From positions 13,392-77,391 of the forward strand of contig JAPLVH010000006.1 of NCBI GenBank assembly GCA_026397205.1: a DNA stretch of 64,000 nt, written 5' to 3'. The notes under the pieces are model-generated. The model saw only the letters and a list, made by a program, of their open reading frames with translations. It was not told where the DNA came from and ran no database searches. Below are positions 1-64,000 of this stretch, piece by piece (positions within the stretch are counted from its first letter, which is position 1; each line of letters begins with the position of its first letter). A program made the position numbers and the translations under genes. Source of the stretch: Candidatus Berkelbacteria bacterium. Lineage in GTDB: Bacteria; Patescibacteriota; UBA1384; XYA2-FULL-43-10; CAINNR01.

Positions 1-1292
1 CTTTTGATGATATTCACCATTTCTTGAAAAAAAATGGCGTCTATTACTGGTTATCGGAAAATTCCGACGCCGTCGGTGGCGGCGGCGATTATTATTCTCG
101 AACCGGCTCGCAAACCGACAGCACTTTTGTCATCAAATCGCTCCAGCTCGACAAAACCTTTACCAAGGGCTCGACAAATATGATTCAACAGACAACCGAT
201 TCTCACAACGATACTTTTGTCGTGGATACGACTGTCGGGACGAAAGTTGACGAAACAAAGTGGGGCGATCTCTATCTCTGGCAAAGCACAGAGATTACCA
301 AGTCGGTCGGCAACGCCAAGGTTGCGCTTTACTACATTCTCCGCAATGACGGAATTAGAATGATTTATTGGCCCGATCCAAGCTTTCGCGGTGATGACGG
401 CTCGCTGAACGCCGATTGGACAAACTCCGCCGGCCAGAGCGACAAGTTTTCCCAAATTTCCGTTTCCGGTTGCGGCGCAGTTGGTGGCACTTTTCCCTTG
501 ATTATTGACAACGCTTCTTTGCAGAGCAAAATCCAAATCGGCACCGCTGGAAATACCGGAATTTACACCTTTCCCTCAACTTCGACGATGGTTGATTTTG
601 GTTATCAAGTTTATTTGATGGATTTAAACCCGACCAAAGTTTCAAAGGAGACATTTGCTGGAAATCTCGGCATCATCGCGATTCAGGATGGCTATGGCAA
701 CTGGGCGGCATTTTTGAATGAGAATTATCGGCCACAGGCCGAGTGCGGCAAACCAGTAATTTATCTTTATCCGACAAAAAGGGAAAATGTTTCGGTCAAA
801 GTTGGTGCCGACATTAGAAAATCCGATCCGATCTATAACGGTGGCTGGAATGTTTTGGCCGATCCGACCGGCTCTCTAAATATCGCTGGCAAAATTTACG
901 ATTCGCTTTTTTGGGAAGGCACCGGCTGGGGAAAATATCCGGAGATAACTTCCGGCACGGTTGTAAAATCATCGGAGGTTTCGGCAACAATTTCAAATCA
1001 ATTATCATCAATGGGATTAAACAACAAAGAAATTTCTGATTTCAAAGATTTCTGGTTACCGAAGATGCCGGCAACACCGTATGTCCGGCTGACTTGGCTG
1101 ACAAATAACCAGATGAATATTTTGGCACCGCTCGCCGTGTCGCCGAAACCGGATTCGGAAATTCGGGTTTTCCTTGATTTTGAAGGACTCTCATCGCCGA
1201 TAAATATCACCCAACAAATTTTGCCAAAATACCAGCGCAGTGGATTTACTTTGGTTGAGTGGGGCGGACTTTTAAGAATCAAAAATAATTAA
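1..1292 (+). CDS. Hypothetical protein, probably 5'-partial; the frame is open back to the window edge. No recognisable domain; Gly/Thr/Ser-rich.
   Basis: Long ORF (tool start 24, TTG) with no in-frame stop upstream. Followed closely by the next gene. Confidence 0.45.
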   Translation, partial: FDDIHHFLKKNGVYYWLSENSDAVGGGGDYYSRTGSQTDSTFVIKSLQLDKTFTKGSTNMIQQTTDSHNDTFVVDTTVGTKVDETKWGDLYLWQSTEITKSVGNAKVALYYILRNDGIRMIYWPDPSFRGDDGSLNADWTNSAGQSDKFSQISVSGCGAVGGTFPLIIDNASLQSKIQIGTAGNTGIYTFPSTSTMVDFGYQVYLMDLNPTKVSKETFAGNLGIIAIQDGYGNWAAFLNENYRPQAECGKPVIYLYPTKRENVSVKVGADIRKSDPIYNGGWNVLADPTGSLNIAGKIYDSLFWEGTGWGKYPEITSGTVVKSSEVSATISNQLSSMGLNNKEISDFKDFWLPKMPATPYVRLTWLTNNQMNILAPLAVSPKPDSEIRVFLDFEGLSSPINITQQILPKYQRSGFTLVEWGGLLRIKNN

Positions 1293-1306
1293 TCGCGGAG
1301 GGTTTT

Positions 1307-1876
1307 ATGAAAACTTGGCTGAAGATTTTGATTACGGTGATTCTGACGACAGCGATTGTTGGCGGTGGGACATACTATTATATGTCTCGAAAAGCGACGA
1401 GGGACAAGAATAACTTGCAGACACAAATTGATGATTTGAATAAGCAGGTCGCGACGCTAAAAACCGCGACAACGGCGGCAACACCGGCGACGGTTGCCGA
1501 TGCTTGGAAAAATTATGCAAACACGACTTACGGTTTTACTTTGACTTTTAATGATTTGTGGAAAGGCGCCACAATCATTTCCGGGACGAAAACTGATCCC
1601 AATGCTGTTGATGAACTTTATCTTTGGGTCCCGACAACCGATAAAACTTGGCAGACAACAAAAGCCGGCTATTGGTATCCAATAATAATTTCTGTCTACA
1701 CGCCGGACAATTGGAACACAGTTCAAAATCAGGCAATCGAAGGTGCACCGACTTTTCTCGGTCAGACCGCAAGTTATGTTTTTGGCTATAATCAGTCGCA
1801 AGCCGACCCGAAAGACGGTGCAGCCATTTTCGCCAACATCACAGCATTAATGAAAACCTTTGTCTTGACGAAGTAA
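1307..1876 (+). CDS. Hypothetical membrane-anchored protein (N-terminal TM helix, coiled-coil-like segment).
   Basis: 189-aa ORF. RBS-like GGAGGG 8 nt upstream of ATG. Hydrophobic N-terminus 'ILITVILTTAIVGGG'. Rho-independent terminator immediately downstream. Confidence 0.5.
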   Translation: MKTWLKILITVILTTAIVGGGTYYYMSRKATRDKNNLQTQIDDLNKQVATLKTATTAATPATVADAWKNYANTTYGFTLTFNDLWKGATIISGTKTDPNAVDELYLWVPTTDKTWQTTKAGYWYPIIISVYTPDNWNTVQNQAIEGAPTFLGQTASYVFGYNQSQADPKDGAAIFANITALMKTFVLTK

Positions 1877-1895
1877 AAACAGAGTGACGAAAAAA

Positions 1896-1929
1896 ATCAA
1901 TCCTATCAAAAGTGGGATTGATTTTTTTG
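1896..1929 (+). terminator. Rho-independent terminator
   Basis: Stem ATCAATCC / GGATTGAT with an 11-nt loop, followed by TTTTTTT. Confidence 0.6.
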
Positions 1930-2041
1930 ATGTCTTCGTTTATCGTTAAGAAGTAGGGAGGCGGCTCTCTGTTTTTCGTCTCATCCATTGTTTTATTTGT
2001 AATTTCGTTCTTGGTATTATTCGTAAATTTGTAGGGACTAA

Positions 2042-3100
2042 ATGAAATCACCGCTTTCTTTCATCTTCAACCGATTTTCCCACGACATTGGGATTGATTT
2101 GGGTACCGCCAACTCTTTGGTTTATGTCTCCGGCCGCGGCATTGTCATCTCCGAGCCGTCGGTTGTCGCCATCAATAAAAAAACCAAGGAGATTTTGGCG
2201 ATCGGCGAAGAAGCCAAGCGGATGGTCGGCCGAACACCGGCCCACATTGTCGCCGTCCGGCCGTTGGTTGACGGCGTCATCTCCAATTTTGAAGTCACTG
2301 AGCAGATGCTCCGATATTATTTTGATAAAGTTCAACGAGAAAAATTTTCCCTTTTTCCACATCCGCGAGTCATCATTGGAATTCCTTACGGCGTAACCGA
2401 AGTAGAAAAACGAGCGGTTGAAGAGGGCGCAATCGCCGCCGGCGCCCGGGAAATTTATCTGATTGAGGAGCCAATCGCCGCGGCGATTGGCGCCCGTCTA
2501 CCGGTTCAGGACCCGGCTGGCTCAATGATTGTTGATATCGGCGGTGGCACGACTGAGGTGGCAATTATGTCGCTCGGCGGAATTGTTTCATCAAGATCTT
2601 TGCGGATTGCTGGCGATGAGATGAATCAAGATATTATTCAATATGCCAGGGACGAATTTAATTTGCTCCTCGGCGAACGAACGGCGGAGGAGATCAAAAT
2701 TAAAGTCGGCGCAGCGATACCGATAAAGGAGAAATTGGAAACACCGATGCGCGGCCGTGATTTGGTCTCCGGTCTACCGAAAGAAATTATCGTTGACTCG
2801 GCGCAAATTAGCCAAGCAATTTCCAAGTCGGTTTCGGCAATAATTGATGCGGTCAAGGTGACAATGGAGGAGTCGCCACCCGAACTTTTGGCTGATATCA
2901 TGGACCGGGGTATCATGCTCGCTGGTGGTGGAGCGCTTTTGCGCGGTCTCGACATACTGATTGCCGCCGAAACCCGGACCATCGTCCACATTGCCGATGA
3001 TCCACTAACCTGCGTCGTTCGTGGCACCGGAATTGTTTTGGAGGATATTGATATGCTTTCTGGAGTGCTGGTGCCAAATAAGTTTAAAAAAAGAATGTGA
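2042..3100 (+). CDS. mreB: Rod shape-determining protein MreB (actin-like ATPase)
   Basis: N-terminal 'IGIDLGTANSLVYV', 'DIGGGTTEVAI', 'GGGALLRGLD' actin/MreB motifs. 352 aa. Followed by mreC/mreD/PBP2. Confidence 0.9.
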   Translation: MKSPLSFIFNRFSHDIGIDLGTANSLVYVSGRGIVISEPSVVAINKKTKEILAIGEEAKRMVGRTPAHIVAVRPLVDGVISNFEVTEQMLRYYFDKVQREKFSLFPHPRVIIGIPYGVTEVEKRAVEEGAIAAGAREIYLIEEPIAAAIGARLPVQDPAGSMIVDIGGGTTEVAIMSLGGIVSSRSLRIAGDEMNQDIIQYARDEFNLLLGERTAEEIKIKVGAAIPIKEKLETPMRGRDLVSGLPKEIIVDSAQISQAISKSVSAIIDAVKVTMEESPPELLADIMDRGIMLAGGGALLRGLDILIAAETRTIVHIADDPLTCVVRGTGIVLEDIDMLSGVLVPNKFKKRM

Positions 3101-3108
3101 AAAGGAAA

Positions 3109-3267
3109 GCTCTAAATTCTAAATCCTAAGCTCTAAACAAATAAAACCAATGTTAAAAATTTCAAATAAATCCAAAGCTAAAACCGGAAAATTTTTATTT
3201 GACATTATTTGATTTTCATTTGAGTTTTGCATTTATTTGTTTAGAATTTAGAGCTTAGAGTTTAGTG
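3109..3267. repeat. Inverted tandem-heptamer arrays with an ~85-nt central region in the mreB-mreC spacer. Same architecture as the heptamer-array mini-elements elsewhere in the window.
   Basis: Left arm 3109-3145: 'gctctaa attctaa atcctaa gctctaa acaaataaa', four tandem heptamers NYTCTAA. Right arm 3232-3267: 'tttatttg ttagaat ttagagc ttagagt ttagtg'. The central region contains 'atttgacattatttg...gcatttattt', a motif that also occurs at 25.66, 25.80 and 54.93 kb. Confidence 0.6.
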
Positions 3268-4077
3268 TTTTTCATTATGTCCCCAAAACCCAACTCCTCA
3301 ATTTGTATATTAATCATCCTCGTCCTGACGATCTTTTTTCTCATCCCCTCGACTTTGAATCGCAAAGTTTCCGCCGGCATTTCCAGTTTTTTTCGACCGG
3401 TTTCCCGTTCGCTAGTTCACGCTGGCAAAAAAATTGCCAGCGGATTTTCCTTTATTTCGGAAATTTCCGACCTCCGGTCAAAAAATAATCAGCTGACCGC
3501 CGACTTAATCGCCGCCAAAGTTTACAACTCGAAATTGCAGGAATCAGAGTCAGAAAATGCCGGCCTATTAAAACAGCTCGATTATAAAAACGATAATCAA
3601 AATCAAAATCTGGTTCTGGCCGAGGTTGTCGAGCTCGATCCGACAAATTTTTATGACACAATTTCGATTGATCGCGGTACTGCTGACGGAGTTAAGCCGG
3701 GAATGGCCGTCGTCTCTCTCGGGGTTCTCGTTGGTAAAATTGACCAGGTTTTCCCAACTTCGGCAAAGGTGATTTTGATTACCGGCAAAGATTCGATCGT
3801 TCAGGTGATGCTCGGCGAGTCGAGGACAACCGGAATTCTGCGTGGCGGGATCTCCGGCATGACGCTGGAGGACATTCCGATTGATACTCCGGTTGCCGAC
3901 AACGAAAATATTATTACCTCCGGCCTTGGCGGCTTTCTGCCGAAGGGAATTTTTGTCGGCAATGCCGACAAGGAGATTTCCGGCAAATCGGACATTTTCA
4001 AAACACTAAAAGTCATTTCACCGATTGATTTTTCCAAGTTGGAAAGGGTTTTTGTGGTCATAGAAGGAACGACATAA
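3265..4077 (+). CDS. mreC: Rod shape-determining protein MreC. The tool start is GTG at 3265; the ATG at 3277 is also possible.
   Basis: N-terminal TM helix, coiled-coil segment, C-terminal beta domains with 'GMAVVSLGVLVGKIDQV...VILITGKDS' typical of MreC. Position between mreB and mreD. Confidence 0.75.
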   Translation: MFFIMSPKPNSSICILIILVLTIFFLIPSTLNRKVSAGISSFFRPVSRSLVHAGKKIASGFSFISEISDLRSKNNQLTADLIAAKVYNSKLQESESENAGLLKQLDYKNDNQNQNLVLAEVVELDPTNFYDTISIDRGTADGVKPGMAVVSLGVLVGKIDQVFPTSAKVILITGKDSIVQVMLGESRTTGILRGGISGMTLEDIPIDTPVADNENIITSGLGGFLPKGIFVGNADKEISGKSDIFKTLKVISPIDFSKLERVFVVIEGTT

Positions 4078-4087
4078 CTACAAGTTT

Positions 4088-4109
4088 CTTAAGTGACTTA
4101 AGTGACTTA
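4088..4109. repeat. Operon-junction palindrome CTTAAGTGACTTAAG (two overlapping copies) 6 nt upstream of the mreD ATG.
   Basis: 'cttaagtgacttaagtgactta'. No Shine-Dalgarno between it and the ATG at 4115. The same palindrome recurs at 10.87, 13.90, 25.29 and 58.07 kb. Confidence 0.6.
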
Positions 4110-4114
4110 TAATT

Positions 4115-4618
4115 ATGTATCCATTTTTATTTTTCCTTGCCATCTTTTCCACACTACTCCAAACAACTTTGCTGCCATCGCTTTCAATTTACGGCGGAGT
4201 TTTTGAACTTTCACTGATCCTAGCATTGCTACTAATTTTCGGCGGCAATTTCCGCCAAGCGGCATTTTTTTCTTTGGCATCGGCACTTTTTTTGGCCCTT
4301 TTTTCCGGCGAAAGTTTCGGGATATTTTTACTGCCAATAATCGTTGTACTTGCCTGTCTCTATCTTTTTCACTACCGGCGAATCATCACCGGCCCAAGCA
4401 TTTATCTTTCAATCCCCTTTTTTTTCTTTGCTGTTGCCGTCGCCGAGATTGTTGAAATGCTCCTAGCAAAGCAATCGTCGCTGTCGTCGCTCCGACAAAT
4501 CGTCGCCTCCGGAGTTATTTCAACGGTTCTTGGCAGCATTCTCTATTACTTTCAGCGAAAAATCCAGCGATATTTGAATCCGCAAGTCGAACCGATTAGA
4601 GCAATTAATAGGAGCTAG
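4115..4618 (+). CDS. mreD: Rod shape-determining protein MreD (polytopic membrane protein)
   Basis: 167 aa, about five hydrophobic helices. Located between mreC and PBP2 as in the canonical mreBCD-mrdA arrangement. Confidence 0.55.
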   Translation: MYPFLFFLAIFSTLLQTTLLPSLSIYGGVFELSLILALLLIFGGNFRQAAFFSLASALFLALFSGESFGIFLLPIIVVLACLYLFHYRRIITGPSIYLSIPFFFFAVAVAEIVEMLLAKQSSLSSLRQIVASGVISTVLGSILYYFQRKIQRYLNPQVEPIRAINRS

Positions 4619-4620
4619 CA

Positions 4621-6552
4621 ATGGATTTTTTGGGCAACTTTTCCCGTCTTCCGGGCGACAGAAAAAAGCGCCAAGTCGAAGCAAGCGATGACGCTGATTT
4701 TCAATATCAAGATCTGACGCTTGAAGCCCAGGCAAAAATTTCTGATGAAGAAAATCAGCGAAGGCCGTTTCCGGTTTTGAAACTGATAATTTTCCTTCTT
4801 TTCGCTCTGCTTTTGACCCGGATTTTTTATCTTCAGGTTGTCGGCGCCGAAAAAAATCTCAATTTGGCCGTGGGAAACAGCGTTCGCCCGCGTGCGATAA
4901 TCTCCGGCCGTGGCGTCATCAGTGATGTAAACGGAGTTTGGCTGGCGCGCGATGTCCCGAGTTTTGTCCTTGGCGTTTATCCCTCCGACCTGCCGAAAAA
5001 AACTTCCGACCGCGAAGCCGAATACCAGAAGCTGGCGGCTTTGTCCGGCGTTTCCGCCGACGAGATTCGCCGTCGGGTTGATGCCTCCGGACTAACCTCA
5101 ATTCAATTGGAGATTATCAAGCCCGACCTTGGGCGCGAGGAGTCGCTGATTTTACAGGAGTCAACTTCCGGCATGCCGGGCGTTACCGTCTCCGCTCAAT
5201 CAATGCGCCAATATAAAAACGACTCCGGTTTGGCGGAAATTTTGGGCTACACCGGGCTGATTTCCACCGACGAACTTTCGACCGACCCCAATTATCTGAT
5301 GAACGAATACACCGGCAAGGCCGGACTGGAAAAAAGTTATCAGGGTGATTTGCGCGGGACACCGGGAATCGAAAAAGTCGAGGTTAATTCTCACGGCAAA
5401 GTTGCCCAAACTTTGAGCGATTCGTCAAACAAACTTCCAGTTGCCGGGAATAATTTGACTCTAAATATTGATTACAACTTGCAAAAAGTTATGTCCGACC
5501 AGCTGGCGGCCGGCATCGCCGGCTCGGGCACCGGCTCAACCGCCGGCACCGTTGTCGCGATGAATCCGCAAACCGGCGCTGTTTTGGGTATGGTGTCGCT
5601 CCCAAGTTATGACAATAATATCTTTGCTGGCAAAGTTGATTCAAGTGAATATCAGAAACTTTTAGCTGACCCAAACTTTCCGCTCCTAAATCGGGCAACA
5701 ATGGGAATTTATCCTTCGGGCTCAATAATTAAAATCGTTATGGCCGCCGCCGGCATTGACGCCGGCGTCATCACGCCATCAACAGCGATCGAAACGCCGG
5801 CGGAAATTGACATCGGCGATTACAAATTTCCCGACTGGAAATATCACACCGGCCTGACCGATGTCGAGCGGGCAATCGCCGAATCGAATGATATTTTTTT
5901 CTACGCCGTCGCCGGCGGTTATGACAAAATCAAAGGACTCGGCATTAGATTGATTGATAACTATCTCTCGCTTTTTGGTTTCGGCGAGAAAACCGGCATT
6001 GATCTGCCATCGGAGGCCGCCGGCTTGGTGCCGACGCCGGAGTGGAAGGAAAAAGTTCGCGGCGAACCGTGGTATCTCGGCGACAGCTACCACCTCGGCA
6101 TCGGCCAGGGCGACTTTTTGATCACGCCACTGCAAATGGTTCGGGCGGTTTGCGCCATCGCCAACGGCGGAAAATTAGTTGTGCCAGAGTTAGTAAAAAA
6201 TATCACCGACCAGAGCGAAAAAATTGTCCAAACGATGTCGCCAAAAACCCTGCGACAAAATTTTGTTTCGGCCGAAGCGATTGCAACATCGCAAGCCGGA
6301 ATGCGGCAAGCAGTGACTTCGGCATCCGGCTCCGGCCGACTTTTACAGAATTTACCGGTAACTTCGGCGGCAAAAACCGGCACTGCTCAATTTATGAACA
6401 ACCAAAAAGAGCACGCTTGGTTTGAGGCCTACGCGCCATACGAAAATCCGCAAATTGCCATTGTTGTGATGATTGAAGGCGGCGGCGAAGGTTATACCGC
6501 CGCCGGCCCTGTCGCTGATAATATTTTGCAGTACTATTTTTCCCAAAGGTAA
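4621..6552 (+). CDS. mrdA: Penicillin-binding protein 2 (peptidoglycan D,D-transpeptidase MrdA)
   Basis: N-terminal TM anchor; transpeptidase motifs SxxK ('SGSIIK'), SxN-like and 'KTGTAQ'. AGGAG RBS 7 nt before the ATG. Confidence 0.85.
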   Translation: MDFLGNFSRLPGDRKKRQVEASDDADFQYQDLTLEAQAKISDEENQRRPFPVLKLIIFLLFALLLTRIFYLQVVGAEKNLNLAVGNSVRPRAIISGRGVISDVNGVWLARDVPSFVLGVYPSDLPKKTSDREAEYQKLAALSGVSADEIRRRVDASGLTSIQLEIIKPDLGREESLILQESTSGMPGVTVSAQSMRQYKNDSGLAEILGYTGLISTDELSTDPNYLMNEYTGKAGLEKSYQGDLRGTPGIEKVEVNSHGKVAQTLSDSSNKLPVAGNNLTLNIDYNLQKVMSDQLAAGIAGSGTGSTAGTVVAMNPQTGAVLGMVSLPSYDNNIFAGKVDSSEYQKLLADPNFPLLNRATMGIYPSGSIIKIVMAAAGIDAGVITPSTAIETPAEIDIGDYKFPDWKYHTGLTDVERAIAESNDIFFYAVAGGYDKIKGLGIRLIDNYLSLFGFGEKTGIDLPSEAAGLVPTPEWKEKVRGEPWYLGDSYHLGIGQGDFLITPLQMVRAVCAIANGGKLVVPELVKNITDQSEKIVQTMSPKTLRQNFVSAEAIATSQAGMRQAVTSASGSGRLLQNLPVTSAAKTGTAQFMNNQKEHAWFEAYAPYENPQIAIVVMIEGGGEGYTAAGPVADNILQYYFSQR

Positions 6553-6558
6553 TTTTAT

Positions 6559-6601
6559 GTCATTGCGAGAAGTCAAGCAGTCGGCAAACGACGAAGCAAT
6601 C
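6559..6601. repeat. Partial copy of the GTCATTGCGAG...CGAAGCAATC palindromic repeat (left half only)
   Basis: 'gtcattgcgag-N22-cgaagcaatc'. Full copies are at 19084-19154 and 21602-21664. Confidence 0.5.
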
Positions 6602-6892
6602 TTGTTTTTGTCTGGCGGTTTTATTCCCTCCGACGCTCTGATCGGAATCCCAACATTCGCCGGCTGGCGAATCGTCGGGGCGTGTCAAAATCCATGTGCT
6701 TGCATTTTTTCCTTGACTTTTATTTCGCCATTTGATAAATTGATTTTGTTGTTCCAATCCGAAGGGAGCTGGTTGAAGATGCCGGCACGAAAAGTCAGAG
6801 TCAAAAAATAAAAGTCACCGGAGGATTCGACACCGAATTCGTTCAAGAACCGGCCAAAGGCCGAAGGTTCGTATCTTTGGCTAAAAATTCTA

Positions 6893-7087
6893 TTGGCGAT
6901 ATTGATTATTTCATTTGTTGTCGGAGTTTTGGCCGCGATTTATTATGCCGTGATTGCACCACAAAACGCGGCGAGAAATTTCCGTGAAAATCAAAAAACA
7001 ACTTCGAGTTTGTATACTCCCTCTCCGGCCGAAACTGGTCGGAATTTTTGTCTCAAATTTTGGCAAGAAAAACCGGGGAATTTTTAA
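6893..7087 (+). CDS. Possible small membrane protein (64 aa, TTG start). Weak call.
   Basis: One TM helix, 'ILIISFVVGVLAAIYYAVIA'. No ATG start. The stop lies inside a palindrome/terminator. Could be non-coding. Confidence 0.2.
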   Translation: MAILIISFVVGVLAAIYYAVIAPQNAARNFRENQKTTSSLYTPSPAETGRNFCLKFWQEKPGNF

Positions 7088-7180
7088 GCTCCAGCTTAAA
7101 AATTCCCCAAAATGCTTTTTATTTTCTGAATTTCGTGCTTATAATTCGGGAAAAATTAAGCTCCAGCTTATTTTTTCCCG
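7075..7180. repeat. Two tandem, near-identical 34-bp palindromes sharing the core TAAGCTCCAGCTTA. The first is followed by a T-rich tract and may act as a plus-strand terminator.
   Basis: 7075-7108 'ggggaatttttaagctCCagcttaaaaattcccc' is a perfect 16+2+16 palindrome. 7147-7180 'cgggaaaaattaagctCCagcttattttttcccg' has one mismatch. Confidence 0.6.
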
Positions 7181-7198
7181 AAAACAAATTCCAGAAAA

Positions 7199-7228
7199 AA
7201 AATCAAGCCCGGGATTTGGGCTTGTGGG
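7199..7228 (-). terminator. Rho-independent terminator of the minus-strand small-protein gene
   Basis: Minus-strand reading is 'caagcccaaatcccgggcttg' + TTTTTTTT. The stop codon lies at the stem base. Confidence 0.6.
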
Positions 7229-7394
7229 TTTGGGATTTTCGCGTTTTTGGTTTTGAATCCGGATCTGGATGCGTCATTGCGGAACGAATTTGAGTCATTC
7301 GAGCAATTGCTGATTCGTCAAGTTTCATTGCGTCTGAAGGAATTCTTCTGCCAAGGGGAATAACAATAACGGGACCGTCATTTTTCTTCCTCAT
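7203..7394 (-). CDS. Small basic protein (63 aa), unknown function. A complete mono-cistronic unit with promoter, strong RBS and terminator.
   Basis: GGAGGTG 8 nt upstream of the ATG. Divergent promoter TTGAAA-17-TATACT. Terminator at the stop. C-terminus is Lys/Arg/Pro-rich. Confidence 0.5.
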   Translation of the reverse strand: MRKKNDGPVIVIPLGRRIPSDAMKLDESAIARMTQIRSAMTHPDPDSKPKTRKSQTHKPKSRA

Positions 7395-7417
7395 TTCGGT
7401 GACACCTCCATAATTTC

Positions 7418-7446
7418 AGTATAACCTCTTGACAAGATTTTTTCAA
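7418..7446 (-). promoter_or_regulatory. Sigma70-type promoter for the small basic protein gene (minus strand)
   Basis: On the minus strand: TTGAAA (7441-7446), a 17-nt spacer, TATACT (7418-7423). Confidence 0.5.
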
Positions 7447-7457
7447 TCGGCTAAAAT
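7429..7457 (+). promoter_or_regulatory. Sigma70-type promoter for greA. Its -35 abuts the -35 of the divergent minus-strand promoter.
   Basis: TTGACA (7429-7434), a 17-nt spacer, TAAAAT (7452-7457). GGGAG RBS before the greA ATG at 7550. Confidence 0.6.
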
Positions 7458-7549
7458 TACAATATAGTTTAAAAATTAAAAACTGGGCTAGGACATATCC
7501 TCTAAAAAGGGATTTATTTTTTTAGAGCCCGATCAATTAGGGAGAAATT

Positions 7550-8011
7550 ATGATCGAGGAAATTATTCTGACGGCTAGTGGTCGAGCAAAACTTGAAGCC
7601 GAACTAACGAAACTCAAAAATGAGGATTTGAAGGAAGTTGCCGAGCAAATTAAATCCGCCCGGGAACTTGGTGATCTTTCGGAAAATGCCGATTATCATC
7701 AGGCGCGTGAAAAGCAGGCATTTGTTGCCGGCCGAATTGAGGAGATCGAGTGGAAACTTTCGCACGCCCGAATGGCAGAAAAATCAAACGGTTGTAATGT
7801 CGTCGCCATCGGTTGCCGAGCGGTTTTGAAGTCAAGTGACGGAAACGAAAATTATGAAATTGTTGGCGCCACTGAAGCCGATCCAGCAGTTGGAAAAATC
7901 TCCGTTTCCTCGCCGATTGCCAAAGCGATTCTGGGCCACAAAGTCGGCGACAAAGTTGCGGCCGAAACTCCGGTCGGCGAAATTAAATATGAAATTAAAT
8001 CAATAGAATAA
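7550..8011 (+). CDS. greA: Transcription elongation factor GreA
   Basis: 'DLSENADYHQAREKQAFVAGRIEEIE' matches the GreA coiled-coil consensus. 153 aa; C-terminal FKBP-like domain. Confidence 0.9.
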   Translation: MIEEIILTASGRAKLEAELTKLKNEDLKEVAEQIKSARELGDLSENADYHQAREKQAFVAGRIEEIEWKLSHARMAEKSNGCNVVAIGCRAVLKSSDGNENYEIVGATEADPAVGKISVSSPIAKAILGHKVGDKVAAETPVGEIKYEIKSIE

Positions 8012-8018
8012 GCCGATA

Positions 8019-8043
8019 AGTCGTAAGCTTGTAAGCTGTAAGC
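8019..8043. repeat. (TGTAAGC)n tandem heptamer tract just after the greA stop
   Basis: 'cgtaagcttgtaagctgtaagc'. The same heptamer occurs inside ksgA (21181-21203) and, reverse-complemented, in iscU (10701-10730). Confidence 0.5.
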
Positions 8044-8071
8044 AAAAAACCATCCGGAAAGGGTGGTTTTT
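8044..8071 (+). terminator. Rho-independent terminator of greA
   Basis: Stem AACCATCC / GGGTGGTT (one G-U pair), loop ggaaa, then TTTTT. Confidence 0.6.
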
Positions 8072-8296
8072 CGAAAGAAAAAAGACGCGAGTTACCGCGT
8101 CAAGGTTCGGGGTCTAGTTGTTGATAGTGGAGAAAGTAAATTGCGATTTTGGTTTCGAAACGCCGGCGGCAAATCCGGAAGCGAATTTCGTTTCATATTT
8201 CGGAAGTTATTGGTGTCTTTCAGCTTCATGTCAGCCCTCCGATAGTCAGAATCTATTTTTATCCTAGCAAAAAAATCCTTTTGGGGCAAGAGAAAA

Positions 8297-9550
8297 TCAG
8301 CTTTCGATTATTCCGCCGCCCAAAACTTCGTCCCACTTCGCCCGACCAAAGCGGGCTTCGCGGGACGGGCTTCGCCCGTAAATCACCGCCGACTGGCCGG
8401 GTGTAATTGCTCGTTGTGGCTCGGCGAATATGACTTTGATGTTGTCGCTAGATCCTTCGACAAGCTCAGGATGACTTGTGATTTTACAAGTCACTTCCGA
8501 ATGCCGGTATCTGATTTTAACTGAAAGATTTGAATTCTGAATTATGAATTCTGAATTGTGAATAAAATTTAAACTATTGACAATCATTTCTTTTTTGAAC
8601 ACTTCATTGTTGCCGCCAACAATCAACTGATTTTTTTCTTGATTAAATCCAACAACATAAAGCGGTTTTTTATCTTTGATTTTTGATTTGTCATTTTGAT
8701 TTTTGATTTTTGATTTTTGATCTATTAACTTTCTCTGTCCAATCGTATAATTTAGCAAACCTTGATGCTGACCGACAACATTGCCTTCGATATCGACAAT
8801 TTCGCCCGGCAGAAAAAACTTTTCTGGCAAATACCGGCGCAAAAAGTTGCGGTAATCTTTGTCGGCAAAAAAACAGATTTCCTGACTCTCCGGCTTCTCT
8901 TTGACTGGCAAATTATATTTGATCGCCAATTTTCGGACATCGATTTTTTTCATCTCGCCTAGCGGAAATAAAATTTTCGCCAACTGATTTTGATTCAGCC
9001 GGTAAAGCATATATGACTGGTCTTTGGTTTCGTCAACGCCTTTCAACAAATGATATTCCTTTTTACTTTTTGATTTATCATTTTGATCTTTGATTTTTGA
9101 TCTTTGATTTATTCTGGCATAGTGTCCCGTCGCCAATTTTTCGCAACCGATTGCCAATGCTTTTTTCAGAAGCAAATCAAATTTTATTTTTTCGTTACAG
9201 ATAATGCAGGGATTTGGCGTCCGCAAATTTTGATATTCGGTCAAAAAATAATCTACGACAGCTTTTTTGAACTCGCTTTTGGCGTTTATAACATAAAATG
9301 GAATGTTTAATTTCGCCGCTACCGCCCGGGCATCTTCCAGCGCCTGATAATCGCAACAGTGGTTGTCGCGCCGACAAGTTTTGCCATCCGGGAATAAGGG
9401 ACTTGTCCCGCGAAGTCCGCCTTGGGCAGACGAAGTGGGATCGCTCCACAATTTCAAAAACAGCCCGACCAAGTCGTGCCCGTAATCCTTTAGGATTTTT
9501 GCCGCCACGGCGGAATCAACACCACCGGACAGGGCAATTGCTAATTTCAT
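8297..9550 (-). CDS. mnmA: tRNA-specific 2-thiouridylase MnmA, carrying two in-frame heptamer-repeat insertions
   Basis: 'MKLAIALSGGVDSAVAA' PP-loop, catalytic Cys motifs, 417 aa. Inserted peptides 'KSKIKDQNDKSKSKKEY' and 'DQKSKIKNQNDKSKIKDKK' are encoded by (TGATTTT)n tracts. Confidence 0.85.
   Translation of the reverse strand: MKLAIALSGGVDSAVAAKILKDYGHDLVGLFLKLWSDPTSSAQGGLRGTSPLFPDGKTCRRDNHCCDYQALEDARAVAAKLNIPFYVINAKSEFKKAVVDYFLTEYQNLRTPNPCIICNEKIKFDLLLKKALAIGCEKLATGHYARINQRSKIKDQNDKSKSKKEYHLLKGVDETKDQSYMLYRLNQNQLAKILFPLGEMKKIDVRKLAIKYNLPVKEKPESQEICFFADKDYRNFLRRYLPEKFFLPGEIVDIEGNVVGQHQGLLNYTIGQRKLIDQKSKIKNQNDKSKIKDKKPLYVVGFNQEKNQLIVGGNNEVFKKEMIVNSLNFIHNSEFIIQNSNLSVKIRYRHSEVTCKITSHPELVEGSSDNIKVIFAEPQRAITPGQSAVIYGRSPSREARFGRAKWDEVLGGGIIES
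8670..8725. repeat. (TGATTTT)n heptamer tract, in frame inside mnmA
   Basis: 'tatctttgatttttgatttgtcattttgatttttgatttttgatttttgatc'. Confidence 0.7.
9061..9112. repeat. (TGATTTT)n heptamer tract, in frame inside mnmA
   Basis: 'ttttactttttgatttatcattttgatctttgatttttgatctttgattt'. Confidence 0.7.
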
Positions 9551-9651
9551 AATTGAGAGTTAAGAATTCAGAATGCAGAATGTAATTTAGAATTGAGAAT
9601 TTTTCAAAACAAAATCCCCTTCCGCAATTCTAAATTCTGAGATCTTAATTC

Positions 9652-10443
9652 TTAATTGTTTCTACTAAATAATTCATTCCTTCGGACCATCGCAACCAAA
9701 AGTTCGTGCAAAATCGGCGTTCGAAGCTGAGTTTTATACTCGGAAAGTGCTTGAAATTTTGTATCTTCCTCCGATTGACTTAAAGATAATTTCTGCCAGT
9801 TGTGGTTACCATTTGCTAATCGTTTTGGCGGCGTCAAAAATTTATCTTCATGCAAACCAATTGGTCGCGGGTAAAAAGTCGAATGAACCAAATATGAATA
9901 GCCGCTGGCATTTTGGTAATTTGGCAAAAGATTTTTGACTGTTTGACCGATAAATTTGTGATCAGGATTTTGATCCGACGAATCGGGGTAGATAATTATC
10001 GTTGGCGAAAAATTATCAATCTGATTTTTCAACATCGCCGATAAGTCAGCGGCGGAAACTTTTTTTGCCAGATAAAATTCCGGCTGATTCAAAAAAACCA
10101 GGTCGGATGATGATAATCCTAAAATTTCCGCTACTTTTTGAAACTCCGCCCGGCGCTCGGCACCTAAACCGCGACGATTACCATCGGTAACCAGAACGAC
10201 TTCGACTTTGGCGCCAAGATTTTTTGCTTTGACGATAGCTCCACCGGTGGCGATCGTTTCGTCATCCGGGTGTGGTGAAAAAACTAAAACTCGGTCGGAA
10301 CTTTTTATCTGAATCTCCGCCATATTTTCGATCGACGATTGCGGCAAAACCGAATAAAAATGACGATAAACTAGGTAACCGGCAAGTGCCAAAATAGCAA
10401 CGCTGAAAACAATCCAGAGAAATTTTTTAGAAAGAAATTTCAT
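9652..10443 (-). CDS. PIG-L/LmbE family N-acetylglucosaminyl deacetylase, with N-terminal TM anchor
   Basis: 'VFSPHPDDETIATGG' signature of the LmbE-like (PIG-L) family; 263 aa. Confidence 0.7.
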   Translation of the reverse strand: MKFLSKKFLWIVFSVAILALAGYLVYRHFYSVLPQSSIENMAEIQIKSSDRVLVFSPHPDDETIATGGAIVKAKNLGAKVEVVLVTDGNRRGLGAERRAEFQKVAEILGLSSSDLVFLNQPEFYLAKKVSAADLSAMLKNQIDNFSPTIIIYPDSSDQNPDHKFIGQTVKNLLPNYQNASGYSYLVHSTFYPRPIGLHEDKFLTPPKRLANGNHNWQKLSLSQSEEDTKFQALSEYKTQLRTPILHELLVAMVRRNELFSRNN

Positions 10444-10865
10444 TTTTTAAGTATCTTAAGTTGCTTAATTTTCTTCCGATAATCTTTTATCGCTTTCCTC
10501 ACCCCCTCTTCGGCCAAAATTGAGCAGTGGTATTTTGCCGGCGGGAATTTGCCCATCTCGGCGGCGATCTGTTTTGATGTTAGCTTTAACGCTTCTTCAA
10601 GTGATTTACCTTTCACTAGTTCGGTCGCAATAGACGACGAAGCAATCGCCGCCCCACAGCCCAAGGTTTGGAATTTGATGTCGGAAATGTATTCTTCTGG
10701 CTTACCGCTTACTAGCTTACGACTTACGACTTTTATAAAAATTCGCATAACATCCCCGCAATTCGGATTGCCGACAGTTCCGACGCCGTCGGCACCTTTA
10801 ATCTCACCGAGATTTCTCGGGTTTCGAAAATGCTCCATTATTTTTTCACTATATAAATTTTCCAT
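10440..10865 (-). CDS. iscU: Fe-S cluster assembly scaffold IscU/NifU-like, with an internal heptamer-derived insertion
   Basis: Three conserved Cys: 'NPNCGD', 'LGCGAA', 'YHCS'. Insert 'KVVSRKLVSGKP' is encoded by a (GCTTAC)-type tract at 10701-10730. Confidence 0.8.
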   Translation of the reverse strand: MENLYSEKIMEHFRNPRNLGEIKGADGVGTVGNPNCGDVMRIFIKVVSRKLVSGKPEEYISDIKFQTLGCGAAIASSSIATELVKGKSLEEALKLTSKQIAAEMGKFPPAKYHCSILAEEGVRKAIKDYRKKIKQLKILKK

Positions 10866-10871
10866 CTTTAT

Positions 10872-10903
10872 TCTTAAAAATCTTAAGTGGCTTAAGTTAC
10901 TTA
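10872..10903. repeat. Operon-junction palindrome (CTTAAGTGGCTTAAG variant) between the iscS stop and the iscU start
   Basis: 'tcttaaaaatcttaagtggcttaagttac'. No Shine-Dalgarno before the iscU ATG. Confidence 0.55.
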
Positions 10904-12142
10904 TTTCATCGGTGACATATTTCTAAGTTTTTCGACGATTTTTGGCATTACTTCCAATACCTTACCAATTTCCGCCTTGGTTGTCGAGCGGCCGAGGGTG
11001 AAACGAATCGAGCCGTGACACTGCTCTGGGTGCAAACCCATCGAAATCAGGACATGAGACGGCTCAAGCGAGCCGGAGGTGCAAGCCGAACCGGTCGAGG
11101 CGGCAATATTTTCCATATCAAGATTCAATAAAATTGATTCGCCTTCGGCATTCAAAAAAGAGATGTTGACATTCGCCGGCGACCGAAACTCCCGGCTACC
11201 GTTCAAAAATGAATTTGGAATTTTCAAAAGTCCATCGATTAATCCGTTTCTTAAATTTTCAATTCCATTTTTATTATTTATTATTTTTGATTTATTATTT
11301 AAAATTTCCACCGCTTTCCCAAACCCAACAATTCCCGCAACATTCTCCGTCCCGGCTCGCTTTTTATACTCCTGTCCGCCACCAACAATTTGCTGTTTGA
11401 TTTCGACCCCGTCGCGAAGATATAAAAGTCCGACACCTTTGGGTCCGTAAATTTTGTGTGCCGACAGCGTCAAAAGATCAACATGCAAATAGTCAACATT
11501 CATTTCAAAATACTCCGCCGCCTGCACCGCATCAGTGTGAAAAAAAATCCTACCGATATTTTGATCTTTGATCTTTGATTTTTGATTTTGTTTTTCAATC
11601 ATTTTCCCGATTTCCCGAATTGGCTGAACCGTTCCGATTTCGTTGTTGACATACATAATTGAAACCAATACTGTGTTTTTTTTGATTGCCGCCTCGACGT
11701 CGGCAACTTCGATAATTCCGTCGCGATTCGGCTTAACATATGTCGCTTCAATTTTCCCCTCTTCCTCCAACTCCTTGACCGACTGCAGCACCGCATGATG
11801 TTCAAACACACTGGTGATAATATGTGGTTTTTGGTTTTCTTTTTCTATTTTTACTCTGTCATTTTGCATTTTGATTTTTGATATTTGATTTTCTATAATT
11901 CCTCTTATCGCCAAATTGTCGGATTCCGATCCACCCGAAGTGAAAATAATTTCCTCCGTTTTGCAATTCAAAAACTCGGCAATTTTTCGCCGCGCTTCAT
12001 CAACGGCAAAACGCGCTTCCTGGCCGAGACCGTGAATCGAGGACGGATTTCCAAACTTATCGCTAAAATATGGCAGCATCTTTTTCAGCACATTATCATC
12101 CACCAAAGTCGTAGCCGCGTGATCTAAATATATTTTTTTCAT
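10901..12142 (-). CDS. iscS: Cysteine desulfurase IscS/NifS, with two in-frame heptamer insertions. The likely start is M at 12142; the tool ORF extends to 12166 through repeat sequence.
   Basis: 'MKKIYLDHAATT', PLP-Lys motif 'SAHKIYGPKGVGLLY', C-terminal catalytic Cys 'SACTSGS'. Inserts 'QNQKSKIKDQNIG' and 'ISKIKMQNDRVKIEKENQ'. Confidence 0.85.
   Translation of the reverse strand: MKKIYLDHAATTLVDDNVLKKMLPYFSDKFGNPSSIHGLGQEARFAVDEARRKIAEFLNCKTEEIIFTSGGSESDNLAIRGIIENQISKIKMQNDRVKIEKENQKPHIITSVFEHHAVLQSVKELEEEGKIEATYVKPNRDGIIEVADVEAAIKKNTVLVSIMYVNNEIGTVQPIREIGKMIEKQNQKSKIKDQNIGRIFFHTDAVQAAEYFEMNVDYLHVDLLTLSAHKIYGPKGVGLLYLRDGVEIKQQIVGGGQEYKKRAGTENVAGIVGFGKAVEILNNKSKIINNKNGIENLRNGLIDGLLKIPNSFLNGSREFRSPANVNISFLNAEGESILLNLDMENIAASTGSACTSGSLEPSHVLISMGLHPEQCHGSIRFTLGRSTTKAEIGKVLEVMPKIVEKLRNMSPMK
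11558..11598. repeat. (TGATYTT)n heptamer tract, in frame inside iscS
   Basis: 'ttttgatctttgatctttgatttttgattttg'. Confidence 0.7.
11848..11895. repeat. Heptamer tract (GTCATTTTGCATTTTGATTTTTGATATTTGATTTTC), in frame inside iscS
   Basis: Same arm sequence as in the complete elements at 12.2, 23.2 and 26.0 kb. Confidence 0.7.
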
Positions 12143-12300
12143 AAGAAATAAAAAATAAAAAATCAAATATTAAAATGATAAATCAAAATTCAAAAAGGAT
12201 TTCTGGAATCTTTTTCTTTTTTACTCCGTCATTTTGCATTTTGATTTTTTCTAGCTTCAGCTGACCCTGCGGGGATATTTGCATTTGCAATCCTTCGCAA
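12142..12300. repeat. Complete heptamer-array mini-element: left arm (AAAATCA-like)n, central unique segment, right arm (TGATTTT)n, plus a GATAGCTGACCCTGCGGGGA-type module. It overlaps the iscS 5' end and the 3' end of the Phd-like ORF.
   Basis: 'aaaaatcaaatattaaaatgataaatcaaaattcaaaaagg ... ccgtcattttgcattttgattttttctagcttcagctgaccctgcggggatatttgc'. Confidence 0.65.
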
Positions 12301-12480
12301 ATCCTCCATGCATTTTTTACAACCACTACCGGAAACCGCCGACTCAAATTCTTCTTTTGGCAACAAAAACGCCACCGGCTTTGAATAGCGACTGACTTGA
12401 TAAATTTCACCCGCCTCGACCTCTTTCATTACTTTCGAGATTTGATTTTGTAGCTGGTTGATATTAATTTGTTTCATCAT
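12229..12480 (-). CDS. Phd/YefM-family antitoxin-like protein. No cognate toxin gene is evident. The C-terminus is read through the repeat element.
   Basis: N-terminal 50 aa 'MMKQININQLQNQISKVMKEVEAGEIYQVSRYSKPVAFLLPKEEFE' fits the Phd/YefM pattern (sEar.nls.ll..v..ge.v.itr.gkpvAvLv). The ORF terminates inside the mini-element. Confidence 0.45.
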   Translation of the reverse strand: MMKQININQLQNQISKVMKEVEAGEIYQVSRYSKPVAFLLPKEEFESAVSGSGCKKCMEDLRRIANANIPAGSAEARKNQNAK

Positions 12481-12626
12481 TTTCCGAAATTAGTTATTCG
12501 TTATTTGGACCATTCGTCATCCATTTCTGTCATTTCTAATATAACATTTGACCTAACATTTTGTCAAGCATTGCTTTCTGTAAATTTAATTGCTATTATT
12601 GAGATAACCAAACGGAGGTGTTGGCG

Positions 12627-13004
12627 ATGGCACATGTCCGAACACATAGCATTTTCCCCCGGTTTTTGCGCCGTTATATTGAGAAATTCTATCGGCGACA
12701 AAATAACTTCAAAATCGGATTCTATCGGCTAGCGGGAAAAAAGATATTCTTAGACAGCTCTGTTCGAATGCAATTGTGGTCCGATCTAGTGGAAATACTG
12801 GAAAAAGCTGGTTGTCTGATTGTTGACAGCCAGCCAAATTCGGATATCCGTATCAGATTTCATGGCGGAATGTTGATAGCTAGCTTCAAAAACCGTCCGC
12901 ACAACGGAATGGCATCGCCGATTTACAGCAACATCGGATCCAGCGTAAAAATATTCTTTTTCAACTTGGCGGAAAAATTCGGTGGCTTCACCACGGCTGG
13001 CTAG
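12627..13004 (+). CDS. Hypothetical protein (about 126 aa), transcribed divergently from the Phd-like gene
   Basis: GGAGG 9 nt upstream of the ATG at 12627 (tool start 12618). The terminator hairpin overlaps the stop. No recognisable domain. Confidence 0.45.
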   Translation: MAHVRTHSIFPRFLRRYIEKFYRRQNNFKIGFYRLAGKKIFLDSSVRMQLWSDLVEILEKAGCLIVDSQPNSDIRIRFHGGMLIASFKNRPHNGMASPIYSNIGSSVKIFFFNLAEKFGGFTTAG

Positions 13005-13018
13005 CTGTGGTTTTTTTA
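12991..13018 (+). terminator. Rho-independent terminator
   Basis: 'ccacggctggctagctgtgg' hairpin + TTTTTTT. A second inverted repeat (tgtgtaatt...aattacaca) follows at 13024-13060. Confidence 0.5.
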
Positions 13019-13107
13019 TAATTTGTGTAATTAGCTCACGATCGGAAGTGAATTACACAAATCTGAGACCAAATAGTTCTCGCTTAGACACTCGAACGAT
13101 AAAAAAT

Positions 13108-13896
13108 TTAATTGAGTCCAAAAAGTGTCATCGCTTTTTTGGTTGTTGTTCGCTCGACTTCGGTCAAAGAAACTTTTTTAATTCTGGCGATCTCTTCAGC
13201 GACGCGAACGACAAAAGCCGGCTCATTTCTTTTGCCGCGGTACGGCTCCGGCGCCAAATACGGGCAATCGGTTTCGATCATCATCGCACCCAAGGGAATT
13301 GACTCAATCAAAACCTCTCGCGAGCTGTCGCGACCAAAAGTGATATTGCCGGTGAAAGAGATCGCCATTCCGAGCTCCAAAATCTTTTTGGCGAATTCGT
13401 TGTCGCCGGAAAAACAGTGTAGAACGCCACGGATATCTTTTTGGTAGCTTTTGAGGATGGCGTAAATATCGCTTTCGGCTTCGCGGCAGTGAATAATTAC
13501 CGGCTTTCGGAGCTCGATCGAAAGATCCAACATTTGCTCGAAACAAAAAATCTGTTTCTCTCTTGTCGGATATTTTGAAAATTGCGACGAGCGTTTTAAG
13601 TAATAATAATCAAGACCGATTTCACCGACAGCGACAACTTTCGGGTGGGCGGCCAGAGTAAAAAGTCGTTGTTTGGTTTCAATGTCTAGGTCGTTAGCCG
13701 AGTGTGGGTGGACGCCGACGGCGGCGAAGATCTCCGGATACTTTCGCGCCAGATCAACCGATTTTTTTGACGACTCAAAATCAACGCCGACATTGATAAT
13801 TCGACCGACATCATTTTCACCAGCCCGACCCAAAACCTCATGAACTTCGTTTTTGAAGTCGGGAAAATCAAGATGTGTGTGAGTATCGATAAGCAT
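13108..13896 (-). CDS. tatD: TatD-family metal-dependent DNase/hydrolase
   Basis: 'MLIDTHTHLDFPDF' start, conserved His/Glu/Asp positions ('HCFSG', 'ETDCPYLAP'). 262 aa. Confidence 0.85.
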   Translation of the reverse strand: MLIDTHTHLDFPDFKNEVHEVLGRAGENDVGRIINVGVDFESSKKSVDLARKYPEIFAAVGVHPHSANDLDIETKQRLFTLAAHPKVVAVGEIGLDYYYLKRSSQFSKYPTREKQIFCFEQMLDLSIELRKPVIIHCREAESDIYAILKSYQKDIRGVLHCFSGDNEFAKKILELGMAISFTGNITFGRDSSREVLIESIPLGAMMIETDCPYLAPEPYRGKRNEPAFVVRVAEEIARIKKVSLTEVERTTTKKAMTLFGLN

Positions 13897-13902
13897 TTTT
13901 TA

Positions 13903-13934
13903 CCTAAGTTGCTTAGGTGACTTAAGTGACTTAG
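13903..13934. repeat. Operon-junction palindrome (two copies, CCTAAGTTGCTTAGG + TGACTTAAGTGACTTAG) between the upstream gene stop and the tatD start
   Basis: 'cctaagttgcttaggtgacttaagtgacttag'. Confidence 0.6.
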
Positions 13935-13935
13935 A

Positions 13936-14775
13936 TTATCTAAAGAAGCTAACCCAAACCACCGTCGCGATTATGATTGCCGAGGCGATAATATCCCGTT
14001 TTTTCAGATTCTCCTTAAAGTAAAAGGCGGAAAAAAAGTAGACCAGGAGCGGACCCAAAACCAGAATGATCGTCGTTTCAACAACGCCAAGCCGGGCAAA
14101 GCCGTAAAATTTCAAAACCATTTGCACGACACCAAAAGCCGCCGACAAAATTATATAAGCAAAACAGCGTGCCGGCATTGCCAAAAGTTTCGGTCGCCAA
14201 AAGATTAGGAATATAATTGCCATCACCGAAGTTCGGGCAAAATAGAGCGACGCCGGTGAAAAAACGCCGAGAAGCATTTTAATAATGATTGATTCGAGCG
14301 ACATTAAAAGCATCGCTAGCACGATGACGCCGGTGTTACGGCTGATTTGCAGGTGATGATGGCGGAATCGTGAAGCGACCAAAACAATCGAAGCAATACC
14401 ACCGGCAATGAATAGCGGCAAATTCCGCTCATTTGGAAGAAAAATTTCGGAAAAAACGATGGTGAACAGCGGCGCCAAAAGCATTACCATTTCAAAATTG
14501 TGAATCTCCTCCGACTGAATTCCGCGATAATAAAACGAGTTCCAGGTGATGGCGACAATAATCATTGCCAAAAATAGCAAGATATATTTCGTCGTAAATA
14601 GTAACTGCCAGTTGACGACACCGAATTTCGGCAGAAGAAAGGCAGTGATAACTGCCAACCACAAAAAAAGTAGCGGCACAAATCGCTTGACCGGAATTTT
14701 ATAGCGGGAGAGGACAACCTTGTCAACAACCACCCCGCCGGCATAGCCAATTGCAGCGATGAATGATTCAATCAT
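13936..14775 (-). CDS. Polytopic membrane protein, possibly an EamA/DMT-type transporter
   Basis: 279 aa, about 9-10 hydrophobic helices in two halves. No diagnostic motif recognised. Confidence 0.35.
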   Translation of the reverse strand: MIESFIAAIGYAGGVVVDKVVLSRYKIPVKRFVPLLFLWLAVITAFLLPKFGVVNWQLLFTTKYILLFLAMIIVAITWNSFYYRGIQSEEIHNFEMVMLLAPLFTIVFSEIFLPNERNLPLFIAGGIASIVLVASRFRHHHLQISRNTGVIVLAMLLMSLESIIIKMLLGVFSPASLYFARTSVMAIIFLIFWRPKLLAMPARCFAYIILSAAFGVVQMVLKFYGFARLGVVETTIILVLGPLLVYFFSAFYFKENLKKRDIIASAIIIATVVWVSFFR

Positions 14776-14831
14776 AAAAGTTCAAAATTAAAAGTGAAAA
14801 GTGAAAAATTATAATTTAAAACTTGAAAATA

Positions 14832-15110
14832 TCATTTAACCCTCAGTCCCGAATACTCCGAAAGAGTTTTCAAAGTTTCTCGGACCGACGGGTTGCCCGT
14901 GTTTTCAACATTAACCGAATAATTTTCCGCCAACTTGGTAATTACTTCGTCAGCCCAAGAAGGAGTCAAAACTTTGATACCGGAGAAATCAACGACAATC
15001 GTTTCCTTTTTGTCTACATCTCTCAAATGAGATGACATAACCAAAAACGCTTCTCTACCAGCCGGACGAGAAACCAAAATGTCACCAAATTTTACCAATT
15101 CAATTTTCAT
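14832..15110 (-). CDS. STAS-domain / DUF4325-like anti-sigma-antagonist-type protein
   Basis: 92 aa, 'IVVDFSGIKVLTPSWADEVITKL' resembles SpoIIAA-like STAS folds. Immediately downstream of a GHKL ATPase gene. Confidence 0.45.
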   Translation of the reverse strand: MKIELVKFGDILVSRPAGREAFLVMSSHLRDVDKKETIVVDFSGIKVLTPSWADEVITKLAENYSVNVENTGNPSVRETLKTLSEYSGLRVK

Positions 15111-15116
15111 AATATT

Positions 15117-15683
15117 TTAGTTAGAAATAATTGCCAAACAGCCGTTAATTTTTCCTGACTGACTAATTTTCATTTCATTATTTAGCTCGGCTTTGGCCGA
15201 ACCGGAAATGAAAACCAGATGGCTTTCTGTTTGTTTCACACTTTCTTTGACAAATTTCAATCCGTTACCACGAGACTCCGGTGCCCGACCGGAAATTTTT
15301 TCGTTGAAAGCAGTGTCCAAAGCTTCTTGATCATTTTTCAACTCCGGTTTTACTCGTTTCAAAGTTTTTAAAATTCCCTGGCCACGATCGGCTAAAATTA
15401 TTGTCAGCTTTTTGCCGTCAATTTCATAAGCGAAGAAAATTCCAACAATATCCGGCCAGTTCCCCAAATTGTGGTCGAATGAATTATTCCCAATCTCACT
15501 AGCGATTGCTGACAAAATATAAACATCGTTTTCCGGAATCTCAGAATTGTTGAGAAGAAAATTCACCATCGAATCAAATCGAGGTTGAAAAATGTCTCTT
15601 GTGGCACAATAATACTTTTCTTCGATTTGAAAAGCCGTGTCGGATTCTGCCCATTTTTGAGCCAAATTAATAATTTTTTTCAT
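15117..15683 (-). CDS. GHKL-type ATP-binding protein (anti-sigma-factor/RsbW-like serine kinase)
   Basis: HATPase_c boxes: N-box 'EIGNNSFDH', G1 'ADRGQGI', G2 'RGNGLK'. 188 aa with no sensor or transmitter domain. Confidence 0.6.
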   Translation of the reverse strand: MKKIINLAQKWAESDTAFQIEEKYYCATRDIFQPRFDSMVNFLLNNSEIPENDVYILSAIASEIGNNSFDHNLGNWPDIVGIFFAYEIDGKKLTIILADRGQGILKTLKRVKPELKNDQEALDTAFNEKISGRAPESRGNGLKFVKESVKQTESHLVFISGSAKAELNNEMKISQSGKINGCLAIISN

Positions 15684-15703
15684 GTTTTGATTATATCAGA
15701 AAT

Positions 15704-17131
15704 TTATTTCTCAATTCGTGGGAAAAGCGGTTCGGGTTTTAAGGTTTCCAGTTGATGTTTCATTTTGTCCGCGGTTTCCGGCATAAAGTAGGAAATCGGC
15801 GTGACCAGATTCGACAGCGACCGATGGACTTCCGACAAAACCTCAACCAGTTTTCCACTGTCGGACTTCGCCAACTCCCAAGGTTTACTTTGGTCAATAA
15901 ATTGATTTAATTCGGCAATGACTTTCCAAATTTCCGTTAGCGCTTGATCGAATTTCAATTCCTCGATCAGATTTAATATTTTTATGTTTGTTTCTGGTTT
16001 TTCTTCATTTGTTTCGGATTTCGATATTCGGATTTTGTATTTATTTATCATACTTATCGTTCTCTGCAGCAAATTCCCCAACCCGTTCGCCAGGTCAGAT
16101 TGATAACGTGCCGCCAATTTTTCCTCCGAGACATCGCCGTCTTGACCAAAAGGAACTTCACGCAAAAGAAAATAGCGAACGGCATCAACGCAATATTTTT
16201 CCGCAAGCTCTACCGGATCAAGAACATTGCCGAGCGACTTACTCATCTTTGCGCCACCGGAAGTAAAAAATCCGTGAGCGAAAACTTTTCGCGGAATTTC
16301 CTCACCGATCGCCAACAAAAGTGCCGGCCAAATAACGCAATGGAATTTGATAATGTCTTTGCCGACGAGATGTAAATCAGCCGGCCAAAAACGATGAAAT
16401 TCCCGAACATCTTCGCCATAACAGATCGCCGAACAGTAATTAAAAAGTTCATCGAGCCAAACATAAATCGTTTGATTTTTATCCCATGGCAAAGGGAGGG
16501 CAAATTTGGCATTTTGGCGCGAAACGGCGATGTCTTCCAATCCTTGCGAGATAAACGACAAAACTTCGTTCTTGCGTTCATCTGGTGCAATGATTAATTC
16601 GTCACTCTTGATTTTTTTTGTTAAAATTTCGCCATATTCCGACAGTTTGAAAAACCAATTTTTTTCCTTGACGATTTCCGGCTTCGTTTTGTGTTCCGGA
16701 CAAACTCCGTCAACTAAATCTGACTGTTTGACAAACGCCTCGTGGCCGACACAATACAAACCTTCGTAATCCTTTTCATACAATTTCCCCGATTCTTTTA
16801 GTTTGATGAAGAATTTTTCGACCGCTTTTTCGTGGCGCGGTTCGGTTGTCCGAATAAAATCATCGTTGGAAATGTTTAATTTTTTCCAAGCCGACTTAAA
16901 TTTCGGTGCCATCTCGTCGACAAATTCCTCCGGCTCTTTGCCGGCTTTTTCAGCGCTGGCGGCGATTTTGCTACCATGCTCGGCGACACCGGTCAGGAAA
17001 AAAACCTCGTCGCCGCGGGCGCGATAAAACCTTGCCAAAACATCGGCGGCGATTGTCGTATAAGCCGAGCCGACATGCGGTTTATCATTGACATAATAAA
17101 TCGGAGTTGTGATGTAAAACTTTTTGTTCAT
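15704..17131 (-). CDS. metG: Methionyl-tRNA synthetase, short form lacking the C-terminal tRNA-binding extension
   Basis: 'PHVGSAY' HIGH-type motif, 'KMSKSLGNV' KMSKS motif, 475 aa. Confidence 0.85.
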   Translation of the reverse strand: MNKKFYITTPIYYVNDKPHVGSAYTTIAADVLARFYRARGDEVFFLTGVAEHGSKIAASAEKAGKEPEEFVDEMAPKFKSAWKKLNISNDDFIRTTEPRHEKAVEKFFIKLKESGKLYEKDYEGLYCVGHEAFVKQSDLVDGVCPEHKTKPEIVKEKNWFFKLSEYGEILTKKIKSDELIIAPDERKNEVLSFISQGLEDIAVSRQNAKFALPLPWDKNQTIYVWLDELFNYCSAICYGEDVREFHRFWPADLHLVGKDIIKFHCVIWPALLLAIGEEIPRKVFAHGFFTSGGAKMSKSLGNVLDPVELAEKYCVDAVRYFLLREVPFGQDGDVSEEKLAARYQSDLANGLGNLLQRTISMINKYKIRISKSETNEEKPETNIKILNLIEELKFDQALTEIWKVIAELNQFIDQSKPWELAKSDSGKLVEVLSEVHRSLSNLVTPISYFMPETADKMKHQLETLKPEPLFPRIEK

Positions 17132-17168
17132 AATCCAATCGTATCAAATCGAAGTTCTCTCGTAAAGC

Positions 17169-17204
17169 TTGACAAAGCCAAAATTTTTGTGTACTATATA
17201 TAGT
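17169..17204 (+). promoter_or_regulatory. Strong sigma70-type promoter (TTGACA-17-TACTAT) overlapping a 12-bp palindrome, ACTATATATAGT
   Basis: TTGACA 17169-17174; TACTAT 17192-17197; palindrome 17193-17204. The same palindrome plus 'CCACGCT' recurs at 29365-29395. Confidence 0.6.
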
Positions 17205-17234
17205 AAACGACCACGCTCCACAGGGGGCGAGACG

Positions 17235-17393
17235 ATGAGTAAGCTTCTCGAGGTTGCAATGGGAATAGGTTTGGTGTGTATAGCTGCCGGACTTTTGACG
17301 ATCTTCGCCTGTTTGTGTAATGGCAGAAAAACTCGAGAATTCGAAACCATAAATCACATTTCTCTTGACGGCCAACCGCTAGCCCCACACTAG
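17235..17393 (+). CDS. Small hydrophobic membrane peptide (52 aa), stand-alone transcription unit
   Basis: AGGGGG 6 nt upstream of the ATG. 'MSKLLEVAMGIGLVCIAAGLLTIFACLCNGRK...' has a single TM helix. Terminator overlaps the stop. Confidence 0.45.
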   Translation: MSKLLEVAMGIGLVCIAAGLLTIFACLCNGRKTREFETINHISLDGQPLAPH

Positions 17394-17411
17394 CGGCTTT
17401 TTTTTATTTTC
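17377..17411 (+). terminator. Rho-independent terminator
   Basis: 'ccgctagccccacactagcgg' + CTTTTTTTTATTTT. Confidence 0.65.
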
Positions 17412-17431
17412 GCCAAAGAAAAAAGCGACCA

Positions 17432-17899
17432 TTATTCGGCCGCTTCAATGTTTTGTTTTAATTCTTTTTCTTTTTGCCGTAAAATCCAGATTCCAAACAG
17501 AGTCGCGTACAAGGCCGACGCCGATTCCAATGCAAGAAACAACTGGAAATGTCGGCCATCAGCCAAAAAAACCAGTAGAATCGTCAGCGACGCAACTAAT
17601 CCGAGCAACCAAAGACATCGGAAAATAATTCGAGATGACTCGGAGTTTACCAGCTCTGGCAAAACACGCTTTTCTTCCAAAAGATATGCAATGCAGAAAA
17701 TACAGGCGGAAGAAATCCCAAGAAATGCGATCGCGGCTAAAATCAACCCAACAAGTTGCAACGCGTACAAATCAACTGATGGATGTCTGGCAGAAAAAGT
17801 CAGACCAGAACATGTGAGCGCCATTGGAGCCACTCCGAGCCACAAAACAAACATCATGATATTAAACAGCGTCTTGAAAAGATACTTCGCCGTCACCAT
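17432..17899 (-). CDS. Hypothetical membrane protein (four TM helices)
   Basis: 155-aa ORF. Hydrophobic segments with no recognised family. Confidence 0.4.
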   Translation of the reverse strand: MVTAKYLFKTLFNIMMFVLWLGVAPMALTCSGLTFSARHPSVDLYALQLVGLILAAIAFLGISSACIFCIAYLLEEKRVLPELVNSESSRIIFRCLWLLGLVASLTILLVFLADGRHFQLFLALESASALYATLFGIWILRQKEKELKQNIEAAE

Positions 17900-17971
17900 T
17901 TGTCTTCGCCTCCGGAACCTGGAATACCTATTTTATACCACAACGAGAAAAATTTTACAATGCAAAAATTC

Positions 17972-18748
17972 TTAATTCTCAATTACATTCTGAGATCTTA
18001 ATTTTGAATTCTTAATTATCACCACAAATTCGCCTTTTATTTTATGATTTTTTAGGCCAGAAATGATGTCGGCAATTTTGCCGCTCCAATATTCTTCAAA
18101 CTTTTTTGTCATTTCGCGGGCGATGAATATCTCTGTGTCGGCGGCAAAAAAAACTGATATATCTTTCAGTGTCCGCTCGATTCTCTGTGCCGATTCGTAG
18201 ATAACGACCGGACATTTTAGTGCCGATAATTCTTTCAGTTTTGTCTGCCGACCTTTTTTCTTCGGCAAAAAACCGGCAAAGTAAAATTCTTTGTCAACAA
18301 TTCCCGAAACACTAACCGCCGCCGTCAACGCCGACGGTCCGGGAATTGGAATGATTTGGATTTCATTTCCATCATTTTGACTTTTGATTTTTGATTTTTG
18401 AATTAATTTCTGTCCCGGATCAGAAATTCCCGGCGTGCCATTATCGCTGACATAAGCCGCATTTTCACCATCACTTATCCGCCGAATCACCATTTCAATT
18501 TTCTCCTCCGACGAATGCCGGTGAAGTGAGATCAACTCTTTTTTGATTCCCATGTGATGTAAAAGTCCACCGGCAACTCGAGTATCTTCGCAAACAACAA
18601 AATCAACGGCTGATAAAATCTCAATCGCTCGTTTCGTTATATCGCCCAAATTCCCAATCGGCGTCGCCACAATGTAGAGTATCCCCTGTTTCATCTTGAC
18701 AAAAGTGTAGCATTTTTTTTCAAAATATGATAGTATCTGGAAAGACAA
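17972..18748 (-). CDS. rsmI: 16S rRNA (cytidine1402-2'-O)-methyltransferase RsmI, with an in-frame heptamer insertion
   Basis: 'ILYIVATPIGNLGDIT...EDTR' tetrapyrrole-methylase-fold RsmI signature. Insert 'KSKIKSQNDGNE'. Confidence 0.8.
   Translation of the reverse strand: MSFQILSYFEKKCYTFVKMKQGILYIVATPIGNLGDITKRAIEILSAVDFVVCEDTRVAGGLLHHMGIKKELISLHRHSSEEKIEMVIRRISDGENAAYVSDNGTPGISDPGQKLIQKSKIKSQNDGNEIQIIPIPGPSALTAAVSVSGIVDKEFYFAGFLPKKKGRQTKLKELSALKCPVVIYESAQRIERTLKDISVFFAADTEIFIAREMTKKFEEYWSGKIADIISGLKNHKIKGEFVVIIKNSKLRSQNVIEN
18369..18404. repeat. (TGATTTT)n heptamer tract, in frame inside rsmI
   Basis: 'ccatcattttgacttttgatttttgatttttgaat'. Confidence 0.7.
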
Positions 18749-18774
18749 AACGCCACCGGAAAGGGGTAGCGATT

Positions 18775-19044
18775 ATGAAACTTCTGGTTTCAGCCGACAT
18801 CGACCCCTGCGATGGGGGCGAAATCTTGAGTTATGTTTTTCTCGAAGTTACGCTGAGAGACGAAGAAGTCGGAGTGATAACTGCGATTGAAAGTTGCATA
18901 AAAGAAAATAATCCGGACGAATTCTTTTCCAGATTTGATAGAGCTTTTTTAGATTTTGTATCGGGGAAAATAATGATCCGCCCACCATTCAATAATCCGT
19001 ATCCGAATGCTTTAATTCGTGGAATTGCAATCCTTTCGAAATAA
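18775..19044 (+). CDS. Hypothetical small protein (about 90 aa)
   Basis: AAAGGGG RBS before the ATG at 18775 (tool start 18727). Terminator follows. Confidence 0.4.
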   Translation: MKLLVSADIDPCDGGEILSYVFLEVTLRDEEVGVITAIESCIKENNPDEFFSRFDRAFLDFVSGKIMIRPPFNNPYPNALIRGIAILSK

Positions 19045-19047
19045 TCC

Positions 19048-19080
19048 AGCCCACCCGAACCATAGGTTCGGGCTTTTTAT
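19048..19080 (+). terminator. Rho-independent terminator
   Basis: 'agcccacccgaaccataggttcgggct' + TTTTTATTTT. Confidence 0.6.
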
Positions 19081-19083
19081 TTT

Positions 19084-19154
19084 GTCATTGCGAGCCATTG
19101 AGCAAAGCGAAAGGCGAAGCAATCCTTTAAGATTGCTTCGTTCCTCGCAATGAC
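19084..19154. repeat. Long nested palindromic repeat GTCATTGCGAG...GAAGCAATC-ctttaa-GATTGCTTC...CTCGCAATGAC (copy 1)
   Basis: 11-bp outer stem and 9-bp inner stem. Lies downstream of the Nramp-like gene. A second copy at 21602-21664 brackets a two-gene minus-strand unit. Confidence 0.65.
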
Positions 19155-19164
19155 AAAGGGAAAA

Positions 19165-20667
19165 CTATTTCAGCCACTGTAAAATCATCATCAAAATTAG
19201 TGCCATCATGACTACGAAAGCAAACCAACCGCCGGCGTTTGACCAAAATTTATTTTTGTGTTCGCCCATAATTTCTTTTGAATTGGCGATTTTTAAGGTG
19301 ATGACGAGCAAAATCGGAACTAAAATTCCGGCGATAACTTGCGAATAGAGTAGCATTCGCATCGGGTCAATGCCGAAAAGCGCCACCAGTCCGGAGGCGA
19401 GGACGGAGAAAATTATGACAATGTAAAAACCGCGGGCCTCGGAAAATTTTCTGTCGAGTCCTTCGCGCCAGTGAAAAACATCGGAGATAACATAAGCCGA
19501 TGTCGCCGCCATCACCGGCAGAGCAATTAGCCCGGCGCCCAAAATCCCGATCGAAAACAGGGCAAAGGAGAAATTTCCGGCTAATGGTTTTAGCGCCAGC
19601 GCTGCCGATTGTGGCGAGGAGATAAAAACATTTTTGCCGGCGAAAACCGTCGCTGTCGCGACGATGATAAAAAACGAGATCATATTCGACCAAATCATTC
19701 CGGCGGTGACGCCGGTTTGGGTCTTGCCCAGATCCTTGACCCGAACATTCTCCTCGACTTCCTCGGTCGTCTGCCAGAAAAAATTGTAAGCTGAAAGCGT
19801 ACCACCAACCAAGGCGACCGCTACCAGCCACCAGTCATGACCAAATGATATTGAAGGCAAAAAAGTGCCGTGAAGAATCTGCATCCACGGCGGGTGCATC
19901 ATAAATGTTGAAACGACATAAGCCAGAAGTGCCAAAGTGACAACAAAAAGATAACGGCTGATAACGGCATAACCTTTGGTGACGAGAAAAATCGCAATCA
20001 AAAGTCCGATCGGCAGAATCAACCAAAACCAGCTGATGCCGAGAATCGTGCCTAAAATATTGGACATCGCCGCAATGTCGGCGCCGATGATGATAAAATT
20101 TGTAATTAAAATTGCCAGCGCCACCGGCACACCGACACGCATTCCAAATCTTTCGCTGATAATTCGGCCAAGTCCCTTTTTTGTCACAACACCGATTCTG
20201 GCGGTCATCTCTTCGATGGCGATCAACATCGGCGTCGAAATCAACAAAAGCCAGAGTTGCGAGAAGCCGGCAATTGCGCCGGACTGGGCGTAGGTGACGA
20301 CCGAACTGGGATCGTCATCGGCCGAACCGGTGATAACGCCCTTGCGTGAATAAAGAAAAAAATCCCGAATATTTCGACGTTTTTTATAGGGCAGGGAGAC
20401 AATCCGCCCAAGTTCGCCAGCAACTAATTTTGCGCTCTCCGACTCAACTTTAGCGGTAATTTTTGCTCCGCTGGCAACTTCTCGGCCAGCAAATTCAACC
20501 ACCTCTTTGCCGGCATTAGCTCCGCCGGCAATGACATCGTAAAAACCCTCTCCGACTTTCTCGACACCACTGCCAACCTGGCCGACATCACTGACAGCTC
20601 GCCTAACCTCGGGGATTTTTTCTTTGGCTGATTTTTCTTTCCCTATTTTTGAATTTTGATCTGTCAT
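19165..20667 (-). CDS. Nramp-family-like divalent metal cation transporter with an N-terminal soluble extension
   Basis: 'GSADDDPSSVVTYAQSGAIAGFSQLWLLL' resembles the Nramp 'DPGN...QAGA.FGY.LLW' motif. About 11 TM helices; 500 aa. Confidence 0.5.
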   Translation of the reverse strand: MTDQNSKIGKEKSAKEKIPEVRRAVSDVGQVGSGVEKVGEGFYDVIAGGANAGKEVVEFAGREVASGAKITAKVESESAKLVAGELGRIVSLPYKKRRNIRDFFLYSRKGVITGSADDDPSSVVTYAQSGAIAGFSQLWLLLISTPMLIAIEEMTARIGVVTKKGLGRIISERFGMRVGVPVALAILITNFIIIGADIAAMSNILGTILGISWFWLILPIGLLIAIFLVTKGYAVISRYLFVVTLALLAYVVSTFMMHPPWMQILHGTFLPSISFGHDWWLVAVALVGGTLSAYNFFWQTTEEVEENVRVKDLGKTQTGVTAGMIWSNMISFFIIVATATVFAGKNVFISSPQSAALALKPLAGNFSFALFSIGILGAGLIALPVMAATSAYVISDVFHWREGLDRKFSEARGFYIVIIFSVLASGLVALFGIDPMRMLLYSQVIAGILVPILLVITLKIANSKEIMGEHKNKFWSNAGGWFAFVVMMALILMMILQWLK

Positions 20668-20695
20668 TTTGATTTTTAATTTTTGATTTTTGAAT
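20647..20695. repeat. (TGATTTT)n heptamer tract spanning the 5' end of the transporter gene and the gap to ksgA
   Basis: 'tttgaattttgatctgtcattttgatttttaatttttgatttttgaattt'. Confidence 0.65.
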
Positions 20696-21554
20696 TTACA
20701 ACATTATATAATTTTAGCCAGTCCTCAATTGTCAATTCTTGCGCTCTGATTTTTTCCGACAACCCCGCACTTTTAATTATATCAGATGCTTCGGTTTTAG
20801 AGATATGAAGTCCGGCGGCCAAATTATTTTCCAAGGTCTTTCTTCGGCTAGCAAAACCAAATTTGACAATTCGAAATAGATCCGCTTCCTTAACTTTACG
20901 CTTTTCGCTTTTAGTTTTGAGTTTGATAATCGCCGACTCAACTTTTGGCAGCGGGAAAAACGAAGTTGATTTTACAATGTCGACAATTTCCACATCGGCA
21001 TAAAACTGAACTGAAACCGACAAAAGCGACATCTCGCCAGGACGAGCAACAATTCGTTCGGCAACTTCTTTCTGCACCAACAAAACCATCAACTCCGGTT
21101 TGTTGTCCGCTTCCAAAAATTTTCTAATGATGGCAGAAGTAATATTGTAGGGAATATTTGCGACGACTTTGTAGTCATAAGCCGTAAGCTGTAAGCTGTA
21201 AGCCGATAAATCCAGATCCAGCGCGTCTTCATTTACTATTTTAATTTTTACTTTGTCATTTTTCTTGCGATAGCTGACCCTGCGGGGATTTTTGATATTT
21301 GATATTTGATTTAGAAGTTCGGCGAGAAAGTCGTCTTTTTCAATTGCCACGACCCGGCCGGCTCGGCTGACAAGTTCCTCGGTCAAAACTCCCAGCCCCG
21401 GCCCGATTTCGATGACGGTGTCGGTTGATTTTAAATCCGCTGCTTCGACGATTTTCGCCAACACCTCATCGTCAACCAAAAAATTCTGCCCCATATTCTT
21501 TTTCGCCCAAATTTTATTCGCCTGCAAGAATTGAATCAGTTCTTCTTTGTTCAT
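20676..21554 (-). CDS. rsmA: 16S rRNA (adenine1518/1519-N6)-dimethyltransferase RsmA/KsgA, with heptamer insertions
   Basis: 'MGQNFLVDDEVLAKIV...VIEIGPGLGVLTEEL' KsgA signature. Inserts 'SAYSLQLTAY' and 'KNPRRVSYRKKNDKVKIKI'. Confidence 0.85.
   Translation of the reverse strand: MNKEELIQFLQANKIWAKKNMGQNFLVDDEVLAKIVEAADLKSTDTVIEIGPGLGVLTEELVSRAGRVVAIEKDDFLAELLNQISNIKNPRRVSYRKKNDKVKIKIVNEDALDLDLSAYSLQLTAYDYKVVANIPYNITSAIIRKFLEADNKPELMVLLVQKEVAERIVARPGEMSLLSVSVQFYADVEIVDIVKSTSFFPLPKVESAIIKLKTKSEKRKVKEADLFRIVKFGFASRRKTLENNLAAGLHISKTEASDIIKSAGLSEKIRAQELTIEDWLKLYNVVNSKIKN
21181..21203. repeat. (TGTAAGC)n heptamer tract, in frame inside ksgA
   Basis: 'gccgtaagctgtaagctgtaagc'. Confidence 0.65.
21245..21318. 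repeat. Mini-element fragment (GATAGCTGACCCTGCGGGGA module + (TGATATT)n arm), in frame inside ksgA
   Basis: 'gtcatttttcttgcgatagctgaccctgcggggatttttgatatttgatatttgatttag'. Confidence 0.7.
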
Positions 21555-21601
21555 ATTCTTATCTTATCTTTTCTCTCCACTTTGAGCAAGAAAAATGATT
21601 T

Positions 21602-21664
21602 GTCATTGCGAGCCATCAGCGGAGGCGCGGCAAACTTTTTGGATTGCTTCGTTCCTCGCAATGA
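21602..21664. repeat. Copy 2 of the GTCATTGCGAG...CTCGCAATGAC palindromic repeat
   Basis: 'gtcattgcgagccatcagcggaggcgcggcaaactttttggattgcttcgttcctcgcaatgac'. Confidence 0.65.
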
Positions 21665-21673
21665 CGAAATTCC

Positions 21674-21702
21674 TTGACAAATTCAAACTTCTGCGCTAAG
21701 AT
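21674..21702 (+). promoter_or_regulatory. Sigma70-type promoter
   Basis: TTGACA (21674-21679), a 17-nt spacer, TAAGAT (21697-21702). GGAGG RBS before the ATG at 21741. Confidence 0.5.
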
Positions 21703-21740
21703 CTTTTTAGTCGCAACATCACCAACCGGAGGCGAGAACA

Positions 21741-22118
21741 ATGCCATTTGTGACCGTCAGGCATTCGAAATTCGTCGCAGTCCCAATATTCTTCACGAAT
21801 ATGCATCACGATTTGCCAAGAATTGTTGCCGATGCTTTGTCGTGTGGAGATGAAAACGGTTCCTTGTCTCCAAAAGACATAGAAATAAAGTTTGAAGCAC
21901 AGGGACCACACGATGTCGATAATTACGATGTTGAAATCCTTGTCACAGCAATGGATTTTCCGAGCCGGAAAGCAAACATACAAGAAAGAGCCGCGTTGAT
22001 TGCTGACAAACTATTGCCAAGAATTCCTCGTCTTGACGAAAAGTATCAGATTTGTGTATTCGTAACACTTTCACCGGCAGGTTTTGCCGAGCAAACTCGT
22101 ACTATACGAGAATCATAA
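21741..22118 (+). CDS. Hypothetical protein (125 aa). Begins Met-Pro; membership of the tautomerase superfamily is possible but unsupported.
   Basis: Promoter and RBS present. 'MPFVTVRH...'. No recognised motif. Confidence 0.4.
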   Translation: MPFVTVRHSKFVAVPIFFTNMHHDLPRIVADALSCGDENGSLSPKDIEIKFEAQGPHDVDNYDVEILVTAMDFPSRKANIQERAALIADKLLPRIPRLDEKYQICVFVTLSPAGFAEQTRTIRES

Positions 22119-22150
22119 ATCACATTGTGGTGCCAAACGCGCCACTTTTT

Positions 22151-23107
22151 TTATTGCTTGAGTTCTTCGACCAAAACGTTAGAACAACCGGCCGACGGAC
22201 AACCAAGTTGAGTGAGATAAGTTTGCGACAAATCGAGAACCACGCCATCCGGTGGCGAAGCGTTGCCCCAAGTGGCGTTGACGCTGACGATGATTGATTT
22301 GTTGCCTGACGAAATTCGGATTAAAGTTCCTTTTGGATATTTTGAAATGCCGGAAACAACATAGTTTGAAACCAGCGTCATCGTCGCCCGACCACGAACC
22401 GAGGAAAGTACCGTAACTTTCGTTCCGGTGTAATGAATTTCAGTTTTTGCTTCTTTGGTGATTTCAGTCGACAAAAGTGTCCGCTCAACCTCTTCGCCGT
22501 CTTCGCGACGAACGCGGTAGGTTAATTTTTTCTCGCCATTTATGCCAGCTTCAGTTCGTTTTTTGCCATAATCGAGATTTGGATCATCTTTATTTACAAT
22601 TTGGAAAGCGATCGGTTTCGTCTCAACAATATTTGTAATCGCAACTCTGGTGATGATAATTTTATCGCCATCGGCAATGGCCGAATCTAATTTGAAATTG
22701 GTTTTGTCATCGGTGCCGAGTTCGATATTTTTCTCGGTCAAAAGCTCACCGGCGGTTTTCAGCCAACTGCGAAAAATTATGGCTTTTTTGCCGTCAATAA
22801 TTGTGATCGCCGGCGCTTGATGAACAGTAATAACACTTCCAATTCTCGCCTCCGGATCAGGCAAAGTCGAGGCACGATCTTCGGGGTTGATCGTGATGCC
22901 GAGATCTTTGGCAATTACCTCGACCTTCAAACTACGGCTTGTACCGACGACTTCCGACGACTTTCCCGATGGCGCAATAACGATAAATTTGTAAGCAAAA
23001 CTTGGCGACGATTCGATGACTCCTGATGCCAGCGATTTTCGAGAAACAAAAAAGCCAGCGAAAATGATGGAAACCAAAACAATCGAGATGATAAAATTTC
23101 GACGCAT
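22151..23107 (-). CDS. Secreted/anchored cell-wall protein with G5-like and C-terminal 3D (MltA-like double-psi) domains
   Basis: N-terminal TM/signal. 'YTGTKVTV' G5-like segment. C-terminal 'GTLIRISSGNKSIIVSVNATWG...DGVVLDLSQTYLTQLG' resembles 3D-domain consensus. Confidence 0.45.
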   Translation of the reverse strand: MRRNFIISIVLVSIIFAGFFVSRKSLASGVIESSPSFAYKFIVIAPSGKSSEVVGTSRSLKVEVIAKDLGITINPEDRASTLPDPEARIGSVITVHQAPAITIIDGKKAIIFRSWLKTAGELLTEKNIELGTDDKTNFKLDSAIADGDKIIITRVAITNIVETKPIAFQIVNKDDPNLDYGKKRTEAGINGEKKLTYRVRREDGEEVERTLLSTEITKEAKTEIHYTGTKVTVLSSVRGRATMTLVSNYVVSGISKYPKGTLIRISSGNKSIIVSVNATWGNASPPDGVVLDLSQTYLTQLGCPSAGCSNVLVEELKQ

Positions 23108-23110
23108 AGG

Positions 23111-23236
23111 ATTATTATATCAAATATCAAATATCAAAGATCAAAATGTTGGTCGGCACTCCGTGCTGAGATTTTTATATTCTTTTTACCTTTTTCATCT
23201 ATCATTTTGATTTTTGATATTTTATTTTTGATTTTT
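23111..23236. repeat. Complete heptamer-array mini-element (intergenic): (ATCAAAT/ATCAAAG)n arm, core TTGGTCGGCACTCCGTGCTGAGATTT, unique segment, inverted (TGATTTT)n arm
   Basis: 'tatcaaatatcaaatatcaaagatcaaaatgttggtcggcactccgtgctgagattttta...catctatcattttgatttttgatattttatttttgatttttcc'. Fills the whole gap between two minus-strand genes. Confidence 0.7.
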
Positions 23237-23238
23237 CC

Positions 23239-25284
23239 TCAGATTTCCTCCTTCACTTCCTCCGGAATTTCCTCGAGGAAGCGCGACGGCAGATTCATTG
23301 TGAGCTTGCCAAAATAGGTTCGTTCGCCGGCATAAAGCAAATACAGCGTTTTTTGCGCCCGAGTCATTCCGACATAACACAGCCGGCGCTCCTCTTCGAC
23401 TTGATCCGGCTCAAATTCACTTCTGGAGTGCGGCAGAATCCCCTCCTCGAGACCGATAACGAAAACAATCGGAAATTCCAAACCCTTGGCCGAGTGGAGC
23501 GTCATTAATGTGACAACATTTTCATTTGATTTTATCTCGTCGGAGTCCTGATAGAGTGCGACCTTTTCTAAAAAATCATCGAGCGGACTTTCGCTGTCAG
23601 CCGTTTCGTTGTAAGTCGCAACCGTTTTTAATTCGAGAATATTTTCCCAACGACCCTCGCCCTCGGCCGTGCCGTCGAGAATAAAGTCCTTATAGCCGGA
23701 ACTCTCAGTGATGATGTCAATCATATCGGCAACCGACAAATTATCTTTACGCTCGCGAATTCCGTTGATCCAGGATAAGAATTTGGCGATTTTTTCTGGC
23801 AGCTCAACCGATAAATTTTCGGCGGCAAAATATTTTTCCAAGGTCTTAGCGCCTATTCCTCGCGGAGGGAGGTTTATCGCCCGCTCAAAGGAAACTCGAT
23901 CGTTCGGATTGGCGACCAAACGGAGATAGGCCAAAATGTCTTTGACTTCGCGCCGTTGGTAGAAGCGAATGCCGCCGACGACCCGATAGGGAATTTCGTA
24001 ACGCAAAAACGCTTCTTCGACCGCCCGGGATTGGGCGTTGGTGCGATACAAAACGGCAAATTGAGAAAAGCTTGTAGTTTGTAGTTTGTAGTTTGTAGAT
24101 AAATCCAAAAATCTAGCCACGGAGTGGCTACCATCATTTTGATTTTTGATTTTTGATTTTTGATTTTGCGCAAGAGATGTAATCTCTTGCGCAACAAACT
24201 CCGCTTCATCTTTTTCATTTAACGCTTCGTAAATCTGGATTTTCTGACCATCGGGATTATCGGTCCACAAAGTTTTCTCGGTTTTGTGCCGATTATATTT
24301 AATTAAAGCATCGGCGCCGACCAAAATATTTTTTGTCGAGCGATAATTTTGCTCAAGTTTTATCACCTTCGTTTGGGGAAAATCGCGCTCAAAATTTAAG
24401 ATATTTCGAAAGTTGGCGCCGCGAAAACCGTATATTGACTGCGAATCATCGCCGACGACACATAAATTTTTATGAATTTTCGACAGCTGGCGAATCCAGA
24501 GATACTGAACCTGGTTCGTATCCTGATATTCGTCAACCAAAATGTATTTGAAAATCCGCTGATATTTTTCCAGAGCCGTTGGGTTATCATCGAAAAGTTT
24601 GACGCAGTTCAAAAGCAAGTCATCGAAATCCATCGCCCCGATTGATTTTAGATATTTTTGATATTCCGCGTAGACATCGCGAACAATTTCATCAAAGTGT
24701 GAGTTGGCGTATTTGGAATACTCTTTTGGACCGAGAAATTCATTTTTCGCGCCAGAAATGTGAGAAAGAATGGCGTTTGGATTGTAATTTTTCGGATTGA
24801 TATTTTGATCGCGCATGATTTTCTTCACCACCGAAAGCTGGTCCTGCGAATCATAAATTGTAAAATTCGACGGGTAGCCGATATGCTGGGCCTCGCGTCG
24901 CAAAATCTTGACGCAAATTGAGTGGAAAGTGCCAAGCCATGGTAGTTTGTAGTTTGTAGAATTTTCTTCGTCATTCCAGTGAAGATGGGAATCTACTGAT
25001 AGTCCAGCCACGGAGTGGCTACCATCATTTTGATTTTTGATTTTTGATTTTTGATTTAGCAGAATTTCCATTCGCGCTTTCATCTCTCCCGCCGCTTTGT
25101 TGGTAAAAGTGACACAAAGGATATTGAAAGGTGAAACTTTTTTTTCTGATATCAAAAAAGCCAGTCGGTGCGTCAACGCCCGGGTTTTGCCGCTGCCGGC
25201 ACCAGCCAGGATTAACACCGGCCCTTCGGTTGTCCGAACCGCTTCCTGTTGTGGCGGGTTTAGTCCTTCGAAAATGTTTTTCAT
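23239..25284 (-). CDS. pcrA: UvrD/PcrA/Rep-family ATP-dependent DNA helicase, with two composite repeat insertions
   Basis: Walker A 'AGAGSGKTRALTHR', motifs Ia-VI ('TFHSICVKILR', 'VDEYQDTN', 'NYRS', 'TLHSAKGLEF'). Inserts '...NQKSKIKNQNDGSHSVAGLS...STNYKLP...' occur twice. Confidence 0.85.
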   Translation of the reverse strand: MKNIFEGLNPPQQEAVRTTEGPVLILAGAGSGKTRALTHRLAFLISEKKVSPFNILCVTFTNKAAGEMKARMEILLNQKSKIKNQNDGSHSVAGLSVDSHLHWNDEENSTNYKLPWLGTFHSICVKILRREAQHIGYPSNFTIYDSQDQLSVVKKIMRDQNINPKNYNPNAILSHISGAKNEFLGPKEYSKYANSHFDEIVRDVYAEYQKYLKSIGAMDFDDLLLNCVKLFDDNPTALEKYQRIFKYILVDEYQDTNQVQYLWIRQLSKIHKNLCVVGDDSQSIYGFRGANFRNILNFERDFPQTKVIKLEQNYRSTKNILVGADALIKYNRHKTEKTLWTDNPDGQKIQIYEALNEKDEAEFVAQEITSLAQNQKSKIKNQNDGSHSVARFLDLSTNYKLQTTSFSQFAVLYRTNAQSRAVEEAFLRYEIPYRVVGGIRFYQRREVKDILAYLRLVANPNDRVSFERAINLPPRGIGAKTLEKYFAAENLSVELPEKIAKFLSWINGIRERKDNLSVADMIDIITESSGYKDFILDGTAEGEGRWENILELKTVATYNETADSESPLDDFLEKVALYQDSDEIKSNENVVTLMTLHSAKGLEFPIVFVIGLEEGILPHSRSEFEPDQVEEERRLCYVGMTRAQKTLYLLYAGERTYFGKLTMNLPSRFLEEIPEEVKEEI
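24071..24169. repeat. Composite mini-element inside the helicase gene: (GTTTGTA)4, inverted core AGCCACGGAGTGGCT, (TGATTTT)5
   Basis: 'gcttgtagtttgtagtttgtagtttgtagataaatccaaaaatctagccacggagtggctaccatcattttgatttttgatttttgatttttgatttt'. The core is the reverse complement of the intergenic core motif CACTCCGTG. Confidence 0.75.
24941..25058. repeat. Second composite mini-element inside the helicase gene: (GTTTGTA)n, spacer, core, (TGATTTT)5
   Basis: 'ggtagtttgtagtttgtag...agtccagccacggagtggctaccatcattttgatttttgatttttgatttttgattt'. Confidence 0.75.
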
Positions 25285-25323
25285 AAGTTGCTTAAGTTTC
25301 TTAAGTGACGTAAGTCACTTATT
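25285..25323. repeat. Operon-junction palindromes immediately upstream of the helicase start codon
   Basis: 'taagttgcttaagtttcttaagtgacgtaagtcacttat' includes AAGTGACgtaaGTCACTT. Confidence 0.55.
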
Positions 25324-25659
25324 CATAATAGCCGAAAAAAATCCACTCGGCAATCAAAAAAGGCGCAGGATTTACTTGCTTATAGGGAACAAAAATTTTA
25401 ATTATTGCCCTGCAGTATCACTACGCCTTTGAGGGGTGTCGCGAAAACGACTTAGAATCGCTTCGTGGCATCCCTCAATTGATATTTTATCTATCAAGAG
25501 ACACCTTTCACGTTTCTTTTTTCCCCGTGTTCTTTGTCCTTACCAAATTTTTTTGATTTTCTGATTTACTTTTTCTTTTTGTTTTATTTGGTTTGGTTTT
25601 GGCAAGGAGATCAGAAAAAAAATTTCTAATGTCAAATTTCTAATTTCTAAAAAATATTT

Positions 25660-25838
25660 GACATTTGTAATTAGGAATTAGGCATTTATTTCTAACTTCC
25701 TTGCCAACGGTAAAATCAACGAAAAAACTCCTCGGAAGAGGAGCACATTAAAAATTTCAAATGACTAATTTCTAATGCCAAACAAAATCCATTTGACATT
25801 TGTAATTTGGAATTAGGCATTTATTTTATTCGCCCCTC
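25660..25838. repeat. Two direct copies (about 36 nt each) of ATTTGACATTTGTAATTNGGAATTAGGCATTTATTT, with (ATTTCTA)n tracts
   Basis: Copies at about 25663-25700 and 25800-25838. Related copies at 3206-3240 and 54930-54965. Confidence 0.5.
25720..25745 (-). terminator. Possible minus-strand rho-independent terminator in the long intergenic region
   Basis: Minus-strand reading 'ctcctcttccgaggag' + TTTTTTC. No annotated minus-strand gene upstream of it in the gap, so possibly a small RNA. Confidence 0.35.
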
Positions 25839-25968
25839 CAGACGAATGAGTGCTATTAAATTGTTAATGTTATATTTATTATAACGCACAATTCCCCAAT
25901 TTGTCAAGACATAAAGCGACTATTTTCGATCAGACAAAAAATTAGTCAGTGTGGAAATAGATAATTTA

Positions 25969-26073
25969 TATCAAAAATCAAAATGTTGGTCGGCACTCCG
26001 TACCGGGATTTTATTTCTTTAGATATATTTTATTTGTCATTTTGATTTTTGATATTTGCTTTTTGATTTTCTT
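25969..26073. repeat. Complete heptamer-array mini-element (intergenic). The right arm runs into the promoter of the downstream gene.
   Basis: 'tcaaaaatcaaaatgttggtcggcactccgtaccgggattttatttctttagatatattttatttgtcattttgatttttgatatttgctttttgattttc'. Confidence 0.7.
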
Positions 26074-26090
26074 TCCGATTTGACTTATTG

Positions 26091-26099
26091 TGCTATAAT
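26091..26099 (+). promoter_or_regulatory. Extended -10 promoter element (TGcTATAAT) for the TPR gene
   Basis: 'tgtgctataat' about 17 nt upstream of the ATG at 26116. It sits just downstream of the mini-element arm, in the 'ccgatttgacttattg' segment, so whether the element supplies it is unproven. Confidence 0.4.
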
Positions 26100-26115
26100 A
26101 TATCAAGAGGCAAAT

Positions 26116-26586
26116 ATGAACCGTGATCGGACAAAAAGCACAATACTCTATTTGCTGGTTTTGGTAGTTCTGGCGACGAGTTTCATCATTTTTGGTGTTT
26201 TTTATTTGAAAGACGCCAAAACTTCCGACAAAAATTCAACGACTTCGACCGCAACTGTGCCGACCGGCGATAATCAAAACCAGAATTTGGAGGAACTACC
26301 CCCCGACCAAAAACTTTACGCCGCGGCGATCGAGAGCATTGACGCTAAAAATTATAATCAGGCGATCAGTAATTTAACCGAGGCGATCAAGGAAAATCCC
26401 GACAATCCGAGTTACTATTCGGTAAAATCGGAGGCCGAGGTTTTGGCCGGCAAAAAAGATGATGCAATCGCAACGCTCGAAGCCGGATTGAAAATCAATC
26501 CGGACAATGAGGTCCTAAATTCCAAGCTGGATGTTCTTCAGAAGAATGATCTGGCGCCGGCGAATCAGGATACGCCGAGACAGTAA
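26116..26586 (+). CDS. TPR-repeat protein with N-terminal membrane anchor
   Basis: Likely start 'MNRDRTK' (tool start 26056). TM helix, then TPR-like 'YNQAISNLTEAIKENPDNPSYY...AGLKINPDN'. Confidence 0.5.
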   Translation: MNRDRTKSTILYLLVLVVLATSFIIFGVFYLKDAKTSDKNSTTSTATVPTGDNQNQNLEELPPDQKLYAAAIESIDAKNYNQAISNLTEAIKENPDNPSYYSVKSEAEVLAGKKDDAIATLEAGLKINPDNEVLNSKLDVLQKNDLAPANQDTPRQ

Positions 26587-26619
26587 AAAATTCCAAATTT
26601 CTAATTTCTAATTTCAAAA

Positions 26620-27573
26620 ATGGGATTGAAGCGAGGGGCAAAACTGGCAACGATTTTTGCGGCGGTGGTAATTGTTGCGCTGCCGGTTTTTGCTTTCGCT
26701 TCGCATGTCGAACTGCGAACCGTCAATGCTCGCCAGGCCTATCTCGACACTTTTTTCAATAAAACTGTTGCCCAACTGATTTATGACGAATCAACCCAAC
26801 ATAATGTTAACCCCCGGCTGATTTTGGATGTTCTGCAGCGGGAAAGTTCGGCGATTACCCAATCAACGCCGTCTTCGGACACTCGCCGCGCTTGGCCGAT
26901 GTTTTATAACTACGATGAAAGCATGGCGTCGTGCTTGACTTCGGGCATAAACTGCACCGACGCGAAATACAACAAACCGGATTACAGTTATCGGGCAGAA
27001 AATTACGGTGGTGTCGGCCAACAAATCGCCTACGCCACCGCTCAACTTCGAAATCTTCATGACTCTGCCGGCTATTGCGGCGGCGGACTGGCGGTTTCGG
27101 TTGATGGAAACACAATTACCACCGACAACGCCGGGTCGTGCGCGCTTTACAAATACACACCGCACATTGTCTCCTACAACACCGGTTCGGCATTTTACAC
27201 CAACTGGCAAAGCTGGTGGAGTGGAACGCCAAACGGCGGCAGTTACTCGGCGACAAATATTATTTCCGAGGATAATTTCGCTAATGACAGTCCGATGACA
27301 ACCGATCAAATCAACAGCTTCTTGACCGGAAAAGGCAGCTGGCTCGGTGGTCTTATGATTGCCGAATACATCTCTGTTCCCTATCCGGTTCTGGTTGCCG
27401 ACGCGCCGGCGCGGAAATCCGGTGACGCTAACGGCGACGGCAATATTGATCTGCTAGATCTGTCAATTCTCGCGACTTGGTGGGGCACTTCAAACACTGA
27501 TGCCGACTTCAATCACGACGGCACGGTTGATCTACTCGACTTATCAATCCTGGCAAGCCAGTGGGGACAATAA
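26620..27573 (+). CDS. Secreted protein with a C-terminal dockerin type I repeat pair
   Basis: Signal/TM 'LATIFAAVVIVALPVFAFA'. C-terminal 'DANGDGNIDLLDLSILATWWG...DFNHDGTVDLLDLSILASQWG' matches the dockerin calcium-binding repeat consensus. Confidence 0.55.
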   Translation: MGLKRGAKLATIFAAVVIVALPVFAFASHVELRTVNARQAYLDTFFNKTVAQLIYDESTQHNVNPRLILDVLQRESSAITQSTPSSDTRRAWPMFYNYDESMASCLTSGINCTDAKYNKPDYSYRAENYGGVGQQIAYATAQLRNLHDSAGYCGGGLAVSVDGNTITTDNAGSCALYKYTPHIVSYNTGSAFYTNWQSWWSGTPNGGSYSATNIISEDNFANDSPMTTDQINSFLTGKGSWLGGLMIAEYISVPYPVLVADAPARKSGDANGDGNIDLLDLSILATWWGTSNTDADFNHDGTVDLLDLSILASQWGQ

Positions 27574-27576
27574 AAT

Positions 27577-27615
27577 CAATTAACCTAATTGACCTAATTA
27601 TTCTAATTAACCTAA
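27577..27615. repeat. Tandem 9-mer array (TAATTRNYC)x4 upstream of the four-helix-bundle gene
   Basis: 'caattaacc taattgacc taattattc taattaacc taa'. Confidence 0.55.
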
Positions 27616-27618
27616 AAA

Positions 27619-27987
27619 ATGCCAGAAGCTCCAAGCCACAAAAGAAAATATGATCTCGAGGAAAGAACGGCGGCCTTTGGAGAAAATGTTATTCGACTTC
27701 TGAAGAAAATTGAAGATAACAGTATCACCAAGCCAATCAAAACCCAACTTACGAAATGCGCAACGAGTGTCGGAGCTAATTATTGTGAAGCTGATGACGC
27801 TGAAAATCCGCAAGATTTTAAACATAAAATCGGCATTTGCAAGAAAGAATCTAGGGAGTCGAAACACTTTCTTCGCATGCTGGCAGTCGCAACTCCCAAA
27901 CTGAAGGATGAGATTCCAATCCTCTGGCAAGAAGCCAAGGAATTAAACTTGATATTCAACACAATTTATCGCTCAGTGAAAAAATAG
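27619..27987 (+). CDS. Four-helix-bundle protein of the 23S rRNA intervening-sequence / DGR Avd-like family (TIGR02436-like)
   Basis: 'SVGANYCEADDAENPQDFKHKIGICKKESRESKHFLRMLA' fits the family pattern (S.GANiaEg...DFi.kl.ia.kE..ET.yWL). 122 aa. Confidence 0.5.
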   Translation: MPEAPSHKRKYDLEERTAAFGENVIRLLKKIEDNSITKPIKTQLTKCATSVGANYCEADDAENPQDFKHKIGICKKESRESKHFLRMLAVATPKLKDEIPILWQEAKELNLIFNTIYRSVKK

Positions 27988-28024
27988 ATTTCTTTTTGGG
28001 GCTTTGGTTATTGGTATTTGTTTA

Positions 28025-28060
28025 GAATAATTAGTATAATTAGAACAATTAGAATAATTT
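28025..28060. repeat. Inverted 9-mer array (GWAYAATTA)x4 downstream of the four-helix-bundle gene
   Basis: 'gaataatta gtataatta gaacaatta gaataattt' is the reverse-complement orientation of the upstream TAATTNNNC array. Confidence 0.55.
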
Positions 28061-28070
28061 GGAGGGTTCG

Positions 28071-29306
28071 GTGAAAAGGATTATTTCAATTCTTGTGATA
28101 TCGGCGATGCTCGTAATCTTTCTGCCAACCTCAACCCTGGCGGCTGGCGGCGTTTATGCAACAGGCGGCGGCGCGAAAACCGTCGGTGATTCTTTTACCG
28201 TCACGGTGGCGGCATCGGGCGCGACTTTTAACGCTCTCGAGGGCACGATCTCTGTTTCCGGACCAGTTTCGATTACCAGCTTTTCCGCCGGCGGCGCGAC
28301 CTGGACCTCGGTACCGGCGAACGGAACACATTTTGTCGGGATGATAATTCCGGCAACAACATCCCTAACAGTTGCAACAATTCGCCTGAAAGCGGCTGGA
28401 GTCGGCTCGGGCGCGGTTTCAATTTCTTCGGTTCGATTGGCAAATGCCGGCTCGGAGGTTGGCTCTGGCGCCGGATCTGCCAGTTTTTCAATCGCCAAAG
28501 CGCCACAACTGGCTAGTGTGACAGTGACTTCATCGTCTCACCCCGATCAAGCAACGGCCTATGACACAACAACGATCGCTCTCGCTTGGAACAAAGCTAG
28601 CGGCGTTGACGGTTTTTCCTATCTTTTAGACCAAGCGGCGGCGACAACACCGGCGGCAAAAATTATTGATGCCGCCACCAGTGCGACACACGCTAATAAA
28701 GCAATCGGAATTTACTACTTCCATATTCGCGCTCACAACACCGATGGCTGGGGGCCGACGACGCACTTCGAAATTCAGATCAAAGCGCCGGACGCTAAAG
28801 TTGACACAACACTTCCCCAACCAACAAATATCAAAATTGAAAAGTCGGATAATTTTGTCAATGATATTGAAAAAGGCACAATTTCCGGCCTGAAAATTTC
28901 CGGCGTCACCGTTCCGGCCTACACGGCAAAAATTACCTTGACTCCGGTGGTTACGATTCCCGACGGCAAAGTTTTAACCGCGGTTGCTGGTGATGATGGC
29001 AGTTTTGAAATTTTGATTGATTGGGCAATTCCCGCCGGCCGATATTCGCTGACTGTTCAAGGGCAGAAAGATCTGTCACTGACACCGGTTTCCGACCCGA
29101 CGATTTTTGAAATCTCGCAGGCCAAAGGCGGCGCCATCAACATTTTGACCGACGCCGACAGCAACCCGCCGACAATTTCCTCGGCGGTTAAATCAGCGAC
29201 ACGAAATTGGAAACTAATCAGCGAAATCGCCGGCGGTGTTTTAATCTTGTTTTTGATCGGACTTTTGATTTATCTCCGCCGCCGCAAATCCCGAAGAACT
29301 ATTTAA
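28071..29306 (+). CDS. Cell-surface protein, Ser/Thr/Ala/Gly-rich, with signal peptide and a C-terminal TM anchor + RRRKSRR stop-transfer. Possible glycoprotein.
   Basis: Likely GTG start at 28071 after GGAGGG. 'ILVISAMLVIFLPTSTLA' signal. C-terminal 'IAGGVLILFLIGLLIYLRRRKSRRTI'. Confidence 0.5.
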   Translation: MKRIISILVISAMLVIFLPTSTLAAGGVYATGGGAKTVGDSFTVTVAASGATFNALEGTISVSGPVSITSFSAGGATWTSVPANGTHFVGMIIPATTSLTVATIRLKAAGVGSGAVSISSVRLANAGSEVGSGAGSASFSIAKAPQLASVTVTSSSHPDQATAYDTTTIALAWNKASGVDGFSYLLDQAAATTPAAKIIDAATSATHANKAIGIYYFHIRAHNTDGWGPTTHFEIQIKAPDAKVDTTLPQPTNIKIEKSDNFVNDIEKGTISGLKISGVTVPAYTAKITLTPVVTIPDGKVLTAVAGDDGSFEILIDWAIPAGRYSLTVQGQKDLSLTPVSDPTIFEISQAKGGAINILTDADSNPPTISSAVKSATRNWKLISEIAGGVLILFLIGLLIYLRRRKSRRTI

Positions 29307-29364
29307 TTTATTGTTCGAGAAGGAACGATCTACGAAGTAAACCTGTGGTCGAGAACTCTTTGAC

Positions 29365-29395
29365 TACTATATATAGTATATACCGCCACGCTTGT
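29365..29395 (+). promoter_or_regulatory. Second copy of the ACTATATATAGT palindrome + CCACGCT motif, upstream of the glycosyltransferase gene
   Basis: 'ttgactactatatatagtatataccgccacgcttg' matches 17169-17215 ('ttgacaaa...gtgtactatatatagtaaacgaccacgctcc'). Confidence 0.35.
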
Positions 29396-29497
29396 CAAGC
29401 GCTGATGATTTTGCTAAAATCAGAGATATTAAATCTACTATCTCGGATCACCGACGGATTTTACCCTGTGGGCGGGGATGAAAGCTAAATTAAAAAA

Positions 29498-30337
29498 ATG
29501 AAAAACGCTCTGGCAGAAAAAACTTTTGTCGTTGTTGTCACCTTTAATCCGGAGGTTGATCTTTTGAAAAAAAACTTGCGGGCGATTTCCAGTCAGTTTG
29601 CTAATATTTTGATTGTTGACAACGATTCAAAAAACATCGCCGAGATCGAAAAGTTGGCGGCGCGGCTGAATGTCAAAATCGAAAAGTTGGCGGAAAATTT
29701 CGGTATCGCCAAAGCCCAAAATGTCGGGCTGGCGGTGGCAAGCCGGAAAAAATTTGGTTGGCTCCTGACGATGGACCAGGACAGCATAATTCCAAAAAAT
29801 TTGTCGGCAGAGTATCAAAAAGTTTTGGAGTCGCACGATAATGTCGGTTTGATCGGCTGGAATCAACAACCGAGAAAAAATGATCCAGAAGTGAAAGATA
29901 GTTGGTGGATTATTAGTTCCGGTTGCCTATACAAAATTTCAGTGCTGGAGGAGTGCGGCAAATTCGACACTAAATTGTTTATTGATCACGTTGATGATGA
30001 CATAAACATTAGAGTTAGAAATTTAGGATACAAAACTTTAATAACCAAAAAAGTTGATTTGCATCATCAGTTGGGGACAAGAACCCTACACAAAACAATC
30101 CGTGGCGCAGTATATTTTGCCCATAATCCTGTTAGGGTTTATTATATTGTCAGAAATGGAGTGGTAATTTTCAAGAGATACTTCTTTTCCCAACCTCTTT
30201 GGATGATGTATGAAATAAAAAATAATATTCGCGAAGGAATTTACTTGCTCTTATATCAACCGAACAAATTCAAAAACTTTTTTCTGTTGCTCCGCGCCTG
30301 GTTCGACGGACTAACAAATCGGCTGGGGAAATATTAG
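29498..30337 (+). CDS. GT2 family glycosyltransferase (rhamnosyltransferase-like)
   Basis: 'FVVVVTFNPEVDLLKKNLRAISSQ...ILIVDNDS' and a DxD-like 'DQDS' motif. 279 aa. Confidence 0.7.
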   Translation: MKNALAEKTFVVVVTFNPEVDLLKKNLRAISSQFANILIVDNDSKNIAEIEKLAARLNVKIEKLAENFGIAKAQNVGLAVASRKKFGWLLTMDQDSIIPKNLSAEYQKVLESHDNVGLIGWNQQPRKNDPEVKDSWWIISSGCLYKISVLEECGKFDTKLFIDHVDDDINIRVRNLGYKTLITKKVDLHHQLGTRTLHKTIRGAVYFAHNPVRVYYIVRNGVVIFKRYFFSQPLWMMYEIKNNIREGIYLLLYQPNKFKNFFLLLRAWFDGLTNRLGKY

Positions 30338-30390
30338 GTCTAAAATTTTGAGTTTAGCGCTTTATTAGCGCAACATCGGCGATGGCATTT

Positions 30391-31095
30391 TCACCGGAGA
30401 GACCACTCTTCTTGAAGTGTTAAGATCACATAACTTTCTACCCTACCACTAACCACATCACAGTCAAAACCCAGAGATCGAAAATATTCCTGATATTCCA
30501 CTTCCGTTGCCTTCTCAATTTCTTTGACAGTTGACGATGGAATTCTTGGATTTTTGTGGCCGAAATCGATGATGATTTTCCCATCCTTTTTTAAAATTCT
30601 TTTGTACTCCCGAATTATTCGCTCAATCTGGTTTCCTCCAACTTCCGAGATATGAAATAACGCACCCATTCTCTCATGAATTATGTCTGCACTTCCGTCA
30701 GCAACTGGCATATTACGCGAATCGCAAGCAATTGCAAAGTAAGAGACATGTTTTAACTCGATTTTTGAATTCTCAACAACAGCATTTTTAGTATCTCCAA
30801 CTGTTTTCAAGGCAAAATCAGTCGCAATAATAGTTTGACTCGGCGGATTTTCTTCGGCGTCAAGAATTTCGTCGATCTTTTCTGCGACGCCAACCGCTTT
30901 TTCTCCCCTGCTGACGGATGACATAATAAAAACCAAACTTTCGTTTTTCATTCGCTCGACTATCCCCGACGATAAAAGCACAAGTATGACATCACTTACC
31001 GTGTCCTCAATCGAAGTTTCGATCCCATTTTCAGTATCCGAATACGGCGACTCGCCGTAATATTCTTGCCAGTCCTGAATTAATTTTTCCGACAT
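30391..31095 (-). CDS. Hypothetical protein with a C-terminal class I SAM-methyltransferase-like fold (degenerate)
   Basis: 'IIATDFA...ADIIHERMG...ILKKDGKIIIDF' resembles MTase motifs I, II and III. Weak. Confidence 0.35.
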   Translation of the reverse strand: MSEKLIQDWQEYYGESPYSDTENGIETSIEDTVSDVILVLLSSGIVERMKNESLVFIMSSVSRGEKAVGVAEKIDEILDAEENPPSQTIIATDFALKTVGDTKNAVVENSKIELKHVSYFAIACDSRNMPVADGSADIIHERMGALFHISEVGGNQIERIIREYKRILKKDGKIIIDFGHKNPRIPSSTVKEIEKATEVEYQEYFRSLGFDCDVVSGRVESYVILTLQEEWSLR

Positions 31096-31097
31096 GA

Positions 31098-33293
31098 TTA
31101 TCTCCTTGTTAAAACAACATCAGCAATGGCATTTTCACCGGAGACATTGGTGATTGTGACGCTATCGCCTTTTTTAATGCTGATTTTTCCCAGATCTTTC
31201 CGGGCAAACTTTTCCTCGCCCAAATTTTTTTGGATTTCATATTTGGAATTAGAAATTTGTAATTTGAAATTACCTGCTGTTCCGCCGTCCCCGTCCAAAT
31301 ATCTCACCTGCAAGTCATAGTCGCCCGTCTCGGTGATTTTTCCGCCCAATGTTGAGCCAGCTGCATCGGTGTAAATAAAATCCTGCCCGAGGTTGGCAAA
31401 GAGCAATTTCCGCCAGAAAAAATATCTGCCACGAGTCCAACCATCTTTGTAATTCGAAAATTCCGTCGCCCAGTCAGACAACGGTAGAAATGTCATCGAC
31501 GAATCATCCTTGAATTTTTGGATATTTGGATTTTCTCCTGTTTCATTTGAAATTTGTAATTTGTCATTTGAAATTTTATAGATGAATATTCTATTCCCAA
31601 ATTGACGATCGAGATACAATCCTTTTTTATTTTCCGCCAATGTTTTCATGTCGTCGTTCATCCACTTGTCACGAATCGTCAAATTTTTTTCACCAAGAAT
31701 TCCGCTGACTTGGTAGTATTTCGATCCCATGTCAGCGCGAACAATGGCACAATCAACACCGGCTGATTGCAAAAGTGCCGCGGTTTCTCCGTTATCATTC
31801 GGCTCTAAAAAATGCGAGGTAATTTTGTTTCTTTCGTACATCTGACTCGACGGCAAAACTAGTTGCGACGAATCCTCGGTTAAGTACGGAATGCCAAGAG
31901 CCAAGGCAATCAAATCAGAGTTGGCGGCGGCTGGCGAATTGTCATTTAAAAAATAATTGAAATCCAAACTCGGCGGATAGTAAACTTTCTGGCAATAATT
32001 CTTGTTCGATTGGAAAAAATTCGCTGCTTGATTGTATTCCTCCGGAATTTGCTGAAGCGGCAAAAAACCGGCGTAGTTGAAGCTGAAATAGGGCCAAATT
32101 ATCGCCAGCGTCAAGAAAAAAGTGATGGCGATGACCGCGACTCGACCGATTTTGCCGGAAATTTTTGAGACGATGGTATTAGCGCCAAAAACAAATAATG
32201 AGATCAGCGAAAACGCCAGCAGAAATTCGAAGTGATAGGTTTCCCGAAACACCGCCAGCAGTGAAAAGTGATTGAAAACAAAGGTGTAAAAACCAGTGAA
32301 AAATTTTGTCGGCCCGATGGTGAAAGGTAAAATCAATAGTGATGAGACAATGAGCGCCAAAACCAAATGGCGATTTTTGTGGTCAAAAATCGCCAAGAAA
32401 GCAATCAGATAAATCAAACCGAAAGCCAAAAGTATAACCGGCAATTTCGACAAGGGATAAAAATAATCTATCGTAATGTGGTGGTCGGAAAGCATCAAGA
32501 CATTTCGAAGTGAATGCGGCAGGTCAGCAATAAATTTAAGCGTTACCGCCTGGCCGGCTGAGCCGGTGGTCGTTGCCGTCCGGCTTGCGAGACCGATAAT
32601 AACCCAGGGTGAATTGGCAACGATCATCGCCAGCGCAAGTTTTGAGAGATTGATGATTTTGCCGACGATGATTTTTCGTTTCGGCCAAACGAAAACTTCG
32701 ACGATCAGGAAAAAAATCGTCAGAACTCCAGCCTGAATTTGAGAAATTATCAGAGAAAGTAAAAAAGCCAAATATAAATATCGGCAAAATGATTTTTTCC
32801 GTTCGTTAAAATAGCCGTCGAGAAAAAACGGCAAAGCGGCAGCAGCAATAAGCGAAAATTCAAAACCGACGATCGTCCGAATGAAAATGTATGGCGAAAG
32901 TCCGTAGGCCAGCCCAACAAAAAATGCTATTAATTTGGAACCTGATCGGCGCGAAGTGAAAAGATAAAAACCGTAAGCGGCAAAAACCGAGGTCAAAGGA
33001 ATGAAAATTTTGAAAGCAATTCCCGGTGTGATATGTAAAAGTCCAAAAAAACCGAGCAAAACTGTCGCATATTTGCCGAAAGCCGAGACGACGCCGAAAT
33101 TGGTTTGGCTAAAAAGTTGTCTCCAGACCTCGCTCGAATTGAAAATCGGCCAACTCCAATCGTATTTGAAGGGAATTCCCGGTTGGCGAATCGCCGGTAA
33201 TATTATTGCCACGATGATTGGGGCACAAAGAAAAAACAACCGGTGCCGGCCTAAAAACTGCCAGAAAATTGTCGAGAACTTTTTTTTTGTCAT
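31098..33293 (-). CDS. Large polytopic membrane protein with a C-terminal extracytoplasmic domain (GT-C-like / YfhO-like glycosyltransferase candidate)
   Basis: 731 aa; about 12 N-terminal TM helices followed by a soluble domain of about 300 aa. Lies within the glycan island. Confidence 0.45.
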   Translation of the reverse strand: MTKKKFSTIFWQFLGRHRLFFLCAPIIVAIILPAIRQPGIPFKYDWSWPIFNSSEVWRQLFSQTNFGVVSAFGKYATVLLGFFGLLHITPGIAFKIFIPLTSVFAAYGFYLFTSRRSGSKLIAFFVGLAYGLSPYIFIRTIVGFEFSLIAAAALPFFLDGYFNERKKSFCRYLYLAFLLSLIISQIQAGVLTIFFLIVEVFVWPKRKIIVGKIINLSKLALAMIVANSPWVIIGLASRTATTTGSAGQAVTLKFIADLPHSLRNVLMLSDHHITIDYFYPLSKLPVILLAFGLIYLIAFLAIFDHKNRHLVLALIVSSLLILPFTIGPTKFFTGFYTFVFNHFSLLAVFRETYHFEFLLAFSLISLFVFGANTIVSKISGKIGRVAVIAITFFLTLAIIWPYFSFNYAGFLPLQQIPEEYNQAANFFQSNKNYCQKVYYPPSLDFNYFLNDNSPAAANSDLIALALGIPYLTEDSSQLVLPSSQMYERNKITSHFLEPNDNGETAALLQSAGVDCAIVRADMGSKYYQVSGILGEKNLTIRDKWMNDDMKTLAENKKGLYLDRQFGNRIFIYKISNDKLQISNETGENPNIQKFKDDSSMTFLPLSDWATEFSNYKDGWTRGRYFFWRKLLFANLGQDFIYTDAAGSTLGGKITETGDYDLQVRYLDGDGGTAGNFKLQISNSKYEIQKNLGEEKFARKDLGKISIKKGDSVTITNVSGENAIADVVLTRR

Positions 33294-33558
33294 CTTGAGC
33301 GAAGTCGAAAGATCTTATCCAGAATAGTCTTATTGTTCGAGCAATCTAGTGAGAACTATTTTCCCTCGACTATCAACTGCCGACTGTCAACTATTTACTA
33401 TTTTTATTCTATCAATTCCTCCGCATAAAAAAAAGCCCCGGCAGAAGCCAGGCATATTAGATTAATCGCAAAAAGCAAAAATTTTTTATCAATTTCATTC
33501 GATCGAATTTTTTCGATTATTGATTAATTTTAGCCCGAGATTACAGCTTTGTCAAACC

Positions 33559-34608
33559 TCAAAAAAACTTTTTCACAAAAGCCAAAATTCCCTGTTTCCA
33601 GGGCGCCCGGTGAGAAACACCGCTCTTGCCTTCAATATTATTCAAATTCGCCAAATACCATTTGTAATTCCGAAGTAGTGCGTTTTTGTTGGAAAATTGT
33701 GGCCGAAACCCGAGAACTTTTTTTGCTTTGTTAATTGAAACCGATGAATCGGTGGCCGCGGTTTCGTAAACCCATTTATAAAGCGGGGAAAGGTGAAGTT
33801 TTTCCAAAAAACGCAATATCAAAATCATCGGTCTGGCGGGAAAGGTTTTAATTTTTTTGCCGAAACCGGCGGCGTCAAGAACGGATTGATAATCTTCGCG
33901 CATTGTGGTAAATTCTTCGGCGGCGATGTTGAAAGTGTCGTCAACTTTTTTTGATGATAGAGTCAGACAAAGAAAGATCGCTTGGCACAAATCTTCGACA
34001 TCTAATAATTGATAGCGATTTTTGCCATTGCCGATCAGCGGAAAGCCGTGTCCGGATCTCGCCCAGTCGTAAAACATGGCAAAAACTCCGAGTCGCTCCG
34101 GGCCGATGAAAGATTTCGGTCGGATTATTGGGATAACCAAATCACGACGACGAAATTTTAGGCACTCCTTTTCGGCGGCGATTTTTGCTTCGCCATATGG
34201 GCCGACGCCGACTAATTTGTCGTTTTCGACCAAAGGATGATGATCAGGAATACCGTAAACCGCGGTTGACGATATCATAACTACCCGCTTGATTTTATTC
34301 TTCACCGCCGCGCTTAAAACATTTCTGGTACCAAGGACATCGGTCGAAAAAATATCTTTCTTACTATATAAAGGCAAAGCCGCTGCTGTGTGGACAATCA
34401 GGTCGCAACCAGCCATCGCCCGTTCCAGCTCCTTGTGATTGCGGATATCGCCGTAAATTGCCCGAACCTGAAACTTCTCCGGATAATCAAACGGCGCCAA
34501 ATCGTAAGTGATGATTTCATAACCCGAAGCCAAAAGATAGCGGACCAAATTGATGCCCAGGAATCCGCTTCCGCCGGTGATAAAAATTTTTCGCTTTACT
34601 TTGGACAT
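33559..34608 (-). CDS. NAD-dependent epimerase/dehydratase (extended SDR, sugar nucleotide-modifying)
   Basis: 'KIFITGGSGFLGINLVRYLL' Rossmann GxxGxxG. YxxxK-type catalytic region 'YGEAKIAAE'. Confidence 0.75.
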   Translation of the reverse strand: MSKVKRKIFITGGSGFLGINLVRYLLASGYEIITYDLAPFDYPEKFQVRAIYGDIRNHKELERAMAGCDLIVHTAAALPLYSKKDIFSTDVLGTRNVLSAAVKNKIKRVVMISSTAVYGIPDHHPLVENDKLVGVGPYGEAKIAAEKECLKFRRRDLVIPIIRPKSFIGPERLGVFAMFYDWARSGHGFPLIGNGKNRYQLLDVEDLCQAIFLCLTLSSKKVDDTFNIAAEEFTTMREDYQSVLDAAGFGKKIKTFPARPMILILRFLEKLHLSPLYKWVYETAATDSSVSINKAKKVLGFRPQFSNKNALLRNYKWYLANLNNIEGKSGVSHRAPWKQGILAFVKKFF

Positions 34609-36245
34609 AATTTTCTTTTGATTTTTAGAATTTTAGACCATGTTTGAATCAAAATTCCCGATTTTTGACCGAAAATTTCGACCGATTTGAGCGACTTCTT
34701 CAACTCCGATTTAGTTTTGAAATCGTCCAGAATATTCAGCGATCTTGGCAATTCGATTTTTAGGTGCGCATCGCCAGCGACAATTTTTGGTTTGTGGTAT
34801 TTTTCCGCCAGATTTTCGGCGAAATTATTGGCTGACTGAAAAAGATTCCGCGAGTTAAAAATCTCGACAATGTCAATTTGGTTGATGATCTTTTCCGACA
34901 ACTCCCGATTGATCGCCGACCTACGAACTGTGTCGCCCGGGTGCGGCAGGCAAACCAGTCCACCCTGGCGCTTGATCTCCTCAATCGCCTCCGCCAGTAG
35001 TGTAAATTTAGCAATTTTCTTCTCTAAAAACAAACCGATAATTTCGCCCTCCGGCGTTCGAATCTCCTCGCCGATTATCACCAGCGGATTTCCGGCGGCA
35101 ATTTTTTTGACTGCCAACGCGCCGGCAATTTCGTTGTGGTCGCAAATTGCGACGATGGTAATTTTATTTTCCCGACAATATCCGACGATATCTTCCGGCG
35201 TCAATCGGCCATCAGATGAAAAATTAGTATGAACATGAAACAGCATTTTGACTTTTCCGACTGCCGACTGCCGACTGCCTCTTGCGCTAGCTGACTCTGT
35301 GGGGACTGCCGACTTTTTGCCAAATCTCCTTTCGGCAACCAATAAAAAAAATGTTCCGACAATGACGGCAAACCAGAGCGTCACCGCCCGAATCAGAATC
35401 GTTGCAAAAGCCGCCGTGCCTGAGTTGATTGACAAAAATTTCAGTAAACCGGCGATTGAACCATCGGTGACTCCAAGACCGGCCGGAAGCATCATAACCG
35501 CACCGATAATCGTCGAGAAACAGTAAACGAAAAAACCGGCGAAAACGCTGATATTTAATTTTAGAAGAACGAGAATTAAATAAAAATCTAGCGCCTCAAA
35601 TGACCAGGCGATAATCGAAACAAAAAAGGGAAAAATAATCCTTTTGGGCAGAAGCAAATTGTAAGAGGTTTCATAGAGATCCATAATTCGATTTGCGTGT
35701 TTCGAAACAAATTTTATTTTGGTTAAAAACCTAAAAAACGTTAACCCGACCGGCCTGATCAAAATCACTAAAATAACTGCCACGATCAAGAAAAATATTA
35801 TCCAGATGACATTTTTTCCATATGAAAAACCGTAGGCGCCGATTGCAGAAATTGTCAGAAAAGCCATCAGGTCCGCCAACCGGTCGGCAAAAACAATCGG
35901 CGCGGTTCGCGACACCGGAACATTAAATCCGGTCTTCAAAAAATAGGATTTAACCACTTCGCCGAGTTTTCCCGGCGTGATAGTTAACGATAGGCCGGAG
36001 ATAAAAATGATAAACGAGTCAATCGGCGGAATTTTTATCCTTAAAATTTTCAGATAGTATTGCCATTTGATAAACCGAACAAGATAATTTGAAAAAGCAA
36101 TGACAAGTAGCAGTGGCAAATACCTCCAATTAAAACCGGTAAATGCCTGCAGAAGACCGTTCTTGACTCCCCAAGCCGCCAAAATCAGGTAGACGACAAC
36201 CGCAAGCGCCAAACTGTAAATAATCTTTCTGGAAATATTTTTCAT
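34596..36245 (-). CDS. Fusion protein: N-terminal UPF0104 (lysylphosphatidylglycerol-synthase-TM-like flippase) domain + C-terminal PHP-domain phosphoesterase. The linker is encoded by a heptamer mini-element.
   Basis: TM region about 300 aa. 'MLFHVHTNFSSDGRLTPEDIV...ICDHNEIAGA' is PHP. The linker 'SAVPTESASARGSRQSAVGKVKM' is encoded by the 35247-35322 repeat. Confidence 0.55.
   Translation of the reverse strand: MKNISRKIIYSLALAVVVYLILAAWGVKNGLLQAFTGFNWRYLPLLLVIAFSNYLVRFIKWQYYLKILRIKIPPIDSFIIFISGLSLTITPGKLGEVVKSYFLKTGFNVPVSRTAPIVFADRLADLMAFLTISAIGAYGFSYGKNVIWIIFFLIVAVILVILIRPVGLTFFRFLTKIKFVSKHANRIMDLYETSYNLLLPKRIIFPFFVSIIAWSFEALDFYLILVLLKLNISVFAGFFVYCFSTIIGAVMMLPAGLGVTDGSIAGLLKFLSINSGTAAFATILIRAVTLWFAVIVGTFFLLVAERRFGKKSAVPTESASARGSRQSAVGKVKMLFHVHTNFSSDGRLTPEDIVGYCRENKITIVAICDHNEIAGALAVKKIAAGNPLVIIGEEIRTPEGEIIGLFLEKKIAKFTLLAEAIEEIKRQGGLVCLPHPGDTVRRSAINRELSEKIINQIDIVEIFNSRNLFQSANNFAENLAEKYHKPKIVAGDAHLKIELPRSLNILDDFKTKSELKKSLKSVEIFGQKSGILIQTWSKILKIKRKLCPK
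35247..35322. repeat. Mini-element variant: (CCGACTG)3, GCTAGCTGACTCTGTGGGGA module, CTGCCGACT. Forms the inter-domain linker of the UPF0104-PHP fusion.
   Basis: 'ttttgacttttccgactgccgactgccgactgcctcttgcgctagctgactctgtggggactgccgactttttgcc'. A related 'caactgccgactgtcaact' is at 33378-33400. Confidence 0.65.
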
Positions 36246-36246
36246 C

Positions 36247-37116
36247 TTAGTGGTATGAATATATTAAAGCTATGGCGCCGAGCCAGAAAACAAAGGTCAT
36301 TATCAGCTGTTTGTCTCCGAGAATAACTTGAACCGGATCGCCACCATCACTGCGATTATAAATCAAATGAAAATAGCGAAAGATGCCGAAAACCACCAGC
36401 GGAGTGGTATAAATCAAGCGATCGGTTTGAAAATGAGCGACGGTTGCCGGATCAATAGTATAAAGAGCGTAAAAAACAACCGAAATTCCGGCGGTCAGCG
36501 CCAGCATTTGGTCAATAAAACTCTCGGTGTATTCACTGATTGATCGGCGGTGAGCTTTATTTTCCTCCGACAGAATCAGCATTTCGTTCTTTCGTTTGCC
36601 GAAAGCCAAGAATAGTGAAATAAAAAAGGTGCAAAGAAGAAGCCAGTGCGACGCCGAAACATTGATCGCCAGGGCACCGGCGATCACCCGAAGAACATAA
36701 CCGAGAGAGATAATCATTACATCAACTATCGGCAAATGTTTCAGACCGAAAGTATAAAACAAATTGATGATTAAGTAGAACAAGCAGATGTAGTACACTT
36801 TGACACCGACAAAAGTTGCCAGCGCTGTGCCGGCGACGAGTAATAGAGCAAAAAAGATGAATGCCTGCCAAACTTTGATTTTTTTGGCGGCAATCGGCCG
36901 AAACTTTTTTGTCGGATGAAACCGGTCACGACGAAAATCAAAAATATCGTTTAGAACATAAATCGCCGAAGCAAAAAGGGAGAAAGCCAGAAAAGCGGAC
37001 ACCGCCTGCCAGACGCTTGCCGACTCGAACTTGAAGGCGAACAAGAGCGGAGCAAAAATCAAGAGATTTTTGACCAACTGTTTCGGCCGAAGAAGTCGGA
37101 GAAAATCAATCATCAC
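36247..37116 (-). CDS. UbiA-family prenyltransferase (decaprenyl-phosphate phosphoribosyltransferase-like)
   Basis: 289 aa, about 8 TM helices. 'KNLLIFAPLLFA' N-terminal motif and Asp-rich 'NDIFDFRRD' prenyl-diphosphate motif. Confidence 0.55.
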   Translation of the reverse strand: MMIDFLRLLRPKQLVKNLLIFAPLLFAFKFESASVWQAVSAFLAFSLFASAIYVLNDIFDFRRDRFHPTKKFRPIAAKKIKVWQAFIFFALLLVAGTALATFVGVKVYYICLFYLIINLFYTFGLKHLPIVDVMIISLGYVLRVIAGALAINVSASHWLLLCTFFISLFLAFGKRKNEMLILSEENKAHRRSISEYTESFIDQMLALTAGISVVFYALYTIDPATVAHFQTDRLIYTTPLVVFGIFRYFHLIYNRSDGGDPVQVILGDKQLIMTFVFWLGAIALIYSYH

Positions 37117-40100
37117 TTTTCCTCCGTTTCAGTTATTAGGTCAATTTGGACGCCGTTATCCAGAAATCTTCGCTCCTGCCCGGAAAAAATGTTGTAAGTG
37201 GCCGAGGTGCCGAATGAATAATTATTTTTTATGCCGACAGCGATAACGGATTCGGCCAAATTTTTGAAAGCCAGATTAAACTTTGTCCGATCGGACGAAG
37301 AGTAGTTGTCAAAAGTAATTTTTTCACTGCCGATGGTAATAATAATTTCCGAAGTCGGTTCAAGTTCGCAGACAAAAAGATCTTCAAAGTTCGCTTTGGC
37401 GCGAAATTGATTGACGACTCGAATCTGCTCCGGCCAATCGGAAGTTTTCGGCTGGTCCCGGATTACTGCCGATGCCAGCGGCAACGACTCCTCGCCGACA
37501 ATTTGCAAAATCGGCTTGCCAAGATTTTTTACATAAATAAAATTATTCTTATCAACTAATCTTGGATAGGTTTCGGGATTGATGTCAATAAAAACCGAGG
37601 TCAGATCGGTATAAAGTTGTCTCTTATTGATCAGATTTATTAACTCGCTCTCACCGATAATTTGATCCTGGTTGCGATAAAAAATTTGCTTTTTGCTATC
37701 ACCTAGCGGCGCTTTCTTGTAAATAATTTGCTCCGAATCGCTTTTAATTAAGCCGTCAGTGATAAAATAATTACCTTTATCTTCGGCCATTATTTTTAGA
37801 TCTTTGGAGCTTCTATAATATTCCCGAGCTAAAATAATCTCCTTTTCCAGCACCGGATAAAAAAAGCTAAACTGACAAATAAAAATCAATAAAATCAGCG
37901 TCGGATACGACCAGTTTCTGAAAAGTTGGCGAAAATTTGCCACTGCCAGAGCTACAAGCAGTGACATCGGAGCAAAAAGTGGCGCAACAAATCGGCTGTC
38001 GGCGAAAGTCGCGATGATCATCAAAAAATAGGGCAAAAACCAGAGCAGAAGTTTTTTCTTTTTGACAAAATAAACTCCAAGCAAACTGAAAAACAGCATC
38101 AGTGAAAATGTCAGCATTTTTAAAACTTTGAAGAGTTCTGCCGGCAGTTGATTCATACTTATCTCGTTACCGGAAAGGTCACCGTCGAGGGCAAAAAGAT
38201 ATTGAATTTTGCTTAGCGCCAATTTGGAAAACACAAGCGGATTTCTGACAATCCACTTCGCTGCGACTCTGGTAGATTTATGATCCAACTGGCTTTCGCT
38301 CAAAGTCGCACCACCGGTAATTCCGTTTTCCGTCAGATAATCCCTGCTCGGCCAAAAAGCCGCCCGGCCGTTAATATTATATGGATTATTTCCAAGCAAA
38401 TAGTTGATGCCGCCGTTGGTCGAAATCAAAACCGCTGATTTGGCGACAATAGTTGACCTCGCCGACCAGCCAATGACCGGGATCAGCGCCCAAATTAGAA
38501 AAACCAGAACCGTTTTGTTTAGCTTTCGTTTCCAAATCCAAGAGAAAAAAAATAAAAGGCCAAAAACCAAAAGATAAATCAGGAAAGTCGGTCGGACCAA
38601 AATCAACCAACCGAAAGCCAAACCGGAAACGATTAGCGTCAGATAGCGATAACGGTTTTTTTGACCGAGAAAATAATAGTAGAAAAAAGCCGAAATGATT
38701 AGCAGTGACAGCGTCAGTGATTCAGTCCAAAAGCTGTTGTTGATGAGATAAATCGTGAAATTTCCGCCGTAAATGGCGGCAGTGATTGTGGCGATTTTCC
38801 GGCCGAAATATTTTTTTGCCAGCAAAAAAAGCAGAACGATGCTGATTAAAAATAACATCACCTGAGCGACTATTACCAATCTCCAGGAATTAAATTTGAT
38901 CAGATAAATCAAAGCAATAAACAGTGGGTAGCCCGGTGGACGATAAGTGCTGGCACCGTGACCGACGATATTCGGCAAAAAATTTTCCGCGTAAATATGC
39001 GACTGGGCCAAACTTTTTGCCAGCCGGTTATAATCGTAGGAATCAGCGAGAAGCAGGTTCGGATTGTTCGGGTAATGGAAAAAAAATAGGACTGAAACCG
39101 CCGTCGCCAGCAACAAAATCAGAAAAAGCCATTTATTTTCTAAAAATATTTTCCAAAAATTTTTTATCATCGTATTTAACTTTGGGGTTAAGATGAATTT
39201 TTTAGAATATATTCGATCATTAAAGGTGATAAAACAGAGATAAACAAATAGCGCTAGACTGATTAATGACATTATATCAGTCACGGGTCCCAGTAATTGA
39301 TGATTGGTCAAAATAGTTTGCATCAGATTAAAATCTCGGCCGAAACCGTAAAAAAGAAAGTCCTGGGCGAAGAAAAAAATACTGACAAAAAGATAGATTA
39401 AAAAATAGCGCTTATTAAGAACGGCTATGAGCGCCAGTAGCGGAATCATTAAAAAATAGTGGTTAATTAATATCCCGGTCTCCAACATAAAATAGCCGTA
39501 AACTCCCAGAGCGGCAGCAAAAATAATTATTTCTCTCTTTTTACTTTTGCTCCGCAATAGATAGCGAACATTGAAAAAAGTAAAGATCAGAAAAATAAGA
39601 TGGCCGATATAAGATATCCTAACACCAAAAAGCTTGCTGTTCAGGTTGCCGGAGACAATTTTGGGTCCGAGGTGGTATTGGAAAAACCACCAGGCGTTAA
39701 GCGCCTCACTGGTTAGCTGTGAAGTATTAAAATTTTTTACCGATAGCACATTTGTTGCCATACTTAGGGCATGATGGCTAACAATAAACGGCAGAGAGAT
39801 AATCAGGGCGGTGATAATGGTTACGGTACTGGCCAATAAATTTTTCCTCCAGCCGATATCTTTTAATCCGGCGAAGAAAATAATCGGAGCAATCAAAATT
39901 CCCTGGGGTTTGGTCATAAACGAAAAGGCAAGGAGAATATAGGAGTAGAGGGTTTTTTTGTTGTAAGCAAAAATCACCGACATCACGACAAAAAAAGCGC
40001 AAAGCATATCTTGATATCCCTGAATCGGCGAATTCAGCAGGACTAATGGGCTTAGCCAAAAGAGTAGCGCCGCCCACCTGGCTTCATTTGGTGATCTTAT

Positions 40101-40550
40101 TTTTTTGACAAACAGATAGACCGCCGCCGCAATTAAGATTGAGGCGACAAGTGGAATCAGATTATTAAAAAAATTATAAAGCCGGGCGTTTGGCATCTCC
40201 GGACGAATCATTTTATACAGATGACCAGTTGTAAATAAGGCATAAATCAACACCGGCGGTTGGGTGCACTGAAAGACATTGCGAAGATATTTATAAGAGT
40301 CGTAGGGAATCATTCTCCGTGTTTGCTGATTAATTTCCACCAGCGACGCATGGCCGATTAGAGGCAAGACTTTTTTGTCCTCCTCCCCGTAAATATTTAA
40401 GAGGCTTTCTTTGGAAGCATATTCCGACCAGGCCTTCCACCACTCAACATCCTGCGTGCCAAGAAAAAAACTTCCAGTGATCCTGATCACCAGTCCTATG
40501 ACCAGCAAGATAATAAATATACTATTTTTGATCTTAATTTTTTTGAACAT
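37113..40550 (-). CDS. Giant (1145 aa) polytopic membrane glycosyltransferase with two PMT/ArnT-like GT-C modules
   Basis: Two separate blocks of about 12 TM helices (residues about 1-440 and 470-880), each with ArnT/PMT-like loops (e.g. 'YRPPGYPLFIALIY'). C-terminal soluble domain. Confidence 0.55.
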   Translation of the reverse strand: MFKKIKIKNSIFIILLVIGLVIRITGSFFLGTQDVEWWKAWSEYASKESLLNIYGEEDKKVLPLIGHASLVEINQQTRRMIPYDSYKYLRNVFQCTQPPVLIYALFTTGHLYKMIRPEMPNARLYNFFNNLIPLVASILIAAAVYLFVKKIRSPNEARWAALLFWLSPLVLLNSPIQGYQDMLCAFFVVMSVIFAYNKKTLYSYILLAFSFMTKPQGILIAPIIFFAGLKDIGWRKNLLASTVTIITALIISLPFIVSHHALSMATNVLSVKNFNTSQLTSEALNAWWFFQYHLGPKIVSGNLNSKLFGVRISYIGHLIFLIFTFFNVRYLLRSKSKKREIIIFAAALGVYGYFMLETGILINHYFLMIPLLALIAVLNKRYFLIYLFVSIFFFAQDFLFYGFGRDFNLMQTILTNHQLLGPVTDIMSLISLALFVYLCFITFNDRIYSKKFILTPKLNTMIKNFWKIFLENKWLFLILLLATAVSVLFFFHYPNNPNLLLADSYDYNRLAKSLAQSHIYAENFLPNIVGHGASTYRPPGYPLFIALIYLIKFNSWRLVIVAQVMLFLISIVLLFLLAKKYFGRKIATITAAIYGGNFTIYLINNSFWTESLTLSLLIISAFFYYYFLGQKNRYRYLTLIVSGLAFGWLILVRPTFLIYLLVFGLLFFFSWIWKRKLNKTVLVFLIWALIPVIGWSARSTIVAKSAVLISTNGGINYLLGNNPYNINGRAAFWPSRDYLTENGITGGATLSESQLDHKSTRVAAKWIVRNPLVFSKLALSKIQYLFALDGDLSGNEISMNQLPAELFKVLKMLTFSLMLFFSLLGVYFVKKKKLLLWFLPYFLMIIATFADSRFVAPLFAPMSLLVALAVANFRQLFRNWSYPTLILLIFICQFSFFYPVLEKEIILAREYYRSSKDLKIMAEDKGNYFITDGLIKSDSEQIIYKKAPLGDSKKQIFYRNQDQIIGESELINLINKRQLYTDLTSVFIDINPETYPRLVDKNNFIYVKNLGKPILQIVGEESLPLASAVIRDQPKTSDWPEQIRVVNQFRAKANFEDLFVCELEPTSEIIITIGSEKITFDNYSSSDRTKFNLAFKNLAESVIAVGIKNNYSFGTSATYNIFSGQERRFLDNGVQIDLITETEEK

Positions 40551-40566
40551 AGTTAGAAATTGAAAT

Positions 40567-41445
40567 TCAGTGCTTGATTAAAATTGTAAACAACTTCGTG
40601 GTTGCAAGATCGGCTTTAGAGTATCTCTGAAAATCTTTTGAAATTGCTGGGGCGGGCGCTAGCGCCTTTTTTTCGACTTCGGACCGGCAAAATATCTCTT
40701 GCAAGTCGTTAATCATAAATTCTTTTTTGTAGTCCGATGCTCTTAACCGATTAGTGTAAAAAATTGTGCCACGAGTTAATTTATTCCAACGATCTTCGCC
40801 ATAACGATAAAAATTGAGAGGGCAGATAACATTGATATGATCGCGCAAATCAATCTCATGAATCATTATTCCGCCTTTTTTTATATATCTTGAAAGATTT
40901 TTTATTGCCGCCGGCAACTTTTTTCTGTCAATATGTTCAAAAACAGCTTGGGAAATTACAACATCAAAGGTGTTTTCGAAAGATTTATTGAAATGGGTAA
41001 TATCTAATTTTCTAAATTTGAATGGGGGTTTAATTTTAATTTTGTCACCATTAAATTTAATAAATGATTTGACCTCGGACCAATATTTTTTGCTGATTTC
41101 TCCGACAATTTTCTTCTCGTTCCTTATCCAGTTCGCGTCCGTGAGTAAATTGGAGTATAAATCCGTTGCCAGCCAGGACTTGCAACCTGCGGCGACAAAA
41201 AAGTAGCCCATACCAACCGAGCCGCCCGAACCGACTTCAAGCACCGAGAGACCGGAAAGTGACAGACCGGCTTTGTCCAGATACTTTTTCAGCAATAAAT
41301 ACTCTCGGCGATAATCATCCAGCGATCGCTTTTCCCAAAAAGAGAAAAACGAATTTACCGCCGGCAAATGAACAATCTTTAAAAGAATTGGCGTGGCGCC
41401 AATTTTTTGGATAAAATTAAGTCCTTTTCTGGTTATTGATTTCAT
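40567..41445 (-). CDS. Class I SAM-dependent methyltransferase
   Basis: Motif I 'VLEVGSGGSVGMGYF', motif post-I 'ATDLY'. Confidence 0.6.
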   Translation of the reverse strand: MKSITRKGLNFIQKIGATPILLKIVHLPAVNSFFSFWEKRSLDDYRREYLLLKKYLDKAGLSLSGLSVLEVGSGGSVGMGYFFVAAGCKSWLATDLYSNLLTDANWIRNEKKIVGEISKKYWSEVKSFIKFNGDKIKIKPPFKFRKLDITHFNKSFENTFDVVISQAVFEHIDRKKLPAAIKNLSRYIKKGGIMIHEIDLRDHINVICPLNFYRYGEDRWNKLTRGTIFYTNRLRASDYKKEFMINDLQEIFCRSEVEKKALAPAPAISKDFQRYSKADLATTKLFTILIKH

Positions 41446-42128
41446 CGGCGATGAGAGTTCGGATCAAAGATTATAATAATGACCAAAAATCCAATCAAAA
41501 CGGCCAAAAGTATTTCATAGCAAAGGGAAAATTTCCGGTCTTGACTAAATTTATTCCACGATTCTCTGGCGATGTGTTTGATATTTTCATGATAAATAAT
41601 TCTCGGCGAAGTGTTGATAAATTCGTCAGGATTCATATCGCGGTTAAAAAACTTTAAGCTGTTTTGGGAGTCAAGATCGGACAAGAGGACAAATTTTACT
41701 GCCACCGGTTGAGTATTATCAACTTTAAGCGGCAAAAATTTAATTTGGTTCAGGCCCTTTTTTATCTCGCTGATTTTAATCAGTTTTTGAAAAGTCAGCG
41801 GCTGGTTATTTAATGATTTGTAATTTATCGTTAATTCCAAACTCTTCTGATTTTCTCCGGCGATTAAATAATCTCGATGAAAATAAACTTCCAGGCCAGA
41901 AATTTGGTTGCGAATCGGTGTAAAAGTGAAGGCCGAACTGTCACCGGCTACGTCTAAATTTTGATTTAATCCCTCTGGCTCGGTGTGATAATGATATTCG
42001 GAAAAATCAAAGACTCCGAACCAAAAAATCGTTGCCAGCGCTGCCAGAGACAAAAGAGCGATTGATGTTTTAAGTGGGTTTAGTTTCATTTCTGGATTTG
42101 TAAAGAATAAAAGCCAAAAGGCCAGCAA
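41442..42128 (-). CDS. Hypothetical membrane-anchored extracytoplasmic protein
   Basis: N-terminal TM helix; 228 aa; no recognised domain. Confidence 0.4.
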   Translation of the reverse strand: MLAFWLLFFTNPEMKLNPLKTSIALLSLAALATIFWFGVFDFSEYHYHTEPEGLNQNLDVAGDSSAFTFTPIRNQISGLEVYFHRDYLIAGENQKSLELTINYKSLNNQPLTFQKLIKISEIKKGLNQIKFLPLKVDNTQPVAVKFVLLSDLDSQNSLKFFNRDMNPDEFINTSPRIIYHENIKHIARESWNKFSQDRKFSLCYEILLAVLIGFLVIIIIFDPNSHRR

Positions 42129-43332
42129 AAATTACCAACAGTGTGTGGAAAATTGAGACCACCAGATAGCGGTCAATATTTAGAAGATGATTTGCCGCCA
42201 AACTACTCATGTTCGGAAAAAGTGATGGGTCAAGCGGCGAGAACAGTGTCCAGCTAACCGCAGCCCCATAATAAATTTCAATAAAAAGAAAATAGCTGAC
42301 GAACAAACCAAGCATTGGTAGAAGGGTTTTCCTGTTCTGGGCAAAAATTATGATTAAAAATGGCATAATCCAAACCGGATAGTGCGGATTGAAATAGCCG
42401 AAACTTAAATAAGTCAGAAAAGCGATGGCGGAATAATTTGAGAATTTAAAGAACGACCGTTTTTTATCGTAGTAAAACAAAATCAAAACCAGCAGGTAGA
42501 GAACTGGGAAAATCGAGGTTGTGGTAAAACCGGAACCGATCTGGCCGGAGAAAAACAGTTTGTAACTGTCGCCAAGGGTCAAGTCGGGCAACAAACTGCC
42601 GCCGCCAAGAAAGGAGATTAACTGGCTTATCAGCAACACCGGCAGAAGCCCAGAAATTGAATATTTTATCGCCTCTTTCCAATTTTTGGAGAAATAAATC
42701 ACTAGAAATGGAAGTATTAACAGATAGCTAGTCCGACAAGCCAGCGCTAGGCCAATAAAGATCAAAGACCAAAAGCTTTTATTGCGATAAGCGAAATATA
42801 AAGCCAGAAAGGTAAAAAGCAGGCCGAAAATTTCGTAGCGGCCCCAAATATAAACCGAGTAAAGCGTGAGTGGACACAGGGCCCAAAAGGCGACCATCCG
42901 AAGTTTTCTGGTCCAATCGGGGAAGAGTTTCCAGGCGAAAAACAGCAGAAGCAAGTCGGTGAGTAAAAATGGAAATTTCAGGACGAAAAGCAGCCGAGCC
43001 GAGTGGACGGAATTAACAAAAAGATTGTAGCCATTGGGATTAATACTACCGGTGGTAAAAAACTCCGGCTTAAAGAGCCCGGGCAACTCTCTGGTCAGAG
43101 GTGAAACGGCTTTAAGGTAAAAACAGAGCAGAAATTCCGGGACCGCGCCGCTGATTCGGAAATTGCCACCAAAGGCGTAAAGTGATTCTCTCCAGGTCGC
43201 GGAAAGCAGATCGGCATGAGTAGTTAAAGGCATTAGCAACATTCGGATAAGAAGTCCAACCAAAATCCAAATCAAAACAAGCCGTAACTTTGGTTCAAAT
43301 ATTTTAGCGATAACTTTTTTTAAAGCGATCAT
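42070..43332 (-). CDS. Polytopic membrane protein (GT-C/DUF2029-like mannosyltransferase candidate)
   Basis: 420 aa, about 11 TM helices. Translationally coupled to neighbours. Confidence 0.4.
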   Translation of the reverse strand: MIALKKVIAKIFEPKLRLVLIWILVGLLIRMLLMPLTTHADLLSATWRESLYAFGGNFRISGAVPEFLLCFYLKAVSPLTRELPGLFKPEFFTTGSINPNGYNLFVNSVHSARLLFVLKFPFLLTDLLLLFFAWKLFPDWTRKLRMVAFWALCPLTLYSVYIWGRYEIFGLLFTFLALYFAYRNKSFWSLIFIGLALACRTSYLLILPFLVIYFSKNWKEAIKYSISGLLPVLLISQLISFLGGGSLLPDLTLGDSYKLFFSGQIGSGFTTTSIFPVLYLLVLILFYYDKKRSFFKFSNYSAIAFLTYLSFGYFNPHYPVWIMPFLIIIFAQNRKTLLPMLGLFVSYFLFIEIYYGAAVSWTLFSPLDPSLFPNMSSLAANHLLNIDRYLVVSIFHTLLVIFAGLLAFILYKSRNETKPT

Positions 43333-44255
43333 TGTTTTTTCCCTGATCTGTAAATTATTAAGCCAAAAACTCCTTCAATCAGAGCAAAAATCCAAAGCAT
43401 CAGCGAAACTGACACCGCACCTTCCTTTGTCAATCCAAGACAGGAAGCGAAGAAAATATATAGCCATTCGCGGACTCCCAAACCGCCAATCGAAATCGGC
43501 AACATTGCGCCAAAACAAATAATTGGGACAGCGACAAAAAACCAGCCGATATTTACCTTGGGGTTTATCGCCAAGCCAATTAAAATGGTAATCGCGACGA
43601 CAAAAAAAACATAAACTAGCGACAATAAAAGACAGCGCAGGAAAACCAAAGCTGTTTTTTTGTTTTTGCCAAAAATAGAAACGAAAGCCGAGACCAAAAA
43701 TAGCAAAAAACTGATTGCAAGCCAAACCATCCATTGGTGAATGAATGATGAATAGTGGAAGCTGGTAAAAATAATCGAGGTAGCCAAAATTGTCAAAAGT
43801 CCGCAGAAACCGATCAGCCGGTCCCAAATCAAACTTATGACGCTGGTTTTTAGCCGAACATGGCTACGGGTTTTAAGCAGAATAAATTTGGAAATGTCGG
43901 CACCGACCGGCAGAAATAGTGAAGCAAAAAGGCCAAAAAAATAAAACCGGGTCATTTGCCAGAGAGTCAGATCGGATTTTAACAGGCGCAAAATCAGCTG
44001 ATGGCGTTTTATCGAAAAAAATTCGCTGATAAAAGTCAAAACCAGAGCGAGAAAAATGATTGAAAAATTGAGAGTTGAAAAAACTTTCCCAACGGCCGAC
44101 CAGTTGACTCTAAAAATCAGATAAATTATTAATCCGGCACTGACAATTATCCGCAAAAACTTTCCGGAAGTGCTTTTATCTTGCCAATCAAAAACCTTTT
44201 TACCAAAAACAATTAAAAGTCGAGTTTTTCTTCCTGTTTTCTCCGGCTGGCTCAT
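43329..44255 (-). CDS. UPF0104 family membrane protein (lysylphosphatidylglycerol synthase TM region-like / putative flippase)
   Basis: 308 aa, about 8 TM helices. Charged N-terminus then 'FLRIIVSAGLIIYLIFRVNW', typical of UPF0104. Confidence 0.5.
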   Translation of the reverse strand: MSQPEKTGRKTRLLIVFGKKVFDWQDKSTSGKFLRIIVSAGLIIYLIFRVNWSAVGKVFSTLNFSIIFLALVLTFISEFFSIKRHQLILRLLKSDLTLWQMTRFYFFGLFASLFLPVGADISKFILLKTRSHVRLKTSVISLIWDRLIGFCGLLTILATSIIFTSFHYSSFIHQWMVWLAISFLLFLVSAFVSIFGKNKKTALVFLRCLLLSLVYVFFVVAITILIGLAINPKVNIGWFFVAVPIICFGAMLPISIGGLGVREWLYIFFASCLGLTKEGAVSVSLMLWIFALIEGVFGLIIYRSGKKQ

Positions 44256-44258
44256 TTA

Positions 44259-45407
44259 TTACCACCCCGACTTTATTACTTTGCAAATTCTTTTGACATC
44301 GGCTTCGGAAACTTTCATATGAAGCGGCAAGACAAGGTATTTGTCCTCTATCGCATCCATATTTGGAAGATCGTCGCGCCTGGAGCCAAAAATTGAATAA
44401 CGATCATTTCGATAATGGGTTTGGTTTGATTCGATGTGATTTTCCCGCAACTTTTTCTGCAAATCCCAGCGCTTTTCGGCGATAACAGTGCAAAGCCAAG
44501 CGGCGTGTTCGCGATCGCGATAATTGGCGCCGACAACTTTGATGCCGGAAACACCGGCCAACTCCTGTTCATAAATTGCCAAAATTTTTCGCCGATGGGA
44601 AATTATTTTATCAAACTCTTCCAGACCAGCCAATCCCATCGAAGCGGCAATGTCGGTCATCTGGTATTTATAGCCGACTTCTTTGATGTCGTTCTCCCAA
44701 GTTCCCTTCTGTTTCGACGATCGGTCAATACCAAACCAGCGAATCCTCTTTGCTTGATCGAGCAGAGATTCATCTTTTATTGTCAGCATTCCGCCATCGC
44801 CGGTGGTAATGTGTTTTATCGCCTGAAAAGAGAAAGTAGTGAATTCGGAAATCGCACCGATGCTTTTGTTCAAATAAGTCGCGCCGAGTGCTTGAGCGGC
44901 ATCTTCAATAATTGGGATTCCCCAATAATCAGCAATCCGGCGAAGCTCGGTCATGTCGCAAGGCAAACCGCCATAATGGACACAAACAATTGCTTTGGTT
45001 TTGTAATCAACCAATTTTTTGACATGGACGGGATCAATATTCATTGTATCCGGTTGGATATCGGCAAACTTGACTTTCGCCCCCATATAATGAAACGGAA
45101 TGTTGGTTGCGGTGCAAGTGAAAACCGGAACGACGACTTCGTCATCCTTTTTGATGTCGGCCAAAATGTAAGCCAAATGCAAAGCATCAGTGCAGGAGCC
45201 AACGGCCAATGGCGAAAAACCCTTGGCGAATCGAGCAGCGAACTGCTGTTCAAAAAGATCAACTTTCGGCCCCTGACCGATCCATCTGGTTGACAAGGTC
45301 TGACTGACATTTTCAATCGCCTTTTTCGGAATGTAGGGGTGAAAAAGGACAATATTATCATCAACCGGATCAAGAAGTCCCATATCTTTGGTTTTTGTCT
45401 CCGCCAT
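44259..45407 (-). CDS. DegT/DnrJ/EryC1/StrS-family PLP-dependent sugar aminotransferase (ArnB-like)
   Basis: 'GIPIIEDAAQALGA' and PLP-Lys region 'FSFQAIKHITTGDGG'. 382 aa. Confidence 0.8.
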   Translation of the reverse strand: MAETKTKDMGLLDPVDDNIVLFHPYIPKKAIENVSQTLSTRWIGQGPKVDLFEQQFAARFAKGFSPLAVGSCTDALHLAYILADIKKDDEVVVPVFTCTATNIPFHYMGAKVKFADIQPDTMNIDPVHVKKLVDYKTKAIVCVHYGGLPCDMTELRRIADYWGIPIIEDAAQALGATYLNKSIGAISEFTTFSFQAIKHITTGDGGMLTIKDESLLDQAKRIRWFGIDRSSKQKGTWENDIKEVGYKYQMTDIAASMGLAGLEEFDKIISHRRKILAIYEQELAGVSGIKVVGANYRDREHAAWLCTVIAEKRWDLQKKLRENHIESNQTHYRNDRYSIFGSRRDDLPNMDAIEDKYLVLPLHMKVSEADVKRICKVIKSGW

Positions 45408-45419
45408 TTCGTCTCCCGA

Positions 45420-47270
45420 TTATTTTTTAAACACTATGATAAATTTATTACCAATGACTATTTTTTGCAAGAAAAAGTCAAGTGATGAGACAAACACTGC
45501 TAGCGGGTAGAAAAAACGAAGTAAAAAAATCTGCTTCGGATTGACGGCTTTTGTGTTTGTCAACTCGATACTTTTCTTGCCGCGATTATTTATTTTGATC
45601 TGAGAGATATCAATCAGGAGCAGAATTATTTCAGTGAAAAAGTTGGAAAAGGTTTTATAATAATCGGCGGAAAATCCGGCCTGATGGAATCTTTTTTTAA
45701 CCGTATCTGCCGATTCCTCAAACTGGAAACCGCGAATTTTTTTGCCCAGACTGATTTTTTCCCGGATTTTATTTATCAGCCGTCGCCGGTTCCCATCATT
45801 CAAAGTCAGAAGAATCTTGCCCTTCGGTTTTAAAATTTTGCTCAAGCGACGAATTTCAAGATCGGGATTTTTGAAGTAGAAAAAAGTGTCAACAACCGTT
45901 ATCAAATCGAATTTCTGATTTTTAATTTGGCGAAGGTCGGTAAAAAATTTTGGCACCGTTCCTAAAACTTTTTTTGCCTCGACGATTATTTCTTTCTCCG
46001 GCTCAAGGTAAGACCAGCGGTCGCCGTATTTTTGGTATTTCCCGGCAATCGCGCCGGTGCCGGTGCCGATATCCAAACAGTTTGGAAACGTTTTCTCGCC
46101 GGCGAAAAAACGCTTAATTTCCTGAAGTTTCTGCCGTTTGCCAAGATGGTAACGCAAAATCGAATTTTGCCACGGCTCTCCTGTTCGACTATTTGCTTCC
46201 GCGACATTGTAAATTAATCTTATATACTTTTCGGCGCAAAGATCAAGAGCGTAAATACTCTCGGCTGCCGTTCTTCCGCTCCTGCCGATACTTTTTCTTA
46301 ATTTTTCGCTTTCGATTAATTTCTTCAAAACCAAAATCCACTCTTTTTCATCCTTAACCAGAAAACCGTTTTCGCCGTTTTTTATTGCCGTTTTGTTCAG
46401 CCCGACATTGCTGGCGACGGTCGGAATTCCCATGGCGAAATAGACAATCATTTTATAACCCAGCCGCCCCCGGTTAAACGGCGAATTGTCAAGTGGCATT
46501 AGGCCGATGTCAAATTTTCGAAGATTTCCGACTTCGCTTTTTTCTGTCCAAGCGATATTTTCAACCTTTATTTTGTCAAATTTGACCTCATTGCCACCGA
46601 TGTTGTGTAAAACGACATCATTTTTTTCGGCAATTTTATCAAGAACGCTCTTCAAAGACAAAAGGAGATAAGTTGTTGTCGGGCTTCCAAGCCAGCCGAT
46701 AACGATCTGTTTTTTGCTCGGTTTTTTTGCCGGTTGATATTTTTTTGTGTCAATCGGCGCCGAAATAATTTCAAGATTTTTATTAAATTGTTTTGCGTAG
46801 CGCAAAAGATAGGAATTTTCGGCTAAAACATAGGCCGATTTTTTCAGAATTCGGCTCAATAATTTTTTTCGATAGCTGAACAACCAAGCAGAAATCCGGT
46901 TTTTTTTCACTCCCGGATTCGGTTGCCAAATCGCATCATCGAATTCATAAATGATTTTCCGATTAAAAAGTCGCAAAATACTGAACTGCAAAAACGGCAG
47001 GGTGTCCTTTTGGACAACAACGACATCATAACCGAGAGCAGAAATGACATCAATGTAGCGGCGAAAAAAATTTCCAATTAAAACGGCGCCAGTCCTGATT
47101 TTTAAAAAAAAGGGGCTGTCGTTTTGAGAGATAATTTTCAGCTCTTTGGTCAGGAGCGGCTTGACGGAAAATTTCAAACCGGCCTTTTTAAAATTCGGCA
47201 AAAATTGGTAAACCCTGACTCGGCTTGACGGTCCGGTTTCGTCGTATTGGGTCAAAAACAGAACTTTCAT
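45420..47270 (-). CDS. Bifunctional fusion: N-terminal GT4 (GT-B) glycosyltransferase + C-terminal class I SAM methyltransferase
   Basis: GT4 'EGFPLSxxEAxAxGxP'-like region 'GIPTVASNVGLNKTAIKNGENGFLV'. MTase motif I 'CLDIGTGTGAIAG'. Confidence 0.6.
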   Translation of the reverse strand: MKVLFLTQYDETGPSSRVRVYQFLPNFKKAGLKFSVKPLLTKELKIISQNDSPFFLKIRTGAVLIGNFFRRYIDVISALGYDVVVVQKDTLPFLQFSILRLFNRKIIYEFDDAIWQPNPGVKKNRISAWLFSYRKKLLSRILKKSAYVLAENSYLLRYAKQFNKNLEIISAPIDTKKYQPAKKPSKKQIVIGWLGSPTTTYLLLSLKSVLDKIAEKNDVVLHNIGGNEVKFDKIKVENIAWTEKSEVGNLRKFDIGLMPLDNSPFNRGRLGYKMIVYFAMGIPTVASNVGLNKTAIKNGENGFLVKDEKEWILVLKKLIESEKLRKSIGRSGRTAAESIYALDLCAEKYIRLIYNVAEANSRTGEPWQNSILRYHLGKRQKLQEIKRFFAGEKTFPNCLDIGTGTGAIAGKYQKYGDRWSYLEPEKEIIVEAKKVLGTVPKFFTDLRQIKNQKFDLITVVDTFFYFKNPDLEIRRLSKILKPKGKILLTLNDGNRRRLINKIREKISLGKKIRGFQFEESADTVKKRFHQAGFSADYYKTFSNFFTEIILLLIDISQIKINNRGKKSIELTNTKAVNPKQIFLLRFFYPLAVFVSSLDFFLQKIVIGNKFIIVFKK

Positions 47271-48244
47271 TTCTTTTTGATTATTTTTTTGATGACATAG
47301 GGTTTTTTATTTTGCGATTCGTAGTAGGTCCGCATCATAAGCTCGGCTAAAATTCCGGTTAGAATTAATTGGATGCCGACGATTAAAAACATCATCGAAA
47401 TTGTCGGTAGCGGCGTTCGGCTGATGGAGATATCGGAGATGATTTTTAAAAGTAGCGACCAAATTGCGAAGCCAATGCTTAAAGCGATGGCATAAAATCC
47501 GTACTTGCCGAAAAAATGCATCGGCCGGCTCATATATTTATGGAGAAATTTCAAAACCTGCAAATCAAGAATTACCTTAAAAATTCTCGAAAATCCGTAT
47601 TTGCTTTTGCCGGCAACTCTAGACCGGTGATTGACGACAACTTCGGTGACCCGACCACCGGACCAAAGGGCATAGACGGAAATGAAGCGGTGCATTTCGC
47701 CGTAAAGTTGAACGCCGGCGATAACATCGCGACGATATGCTTTTAATGAGCAGCCGTTGTCGTGGATTTCGACGCCGGAGGACCAGCGGATAATCCAGTT
47801 GGCGATTTTTGACAGCAGAACGCGGATGAATGCGTCACGGCGATTTTTTCGCCAGCCGGAAACGACAGAATAGCCCTCTTCGATTTTTTCGACTAATTTC
47901 GGAATGTCAGCTGGATCATTTTGCCGGTCGCCATCCATCGGAATAATAATTTCGCCACGCGACTCAACGATGCCGGCCGACAGCGCCGCCGTCTGGCCAA
48001 AATTACGCTCGAAATCAATGACAGTAACTCTTTTGTCTTTACTGGCAAGTTGATTTAAAATCCGAAGCGAATTATCAGTCGAGAAATCATTAACGAAAAT
48101 GATTTCATAACTCCGATCGGTTAATAAAAAAACTTGTCGAATTTCGTCATAAAGTTCTTCGATATTTTCCGCTTCGTTATAAACAGGAATAATAATTGAA
48201 ATGTCAATTTTTGCCATTTCTTCTTCGCTTTTCTTTATTTTCAC
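47267..48244 (-). CDS. GT2 polyprenyl-phosphate sugar transferase (DPM1/ArnC-like) with C-terminal TM helices
   Basis: 'ISIIIPVYNEAENI...IIFVNDFSTDNS...IPMDGDRQNDP' DXD motif. Two C-terminal TM segments. Confidence 0.7.
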   Translation of the reverse strand: MKIKKSEEEMAKIDISIIIPVYNEAENIEELYDEIRQVFLLTDRSYEIIFVNDFSTDNSLRILNQLASKDKRVTVIDFERNFGQTAALSAGIVESRGEIIIPMDGDRQNDPADIPKLVEKIEEGYSVVSGWRKNRRDAFIRVLLSKIANWIIRWSSGVEIHDNGCSLKAYRRDVIAGVQLYGEMHRFISVYALWSGGRVTEVVVNHRSRVAGKSKYGFSRIFKVILDLQVLKFLHKYMSRPMHFFGKYGFYAIALSIGFAIWSLLLKIISDISISRTPLPTISMMFLIVGIQLILTGILAELMMRTYYESQNKKPYVIKKIIKKK

Positions 48245-49616
48245 TCTTCCAGGGACCGATCAAAACAATTGTTGCAATTAAAAGGAGAATGAAAATTATG
48301 TTTTCTAGGTTTCTTTGGACCACAACATAATCGGTCTGGCTAAGAATCGCAATGGCAAAAACTAAAATTGCGATCAGTGTTGCAATAAAACGAATTGAAA
48401 AACGGCGATAAACCACAAAGAAAAGGAAAATTGTTGTTGCCAGAAAAGGAAAATCAATTATCGAAGAAAAATAATTATTAGTTCGAATAACCAAAAGTCC
48501 ACTGACAATCGAGAAGTAGATTACAATTTCTGCCGGAACTTGGCGAACAAAAAGTCGAAACCATTGCCAAAGATTAAAAATTTCTGCCGGCAAATTGATA
48601 ATGAACGGCCTAATTTTCGACCAAAAATATATTGCAACTCCCAAACCAATTAAAACCAATGAAACTAAACTGTATTTCGAACTTCTGGCGCTATTGCCAG
48701 GGTCGGTTGAATCATAAGCCCCGGAGTGACTAACAACATTAAAATAATGCGGCAGATTAAGATTTACTGTTGGCGTCACACTTGACGACCAACTTTCGCC
48801 ATCATAAAAGACACCACTGGTGACAATTTCTTTTTTTGATTGATTACTGCCGAGAGCTAAATTCCGTTCCGAGCGAATAAAAGCAAAGCTGTTTTCCGGC
48901 AAACCAATCTCCACCTGGCTGCCCTTGACTGACATTTTTACATCAGAATCAGAAATCACTCTTGAAAATTGATTTAGAGAGCTAATATTTTTAGTGACAA
49001 AAACAGCACGATCAATTTTATAGTTTGTATCAAGCGGCTTGATTCCGGCAAACTGGTTCGAATCACTATGAAAATTTTTCAGGCGATAAAACTGGCCGAA
49101 GCTCTGATCGGTATCATATTCTCCGCCGTTAATTACCAGTCGGTGGTTGATCGGAGCCGAACCGTCGAAGGAGACATAAAGATCATAATTTTGATCTGTT
49201 GCGTAACGGACAAATTTCTGATAATCGGGATCGGAGAAAAGATTGGAAAAATCGGCCGCCAGCGGATCTTTGGTGTCAATTGTGCCGACACCGGCAAGAA
49301 AGTGATCCGGATCGGAAGACCAGAAAAGGTTGCAGTCGGCAAAGTTCTGTGGCCAAATCGTCGAGGAGATGTAAAAATTTCGGACACCGGGTTGATAGTC
49401 GGCAACAATTTTTGCCGAATTGGCAATCACATTGTCATTTTCAGCATCTGCCGCCTCCGGAGAGTCGTCAGTTGTTGGCGAATAGTTAACGGCAATTATT
49501 TCACTTGAACCTAAATTTAATACCGCCGGTGAAGTTTTTAAATAATAACGAAGCCAGAGCCCGATAATAGTCAGAACCAAAACTGCCAAAAATATTATTC
49601 TGGTTTTAATCCTCAT
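48204..49616 (-). CDS. Hypothetical membrane protein (N-terminal TM, large extracytoplasmic domain, C-terminal TM bundle)
   Basis: 470 aa; no recognised domain. Confidence 0.4.
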   Translation of the reverse strand: MRIKTRIIFLAVLVLTIIGLWLRYYLKTSPAVLNLGSSEIIAVNYSPTTDDSPEAADAENDNVIANSAKIVADYQPGVRNFYISSTIWPQNFADCNLFWSSDPDHFLAGVGTIDTKDPLAADFSNLFSDPDYQKFVRYATDQNYDLYVSFDGSAPINHRLVINGGEYDTDQSFGQFYRLKNFHSDSNQFAGIKPLDTNYKIDRAVFVTKNISSLNQFSRVISDSDVKMSVKGSQVEIGLPENSFAFIRSERNLALGSNQSKKEIVTSGVFYDGESWSSSVTPTVNLNLPHYFNVVSHSGAYDSTDPGNSARSSKYSLVSLVLIGLGVAIYFWSKIRPFIINLPAEIFNLWQWFRLFVRQVPAEIVIYFSIVSGLLVIRTNNYFSSIIDFPFLATTIFLFFVVYRRFSIRFIATLIAILVFAIAILSQTDYVVVQRNLENIIFILLLIATIVLIGPWKSENKEKRRRNGKN

Positions 49617-52315
49617 TTTTTCCTCCGACGAAAAGATACGATAAATGGTATCACAAGAAGAAAAGCCAAGGACAAAACCTCGCCGATTGTTTCGAATTTT
49701 TGCGGCTCAAATTCAAGATAGAACACGGCTGATTTTTTGCCGCTGGAATCAATTTTGATCAAGCCAGCTTTTTGTAAATCGCTGACTTTAATCGAAAAAC
49801 CGTTGGCATAGCCGTCGGAAACGAAATGCTGGTCGTCAGCAACAATTGGCTTTGAAAACAAGCCGCCAGAATTTCTCAGTTGCCAGTAGTAATTAAAACC
49901 GTCGAGAAAGTTTAGGACAAAGTCGTCGCTGATGTTGTCGGCAGTAATTCGAAAACCGGTTTCAGATAGCTTATCAAAGGTGATTTTCGGCGGTTGATTT
50001 TTCGGCAACTCCTCATCAACCTGAACAAACAGCGGAACAAGACCGCTCTCGACTTGAAAAATGCTAACGCCGTTATCTAATTTTATTCCGCCGATCTTCT
50101 TCAGAGAGTTGGAGCTTGCAGACAGTGTGTAATTTGAATCGTTTATCTTAAAATTTTCACTGCTTCCGGGCGAGGAACTTTGGAACCAGACAGTCATGTT
50201 TTCACCGCCATTTTCGGCGTAGACCAAATAGCGACCGGCGTTACTCTCAAGGAAACTGGCTTTTTTAAGCTGGGTTAGTGCTTTGTCATTTTCTTCGCGC
50301 AAACCGTTGTCAAGCATTTTATTTTTATTCTGCTCATTCAGCCACCAAATTGTCATTGGAATTTTTTCGCTCAAATCCTTAAGAGAAAAAAATTGATAAA
50401 TCCTGGGATTAGTTGAAACATATTTCGAGAAGGATGTGTCCTGATAGTTAAATGTGAGGGCGGTTTTGTCGCCGAATAAATTATTTAAATTGATCAAATT
50501 ACCGATCTGATAAAAATCATTAACGGAAATTATTTGGTCGGAAATGAAATTGGCCAATATTTTTTGAAAATTTGATTTAATTTCGACCGGTCCGGACATC
50601 GAATCAATTAAATTTGTCTGCGGCAAAAATTTGACGGCAAAAATATCGCCGCTGTCATAGTAGACCTCCACTTTGCCACTTGCCACTAGAGCTTTTAATT
50701 TCGACTCAAAGTCGGTTTCTTGCTTTGTGTCCCAATCATAAATCTGCATATCGCGACGGATGACGATAAGATCGCTACCGGTAATTTTCATCAACGACAG
50801 CAAACTCCCGACATCCTGATTCTTTACCGCTTCAGTTAATTGATAGATTATTTCCGACGGCACCGCTTGACCACGGCTGGAGATGCTGATAACGCCGGGA
50901 ACGGAAGAAAAACTCGGATAAACATCAGCAATTTCATTAAAGGCGCCAGAGAATTTTTGATCGTCGGTTAAAGAAAGTTTGCCGCCAATCGGCAAATAAA
51001 GTGCCCGACTGATCTCTTTATCGTTTGAAACTTTAGCGTCAAATTGATCATAATCGCTCGGCCAGACTTTAGTTCGAAAACGAAAATCGTAATCTTGAGT
51101 ATTGCCGGAAAAAAGCTTTCCAGTCCAAAACGGTATAATATTCAAAAACAGAATAAGAAAAATAATGGCGATATAAATTTTTTTGCCCCGCCAGAGAAAA
51201 ATATTATCCAAAGTAATTCCGATCATTGCTACCAGGGAGAATGTTGATAATGTGGTAAACCGAGCGACATCGCGAATCAAATTCGAAAACGGCAATTTGG
51301 CAACAGTATTTCTATCAACAGAGAAAAGTAAAACCAAGGTCAAGAAAAGCAAAATCAAGTAACCAAGGTGACGACGAAATTTCCGCCAATAAAAAAGAGC
51401 GGAAAAACCGAGTAGTGGAGTGATATAGGCCAGTGGCCAAAGGACATTGGGATAACTATCCTCAAACTGGTAGTTAAATAAACTGCCCCAAAGTTTGATG
51501 ATGTTTGATGAGTAAAGCCGATAGGAAGTGCCGACGCTATCGGCTCCCCAAACCAGAGCGCTACCGGTCACTGCCTTGTCCGGCATAAGCAGAAGCGACG
51601 GCAACCAATACAAATTTAGGAGAAAAAAGGTAGTGAAGGTCACAAATCCGTATTTTAAACCAAGAAAGAAAAGCTCCTTGCCCCGACAATATCCGATAAT
51701 GACAAAGAAAAGTGTCAGCGGATACCAGATCAAGGTTTGTGATTGGATCATCGCTAGAGCAAAAATCAGGCCGGCCAGAACTGCCTGACGGGAGTTTCTT
51801 TGATCAACTGCCTGAATAAAAAAGTAGATAAACAGTGGTAAAAGGGCCAAAGCAAAGAGAACATAAATCCAGCCCATCAAGGCATAATCAAAAAAAATCG
51901 GGCTGAAAATAAAGACCAAGCCGGCTATCATTGCCGGAATCGGTCGAAGACCGATTTTGCCAAGAAAAAGTCGCATGTTGGCGGCGGCGGCGGCAAAAAT
52001 TACCAGTAAAAATAATTTCACTGTCAGTGAGATCGAAACGCCGAGGAGTGCCAAAAGATATGCCGGACCAAAAAAGATAATTGATGTTGGCGCTAACTGG
52101 CGAGTACCAAAAAGCTGACCGGCATGAGTCCAAGACGACAAAAGAGAAGTGAAAGAAACCTTAAGTTGAGAAAAATTCGCCGGCATTCCCCAATCGCCGC
52201 CAGAGATCGAACCGGGCATAATAAACAATTTGAAAAGCACGGCAAAAGATACCAGCAAATAAAATAAAAAATACCAGCGATAATTTGTCAGGAATTTTTC
52301 TTTGAAATTTTCCAT
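49613..52315 (-). CDS. Large (about 900 aa) polytopic membrane protein with an extracytoplasmic C-terminal domain and a terminal TM anchor (GT-C-like candidate). Likely start M at 52315; the tool start is 52399.
   Basis: About 13 TM helices at the N-terminus, a long soluble domain, final TM 'LSLAFLLVIPFIVSFRRRKK'. Confidence 0.45.
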   Translation of the reverse strand: MENFKEKFLTNYRWYFLFYLLVSFAVLFKLFIMPGSISGGDWGMPANFSQLKVSFTSLLSSWTHAGQLFGTRQLAPTSIIFFGPAYLLALLGVSISLTVKLFLLVIFAAAAANMRLFLGKIGLRPIPAMIAGLVFIFSPIFFDYALMGWIYVLFALALLPLFIYFFIQAVDQRNSRQAVLAGLIFALAMIQSQTLIWYPLTLFFVIIGYCRGKELFFLGLKYGFVTFTTFFLLNLYWLPSLLLMPDKAVTGSALVWGADSVGTSYRLYSSNIIKLWGSLFNYQFEDSYPNVLWPLAYITPLLGFSALFYWRKFRRHLGYLILLFLTLVLLFSVDRNTVAKLPFSNLIRDVARFTTLSTFSLVAMIGITLDNIFLWRGKKIYIAIIFLILFLNIIPFWTGKLFSGNTQDYDFRFRTKVWPSDYDQFDAKVSNDKEISRALYLPIGGKLSLTDDQKFSGAFNEIADVYPSFSSVPGVISISSRGQAVPSEIIYQLTEAVKNQDVGSLLSLMKITGSDLIVIRRDMQIYDWDTKQETDFESKLKALVASGKVEVYYDSGDIFAVKFLPQTNLIDSMSGPVEIKSNFQKILANFISDQIISVNDFYQIGNLINLNNLFGDKTALTFNYQDTSFSKYVSTNPRIYQFFSLKDLSEKIPMTIWWLNEQNKNKMLDNGLREENDKALTQLKKASFLESNAGRYLVYAENGGENMTVWFQSSSPGSSENFKINDSNYTLSASSNSLKKIGGIKLDNGVSIFQVESGLVPLFVQVDEELPKNQPPKITFDKLSETGFRITADNISDDFVLNFLDGFNYYWQLRNSGGLFSKPIVADDQHFVSDGYANGFSIKVSDLQKAGLIKIDSSGKKSAVFYLEFEPQKFETIGEVLSLAFLLVIPFIVSFRRRKK

Positions 52316-52328
52316 CGTTTGCCAAAAT

Positions 52329-53282
52329 TTATACTCTCTGATAGCCAAAGATAAATCCACGAATTGAAAACAGCAAACTGATAAAAAGCAAATAGACATT
52401 TAGAAACGGCAAAAGCAAAATTCGCCAGTTTTTATATTCAGCCAGGAACATCAGCTTGGTGTAATAAAAAGCATATACTATTATGAGCGCAATTCCAAGA
52501 GGACGCAAATACGGCACCAACAGCGAGATCAAAAGAAGCTCGCGGAAAAAAGCACTAACGATTTGTTTTGGGGACTGAATGACTCCAAGTCGCAGCATTA
52601 CTCCTTGGGCCTCGGAATACTGGCACTGTTTTTTGATGATGTCACTAAGTGAAAATTTTTTGTCATCGCGGTGAAGATGGATAATCTCCGCCTCAGACGG
52701 AACGATTCTGCCGATTTTTTTCAAGCGGTTGATAATCTCGCCATCTTCGCCGGCGGTCCGAAAATTTTTCTGATCGAAACCGCCGATTTTCAGCAGTGAC
52801 GACTTTCGGAAACAATCAAATTTGCCGTCGAGTCCGGAGTATTTTTTTCCGACTAGTCGCGAGAAAAAAACTTTCTGCCAGAAATTATATTTTTGCCAAA
52901 CTTCTTTTGGATGCAAAACATTGTGGTAAGCGGCGACGATTTCCGGCTGATCTTTTTCGAATGGCTCGATCAATTTTGATAGCGAATTTTTTTTGAATAT
53001 CACATCTTGGTGGAGTGTCACAATCAACTCCGACTTTGATTTTTTGATTCCCTCGTTATAACTCGCCGCCAGCCCAATCGGTTTTTTGTGATTGATAATC
53101 GTCGCATTTTTAAGTTTTTTCGACTTAACAAAACCAGAAATAATTTTAAATGAGTCATCGCGAGAGCCGTCGTTGATTAAAAAAATTTCATCAATTTTGA
53201 TGCTTTGTTTAACCAAACTGTCTAAAGTTTTCTCAATTGTCGAAGCGCCGTTATAAATCGGCACGAGGATGCTGATCGTCAT
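52329..53282 (-). CDS. GT2 family glycosyltransferase. Likely start M at 53282; the tool start is 53318.
   Basis: 'MTISILVPIYNGASTIEKTLDSLVKQS...IFLINDGSRDDS', DxD 'HQD'-region. Confidence 0.7.
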   Translation of the reverse strand: MTISILVPIYNGASTIEKTLDSLVKQSIKIDEIFLINDGSRDDSFKIISGFVKSKKLKNATIINHKKPIGLAASYNEGIKKSKSELIVTLHQDVIFKKNSLSKLIEPFEKDQPEIVAAYHNVLHPKEVWQKYNFWQKVFFSRLVGKKYSGLDGKFDCFRKSSLLKIGGFDQKNFRTAGEDGEIINRLKKIGRIVPSEAEIIHLHRDDKKFSLSDIIKKQCQYSEAQGVMLRLGVIQSPKQIVSAFFRELLLISLLVPYLRPLGIALIIVYAFYYTKLMFLAEYKNWRILLLPFLNVYLLFISLLFSIRGFIFGYQRV

Positions 53283-53283
53283 A

Positions 53284-53955
53284 TTACTTTTTTTTGACGC
53301 TGAAAAGTTCGAAAGCACCGGCAGGAAAACGATAAGTGAAAAATTGCGACAATGATGCGATAATAAACCAGAATGTCCGTGGTTTCAAGCGAATTGATGA
53401 AGTCAGATCATCGCCCATCGTATCATTTTCGACTTCCTGACGGAGAAATTTAACACCGGCGAGTCCGTGACTTTTGAACCCAAGCGATTTCATTTTAGCA
53501 AAATCCCAACCGGAAAGATGTTTTTGCCAAGGATTGTTATCAACCGCTTTCTGTTTAATAAAACCGTTTGGCGAGGTGATAATGACTTTTTTCTTCGCCC
53601 ATTTCTCCGCCAGTTTGATGATTTTTCGGCCGACCGGGGACGGCAAATGTTCCAAAACCTCGATCATAATCACGGCATCAAAGGAATTTTCCGGAAAATC
53701 CAAATCCTCAATCTTTTTTTTCAAATATCGGCTGTGAATTTTTTTCGCCTTCGATTCCGCCAAATAGCGGTCGAAAATTTCAACGCCGACGCTCTCCTTT
53801 ACATTTTGGCAAAACTGAAGCGGTGACGACGGACCGCAACCCAAATCCAGAACACTCCGGCAATCCTTTAGTTCGCGTCGCAAGCAATAGACGACGGTCG
53901 GAAAAAAGGAGTTGATTATTCGGTTATGATAAAGTTTGGCAATTAGTTTTTTCAT
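53284..53955 (-). CDS. Class I SAM-dependent methyltransferase
   Basis: Motif I 'VLDLGCGPSSP', motif II 'FDAVIMIEVLEHL'. Confidence 0.6.
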   Translation of the reverse strand: MKKLIAKLYHNRIINSFFPTVVYCLRRELKDCRSVLDLGCGPSSPLQFCQNVKESVGVEIFDRYLAESKAKKIHSRYLKKKIEDLDFPENSFDAVIMIEVLEHLPSPVGRKIIKLAEKWAKKKVIITSPNGFIKQKAVDNNPWQKHLSGWDFAKMKSLGFKSHGLAGVKFLRQEVENDTMGDDLTSSIRLKPRTFWFIIASLSQFFTYRFPAGAFELFSVKKK

Positions 53956-54012
53956 CCGGTAAATAAATTAATTCGAGTCAATTTCCTTGAATTCAATCTA
54001 TCTTTGTACCAA

Positions 54013-54915
54013 TCAACCAGCGGAATTAGAATTGGCCGCGGTGTGATCGCCAATCCGAGAAAGTAAAACCAAAATCGAGCTGACAAAAGATTTTTCGGCC
54101 GATACTTCAAAAGCGTCCGGGCTTCGCGCAAAAAGATCCGATACTTGGTTTTGATAACGTTTGCCGGCAAAAACCGTCTTGAACATCCTGACCCAAGTAA
54201 ATGTTGGCGACGGCTGATAAATTGATGACAGAGATCGGGTTTGCGACGACAAAATTCGGACGGCTAAAATATAATCTTTAAGAAATACCGCTTTGTGTTT
54301 TTTGAAAATCGACATAAAAGGATAAATGTGAGCCGGAAAGATGTCCGGATGAATCGGCAAGTCCATCCAATCGCGCCGGTAACAGAGGCCAGAGAGTTGG
54401 CCGACCGATTCGATGACTTTTTCAAAAACCTGCCGACCGTCGCTGGCGGAGATTAAACGGTCGGCCGATTCGTCGAGCGGCCGGACAACCCGAACGGCAG
54501 AGTTGACATCATTCTGCTCAAACCAATAATACGGTCGAGTGACGACACCGACATCTTTGTCCATTTTAAAAGCGACAAGAGTTTTTTCCAGCGCTTGCGA
54601 TGACAAAATGTCGTCGTTGCCCATCAAATAAATATATTTCCCTGACGCCAGCTGCCGGCAACGCTCCAAATTACCCGAATAGCCGAGGTTTTTTTCGTTC
54701 CGGAAATATTTAATTCGCCGATCTTTTTTTTGCCAGTTTTTGATCACTTTCTCCGTGTCATCCGGCGAACAATCATCAACGATAATGAGTTCAAAATCGC
54801 TGAAAGTTTGATCCAAAATACTTTTGATCGTCGCGCCAATTATTCCGGCTGACTTATATGCCGGAATCAAAACGGAAAAAGTTGGTTTCGATATTTTCTT
54901 TTTGACATTCGTCAT
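54013..54915 (-). CDS. GT2 family glycosyltransferase
   Basis: 'FSVLIPAYKSAGIIGATIKSILDQTFSDFELIIVDDCSPDDT', 'YLMGNDDIL'. Confidence 0.7.
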   Translation of the reverse strand: MTNVKKKISKPTFSVLIPAYKSAGIIGATIKSILDQTFSDFELIIVDDCSPDDTEKVIKNWQKKDRRIKYFRNEKNLGYSGNLERCRQLASGKYIYLMGNDDILSSQALEKTLVAFKMDKDVGVVTRPYYWFEQNDVNSAVRVVRPLDESADRLISASDGRQVFEKVIESVGQLSGLCYRRDWMDLPIHPDIFPAHIYPFMSIFKKHKAVFLKDYILAVRILSSQTRSLSSIYQPSPTFTWVRMFKTVFAGKRYQNQVSDLFARSPDAFEVSAEKSFVSSILVLLSRIGDHTAANSNSAG

Positions 54916-56096
54916 TTGGATTTTATCCTTTCATTTGACATTTGTAATTTGGCATTTGAAATTATTTTCATTTCCTCGGCGGCGATTGCCTGCCAGCTAT
55001 ATTTTTTTACCACACTTCTACCCCGAGATGCAAGTTTAGCCAAAGATTTTTGATTTTTTAAGAGCGAGGAGATTTTTTCGGCAAAATTTTTCCTCTCGCC
55101 GATTCCCGCCGTCACAACCGCACCGGCAAAAACTTCGGCGTAAACCGGCAAATTCCAAGCGACGACCGGAACGCCGGCGGCAAACGCTTCAGCGATCGCA
55201 ATGCCAAAACCCTCTTCGTGGCTGGGAAAAATAAACAGCTCCGATGATTTTAGAATTTTGTAGGCCACTTCATCCGGCAAAAAACCGAGAATTTCGATGT
55301 TTTTTTTAAGGCCGAGATTCTCGAATTCTTTTCGCAGTTGATCTTTTATCGCCTGACTCCCGCCGCCGATAATTTTTAGTTTGGCGTCAGAATTTTTGGC
55401 AACGACTTCCCGCCAAATCTCCGGCAGATCAAATATTCCTTTTGACGGAACCAGCCGAGCCAAAAAACAAGCTTGGTTTTTATTTTTTTTCGCTTTGATC
55501 TTTTCAAAATATTTCATATCAATGCCGCACGGATTTACGCCAATTTTATTTTTTTCGAGATGATACTTGTGAATTAGTTCTTCTCGAACTTGATAATTGA
55601 TGTTAACGATTTTGTCGGCCCGGCGCTGAATCAATTTTAGACAACGGTTTTGGGAAACGCCGGCAAAGAAATTGATAATTTTATTGCCCGGTCGTTTTCG
55701 CCAGTTTGGATACAGATGGAAAATGCACTGAACCCAAATCGCCGACGGATTTTTACTTTTATATTTCGTCGCCGGCAAAACCTCGGTGATAAAATCCGAA
55801 CCGCAATAAATAATATCGTAATTTTTTTTGACAATTTCTCGCTTCACCCAACGGCTACGCCAAAAATAGGCCGGAAAAATTCCAAAGCGATCAAATTTTT
55901 TCGGCGCAACAATAAAGTTAGCACTCGGAAGACCGCTGGCCATTGACTTCTTTCCGTCAGTCGAAGTCCAGACATCAACTTGAAAATTTTTGCCGATTCG
56001 ATTGAAAATCTTAATCAGCCGCTGGTCACCGCCGCTCATGCCGGCACCAGAAACCCAAAAAGAATTAAGTAATAAAGCAATTTTTGGTTTTTCCAT
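54912..56096 (-). CDS. GT4 family (GT-B) glycosyltransferase
   Basis: 'ELFIFPSHEEGFGIAIAEAFAAGVPVVAWN' is the canonical GT4 EX7E region. Confidence 0.75.
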   Translation of the reverse strand: MEKPKIALLLNSFWVSGAGMSGGDQRLIKIFNRIGKNFQVDVWTSTDGKKSMASGLPSANFIVAPKKFDRFGIFPAYFWRSRWVKREIVKKNYDIIYCGSDFITEVLPATKYKSKNPSAIWVQCIFHLYPNWRKRPGNKIINFFAGVSQNRCLKLIQRRADKIVNINYQVREELIHKYHLEKNKIGVNPCGIDMKYFEKIKAKKNKNQACFLARLVPSKGIFDLPEIWREVVAKNSDAKLKIIGGGSQAIKDQLRKEFENLGLKKNIEILGFLPDEVAYKILKSSELFIFPSHEEGFGIAIAEAFAAGVPVVAWNLPVYAEVFAGAVVTAGIGERKNFAEKISSLLKNQKSLAKLASRGRSVVKKYSWQAIAAEEMKIISNAKLQMSNERIKSK

Positions 56097-56106
56097 TTCT
56101 CAATAA

Positions 56107-56736
56107 TTATTTTTTAGCTGAAACAAAAAGATATTGCGCCAATGATTTAATCACTGGGCTGTTCAAACCACGATTTGCCCTCCCTCTAAGACCAAACCAA
56201 AATGACTCAACACCGACTTCTCTAAAGTTGATTTTTTGGAATAAAATTTTTAGTTCTCCCGAAATGTACTCTCGCAAATGTATAACTTCCCCCAACCGAC
56301 TATCTTCGGACAAAACATACGGATATCTAACTGGTTTTCCAGCAATTTTCATCAACATATTGGAAAAACGAGTTCTGTTTGGGGTTGCCAAAAAAACTTC
56401 ACCATTTTTTTTAAGGACACGATGAATTTCATTCAAAAAAAATAAATCATTTTCGACGTGTTCAATCACATCAAAACTCACAACGACATCAAATTCTTGA
56501 TTCGTGAATGGCAATTTTTTGCCGTCATATTTTATAAAATCGAACTTCTTAACAAATTTTTTCTGCCGAAAATCGTTAATGTCAACTCCAATAACCTCAT
56601 TTCGATCATGAGAAAACATCGAAGTATAATCTCCAGTTCCGCAACCAACATCTAAAATTCTTCTGCCCTTGACTTGATCGGCAAATCTTTTGATTTTATT
56701 TTCGTAGGCAACCATACATTTATCTTTTTTGATCAT
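56107..56736 (-). CDS. Class I SAM-dependent methyltransferase. Likely start M at 56736; the tool ORF extends to 56859 and overlaps the upstream GT2.
   Basis: Motif I 'ILDVGCGTGDYTSMF', motif II 'FDVVVSFDVIEHV'. Confidence 0.6.
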   Translation of the reverse strand: MIKKDKCMVAYENKIKRFADQVKGRRILDVGCGTGDYTSMFSHDRNEVIGVDINDFRQKKFVKKFDFIKYDGKKLPFTNQEFDVVVSFDVIEHVENDLFFLNEIHRVLKKNGEVFLATPNRTRFSNMLMKIAGKPVRYPYVLSEDSRLGEVIHLREYISGELKILFQKINFREVGVESFWFGLRGRANRGLNSPVIKSLAQYLFVSAKK

Positions 56737-56749
56737 CAGGGTGCTTTTC

Positions 56750-57646
56750 TTAATTTCTTTTTCGCATAATAAATTTGACGCCGACCGAAAATCGCAGATA
56801 AAACATTCCAGCGGATAAAATCGGATGAGCCAGAAGTTTTTTCCACTTTCCATTTTCAATAAAAACGGCGAAGTAGCGGTATTTCAAACCGAGTTGACGA
56901 CAGATGTCCGGATCATTTTTTCCCCACTTTTTAATATAAGTATCAAAACTTCCGGCGTAATAACTTTTTTTTGCCAGATATTTTTTTAAATTGAATTCTG
57001 CTTCGTTGTGGTAAATAACTGGGCCAAAATTCTCCGGATAAACTCCGCGTAAACTAATAAATTTTGACATTTTCCATTTTGATATTTTGTCACCAGCATA
57101 TAATAAACCGATTTTGCCGATCTTTTTCATTTTTTTGTCAATGTCCCAATCCTCCGGGCCAGACATTGATTCATCAAACCCGCCGGCTTTAACGAATTTT
57201 TCTTTGCCAAAAAATCTGGCGCCATCAATCACCGTTCCATTATAAAAAGTCCGCTCAAATCGTCGAACTCGGCTCCAAAAGTTTTTTCCAAGAACAATCT
57301 CTGGGATGTGAAGTGCGACAAAAATTTTTTTTGACATTAATTCGACGCAATTGGCGATCAAATTCGGCGCTAAAATCATGTCGCAATCAATAAACATTAC
57401 ATATTTGCCAGCCGACTTTTCGATCATACCGTAATTTCTCTGCGCCGATCGCTCCGGTCCTTTATTATAAACTTTTCTGGTATATTTCATGGCGATCTCT
57501 TTTGTTCGATCGGTCGAGCCGTTGTCAACCAAAATAATTTCGATCGGCTCGTATGTCTGGGCCAAAATTGACTTCATGACATTATCAACATTTTTTGCCT
57601 CGTTTTTGGTCGTGATGACTAAACTGACGAGCGGGTTATTTTTCAT
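56750..57646 (-). CDS. GT2 family glycosyltransferase
   Basis: 'LVSLVITTKNEAKNV...IEIILVDNGSTDRT', 'FIDCDMIL'. Confidence 0.7.
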   Translation of the reverse strand: MKNNPLVSLVITTKNEAKNVDNVMKSILAQTYEPIEIILVDNGSTDRTKEIAMKYTRKVYNKGPERSAQRNYGMIEKSAGKYVMFIDCDMILAPNLIANCVELMSKKIFVALHIPEIVLGKNFWSRVRRFERTFYNGTVIDGARFFGKEKFVKAGGFDESMSGPEDWDIDKKMKKIGKIGLLYAGDKISKWKMSKFISLRGVYPENFGPVIYHNEAEFNLKKYLAKKSYYAGSFDTYIKKWGKNDPDICRQLGLKYRYFAVFIENGKWKKLLAHPILSAGMFYLRFSVGVKFIMRKRN

Positions 57647-58073
57647 TTTTTATCCAAAGTTTTTTATGGTCGAAGTTTTTGGCGATGCGAAAAGTTAAAA
57701 AATATGTCGGCCAGACGGCGCCATTGCAGAAAGTATCATAGAAAAGATGAAATAAATTGGCAAAACCAAGCGAGAAAAACAGCCAACCAAGATTCGGAAA
57801 GATCAAACTGAGCACAATCAGAATTATCGCAAATTCGAAACCGTGAAAAAAAACATAAACTTTTCCCGAATCGTCAAAATGTTTACCGGAAAAAAAATCG
57901 TTTATGTTGAATTTCCAGCCACGATGAATAAAATAGTCAATCAGGTGGTCAGCGTCGAGAAAAAAACCGGAGGCTATGGCCAGCGGAACCGCCCAAAAAT
58001 TGCCAGTTAATTTTCCAACAACCAAACCGATTGCAACTGACAAAACGAAATGAATAAATTCGTCAATAAACAT
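57636..58073 (-). CDS. Small polytopic membrane protein (DUF457/YdjM-like membrane-bound metal-dependent hydrolase candidate)
   Basis: 145 aa, 4 TM helices, conserved His/Asp 'DADHLIDYFIH'. Weak. Confidence 0.3.
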   Translation of the reverse strand: MFIDEFIHFVLSVAIGLVVGKLTGNFWAVPLAIASGFFLDADHLIDYFIHRGWKFNINDFFSGKHFDDSGKVYVFFHGFEFAIILIVLSLIFPNLGWLFFSLGFANLFHLFYDTFCNGAVWPTYFLTFRIAKNFDHKKLWIKNEK

Positions 58074-58095
58074 CTTAAGCTTCTTAAGCGACTTA
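58074..58095. repeat. Operon-junction palindrome (CTTAAGCTTCTTAAG variant) between the rSAM stop and the downstream start
   Basis: 'cttaagcttcttaagcgactta'. Confidence 0.55.
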
Positions 58096-59706
58096 TGTCT
58101 TTTTTTTCGAAAAATCGGTCAGGTGGCCAAGCAATTTCCCGCCGGCACGCCAGAGAAATTTTAAATCATCAGCACTTCGGATGCCACCGATTTTTCGAAA
58201 AATGAATTTCGGTGTCATAAATGACTTATAAAGTCCTTGTGTCAACTCTTTTATGTCCGACTCCGACAACTCCGATTTCATTATGATTTTCCGCTGGTCG
58301 TAATCGTCCCAATTTTTCGTTGTCAGCCAGCCGTTTTTTTGGCACTCTTTAAATAGTGGCGTGCCGGGATAAGGAATAACGATTGTCGCCTGCAAAGTAT
58401 CAACAAAACCCGAGTCAAATAATTTCTTCGACAAAGCGATCGTTCGTTTCGCGTCTTCCAAACTCTCCCACGGATAGCCCATCATTGTCGTAATGTGCGG
58501 CTCGAGTCCAGCCTTTTTCGCCATCCGAACCCCTTTTTCAATTTCGGCGACGCGCAAATTTTTATTAATATGATCGAGAGTTTTCTGATTTGCCGACTCT
58601 AGCCCATACAAAATAAAGCGAAAACCGGCTTTGCCCATTAAATTATATTCTTCTTGCGACAGGGCTTTCAACCGCATATTGCAATCAATTTTGATCTTTT
58701 TGTTGTAGCCGCGAGAAATCATCCCGTCGCAAAATTCTTCAAGCCACGGCCCAATCGGAAACGAGCCGGCGTCGTCCATAACTTCTTTAACTTTATATTT
58801 GTGGATCAGAATTCCGATTTCGTCCAACATTCGCTTGGCCGAATGTTTGCGGTAATCCTTGCCGGGGTAAAGCGTCGTCCAGGAGCAAAATGTGCACTTT
58901 CCCCACCAACAGTCGCGAGCGGAAAAAGTGTAAGTTCCCGGCGTTCGTTTGTAGTTGCCGTTTTTATAGGCGTATAGTTTCCACTTGGTTAAATCCCGAT
59001 CAATCATCGGCAGCTCGTCCAAAATATGATTTAATTCGAAATGTCCGGTATTTTCGAACAGATCCCCTTCCTTCATTTTTCTTGCGATAGCTGACCCTGT
59101 GGGGATCTTTGATTTTTGATCTTTGATTTTTCTAAACCAGATTCCTGCCTCCAATTTTTCTCCGTGATTGATATGGTTCGCAATATTCAGTGCCAAAAAA
59201 TCCCAATCGCCACCGGTGGCGATAAAATCAACCTTTGAATTTTTCATTGACTCCTCCGGCATCGCCGTCACATGATCGCCAACCAAAACGACTTTTACCG
59301 CCGGCATTTCCTTTTTTATCACATCGATGACTTTCCAGTGGCGCTTGACAACCGGTGTTTTGGTTTCAAAGATGATGAGATCGGGACGAAATTTTTTGAT
59401 GCGATCGAGCCAAATTTCCGGCAACAATTCTTCGGCAATGCCATCATCCCACAAGACATCAAATCCTTGCAACTGTAAAAGCGTCGCGACGTAAGCCGGC
59501 ACCATCGGATAAATGTAGGTCGGATTCTTAAACCATTGAAACTGGCGATTCTGCCCAAGACACGGCGTTCCCTTTTTACTCGGCATCGGCGGATAGGAAA
59601 TTGCGATTTTGAATTTTTTATTTTTCTCCAAATGTTCTTTTGTCGGTTTTGAAATGTGTTTAATCGCCATAAGATTTTCATAAAAATAAATATTGAGTTT
59701 CATCAC
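58093..59706 (-). CDS. B12-binding-domain radical SAM protein (class B rSAM), with an in-frame mini-element insertion
   Basis: N-terminal cobalamin-binding-like domain. Cys cluster 'CWWGKCTFC' (CX4CX2C spacing). Insert 'KIKDQKSKIPTGSAIARKMKEG'. Confidence 0.55.
   Translation of the reverse strand: MMKLNIYFYENLMAIKHISKPTKEHLEKNKKFKIAISYPPMPSKKGTPCLGQNRQFQWFKNPTYIYPMVPAYVATLLQLQGFDVLWDDGIAEELLPEIWLDRIKKFRPDLIIFETKTPVVKRHWKVIDVIKKEMPAVKVVLVGDHVTAMPEESMKNSKVDFIATGGDWDFLALNIANHINHGEKLEAGIWFRKIKDQKSKIPTGSAIARKMKEGDLFENTGHFELNHILDELPMIDRDLTKWKLYAYKNGNYKRTPGTYTFSARDCWWGKCTFCSWTTLYPGKDYRKHSAKRMLDEIGILIHKYKVKEVMDDAGSFPIGPWLEEFCDGMISRGYNKKIKIDCNMRLKALSQEEYNLMGKAGFRFILYGLESANQKTLDHINKNLRVAEIEKGVRMAKKAGLEPHITTMMGYPWESLEDAKRTIALSKKLFDSGFVDTLQATIVIPYPGTPLFKECQKNGWLTTKNWDDYDQRKIIMKSELSESDIKELTQGLYKSFMTPKFIFRKIGGIRSADDLKFLWRAGGKLLGHLTDFSKKKT
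59083..59131. repeat. Mini-element fragment (GATAGCTGACCCTGTGGGGA + (TGATYTT)n), in frame inside the rSAM gene
   Basis: 'cttgcgatagctgaccctgtggggatctttgatttttgatctttgattttt'. Confidence 0.7.
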
Positions 59707-59770
59707 AATCGTAATTTCACGATATCAAATTACGGCAACCGGTGCAACATAAAAAATCTGGAAGGTTATT

Positions 59771-59998
59771 TTATTTGATTTTATCGAGATCTTTTTTGTC
59801 GAGTTCGGCGAATTTCAAAATATTATTAAGAGTTCCAGGCTTGATAAACTTGTGATTCGGAACAATCAAAACTTTCTTCCGGCCGTTAGTTTTTTCAAGT
59901 TTGATGTGGCTGCCTTTTTGCCCAACAATTTTGAAACCAAAACCAACCAAAACTTTGAGCAATGTTTTGGCCGAAATTTGTGAGTACTTGGCGATCAT
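59771..59998 (-). CDS. hicA: HicA-family mRNA interferase toxin
   Basis: 75 aa. 'LLKVLVGFGFKIVGQKGSHIKLEK...VLIVPNHKFIKPGTLNNILKFAEL' fits the HicA/YcfA pattern (GSH, P.H). Confidence 0.7.
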   Translation of the reverse strand: MIAKYSQISAKTLLKVLVGFGFKIVGQKGSHIKLEKTNGRKKVLIVPNHKFIKPGTLNNILKFAELDKKDLDKIK

Positions 59999-60208
59999 TT
60001 AACAAACTTTCAATTTTAGTGGCACGACAAATTCTCTTTTGCTTTTTGGCAAGGGATTTTTTCCCAAATACAAATTCACCGCTTCGGAAATGTTGCACAT
60101 CGCTTCTTCAAAAGTTTCTCCTTGGGAAAAACAACCAGGAAGCGACGGAACCGAAACGGAAAAACCGCCGTCATTCTCTTCTTGCATTAGAACAAAGATT
60201 TCTTTCAT
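59999..60208 (-). CDS. hicB: HicB-family antitoxin (UPF0150, RNase-H-like fold without a DNA-binding extension)
   Basis: 69 aa. 'GGFSVSVPSLPGCFSQGETFEEAMCNISEAVNLYL' matches the HicB N-domain pattern. Its stop abuts the hicA start. Confidence 0.6.
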   Translation of the reverse strand: MKEIFVLMQEENDGGFSVSVPSLPGCFSQGETFEEAMCNISEAVNLYLGKNPLPKSKREFVVPLKLKVC

Positions 60209-60246
60209 GATTTTATTTTACCACCAGATTTTTTGATTGTAAATAC

Positions 60247-61224
60247 TTATCGTTCCAATTTCCGAACCGTCAGTCCTTGGACAAAACGAATTCCATACCA
60301 AATGTGAGTTAGAAAGATCATTGGAATTGTTAGAATACCAATAAGCGGATTTTTGTGACGGAGGGAAATGATGACGGCATCAAATAAAAGTCCTAATCCG
60401 TAAGCAATAAGCGGTAAGAAAAACAAAATTCGAAATTCGAAATTCGAAATTCGAAACAATATCGAAAATAAGAAAATTAAATACAAAACAAATAAAGTCG
60501 GGATAAAGTAGCCGATTTTCAAAGATGTCTGCGGATATTTTTTGGCAAAAAAGCCGCGGTGGAGTGCATAGTTTCCGATTTGTTTGAAATGCTTTAAGAG
60601 ATTGGCGCGACGATGGTGGTAGACAATACCGGCCGGGTCATAAATAATTTTGTAGCCGGCACTTACAATGTCGAGACAAAGTTTTGTGTCCTCGCCCGGC
60701 CAATACTGGCAATCAAATCCGCCGACTTCCTTAAAAACATCGCGCCAGATCAGCAAACTGACCGTCGGCCAGTCGTCGCAAGTTCGACGATTTCCGATTG
60801 GTAGATAACGGTTGCGGGTGAAACCGCCACCGAGATACGACTCGAAAATCGCGCCGGAAACTTTTTGCAAAACGCCGTTTGATGACGGCGTCACTGCTGG
60901 ACAACCGACGGCGCCAACTTCAGATTTGCGAAAATTGGGAATCATCTTTTTTAGCCAGTCGCGGCGCGGATAGGCATCATCATCTAAAAAAGCCAGGACT
61001 TTCCCACGGGCAAATTTCAGCGCCAAATCACGCTTTTCTGCCGGTCCGATCTTGCCAGAAGCGATGATTTTTGTTTTTGGCCAGCGGTGAATTTCATCCG
61101 GTCGGTCGGGAAATATTAAAACCTCAAACTCCGGCCAATCGAGTTTCAGAATATGCTCCATTGATTCGTAAATGTAGTCGTTGATCTTTTTAACCGGAAT
61201 GATAATTGAAACTTTGGGTTTCAT
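60247..61224 (-). CDS. GT2 family glycosyltransferase with a C-terminal TM region
   Basis: 'KVSIIIPVKKINDYI...LAFLDDDAYP' DXD motif. Three C-terminal hydrophobic helices. Confidence 0.65.
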   Translation of the reverse strand: MKPKVSIIIPVKKINDYIYESMEHILKLDWPEFEVLIFPDRPDEIHRWPKTKIIASGKIGPAEKRDLALKFARGKVLAFLDDDAYPRRDWLKKMIPNFRKSEVGAVGCPAVTPSSNGVLQKVSGAIFESYLGGGFTRNRYLPIGNRRTCDDWPTVSLLIWRDVFKEVGGFDCQYWPGEDTKLCLDIVSAGYKIIYDPAGIVYHHRRANLLKHFKQIGNYALHRGFFAKKYPQTSLKIGYFIPTLFVLYLIFLFSILFRISNFEFRILFFLPLIAYGLGLLFDAVIISLRHKNPLIGILTIPMIFLTHIWYGIRFVQGLTVRKLER

Positions 61225-61338
61225 AAATCAAAAATTAAATATCAAAGATCAAAATGTTGGTCGGCACTCCGTGCCGGGATTTATTCTTTTTCATCTTTTT
61301 TATTTATCATTTTAATTTTTGATATTTGATTTTTGCTT
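61225..61338. repeat. Complete heptamer-array mini-element filling the intergenic gap: (ATCAAAA)n arm, core TTGGTCGGCACTCCGTGCCGGGATTT, inverted (TGATTTT)n arm
   Basis: 'aaatcaaaaattaaatatcaaagatcaaaatgttggtcggcactccgtgccgggatttattctttttcatcttttttatttatcattttaatttttgatatttgatttttgc'. Confidence 0.7.
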
Positions 61339-63132
61339 TTAGTATCCCATCTCTCGCAAATATTTTATCGTTTTTGTCAGTCCGGCTTCGAGCGAAATTT
61401 TCGGCGACCAGCCGAGAAGTTTTTTTGCTCGGCTGATATCCGGCTTTCGGCGAGTCGGATCGGAAATCGCCGGCGCAACATGAATAATTTTTGACGACGA
61501 CTTCGTCAACTTGATAACTTTTTCCGCCAACTCTAGCATCGTGCACTCCTGCGGATTGCCAATATTGATCGGACCCTCCAGATCCGAGTGGATGAATTTC
61601 ATCTGGGCCTCGATTTGGTCATCAACAAAGCAAAAACTTCTGGTTTGATTTCCACTGCCCTGAATCGTGATTTCTTCGCCAGACAGCGCTTGCTTGATAA
61701 AGTTGGTGACAACCCGACCATCATCCGGATCCATCATTGGGCCGTAGGTGTTGAAAATTCGGACAATGCCACTGTTGAGACTTTTTTGCCGGCGGGCTTG
61801 GTAAATCAGGGCTTCGGCAAATCGTTTGCCTTCATCATAACATGATCGCATTGAATATGACCAAACATTGCCGGAATAACTCTCCTTTTGCGGATGCTCA
61901 AGTGGGTCGCCGTAAATTTCCGAGGTTGACGATTGAAAAAACCGGGCGCTGTTTTTGTGGGCAAACTTTAAAAGATTTTCGACACCGATAGAATTTGTCT
62001 CCAAAGTTTTAATCGGATCGAGATAATACTTCGGTGGCGACGCCGGGCAGGCGTAGTTCAAAACAAAATCAAACTGACCGCGGGATTTTATCGGCTGACA
62101 AATATCGTGTTTGACGAATGTGAATCTGGGAAACCTCTTTAATTGATCGAGATTGCGCCGATTTCCGGTTTGCAAATTATCAATGACGACAACTTCGCCA
62201 CCGGCAGTCAAAATTCTTTTTGCCATATTGGCGCCTAAAAATCCGGCGCCGCCGGCAATTAAATATTTTTTGCCAGCCGGTTTGAGTTTTTTTGTCGTTG
62301 TTTTTTTCGGCGATGACGGCAAATCCAAGGACAATTTCTGGTGGCGATAATAGTTCAAAATCCGAGCGCGGTAAAAAATCGCCAGTGTGTCGGTAATCAT
62401 TTTTATGATCGTTTTCGGACTGATACCGGAAGCGATAGCGTTAAAATCCAGCTCAACCGGTGCCTCAAAAATCCGCCGATAACCAAGCTGATGGGCGATA
62501 ACCAGCATTTCCAAATCGAAAGCGTACTGTTTAACTAATGCTCGCGGCAAAATATCGTTGGCAACATTACGACGCAAAAATTTCAGGCCAGCTTGAGTGT
62601 CGGTGACATTCAGGCCGAAAAGAATTTTGATCAGCCGCGAATAAATCCAGGAGTAAATTTTTCGCCGCGTCGGATAGTTGACCCGGCTGGCCGGATGCCG
62701 TTTTGAGCCAATGACAAAATCGGCATCAAAGATTTCCAGAAGGCGGACGAATTTGTCGAACTGCTTAGGATCAAAATCACCACCGGCATCAGTGAAAGTA
62801 ATAATTTCGCCGGAAGCTTTTTCGGCGCCGAATTTCAGGGCATAACCTTTGCCGTGATTCGGGAAATATTCAAAAACCTTGACATTTTTTGATTTCGCTC
62901 GCCTCGCCTCTTTCGCCGTTTTGTCCGGTGAGCCATCAACGACGACGATAACTTCAAAATCATATGATAATTGATCGTGAGTTCTGACGATTTTCTGAAT
63001 CGTCCGATAGATATTTTTTTCCTCGTTGTAGGCCGGAATGACGATCGAAAGTTTTGGGCGCTGATTTTTCGTCAACTTCAAAACCCTCCCCCGTTTTGCC
63101 CCTCCGGAAGATTTTTGATTTGATTCTGGCAT
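61339..63132 (-). CDS. Bifunctional fusion: N-terminal GT2 polyprenyl-phosphate glycosyltransferase (ArnC/DPM1-like) + C-terminal UDP-glucuronate decarboxylase/UXS-like SDR
   Basis: GT2 'LSIVIPAYNEEKNI...VIVVVDGSPDKT...FTDAGGDFDP'. SDR 'YLIAGGAGFLGANMAKRIL', 'YDEGKRFAEAL'. Confidence 0.7.
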   Translation of the reverse strand: MPESNQKSSGGAKRGRVLKLTKNQRPKLSIVIPAYNEEKNIYRTIQKIVRTHDQLSYDFEVIVVVDGSPDKTAKEARRAKSKNVKVFEYFPNHGKGYALKFGAEKASGEIITFTDAGGDFDPKQFDKFVRLLEIFDADFVIGSKRHPASRVNYPTRRKIYSWIYSRLIKILFGLNVTDTQAGLKFLRRNVANDILPRALVKQYAFDLEMLVIAHQLGYRRIFEAPVELDFNAIASGISPKTIIKMITDTLAIFYRARILNYYRHQKLSLDLPSSPKKTTTKKLKPAGKKYLIAGGAGFLGANMAKRILTAGGEVVVIDNLQTGNRRNLDQLKRFPRFTFVKHDICQPIKSRGQFDFVLNYACPASPPKYYLDPIKTLETNSIGVENLLKFAHKNSARFFQSSTSEIYGDPLEHPQKESYSGNVWSYSMRSCYDEGKRFAEALIYQARRQKSLNSGIVRIFNTYGPMMDPDDGRVVTNFIKQALSGEEITIQGSGNQTRSFCFVDDQIEAQMKFIHSDLEGPINIGNPQECTMLELAEKVIKLTKSSSKIIHVAPAISDPTRRKPDISRAKKLLGWSPKISLEAGLTKTIKYLREMGY

Positions 63133-63139
63133 TTTTAGT

Positions 63140-64000
63140 TCAAAAAGTTTCCCGCCGGAAAAAGGACTTTAACTGCTGGCGCTTTCCAAAAAGATAATAT
63201 ATCATCATTGCGGCAAAAAGCAAAGCAAACGACAAAATTATTATCCGGACGACCAACTCTAGCGACGAATGAAATTTGGCGATCGCTAGAATTTGCAAGA
63301 TTTCCGCCAAAGCGAAAAACCAGATAAAACGAAAATTTCTGACCACCAAGAAGTAATTGACCAAAAGATTTATCAGCGAATAAAGCAGAATTGCCAGACC
63401 GATCTCCGGTAGAAGATAAAATAAATTGATATACTGCGCGCCGTACAAAACGCCGATGATTTTCGCCGGCGCCACGGTGTAAGCGCCAAGAATCAAAAAC
63501 GATCCAACCAAAACCATGAGCAAAGAGTAAAAAAAGAGTGGATAGTGTTTGTCGCCACGGGTTTTTTTCTCGGAGATCATTGGAAACATCACCGAGACGA
63601 CCGGCGAGGTTATATATAGTATGATCTTGCCAACAGTCGAAACGGCGGCGTAGATGCCAGCGATGTCCGGTGGAAAATAGTGCTTGACCAAAATGATGTC
63701 AAGATTGATGGCGATCGCCAGAAGAAGCATCGAGCCGAGCGCCGGCCAGGAGTAATTCAAAATTTCTTTTTTATCGAAAGTGAAATTTTTTTCTGTTCGA
63801 TCCTTCTTGATTTTTTTGAAAATCCCCGATATCGGCCAGAAAGTCAAAGCGTATGTTGCCGCTGTGGCTAGGACAATTCCCAAAAGCGCGCCGGAAACCG
63901 CAAGGCCGATTTTTACCAAGATGATACCGAGCGCCAAACGAGCAGCCATTTCAAAAATCCCAACCGCTGATAGGGCGTAAAATTTCTGGGCGCCCTGCAA
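63140..64000 (-). CDS. Polysaccharide biosynthesis flippase (Wzx/MOP-superfamily-like), C-terminal part only; the gene continues beyond the window end
   Basis: Continuous hydrophobic helices, open frame to the window edge, typical O-unit flippase C-terminal half. Confidence 0.45.
   Translation of the reverse strand: MQGAQKFYALSAVGIFEMAARLALGIILVKIGLAVSGALLGIVLATAATYALTFWPISGIFKKIKKDRTEKNFTFDKKEILNYSWPALGSMLLLAIAINLDIILVKHYFPPDIAGIYAAVSTVGKIILYITSPVVSVMFPMISEKKTRGDKHYPLFFYSLLMVLVGSFLILGAYTVAPAKIIGVLYGAQYINLFYLLPEIGLAILLYSLINLLVNYFLVVRNFRFIWFFALAEILQILAIAKFHSSLELVVRIIILSFALLFAAMMIYYLFGKRQQLKSFFRRETF

What the first reader, a model, noticed from the sequence alone, without database searches (positions are those of the whole stretch)
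6553..7549. Dense regulatory and structured 1-kb gap after mrdA: partial palindromic repeat, twin 34-bp palindromes, back-to-back divergent promoters and a complete 63-aa basic-protein gene
No rodA follows mrdA. The 1-kb gap instead contains four things.
- A partial GTCATTGCGAG...CGAAGCAATC repeat.
- Two tandem 34-bp palindromes with identical cores. The first is GGGGAATTTTTAAGCT-CC-AGCTTAAAAATTCCCC, a perfect palindrome, and the second differs at one position. These could be plus-strand terminators or a protein-binding operator pair.
- A minus-strand unit with its own promoter (TTGAAA-17-TATACT), a GGAGGTG RBS, a 63-aa Lys/Arg/Pro-rich ORF and an intrinsic terminator overlapping its stop.
- The greA promoter (TTGACA-17-TAAAAT). 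Its -35 lies 6 bp from the divergent promoter's -35, so the two RNA polymerase sites must compete or be co-regulated.
Basis: partly seen in the sequence, partly recalled or inferred. Interest (0 to 1): 0.5.

Follow-up and report, generated by a model that had tools for sequence, protein, structure and literature searches.

The report
Small-gene insertion between mrdA and greA
The 1-kb gap is extra DNA found only in this Berkelbacteria-like genome, in a spacer that is normally about 130 bp; it carries a real small basic-protein gene of a very rare, uncharacterised family and two unique long hairpins, and is otherwise ordinary.

Summary
The context changes the reading.

- **Synteny:** in 29 CPR loci greA follows mrdA on the same strand, median spacer 130 bp. 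A missing rodA is therefore normal.
- **Extra DNA:** about 0.86 kb (6553 to about 7415) is absent from the closest relatives.
- **greA promoter and leader:** TTGACA-17-TAAAAT and a short leader hairpin plus U-tract recur in all 9 Berkelbacteria-like loci.
- **63-aa ORF:** it is a genuine protein gene. It has homologues in three other lineages, with third codon positions saturated and positions 1+2 63-74% identical. Two of those lineages also place it next to greA. The family is tiny (4 clusters in 5.8 billion proteins) and matches no known family.
- **ORF promoter:** its 10/12 promoter interleaves with the greA promoter and occurs only in this genome.
- **P1/P2:** they differ by four compensatory pair changes and have no other copy anywhere searched. 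They sit between a plus-strand terminator-like site (7024-7053) and the ORF's own terminator. Only P1, read on the minus strand, has a T-tract. Their function is unresolved.
a plus-strand unit, namely a promoter-like site, an RBS and a 102-codon membrane-protein ORF broken by an in-frame TAA.

Interest is modest.

The parts
6559..6602 (+). Left half only of a dispersed palindromic (REP/MITE-like) repeat, GTCATTGCGAG...CGAAGCAATC
   Evidence: Full copies are at 19084-19154 and 21602-21665 and in L007 at 10499-10603. The gap copy lacks the right arm and has no significant fold.
6627..6681 (.). Short element with two small hairpins (TCCGA..TCGGA and ATTCGCC-GGCT-GGCGAAT), shared with a relative
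   Evidence: 86% identical over 56 nt to L007 256-308 on the opposite strand, where it lies inside a 588-aa ORF. The stems are kept although the sequence differs. It is single-copy in the window.
6713..6741 (+). Promoter-like site TTGACT-17-TAAATT with TG before the -10 (9/12)
   Evidence: It is a weak match, and sites at this score are common by chance. It is positioned 38 nt upstream of the ATG at 6779.
6779..7087 (+). 102-codon ORF for a small single-pass membrane protein, interrupted by an in-frame TAA at 6809-6811. RBS GGGAG at 6764-6768. Probable pseudogene; the alternative is a 64-aa TTG-start ORF at 6893-7087.
   Evidence: Translation MPARKVRVKK*KSPED...LWLKILLAILIISFVVGVLAAIYYAVIAP...GNF*. 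Codon-usage score 0.055 is ambiguous. No homologue in any fetched locus and only sub-threshold family hits. Its stop lies inside the left arm of P1.
7024..7053 (+). Terminator-like hairpin TCCGGCCGAAACTGGTCGGA followed by ATTTTTGTCT on the plus strand
   Evidence: 8 pairs, 5 of them G-C. It resembles the genome's usual terminators.
7075..7108 (.). P1: perfect 16+2+16 palindrome. Read on the minus strand (7110-7073) it is followed by TTTTTCTT.
7145..7182 (.). P2: 18+2+18 palindrome with one mismatch. No T-tract on either strand. It is the tip of a longer composite hairpin spanning about 7113-7205.
   Evidence: arms 7118-7136 and 7184-7202. Four compensatory pair changes relative to P1. The covariance model finds no other copy.
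7194..7224 (-). Intrinsic terminator of the small gene: CAAGCCC-AAATCCC-GGGCTTG followed by A+T8. It overlaps the last codons and the TGA stop.
7203..7394 (-). 63-aa basic protein gene (pI 11.0) of a rare uncharacterised family. The conserved 34-aa core is IVIPLGRRIPSDAMKLDESAIARMTQIRSAMTHP.
   Evidence: Homologues in L009/L088-L090, L087 (P0003) and L085/L086 (P0002). Coding-type substitution pattern. The identical gene is called on an independent Logan contig.
7403..7409 (-). Shine-Dalgarno GGAGGTG, 8 nt before the ATG of the small gene
   Evidence: The homologue in L087 has GAGGAGGTG in the same place.
7418..7446 (-). Promoter-like TTGAAA-17-TATACT (10/12) for the small gene, interleaved with the greA promoter
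   Evidence: There is no equivalent site scoring at least 10/12 at this place in 8 related loci.
7429..7457 (+). greA promoter TTGACA-17-TAAAAT (11/12)
   Evidence: TTGACA-17-TA[GA][TA]AT (TTGACT in L006) is conserved in 9 of 9 Berkelbacteria-like loci.
7497..7523 (+). greA leader hairpin (AUCCU/GGGAU) followed by UUAUUUUUUU: a terminator- or attenuator-like element
   Evidence: The hairpin plus U-tract is at the same place in all 9 related loci. The stem is short and covariation is weak.

Best explanation
**What it is.** The mrdA-greA spacer is normally about 60-230 bp in this clade. In this genome it has been expanded by about 0.86 kb of lineage-specific DNA (6553 to about 7415).

**Ancestral part.** Only the last ~120 bp of the gap is ancestral. 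It holds the greA promoter and a leader with a short hairpin plus U-tract. That element probably attenuates greA transcription, as greA leaders do in other bacteria.

**Inserted part.** It contains:
- Debris of dispersed palindromic repeats.
- A plus-strand small membrane-protein ORF that carries a nonsense codon. It is most likely a decaying gene.
- A functional, self-contained minus-strand gene for a 63-aa, very basic protein of a rare uncharacterised family.

**How the small gene is expressed.** It is read from a sigma-70-type promoter whose -35 lies inside the spacer of the greA promoter, and vice versa. The predicted start sites are about 53 bp apart. One RNA polymerase bound in either direction should therefore exclude the other, which couples expression of greA's own promoter and of the small gene negatively. 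Transcription of the small gene stops at a canonical hairpin plus U8 that overlaps its stop codon.

**The twin palindromes.** They lie in the ~140-bp zone between this terminator and a plus-strand terminator-like site. They most likely arose by local duplication of one hairpin. P1, the only one with a T-tract (on the minus strand), could act as a back-up terminator that keeps antisense transcription out of mrdA. P2 has no assignable role.

**Shown:** the anatomy; the absence of this DNA in relatives; the coding status and homologues of the small gene; conservation of the greA promoter and leader.

**Inferred:** promoter activity; polymerase competition; terminator function; pseudogene status of the plus-strand ORF; any function of the protein. 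My best guess for the protein is a small dimeric nucleic-acid-binding protein, based on pI 10-12 and on one homologue that carries two tandem copies of the module.
For: Extra DNA specific to this genome:
- greA follows mrdA on the same strand in 29 CPR loci, median spacer 130 bp. The closest relatives have 117-228 bp.
- blastn of the gap finds nothing in relatives except the 56-nt element in L007.

greA promoter and leader:
- Both are conserved in 9 of 9 related loci.
- greA-leader termination is documented in E. coli (PMC2836576, PMC6829880) and was predicted across phyla (PMC2965389).

The small gene is real:
- Homologues were found by tblastn (E = 1.8e-6 to 4.5e-8 within the fetched loci), by phmmer over 1.84 billion representatives (E = 2e-4 and 1e-3), and by profile search (1e-18 to 1e-27).
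- In the 34-codon core, positions 1+2 are 63-74% identical and position 3 is 18-44% identical. Between 10 of 18 and 16 of 20 identical residues use different codons.
- A strong SD, a promoter-like site and a canonical terminator are present.
- Homologues in L009 and L087 also have an SD and a terminator.

The small gene looks acquired:
- Its codon usage is atypical for the window (bottom 0.4% of real-gene chunks).
- One homologue sits in a 61% GC genome next to restriction-modification-type genes (ResIII helicase and N6_N4 methyltransferase domains).

P1 and P2:
- Four compensatory pair changes and one mismatch.
- Strong predicted folds on both strands (z = -7.2 and -6.1).
- A T-tract only after P1 on the minus strand.
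- No other copy in the window or in 14 related loci, nor in viral contigs, phages or plasmids.
- They are flanked by terminator-like sites at 7024-7053 (plus) and 7224-7194 (minus).
Against: - No transcription data exist for this uncultivated organism. All promoter and terminator calls are consensus matches, and 10/12 promoter-like sites occur about 14 times by chance in the window.
- The closest available relative is only 74% identical in MrdA. The time and mode of the insertion are therefore unknown, and no target-site duplication or mobility gene was found.
- The small gene lies next to greA in three lineages. That could mean common descent and a functional link rather than acquisition.
- The 17-18-bp A/T-rich stems of P1 and P2 are unlike the genome's usual 7-11-bp G+C-rich terminators. 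If the flanking terminators work, P1 and P2 would rarely be transcribed, which argues against an RNA-level role.
- The plus-strand ORF has no homologue and ambiguous codon usage. Other 80-100-codon ORFs that are surely spurious overlap the same region.
- In the window's own leader, the minimum-free-energy fold sequesters the U-tract in a different helix.
Confidence: 0.6

Rival explanations
1. P1 and P2 are a pair of operators, or another DNA-level binding or recombination site, for a dimeric protein. That protein could be the adjacent 63-aa basic protein. Together they would form a small self-contained regulatory or partition-like module.
For: - Both palindromes are long, share an identical 12-bp core, and their centres lie 72 bp apart, about 7 helical turns.
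- They lie between convergent terminator-like sites, where little RNA is expected.
- The protein is very basic.
- One homologue (P0003) carries two tandem modules, as expected for a unit that works as a dimer.
- Long inverted repeats also lie within 150 bp of the homologues in L087 (38-nt arms, CACAGAT repeats) and L085 (23-nt arms).
Against: - The half-sites of P1 and P2 differ at 4 of 16 positions while each keeps its own self-complementarity. That pattern is expected for selection on, or templated repair of, a hairpin, not for one protein reading one half-site.
- The inverted repeats near the homologues share no sequence with P1/P2, and L009 has none.
- 34-38-bp perfect palindromes are far longer than usual operators.
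- The protein matches no DNA-binding family, and its predicted structure is one helix at low confidence.
Confidence: 0.12
2. P1 and P2 are functionless relics. One possibility is a local hairpin duplication. Another is the two ends of a decayed miniature palindromic element that arrived with the inserted DNA. Their symmetry would then be maintained by intrastrand templated repair rather than by selection.
For: - They are unique to this locus and lie inside DNA that relatives lack.
- They sit next to other repeat debris (6559-6602 and 6627-6681).
- P2 is embedded in a longer imperfect inverted repeat spanning 7113-7205, as in MITE-like elements.
- Only one of four strand/hairpin combinations has a T-tract.
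Against: - No second copy of the putative element exists in 64 kb, in related loci, or in viral, phage or plasmid collections. The repeat-family criterion is therefore not met.
- P1 is perfect over 34 bp, which implies a recent origin or ongoing maintenance.
Confidence: 0.3
3. The small gene is not an incidental passenger. It would be a functional partner of GreA, for example a modulator of RNA polymerase or of Gre-factor action, kept next to greA by selection and co-regulated through the shared promoter region.
For: - In all three Berkelbacteria-like lineages that have the family, the gene lies within about 350 bp of greA. It is divergent and upstream in the window, and convergent and downstream in L009/L088 and L087.
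- In the window the two promoters interleave.
Against: - Seven other related loci (L005-L008 and L091-L093) have no copy within the DNA fetched around greA, up to 5-6 kb on each side.
- The fourth lineage (L085/L086) has the gene next to restriction-modification-type genes, with no greA in 8.5 kb.
- greA marks the end of a conserved synteny block whose flanks vary. Adjacency may therefore reflect a permissive insertion site plus shared descent, supported by the similar terminators in L009 and L087.
Confidence: 0.12
4. The 63-aa ORF is spurious, and the minus-strand unit is a small non-coding RNA or nothing at all.
For: - Codon usage is indistinguishable from shadow ORFs.
- No known family matches.
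- The window copy is the most divergent member, with PSDAM in place of PSGAF.
Against: - The amino-acid sequence is conserved across four lineages with saturated third positions, and blastn finds no nucleotide similarity to the homologues.
- A strong SD lies at the right distance.
- A gene caller called the same 63-aa product independently on a Logan contig.
Confidence: 0.08

Closest known systems
Overlapping divergent ('back-to-back') sigma-70 promoters, and the symmetric bidirectional promoters of Warman et al. (bioRxiv 10.1101/2020.01.31.928960; PMC12825309)
   Same: Two promoter-like sites lie on opposite strands and share the same ~30 bp of DNA. One polymerase binding event should therefore exclude the other. 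That competition is discussed for E. coli bidirectional promoters (abstract of PMC12825309).
   Different: In the described bidirectional class the -10 elements coincide through sequence symmetry, and as I recall the starts lie about 18 bp apart (from memory, not checked in the paper). Here the -35 hexamers cross into each other's spacers and the predicted starts are about 53 bp apart. No activity data exist for this locus.
greA leader attenuator / GraL of E. coli (PMC2836576, PMC6829880) and predicted greA-leaders in other phyla (PMC2965389)
   Same: A terminator-like hairpin plus U-tract lies between the greA promoter and its start codon, and is conserved in 9 of 9 Berkelbacteria-like loci.
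   Different: The stem is very short (4-5 pairs). No antiterminator was identified and there is no sequence similarity to the enterobacterial leader. The window's version is the weakest. Function is untested.
Rho-independent (intrinsic) terminators, including convergent or bidirectional arrangements
   Same: The 7224-7204 hairpin plus U8 and the 7024-7043 hairpin plus T5 look canonical. P1 on the minus strand has a stem followed by a T-tract.
   Different: P1 and P2 have 16-18-bp A/T-rich stems with 2-4-nt loops, unlike the 7-11-bp G+C-rich stems elsewhere in this window. P2 has no T-tract on either strand.
REP/BIME- or MITE-like dispersed palindromic repeats
   Same: The GTCATTGCGAG...CTCGCAATGAC element has several copies in the window and in a relative, and is palindromic and intergenic.
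   Different: The gap holds only half a copy. P1 and P2 themselves are not dispersed, because no other copy exists.
Small basic nucleic-acid-binding proteins with a strand-then-helix module (ribbon-helix-helix, AbrB/MazE-like)
   Same: Similar size, high pI, a short hydrophobic strand-like motif (VVIKLG) followed by a helix, and tandem duplication of the module in one member.
   Different: No HMM match to any such family, even at E-values up to 1-5. No PDB sequence match. AlphaFold gives only one helix at pLDDT about 70 and pTM 0.2-0.3. The resemblance is a lead only.

Membership tests
Intrinsic terminator | G+C-containing stem-loop followed immediately by a U/T-tract on the transcribed strand | tested here: met
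   Small-gene terminator at 7224-7204 with ATTTTTTTT: 7 pairs, 5 of them G-C. The plus-strand site at 7024-7043 with ATTTTTGT also meets it.
Intrinsic terminator (P1, P2) | T-tract within 0-2 nt of the stem on the strand in question | tested here: inconclusive
   P1 on the minus strand meets it (GG then TTTTTCTT). P1 on the plus strand does not, and P2 does not on either strand. The stems are atypically long and A/T-rich compared with the genome's other sites.
Sigma-70-type promoter (greA) | -35 and -10 hexamers at 16-18 bp spacing, conserved in orthologous position | tested here: met
   11/12 match. TTGACA-17-TA[GA][TA]AT (TTGACT in L006) occurs in 9 of 9 related loci.
Sigma-70-type promoter (small gene) | -35 and -10 hexamers at 16-18 bp spacing, suitably placed before the gene; activity | tested here: inconclusive
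   10/12 match, with the -10 ending 24 nt before the ATG. Sites of this score occur about 14.5 times by chance in the window. Conservation cannot be tested, since homologues sit in different contexts. Activity is not testable here.
Symmetric bidirectional promoter (Warman type) | Coinciding -10 elements on opposite strands through sequence symmetry (start spacing of about 18 bp is recalled from memory, not checked) | tested here: not met
   The -10 elements lie at 7452-7457 (plus) and 7423-7418 (minus), and the predicted starts are about 53 bp apart.
Dispersed palindromic repeat (REP/MITE-like) | Several similar copies in the genome | tested here: met
   This holds for the GTCATTGCGAG element: 6 matches against 1.2 expected, and full copies seen. 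It does not hold for P1/P2, which have no other copy.
CRISPR mini-array (P1-spacer-P2) | Near-identical direct repeats of 28-37 nt with unique spacers; cas genes or a leader nearby | tested here: not met
   The repeats are only 78% identical and fully palindromic. There are just two copies. No CRISPR RNA family was found in the window. cas genes were not searched for systematically.
Known small-protein families (ribosome-associated or hibernation factors, RHH, AbrB, antitoxins, defence proteins) | Significant profile match | tested here: not met
   No hit in Pfam, NCBIfam, PHROGs or PADLOC, nor among PDB sequences, for the window protein, its homologues or their profile.
Protein-coding gene (63-aa ORF) | Amino-acid conservation exceeding nucleotide conservation; substitutions concentrated at third codon positions | tested here: met
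   Positions 1+2 are 0.63-0.74 identical and position 3 is 0.18-0.44. dN is 0.29-0.61 with dS above 1 or saturated, for the comparisons among the window, L009, L085 and the first repeat of L087.
Known RNA families | Covariance-model match at or near the gathering score | tested here: not met
   No Rfam hit at gathering score in the window. In 6500-7600 only generic hairpin matches appear, far below threshold.
greA leader attenuator | Terminator hairpin plus U-tract in the 5' leader, with an alternative antiterminator fold | tested here: inconclusive
   The hairpin plus U-tract is present in 9 of 9 loci. No antiterminator was identified, and covariation is weak (1 of 4 pairs).

The most novel reading that the evidence does not exclude
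The 63-aa protein may represent a new family of small basic proteins: a module of about 36 aa, V-[VI]-I-x-L-G-K-R-x-P-S-G-A-F-R-L-[ST]-D-D-A-[LI]...Q-R-S-A-M-T-H-P, that can occur in tandem. Under this reading it is functionally tied to GreA or RNA polymerase in Berkelbacteria. It would be co-regulated with greA through interleaved promoters, and it might bind the adjacent long palindromes.
Probability: 0.12. Interest if true: 0.55.

Novelty: new member of a known kind. Interest (0 to 1): 0.3.

Why it matters
For annotation, the result corrects three things. The missing rodA is normal for this clade. The gap is extra DNA specific to this lineage. The small ORF should be kept as a real gene, even though its codon usage is atypical for this genome and it has no family. 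It also adds a documented case of a rare small-protein family: four clusters among 5.8 billion proteins. The family recurs beside greA in streamlined CPR genomes, where any retained accessory gene deserves attention. Finally, it gives a compact natural example of interleaved divergent promoters that could be tested in a reporter system. None of this overturns current knowledge.

Tried and rejected
RNA families:
- Rfam at gathering score on the whole window and on 8 relatives, and at permissive E-values on the gap, on L009 and on L005, gave nothing meaningful.
- No tRNA or tmRNA was found that could mark an integration site.

Homologues of the small protein:
- k-mer-seeded protein searches with the 63-aa protein alone, or with a 2-sequence profile, found only the protein itself.
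- Scans of metagenome and viral contigs with the family profile found no further members.
- A scan of metagenome contigs with GreA gave only three more Berkelbacteria-like loci, none closer than 78%.
- tblastn of a family member against plasmids found nothing. Against phages it gave one hit (E = 0.04) inside a 1171-aa ORF of a high-GC contig, which I rejected as chance.

DNA similarity of the gap:
- The gap DNA has no match in phages or plasmids.
- A degenerate P1/P2 pattern has no match in viral contigs.

Structure:
- AlphaFold on the 63-aa protein and on the two-module homologue gave pTM 0.27 and 0.21. These are too poor for a fold search, so none was run.

Decayed rodA:
- I considered whether the gap is a decayed rodA and rejected it. 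Close relatives have 117-228-bp spacers, and the long spacers in other CPR loci hold unrelated genes with no similarity to the gap.

Independent assemblies:
- An exact-sequence look-up of MrdA and of the 64-aa ORF, meant to find independent assemblies covering the TAA at 6809, returned nothing.
- The only independent contig stops at 7164, the centre of P2. That is probably an assembler break at the palindrome.

Other readings of P1/P2:
- A CRISPR mini-array and IS200/IS605-type end hairpins were both considered and not supported.
Full report
**1. What is in the sequence**

The window comes from a Candidatus Berkelbacteria-like member of the Patescibacteria (CPR). MrdA is 74% identical to the best genome hit and about 70% identical to four others labelled Berkelbacteria.

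The local gene order is:
- mreC, 3265-4077
- mreD, 4115-4618
- mrdA, 4621-6552 (TIGR03423, E = 1.5e-165)
- a 997-bp gap
- greA, 7550-8011 (NCBIfam and Pfam GreA models)
- mnmA on the minus strand

Two corrections apply. P2 is one mismatch away from a perfect palindrome, but it differs from P1 at nine positions. Neither palindrome has a T-tract on the plus strand.

**2. The gap is extra DNA, and the missing rodA is normal**

Among the loci fetched with MrdA and GreA, 29 carry both genes, always on the same strand with greA downstream. The median spacer is 130 bp. The closest relatives have spacers of 117-228 bp (L006-L009, L087, L088, L092, L093).

In those relatives the mrdA stop is followed within about 10-100 bp by TTGACA-17-TAGTAT. 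A leader follows with the hairpin UUCCCGAUGGGGGA plus a U-tract, and then greA.

The window keeps this ~120-bp module at 7429-7549. Everything from 6553 to about 7415 has no counterpart in any relative.

Spacers of 1 kb or more in more distant CPR loci contain unrelated genes. None is rodA and none resembles the gap.

One close relative, L005, has its own unrelated 1.25-kb expansion. It includes a 36-bp duplication of the mrdA 3' end. The spacer therefore tolerates insertions.

**3. The minus-strand small gene is real**

The 63-aa ORF has all the expected signals:
- An SD (GGAGGTG) 8 nt before the ATG.
- A 10/12 promoter-like site ending 24 nt upstream of the ATG.
- A canonical hairpin plus U8 that overlaps its stop codon.

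Word-seeded searches found only the protein itself. More sensitive searches found homologues:
- tblastn against the fetched loci found a 44-aa ORF in L009.
- An exhaustive phmmer search of 1.84 billion representatives found P0002 (66 aa) and P0003 (85 aa).
- A profile search then scored all members at 1e-18 to 1e-28 and found no others among 5.8 billion proteins.

In the 34-codon core, first and second positions are 63-74% identical and third positions are 18-44% identical. Most identical residues use different codons. That is the signature of selection on a protein, and blastn sees no DNA similarity.

All members have pI 10.3-11.6. P0003 contains two tandem copies of the module.

No Pfam, NCBIfam, PHROG, PADLOC or PDB-sequence match exists. 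AlphaFold predicts little more than one helix, at low confidence. Codon usage is atypical for this genome.

**4. Where the homologues sit**

- In L009/L088-L090 and in L087 the gene lies just downstream of greA and converges on it, at the end of the mreBCD-mrdA-greA block.
- In the window it lies upstream of greA and diverges from it.
- In L085/L086, a 61% GC organism, it sits next to restriction-modification-type genes (ResIII helicase and N6_N4 methyltransferase domains), with no greA nearby.
- Seven other Berkelbacteria-like loci have no copy within the DNA fetched around greA, up to 5-6 kb on each side.

L009 and L087 share a similar terminator, GGGATYGGC...GCCAATCCC plus a T-run, which suggests common descent of those two loci.

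Adjacency to greA in three of four lineages is striking. It can be explained by descent plus the variable flanks of greA, so a functional link remains a minority reading.

**5. Promoters**

The greA promoter is supported by conservation in 9 of 9 loci. The minus-strand promoter occurs only in the window, where the small gene is.

The two sites interleave. The greA -35 (7429-7434) lies in the spacer of the minus promoter, and the minus -35 (7441-7446) lies in the greA spacer. The predicted starts are about 53 bp apart.

From general knowledge of RNA polymerase footprints (roughly -55 to +20), simultaneous occupancy is unlikely. Competition is therefore a reasonable but untested inference.

This is not the symmetric shared -10 class of bidirectional promoter (10.1101/2020.01.31.928960; PMC12825309).

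**6. The greA leader**

A short hairpin followed by a U-tract lies between the promoter and the start codon in all nine loci. The stems vary: UCCC/GGGG(G)A, UCCCC/GGGA, and AUCCU/GGGAU in the window.

This parallels the greA leader terminator that produces GraL in E. coli (PMC2836576, PMC6829880). It also parallels the greA-leader attenuators predicted in several phyla (PMC2965389).

The stem is only 4-5 pairs and covariation is weak, so this is a lead and not a demonstration.

**7. The twin palindromes**

P1 and P2 fold strongly on either strand (z = -7.2 and -6.1). P2 caps a longer composite hairpin spanning about 7113-7205.

Relative to P1, P2 has four double (compensatory) changes and one single change. 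Self-complementarity, rather than a fixed half-site sequence, is what has been kept.

A covariance model built from the two finds no further copy in the window or in 14 related loci. A degenerate pattern finds none in viral contigs.

The genome's usual terminator-like sites have 7-11-bp G+C-rich stems, so P1 and P2 are atypical. Only P1, read on the minus strand, is followed by a T-tract.

Both palindromes lie between a plus-strand terminator-like site (7024-7053) and the small gene's own terminator (7224-7194). If those two sites work, P1 and P2 are rarely transcribed.

I rank the readings as follows:
- A relic or local duplication with at most a back-up terminator role for P1: most likely.
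- A protein-binding site: possible.
- A plus-strand terminator: not supported.

**8. Other content of the insertion**

- 6559-6602 is the left half of a dispersed palindromic repeat that has full copies elsewhere in the window and in L007.
- 6627-6681 is a second short element with two small hairpins. It is 86% identical to a segment that lies inside a large ORF in L007.
It has a weak promoter-like site (6713-6741), GGGAG (6764-6768) and an ATG at 6779.
  - The ORF reads MPARKVRVKK, then an in-frame TAA (6809-6811), then 91 more codons.
  - Those codons encode a basic stretch, one transmembrane helix and a tail that ends inside P1.
  - The frame is unchanged across the stop, which fits a nonsense substitution in a once-intact 102-codon gene.
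  - Support is moderate only: codon usage is ambiguous and there are no homologues.

**9. Verdict**

The region is an ordinary product of genome flux, namely an insertion into a permissive spacer. It has two mildly interesting pieces:
- A genuine member of a very rare small basic-protein family that recurs beside greA.
- A unique pair of long hairpins of unknown role.

Nothing here requires a new kind of system.

Noticed in passing
L009 4622-4918 (minus strand) and L005 10313-10606: A ~300-nt element that does not look protein-coding is 72% identical between two Berkelbacteria genomes. It has a TTGAC promoter-like start and a GGGATCGGC...GCCGATCCC plus T7 terminator. It lies between the greA side and a divergent dinB-like gene. 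There is no Rfam match even at permissive E-values, and no copy in the window. It is a candidate unknown ncRNA.
   Followed up: partly
L005 6803-7360: A 36-bp duplication of the mrdA 3' end (encoding ..ILQYYFSQPH) flanks a ~520-bp insert. A 183-aa orphan ORF follows at 7379-7930. This is an independent expansion of the same mrdA-greA spacer in the closest relative.
   Followed up: partly
window 8297-9550 (mnmA, minus strand): MnmA carries Lys/Asn/Ser-rich inserts (SKIKDQNDKSKSKK and KSKIKNQNDKSKIKDKK). tblastn matches these at several other places in the window (about 11890, 18412, 20692, 24165, 25062). This looks like a dispersed in-frame repeat.
   Followed up: no
window 4090-4109 and 13914-13933: The nearly identical 20-mers TAAGTGACTTAAGTGACTTA and TAGGTGACTTAAGTGACTTA occur in two intergenic spots, one of them the mreC-mreD spacer. 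This could be a shared regulatory motif.
   Followed up: no
L087 442-524; L085 4134-4227: Long inverted repeats lie close to two homologues of the small protein. One has 38-nt arms with CACAGAT iterons and sits about 90 bp upstream of P0003. The other has 23-nt arms and sits about 115 bp downstream of P0002. Neither shares sequence with P1/P2.
   Followed up: partly
L001/L172 (Logan SRR20698651 contig), end corresponds to window 7164: The only independent assembly that covers the small gene stops exactly at the centre of P2. This is most likely a de Bruijn-graph break at the palindrome, so independent confirmation of P1/P2 and of the TAA at 6809 is lacking.
   Followed up: partly
window 7140-7145: A perfect TATAAT hexamer lies between P1 and P2 on the plus strand. 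It has only a poor -35 (TTTTAT at 17 bp). If active, transcription would start inside P2.
   Followed up: no
L005 10073-10270 (minus strand): In the position that the small basic protein occupies in L009 (downstream of the ncRNA-like element and before a similar terminator), L005 has an unrelated 65-aa ORF. This hints at a slot with exchangeable small genes.
   Followed up: no

What the first reader, a model, noticed from the sequence alone, without database searches (positions are those of the whole stretch)
8019..61338. A family of modular mini-elements built from tandem heptamer arrays, inserted in frame into essential genes and filling intergenic gaps
The window holds about 20 copies or fragments of a modular element. 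Complete copies lie at 12142-12300, 23111-23236, 25969-26073 and 61225-61338.

A complete copy has this architecture:
- a left arm of (ATCAAAA/ATCAAAT)n heptamers;
- a conserved hairpin core, ATG-TTGGTCGGCACTCCGTGCCGGGATTT;
- a short unique segment;
- a right arm of (TGATTTT)n, the left-arm heptamer inverted.

Other modules combine with these arms: GATAGCTGACCCTGCGGGGA (12258, 21262, 59083, variant 35283), the core in reverse orientation (AGCCACGGAGTGGCT at 24108 and 25003), and alternative heptamers (GTTTGTA)n, (TGTAAGC)n and (CCGACTG)n.

Fragments of one to two arms sit inside the coding sequence of mnmA (twice), iscS (twice), iscU, rsmI, ksgA (twice), the uvrD/pcrA helicase (twice, composite), the B12-rSAM gene and the UPF0104-PHP gene. 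Every insert is a multiple of 3 nt; three heptamers make 21 nt, or 7 codons. They translate into recurring hydrophilic loops such as KSKIKNQND, STNYKLQTT and GSHSVAG. At those positions the proteins are longer than what I recall of orthologues from other bacteria.

This is the behaviour described for Rickettsia palindromic elements (RPE) and, partly, for Neisseria Correia elements. The sequence family and the use of heptamer arrays as inverted termini look distinct from both. I do not recognise it as a described element.
Basis: partly seen in the sequence, partly recalled or inferred. Interest (0 to 1): 0.9.

Follow-up and report, generated by a model that had tools for sequence, protein, structure and literature searches.

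The report
Heptamer-repeat mini-elements inside Berkelbacteria genes
This stretch of a Candidatus Berkelbacteria (CPR) genome is peppered with short selfish-looking repeats, built from 7-base tandem arrays plus small GC-rich modules, that fill intergenic gaps and sit in frame as extra floppy loops in housekeeping proteins; the behaviour is known from Rickettsia and cyanobacteria, but I found no report of it in this lineage or in this form.

Summary
Period-7 tandem arrays are hugely over-represented: 17 exact arrays against 0.15 in shuffles, and no other period is enriched. Seventeen of 30 tracts lie inside intact ORFs, including mnmA, iscS, iscU, rsmI, ksgA, uvrD and a rSAM gene. Two GC-rich modules recur next to the arrays. 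One is a 15-nt hairpin with a YCC loop (5 copies; the stem covaries, also in two other genomes). The other is a 24-nt unstructured module, M1 (4 copies), always nested in heptamer phase.

Five intergenic copies are 105-150-nt MITE-like palindromes whose arms are inverted heptamer arrays. The in-gene inserts are absent from solved homologues and from the nearest relatives. They fall at hypervariable loops, and the two uvrD composites have low pLDDT. They always lie in the stop-free orientation, so they are probably translated.

Related genomes (uvrD-based kinship) carry other heptamers at the same loops. 968 kb from other bacteria has none.

Corrections: the core has 3 forward copies, not 4, and 12142-12300 is not a complete copy.

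Best reading: a lineage-specific, non-autonomous repeat system that behaves like RPEs and resembles cyanobacterial STRR/SDR repeats. Its mobility mechanism is unknown. It is a new variant of a known kind.

The parts
3108..3257 (.). Intergenic palindromic element between mreB and mreC. Its arms are inverted heptamer arrays, (CTCTAAA)~4 and (TTTAGAG)~4.
   Evidence: Sequence; TRF rows 3111-3137 and 3239-3270. RNA fold z = -4.9, with 0 of 200 shuffles as stable.
8019..8043 (+). (GTAAGCT)~3 array just after the greA stop, followed by a terminator-like hairpin read from the sequence at about 8044-8072.
8528..8565 (-). In-frame (GAATTCA)n array in mnmA, translated as FIHNSEFIIQNSN.
   Evidence: The region aligns poorly and with gaps to solved MnmA.
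8666..8730 (-). In-frame arm plus (ATCAAAA)4 array in mnmA, translated as IDQKSKIKNQNDKSKIKDKK. About 8 residues are extra relative to solved MnmA.
   Evidence: Independent contigs end inside this array.
9053..9112 (-). In-frame arm plus (ATCAAAG/A)n array in mnmA, translated as NQRSKIKDQNDKSKSKKEY. About 11 residues are extra.
9551..9657 (.). Intergenic palindromic element between the mnmA start and the PIG-L-family gene stop. Arms are (AATTSAG)n and (AATTCTN)n.
   Evidence: Sequence. Fold z = -4.3.
10716..10732 (-). (GTCGTAA)2.4 array in iscU, encoding VVSRK inside a 9-residue extra loop. The locus L085 orthologue has (GTCGAAA)3 at the same site.
11268..11301 (-). AT-rich heptamer tract in iscS (NNKSKIINNKN). 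About 5 residues are extra relative to the L085 orthologue.
11557..11595 (-). (ATCAAAG/A)4 array in iscS (KQNQKSKIKDQNI). 6-10 residues are extra.
   Evidence: Reproduced in the independent contig L001.
11837..11896 (-). Arm plus array in iscS (ENQISKIKMQNDRVKIEKE). 12-15 residues are extra. It is 90% identical over 39 nt to the intergenic copy at 12211-12249.
   Evidence: (family D3).
12143..12300 (.). Composite intergenic segment upstream of iscS. It contains an A-rich array, an arm (12211-12249), the 24-nt module M1 (12250-12273) and a (TTTGCA-type) tract. It is not a palindromic 'complete copy' and has no hairpin core.
   Evidence: (z = -1.2).
14776..14830 (.). Intergenic (AAAAGTG/AAAAGTT) heptamer tract upstream of the EamA gene.
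   Evidence: No significant fold.
18361..18406 (-). Arm plus (ATCAAAA/GTCAAAA)4 array in rsmI (QKSKIKSQNDGNE). L085 has no insert at this site; L086 has an unrelated insert there.
20645..20701 (-). Arm plus array spanning the ksgA stop (20676) and the Nramp start (20667). It supplies the ksgA C-terminal NSKIKN and the Nramp N-terminus.
   Evidence: In relatives these two genes overlap instead.
21172..21208 (-). (CAGCTTA)3.7 array in ksgA (SAYSLQLTAYDY), in a variable loop.
21228..21314 (-). Composite insert in ksgA: arm, then M1 (21263-21286), then (GATATTT)3. Translated as NQISNIKNPRRVSYRKKNDKVKIK. About 13 residues are absent from four relatives.
23108..23238 (.). Complete palindromic element that exactly fills the uvrD-stop to G5-gene-start gap. 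Layout: (ATCAAAT)n, ATG, hairpin core (23154-23168), T-rich degenerate tract, (TTTTGAT)n.
   Evidence: Fold z = -3.7.
24066..24171 (-). Composite insert at UvrD hot spot 2: (ATCAAAA)4, ATGATGGT, hairpin AGCCAC-TCC-GTGGCT (24115-24129), spacer, (CTACAAA)4. Translated as NQKSKIKNQNDGSHSVARFLDLSTNYKLQTTSF.
   Evidence: pLDDT is below 50 at residues 380-403.
24942..25062 (-). Composite insert at UvrD hot spot 1: (ATCAAAA)4, the same hairpin (25006-25020), a unique spacer, (CTACAAA)2.5. Translated as NQKSKIKNQNDGSHSVAGLSVDSHLHWNDEENSTNYK.
   Evidence: pLDDT is below 50 at residues 80-110. It is 97% identical over 58 nt to the hot spot 2 copy (family D4).
25615..25830 (.). Intergenic heptamer-phased tracts ((AATTTCT)n, ATTTGAC/ATTTGTA/ATTAGGA) arranged as a ~135-nt direct repeat upstream of uvrD.
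   Evidence: (families D12, D17, D18).
25960..26080 (.). Complete palindromic element with hairpin core (25991-26005) in the divergent intergenic region.
   Evidence: Fold z = -3.5 (+ strand) and -4.8 (- strand).
26586..26621 (.). (AATTTCT)n tract filling the gap between two + strand ORFs.
31241..31283 (-). Heptamer-phased tract (ATTTGGA/ATTAGAA/ATTTGTA) inside ORF 31098-33293.
   Evidence: family D8.
31539..31578 (-). (ATTTGAA/ATTTGTA)n tract inside ORF 31098-33293 (YKISNDKLQISNE).
35252..35312 (-). (CCGACTG)3.3 array interrupted in phase by M1 (35280-35303) in the LPG-synthase/PHP gene.
54926..54975 (-). Heptamer-phased tract (ATTTGAC/ATTTGTA/ATTTGGC) forming the C-terminal tail of the GT4 gene, next to the start of the following gene.
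   Evidence: families D8, D18.
59073..59132 (-). Arm end, then M1 (59080-59103), then (GATCTTT/GATTTTT)4, in the B12-binding radical SAM gene. It is 93% identical over 57 nt to the ksgA copy.
   Evidence: (family D14).
60418..60461 (-). (AAATTCG)4.4 array in a GT2 gene (RISNFEFRI). The same unit forms the UvrD hot spot 1 inserts of L083 and L085.
61225..61338 (.). Complete palindromic element that exactly fills the gap between two - strand genes. Its hairpin core CGGCAC-TCC-GTGCCG lies at 61262-61276.
   Evidence: Fold z = -6.5.

Best explanation
The window comes from a Candidatus Berkelbacteria (CPR/Patescibacteria) genome. It is colonised by a lineage-specific, non-autonomous, modular repeat system with three layers.

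(1) Heptamer microsatellite arrays. The dominant unit is ATCAAAA/TTTTGAT, alongside ACTACAA, CAGCTTA, CAGTCGG, AAATTCG, AATTTCT, TCTAAAN and others. They have a conserved boundary (..GTCATTTT|GAT..). They expand, contract and homogenise by slipped-strand mispairing.

(2) MITE-like palindromes of 105-150 nt. Their terminal inverted repeats are inverted heptamer arrays. They survive only between genes.

(3) Very small modules nested inside the arrays. One is a 15-nt GC hairpin with a YCC loop. The other is a 24-nt unstructured module, M1, inserted at a fixed position and in heptamer phase, just 5' of GA.

Copies spread between loci by an unidentified trans-acting mechanism and/or by ectopic gene conversion between arrays. 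Purifying selection then keeps only harmless copies. These are intergenic spacers and, inside genes, stop-free half-elements whose length is a multiple of 3. Such copies land in permissive surface loops and are translated as hydrophilic, disordered K/N/Q/S-rich peptides.

Shown here: the enrichment, the modularity, dispersal of near-identical composite copies, nesting of M1, hairpin covariation, lineage restriction, the loop positions and the orientation filter.

Inferred: translation of the inserts, slippage as the cause of homogenisation, the mode of mobility, and neutrality.
For: Enrichment specific to period 7.

The GC-rich cores recur against about 0 expected.

Dispersal of composite, non-low-complexity copies between unrelated genes:
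- ksgA versus the rSAM gene, 93% over 57 nt.
- uvrD hot spot 1 versus hot spot 2, 97% over 58 nt.
- iscS interior versus its upstream spacer, 90% over 39 nt (all).

M1 is nested:
- All four copies are exactly 24 nt and continue the flanking array in phase. Three sit at TTTT|GAT and one at CC|GACTG in a different array type.
- Deleting M1 in silico restores the canonical arm found M1-free at 8684, 11852 and 26030 (31 of 35 nt).

The hairpin is under structural constraint:
- Seven copies, including two from other genomes (L005 and L007) at different uvrD positions.
- 97.6% of cells are paired.
- 3 of 6 pairs show compensatory changes.
- Covariation score is 0.571 against 0.164 in shuffles, with 0 of 500 shuffles reaching it.
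- Slid controls give 21-33% paired.

Five intergenic palindromes fold with z between -3.5 and -6.5.

The inserts are extra relative to solved homologues. They are also extra relative to syntenic relatives at 62-75% protein identity.

UvrD hot spots carry different heptamer or hairpin inserts in each related genome.

AlphaFold gives pLDDT below 50 exactly over the two UvrD inserts.

Orientation filter: for TTTTGAT, TTGTAGT, TAAGCTG, TGAATTC, ATTTGAA and M1, only the observed sense orientation is open.

Concerted evolution of orthologous arrays: IscU has GTCGTAA against GTCGAAA, and UvrD hot spot 2 has ATCAAAA against GTCAAAA.

Lineage restriction: 0.9-3.7 arrays per 10 kb in the window and 7 of the 80 fetched uvrD loci. 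Six of these are CPR loci, five among the eight closest relatives. 968 kb of the remaining loci have none.

Shared unit repertoire: AATTTCT is found in 5 genomes, ATCAAAA in 3 and AAATTCG in 3.
Against: - No target-site duplication can be read, because the array ends are fuzzy.
- No transposase or HUH/RAYT gene was found among the 50 window ORFs scanned with Pfam.
- No truly empty orthologous site is available at the nucleotide level, because the nearest relatives are only 63-75% identical in protein.
- The hairpin family has only 7 copies and 3 stem types.
- Exact-pattern scans of public genome, metagenome and viral collections found no further copies. Copy number and spread outside this genome are therefore unknown.
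- Some in-gene arrays are ancient and shared with relatives, which fits in-situ persistence as well as insertion.
- No copy-number polymorphism was seen in 7 read-set assemblies, so ongoing slippage is not demonstrated.
- Translation of the inserts is inferred from open frames only.
Confidence: 0.65

Rival explanations
1. Pure in-situ microsatellite genesis. AT-rich loop-coding and intergenic DNA in this lineage spontaneously generates heptamer arrays through a polymerase slippage bias. Nothing moves, and similar units arise convergently.
For: - Heptanucleotide repeats are reported as the most abundant long simple-sequence-repeat class in many bacteria, and were attributed to polymerase slippage (as summarised in PMC4679880, and PMC4692102).
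- There are 58 distinct units among 84 arrays.
- Orthologous arrays persist and homogenise in place, as in IscU and UvrD hot spot 2.
- No transposase is found in the window.
Against: - It cannot explain the GC-rich, non-repetitive modules M1 and the hairpin recurring with conserved flanks at unrelated loci and in other genomes.
- It cannot explain the conserved arm boundary and T-rich sub-terminal tract shared by about 10 copies (families D2 and D3).
- It cannot explain M1 filled-versus-empty arms.
- It cannot explain the same rare units recurring in up to 5 genomes.
Confidence: 0.15
2. The elements are primarily functional and host-selected. Intergenic palindromes would act as terminators, mRNA-stabilising or processing hairpins, or protein-binding sites. 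In-gene copies would provide selected disordered linkers or regulatory pause/attenuation signals.
For: - Three elements exactly fill stop-to-start gaps in operons.
- The hairpins score as terminator-like, including in the sense strand inside uvrD.
- The hairpin stem covaries.
- Some arrays have been retained across species for a long time.
- CspB-type proteins bind heptamer repeats (PMC4679880).
Against: - The same sequences occur in coding and non-coding contexts, and in both orientations relative to transcription. The hairpin loop reads UCC in uvrD mRNA but GGA in the two operon spacers.
- Close relatives lack the inserts in the same proteins.
- The inserts are predicted to be disordered and lie at variable loops.
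- Unit identity turns over between species at the same site.
Confidence: 0.12
3. The in-gene segments are intervening sequences removed before or after translation (intron-like or intein-like), so the mature proteins are not longer.
For: None directly. CPR genomes are known, from my own knowledge of Brown et al. 2015, to carry unusual insertions in rRNA genes.
Against: - All 17 in-gene tracts keep the frame and avoid stop codons. They occur only in the stop-free orientation. This constraint is unnecessary if they were spliced from RNA.
- There is no Rfam intron or any other RNA family hit.
- The peptides have no intein motifs and are only 5-40 residues long.
Confidence: 0.03
4. Assembly or chimera artefact of a metagenome-assembled genome.
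For: Low-complexity repeats are a classic source of misassembly, and Logan contigs break at the arrays.
Against: - Ten contigs from 7 independent read sets match at 99.9-100% and contain the arrays they span.
- The ORFs remain intact.
- Relatives from other studies show the same phenomenon at the same protein loops.
Confidence: 0.01

Closest known systems
Rickettsia palindromic elements (RPE; Ogata et al. 2000, as summarised in PMC10969869)
   Same: Both are short (~100-150 bp) palindromic selfish repeats in a reduced genome. They are found in intergenic DNA and also inserted in frame into many unrelated housekeeping genes. They encode recurrent peptides that are tolerated in surface loops.
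   Different: - There is no evident sequence relationship.
- The termini here are tandem heptamer arrays.
- In-gene copies here are usually half or rearranged elements, because one arm (TTTTGAT) is closed in all frames. RPEs are inserted whole.
- Small modules are nested in the arrays.
- The host lineage is CPR, not Rickettsiales.
Cyanobacterial STRR heptamer arrays with nested small dispersed repeats (SDR; Mazel 1990 and Elhai 2008, recalled from memory; titles confirmed)
   Same: - Both show genome-wide tandem heptanucleotide arrays of several unit types.
- Both have very small (21-27 nt) dispersed modules, some of them hairpins, inserted within the arrays. M1 here is 24 nt.
- Arrays are tolerated inside a functional gene: STRR sequences occur in the RNase P RNA gene (title cited).
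- No transposase is known for either.
   Different: - The phylum differs. SDRs were reported as restricted to Nostocaceae (PMC5861425).
- The units and module sequences differ.
- Here many arrays lie in frame in protein-coding genes, and inverted arrays act as MITE-like arms.
- I could not read the primary SDR paper, so the finer points are untested.
Prokaryotic MITEs in general (e.g. Coxiella QMITE1/2, Correia/CREE, ERIC, BOX)
   Same: The elements are under 500 bp, AT-rich, have terminal inverted repeats of about 25-30 nt, give stable stem-loop transcripts, occur in multiple copies and occasionally form in-frame fusions (PMC10969869; PMC5896051).
   Different: - The TIRs are microsatellite arrays rather than unique sequence.
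- No target-site duplication is discernible.
- No parent insertion sequence is known.
- The frequency of in-gene copies is much higher than for most MITEs.
TAACTGA heptamer direct repeats of marine Beggiatoaceae and cyanobacteria (PMC4679880)
   Same: Both involve tandem heptamers of 2-6 copies concentrated in intergenic DNA next to start codons. Orientation within ORFs is limited by stop codons in one orientation. The origin is unknown.
   Different: That system has a single favoured unit, is essentially intergenic, and has no nested modules or palindromic arrangement.
REP/REPIN elements mobilised by RAYT (PMC3116915)
   Same: Both have a short GC-rich hairpin with a covarying stem, dispersed in many copies.
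   Different: REPs are extragenic, occur as inverted doublets and are linked to a RAYT gene. No RAYT gene is seen here, the hairpins also sit inside genes, and they are tied to heptamer arrays.

Membership tests
[quoted passage not shown] | Length under 500 bp, AT-rich, multiple copies | tested here: met
   Five intergenic palindromes of 105-150 nt and about 20 further partial copies. The definition is taken from PMC10969869.
[quoted passage not shown] | Terminal inverted repeats of about 4-30 bp, giving a stable stem-loop | tested here: met
   The arms of inverted heptamer arrays pair over about 25-30 nt. z ranges from -3.5 to -6.5.
[quoted passage not shown] | Flanking target-site duplication | tested here: inconclusive
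   The flanks of the three ATCAAAW-armed copies show no clear direct repeat. The array ends are ill-defined.
[quoted passage not shown] | A parent insertion sequence or transposase sharing the TIRs | tested here: not met
   No transposase domain was found in the 50 window ORFs scanned. The rest of the genome is not available.
Rickettsia palindromic elements (RPE) | In-frame insertion into unrelated housekeeping ORFs, encoding conserved peptides | tested here: met
   Seventeen in-ORF tracts. The (N)QKSKIK(N/D)QND motif recurs in MnmA, IscS, RsmI and UvrD, with related forms in KsgA and the rSAM protein.
Rickettsia palindromic elements (RPE) | Insert lies at a surface or permissive position of the host protein | tested here: met
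   The inserts fall at alignment gaps relative to solved structures. They coincide with hypervariable columns in 19 UvrD orthologues. pLDDT is below 50 over both UvrD inserts.
Rickettsia palindromic elements (RPE) | Sequence homology to RPE-1 to RPE-10, and a Rickettsiales host | tested here: not met
   The host is Candidatus Berkelbacteria.
Cyanobacterial STRR / SDR system | Tandem heptanucleotide arrays of several unit types dispersed in the genome | tested here: met
Cyanobacterial STRR / SDR system | Modules of 21-27 nt nested within the arrays, with filled and empty sites | tested here: met
   M1 is 24 nt, has 4 copies, is in phase in two array types, and its removal restores the canonical arm. 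The SDR size range is recalled from memory.
Cyanobacterial STRR / SDR system | Nostocaceae host and STRR/SDR consensus sequences | tested here: not met
   The host is a CPR bacterium. SDRs are reported only in Nostocaceae (PMC5861425). The units here differ from the STRR units as I recall them.
REP / REPIN-RAYT | Extragenic GC-rich hairpins linked to a RAYT (Y1 HUH) gene | tested here: not met
   The hairpins also occur inside uvrD. No Y1 transposase was found among the window ORFs.
Contingency-locus microsatellite (phase variation) | Copy-number polymorphism that switches the frame between cells or strains | tested here: not met
   Arrays covered by independent assemblies from 7 read sets are identical. 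The hosts are essential housekeeping genes. Read-level data were not available.
Rfam-described RNA family | Match to a curated covariance model | tested here: not met
   There are no hits at gathering thresholds anywhere in the window.

The most novel reading that the evidence does not exclude
The 24-nt M1 module and the 15-nt YCC-loop hairpin would be genuinely mobile 'nano-elements' that specifically target heptamer microsatellites in phase, 5' of GA, without TIRs or a dedicated transposase. This would be the same still-unexplained biology as the Nostoc SDRs, now in a phylum-level unrelated, tiny-genome CPR lineage.

That would imply a general and undiscovered mechanism, for example one acting on ssDNA hairpins or replication forks, or one mediated by RNA. 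Such a mechanism would both create heptamer arrays and move modules between them. It would continually remodel protein loops in Berkelbacteria.
Probability: 0.25. Interest if true: 0.8.

Novelty: new variant of a known kind. Interest (0 to 1): 0.62.

Why it matters
CPR bacteria have some of the smallest and most streamlined genomes known, yet here about ten housekeeping genes in 64 kb tolerate selfish repeats as extra loops. That is a second, independent natural experiment alongside Rickettsia RPEs on how repeat DNA creates new disordered protein segments.

The heptamer-array plus nested-module architecture links CPR to the unexplained STRR/SDR repeats of cyanobacteria and the heptamer repeats of Beggiatoaceae. 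It hints at a shared mechanism behind 7-nt periodic repeats.

There are practical consequences too. These elements break short-read assemblies: contigs end inside the arrays. They inflate protein lengths and can mislead orthology, domain and structure annotation in CPR MAGs. They could also serve as strain markers.

Tried and rejected
- An exact-pattern scan of 185,579 species genomes for hairpin plus arm gave 0 hits.
- A JGI metagenome scan with the stem left unconstrained gave 6 hits. All were chance matches, with no stem complementarity and no heptamers, in line with my own rough estimate of the chance rate.
- IMG/VR scans for the hairpin and for M1 gave 0 hits and 10 chance hits respectively.
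- A protein-level census with the insert peptide failed: the first query was below the 40-aa minimum, and the second found no candidates sharing words.
- Rfam and tRNA scans of the window were empty.
- M1 was tested as a hairpin and rejected, with fold z close to 0.
- 12142-12300 as a fourth complete palindrome was rejected.
- The terminator function of the intergenic hairpins was left open. The T-tract follows the stem on the strand antisense to the flanking genes in two of three copies.
- I looked for copy-number polymorphism between independent assemblies and found none.
- The primary SDR and STRR papers (Elhai 2008, Vioque 1997) are not in the held library, so the comparison with them rests partly on memory.
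- One Pfam batch failed on a wrong start coordinate and was not repeated.

Full report
**Origin and gene content**

The UvrD/PcrA protein encoded at 23239-25284 (- strand) is 100% identical to an NCBI protein from 'MAG: Candidatus Berkelbacteria bacterium' on an 82-kb contig. Its next relatives, at 62-66% identity, are other Berkelbacteria or unlabelled CPR proteins.

- mnmA, 8297-9550
- iscU, 10440-10865
- iscS, 10901-12142
- rsmI, 17972-18748
- Nramp, 19165-20667
- ksgA, 20676-21554
- uvrD
- an LPG-synthase/PHP fusion, 34596-36245
- a B12-binding radical SAM gene, 58093-59706

The rest of the window holds mreB, mreC, PBP2 and greA, plus a long glycosyltransferase/methyltransferase cluster. 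No transposase domain was found in the 50 ORFs scanned. There are no tRNA or Rfam hits.

Yes. Exact tandem arrays of at least 17 nt number 17 for period 7, against 0.15 in shuffles. Periods 8-12 give 0-1. In 28-nt sliding windows with at least 85% lag identity, period 7 gives 112 windows, periods 5, 6, 8 and 10 give 0, and period 9 gives 2. Tandem Repeats Finder lists dozens of period-7 rows.

I count 30 period-7 tracts. Seventeen lie wholly inside ORFs. Thirteen are intergenic or straddle gene ends, although about 90% of the window is coding.

The GC-rich cores recur far beyond chance:
- The 26-nt core occurs 3 times against 0 expected.
- GCTGACCCTGCGGGGA occurs 4 times against 0.12 expected.
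- AGCCACGGAGTGGCT occurs twice exactly, both inside uvrD.

The sequence is not an assembly artefact. Ten short contigs assembled independently from seven read sets match the window at 99.9-100%, including the arrays they fully span. Several end exactly inside multi-copy arrays, at 8707-8720 and 12237-12240, as expected for real genomic repeats.

- Only three 'complete' copies carry the hairpin core. The segment 12142-12300 lacks it, carries the 24-nt module instead, and does not fold as a palindrome (z = -1.2).
- Module coordinates are off by a few bases.
- There are more in-gene copies than listed.
- The 'unique segment' is a conserved, degenerate T-rich heptamer tract shared by about ten copies (family D2).

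**Anatomy**

(a) Arrays. The dominant unit is TTTTGAT on the + strand, which reads ATCAAAA in the sense of the - strand host genes. Arrays start at a conserved boundary..(G/A)TCATTTT|GATTTTTGAT.. (families D3 and D6).

(b) Intergenic palindromes. Three elements (23108-23238, about 25960-26080, 61225-61338) have this layout: (ATCAAAW)n, ATG, hairpin, a T-rich degenerate tract, then (TTTTGAT)n. They fold into long hairpins with z of -3.7, -3.5/-4.8 and -6.5. Two more palindromes use other heptamers as arms. One lies at 3108-3257 (CTCTAAA/TTTAGAG, z = -4.9). The other lies at 9551-9657 (AATTSAG/AATTCTN, z = -4.3). Inverted heptamer arrays as termini are therefore a general architecture here, not a quirk of one family. 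Three of the five exactly fill stop-to-start gaps.

(c) The hairpin module. It is a 6-bp stem with a YCC loop, preceded by ATCAAAATG-N-Y-GG-N and followed by GGAYT. There are five copies in the window. One more lies in each of two other CPR genomes: L005 at UvrD hot spot 2, and L007 at another uvrD position.

In the 7-sequence alignment, 97.6% of stem cells pair and 3 of 6 pairs carry compensatory double changes. The stem types are CGGCAC/GTGCCG, AGCCAC/GTGGCT and GGCCTC/GAGGCC. The covariation score is 0.571 against 0.164 in shuffles, with 0 of 500 shuffles reaching it. Slid controls give 21-33% pairing. This is a small sample with only three stem types, but the constraint on pairing is clear.

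(d) Module M1, TCTTGCGATAGCTGACCCTGCGGG. All four copies (12250, 21263, 35280, 59080) are exactly 24 nt and interrupt a heptamer array in phase. Three sit at TTTT|GAT. One sits at CC|GACTG inside a (CCGACTG)n array. Deleting M1 in silico regenerates the canonical arm that exists M1-free at 8684, 11852 and 26030, matching 31 of 35 nt. This amounts to a filled-versus-empty comparison among paralogous sites. Because M1 also sits in an unrelated array type, homology-driven gene conversion alone cannot explain it. M1 has no significant secondary structure.

**Are the in-gene copies extra, and where do they sit?**

Compared with solved structures:
- MnmA has about 11 and about 8 extra residues at the two ATCAAAA sites.
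- IscS has 15, 10 and 2 extra residues.
- KsgA has about 13 extra residues at the arm+M1 site. Its (CAGCTTA)n array occupies an existing variable loop.
- IscU has a 9-residue extra loop.

I recovered syntenic loci from relatives, with the gene order uvrD, G5, ksgA, Nramp, rsmI ... iscS, iscU. The ksgA, rsmI and iscS inserts are absent from these orthologues at 62-75% identity.

In a 19-sequence UvrD alignment the two composite inserts fall in hypervariable columns flanked by invariant motifs. An AlphaFold2 model has a modest overall mean pLDDT of 70.6. It gives pLDDT below 50 and no secondary structure at residues 80-110 and 380-403, which are exactly the two inserts.

**Orientation and frame**

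For TTTTGAT, TTGTAGT, TAAGCTG, TGAATTC and ATTTGAA the + strand reading hits a stop in all three frames, while the sense reading is open in all three. M1 is open in all three frames only in the observed orientation. The IscU unit has a stop every 21 nt in the sense orientation, and the array is correspondingly limited to 2.4 copies.

This explains two things. All in-gene copies share one orientation. Full palindromes, which have one closed arm, are found only between genes. It also argues that the inserts are translated: RNA splicing would not require open frames.

**Lineage context**

Of the 80 uvrD loci fetched from one-genome-per-species collections, the window and seven loci have 0.9-3.7 exact period-7 arrays per 10 kb. 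Six of the seven are CPR loci, and five of those are among the eight closest relatives. The top-ranked relative has none. The seventh is a Chromatiales locus with 1.4 per 10 kb. A few other loci have one or two arrays, and the remaining 968 kb has none.

Note that several of these related MAGs carry automated 'Saccharibacteria' labels. Their kinship to the window is inferred from UvrD similarity only.

At UvrD hot spot 1 the heptamer-rich relatives carry different repeat inserts:
- (AAATTCG)n ... (CGAATTT)n palindromes in L083 and L085
- (ATCAGTW)n(AACSGAC)n in L086
- (GGAGTCA)n plus a hairpin in L006
- period-8 arrays in L004 and L005

At hot spot 2 the window has (ATCAAAA)4 plus the hairpin. 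L083 has (GTCAAAA)4 in the same frame. L005 has (AATCATG)4 plus the same hairpin. Closer relatives have nothing there. IscU carries orthologous arrays whose units differ by one base in every repeat, GTCGTAA against GTCGAAA.

So arrays can persist and homogenise (concerted evolution), and permissive loops are colonised repeatedly. A limited unit repertoire is shared between genomes: AATTTCT in 5, ATCAAAA in 3 and AAATTCG in 3, out of 58 distinct units in 84 arrays.

**Mechanism**

The best-supported account is a non-autonomous repeat system with three layers:
1. Heptamer arrays maintained by slippage.
2. MITE-like palindromes with array arms.
3. Nano-modules nested in the arrays.

These are filtered by selection down to harmless sites. 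What is shown and what is inferred are separated in the Best explanation section.

Several things are not shown. I found no target-site duplication, no partner transposase and no polymorphism. Exact-pattern scans of public genome, metagenome and viral collections found no further copies.

A regulatory role for the intergenic hairpins remains possible. They score as terminator-like, and one does so even on the sense strand inside uvrD. However, the orientation relative to transcription is inconsistent between copies, so I rank exaptation as secondary.

**Comparison with known systems**

In behaviour this is closest to Rickettsia palindromic elements: in-frame selfish repeats in housekeeping genes (PMC10969869). 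In architecture it is closest to cyanobacterial STRR heptamer arrays with nested 21-27-nt SDR modules. That comparison draws on Elhai 2008, which I recalled from memory because the paper is not held. Supporting points:
- SDRs are reported as restricted to Nostocaceae in PMC5861425.
- STRR sequences occur inside the RNase P RNA gene, according to the title cited.

The system also meets the size, TIR and stem-loop criteria of MITEs, but not the target-site-duplication or parent-IS criteria. It shares the stop-codon orientation logic of the Beggiatoaceae TAACTGA repeats (PMC4679880).

Literature searches for CPR, Patescibacteria or Berkelbacteria together with heptamers, tandem repeats, palindromic elements or in-frame insertions found no description.

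I therefore rate it as a new variant of a known kind. It is real and of moderate-to-high interest, with an unresolved mobility mechanism.

Noticed in passing
window 4081-4111, 10446-10469, 10882-10905, 13903-13935, 25282-25323, 58074-58097: A 9-nt periodic motif, (CTTAAGNNN)2-4, lies 2-40 nt upstream of the start codons of at least six genes on both strands. CTTAAGTGACTTA with up to 3 mismatches gives 38 matches against 10.8 expected. At 10446-10469 it also encodes the IscU C-terminal tail KQLKILKK. It is not Shine-Dalgarno-like. It could be a translation-initiation or regulator site, or another repeat family.
   Followed up: partly
L086:20131-20871 (RsmI) and protein P0065 (UvrD, alignment A1 columns 530-600): Relatives carry other kinds of in-frame repeat-derived inserts at the same loops. 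Examples are CHPEFISGSNNEIPKQVRND in RsmI of L086 and VIPAEAGIQETPHGSPG... in a Berkelbacteria UvrD. They resemble translations of GC-rich palindromic repeats seen in many uncultured bacteria.
   Followed up: no
L004 and L005, UvrD hot spot 1: Period-8 arrays, (AACAATCG)~3.7 and (ACGAATCA)~3, occupy the same loop. Three units make 24 nt, or 8 codons. Period 7 is therefore dominant but not exclusive in the lineage.
   Followed up: partly
L029:12375-13109 (MAG labelled Chromatiales, GC 0.59): Four long heptamer arrays sit next to uvrD in an unrelated gammaproteobacterial MAG: (TCAATGA)n, (ATTTGCG)n, (CGATTTC)n and (TCATTGT)n. They form inverted arrangements reminiscent of the Beggiatoaceae-type heptamer repeats.
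   Followed up: no
window 25615-25830: A ~135-nt direct repeat made of heptamer-phased AT-rich tracts, each copy containing TTGACA, lies in the 830-nt uvrD upstream region. A perfect TTGACA-18-TATAAT promoter-like site is at 25907-25878 on the - strand.
   Followed up: no
window 24114-24130 and 25006-25020 (- strand): The hairpin module inside uvrD is followed in the sense strand by a T-rich run (TAGCCACTCCGTGGCTA GATTTTTGGA). It scores as an intrinsic-terminator-like site within the coding region, so it could act as an internal attenuator.
   Followed up: partly
L094-L096 ends (window 8707-8720); L098-L099 ends (window 12237-12240): Logan short-read contigs from independent samples terminate exactly inside TTTTGAT arrays. 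These repeats fragment short-read assemblies of this organism.
   Followed up: yes
window 20665-20678: In this genome the repeat element separates ksgA and Nramp and supplies the ksgA stop and the Nramp ATG. The arm boundary ATCAAAATGA contains an ATG. In relatives the two genes overlap by about 30 nt.
   Followed up: partly
window 30391-61224: A ~30-kb run of glycosyltransferase, methyltransferase, aminotransferase, UbiA and PMT_2 genes, all on the - strand, probably forms a cell-envelope glycosylation cluster. Large ORFs without Pfam hits lie within it at 48204-49616 and 49613-52399, and one lies beside it at 31098-33293.
   Followed up: no
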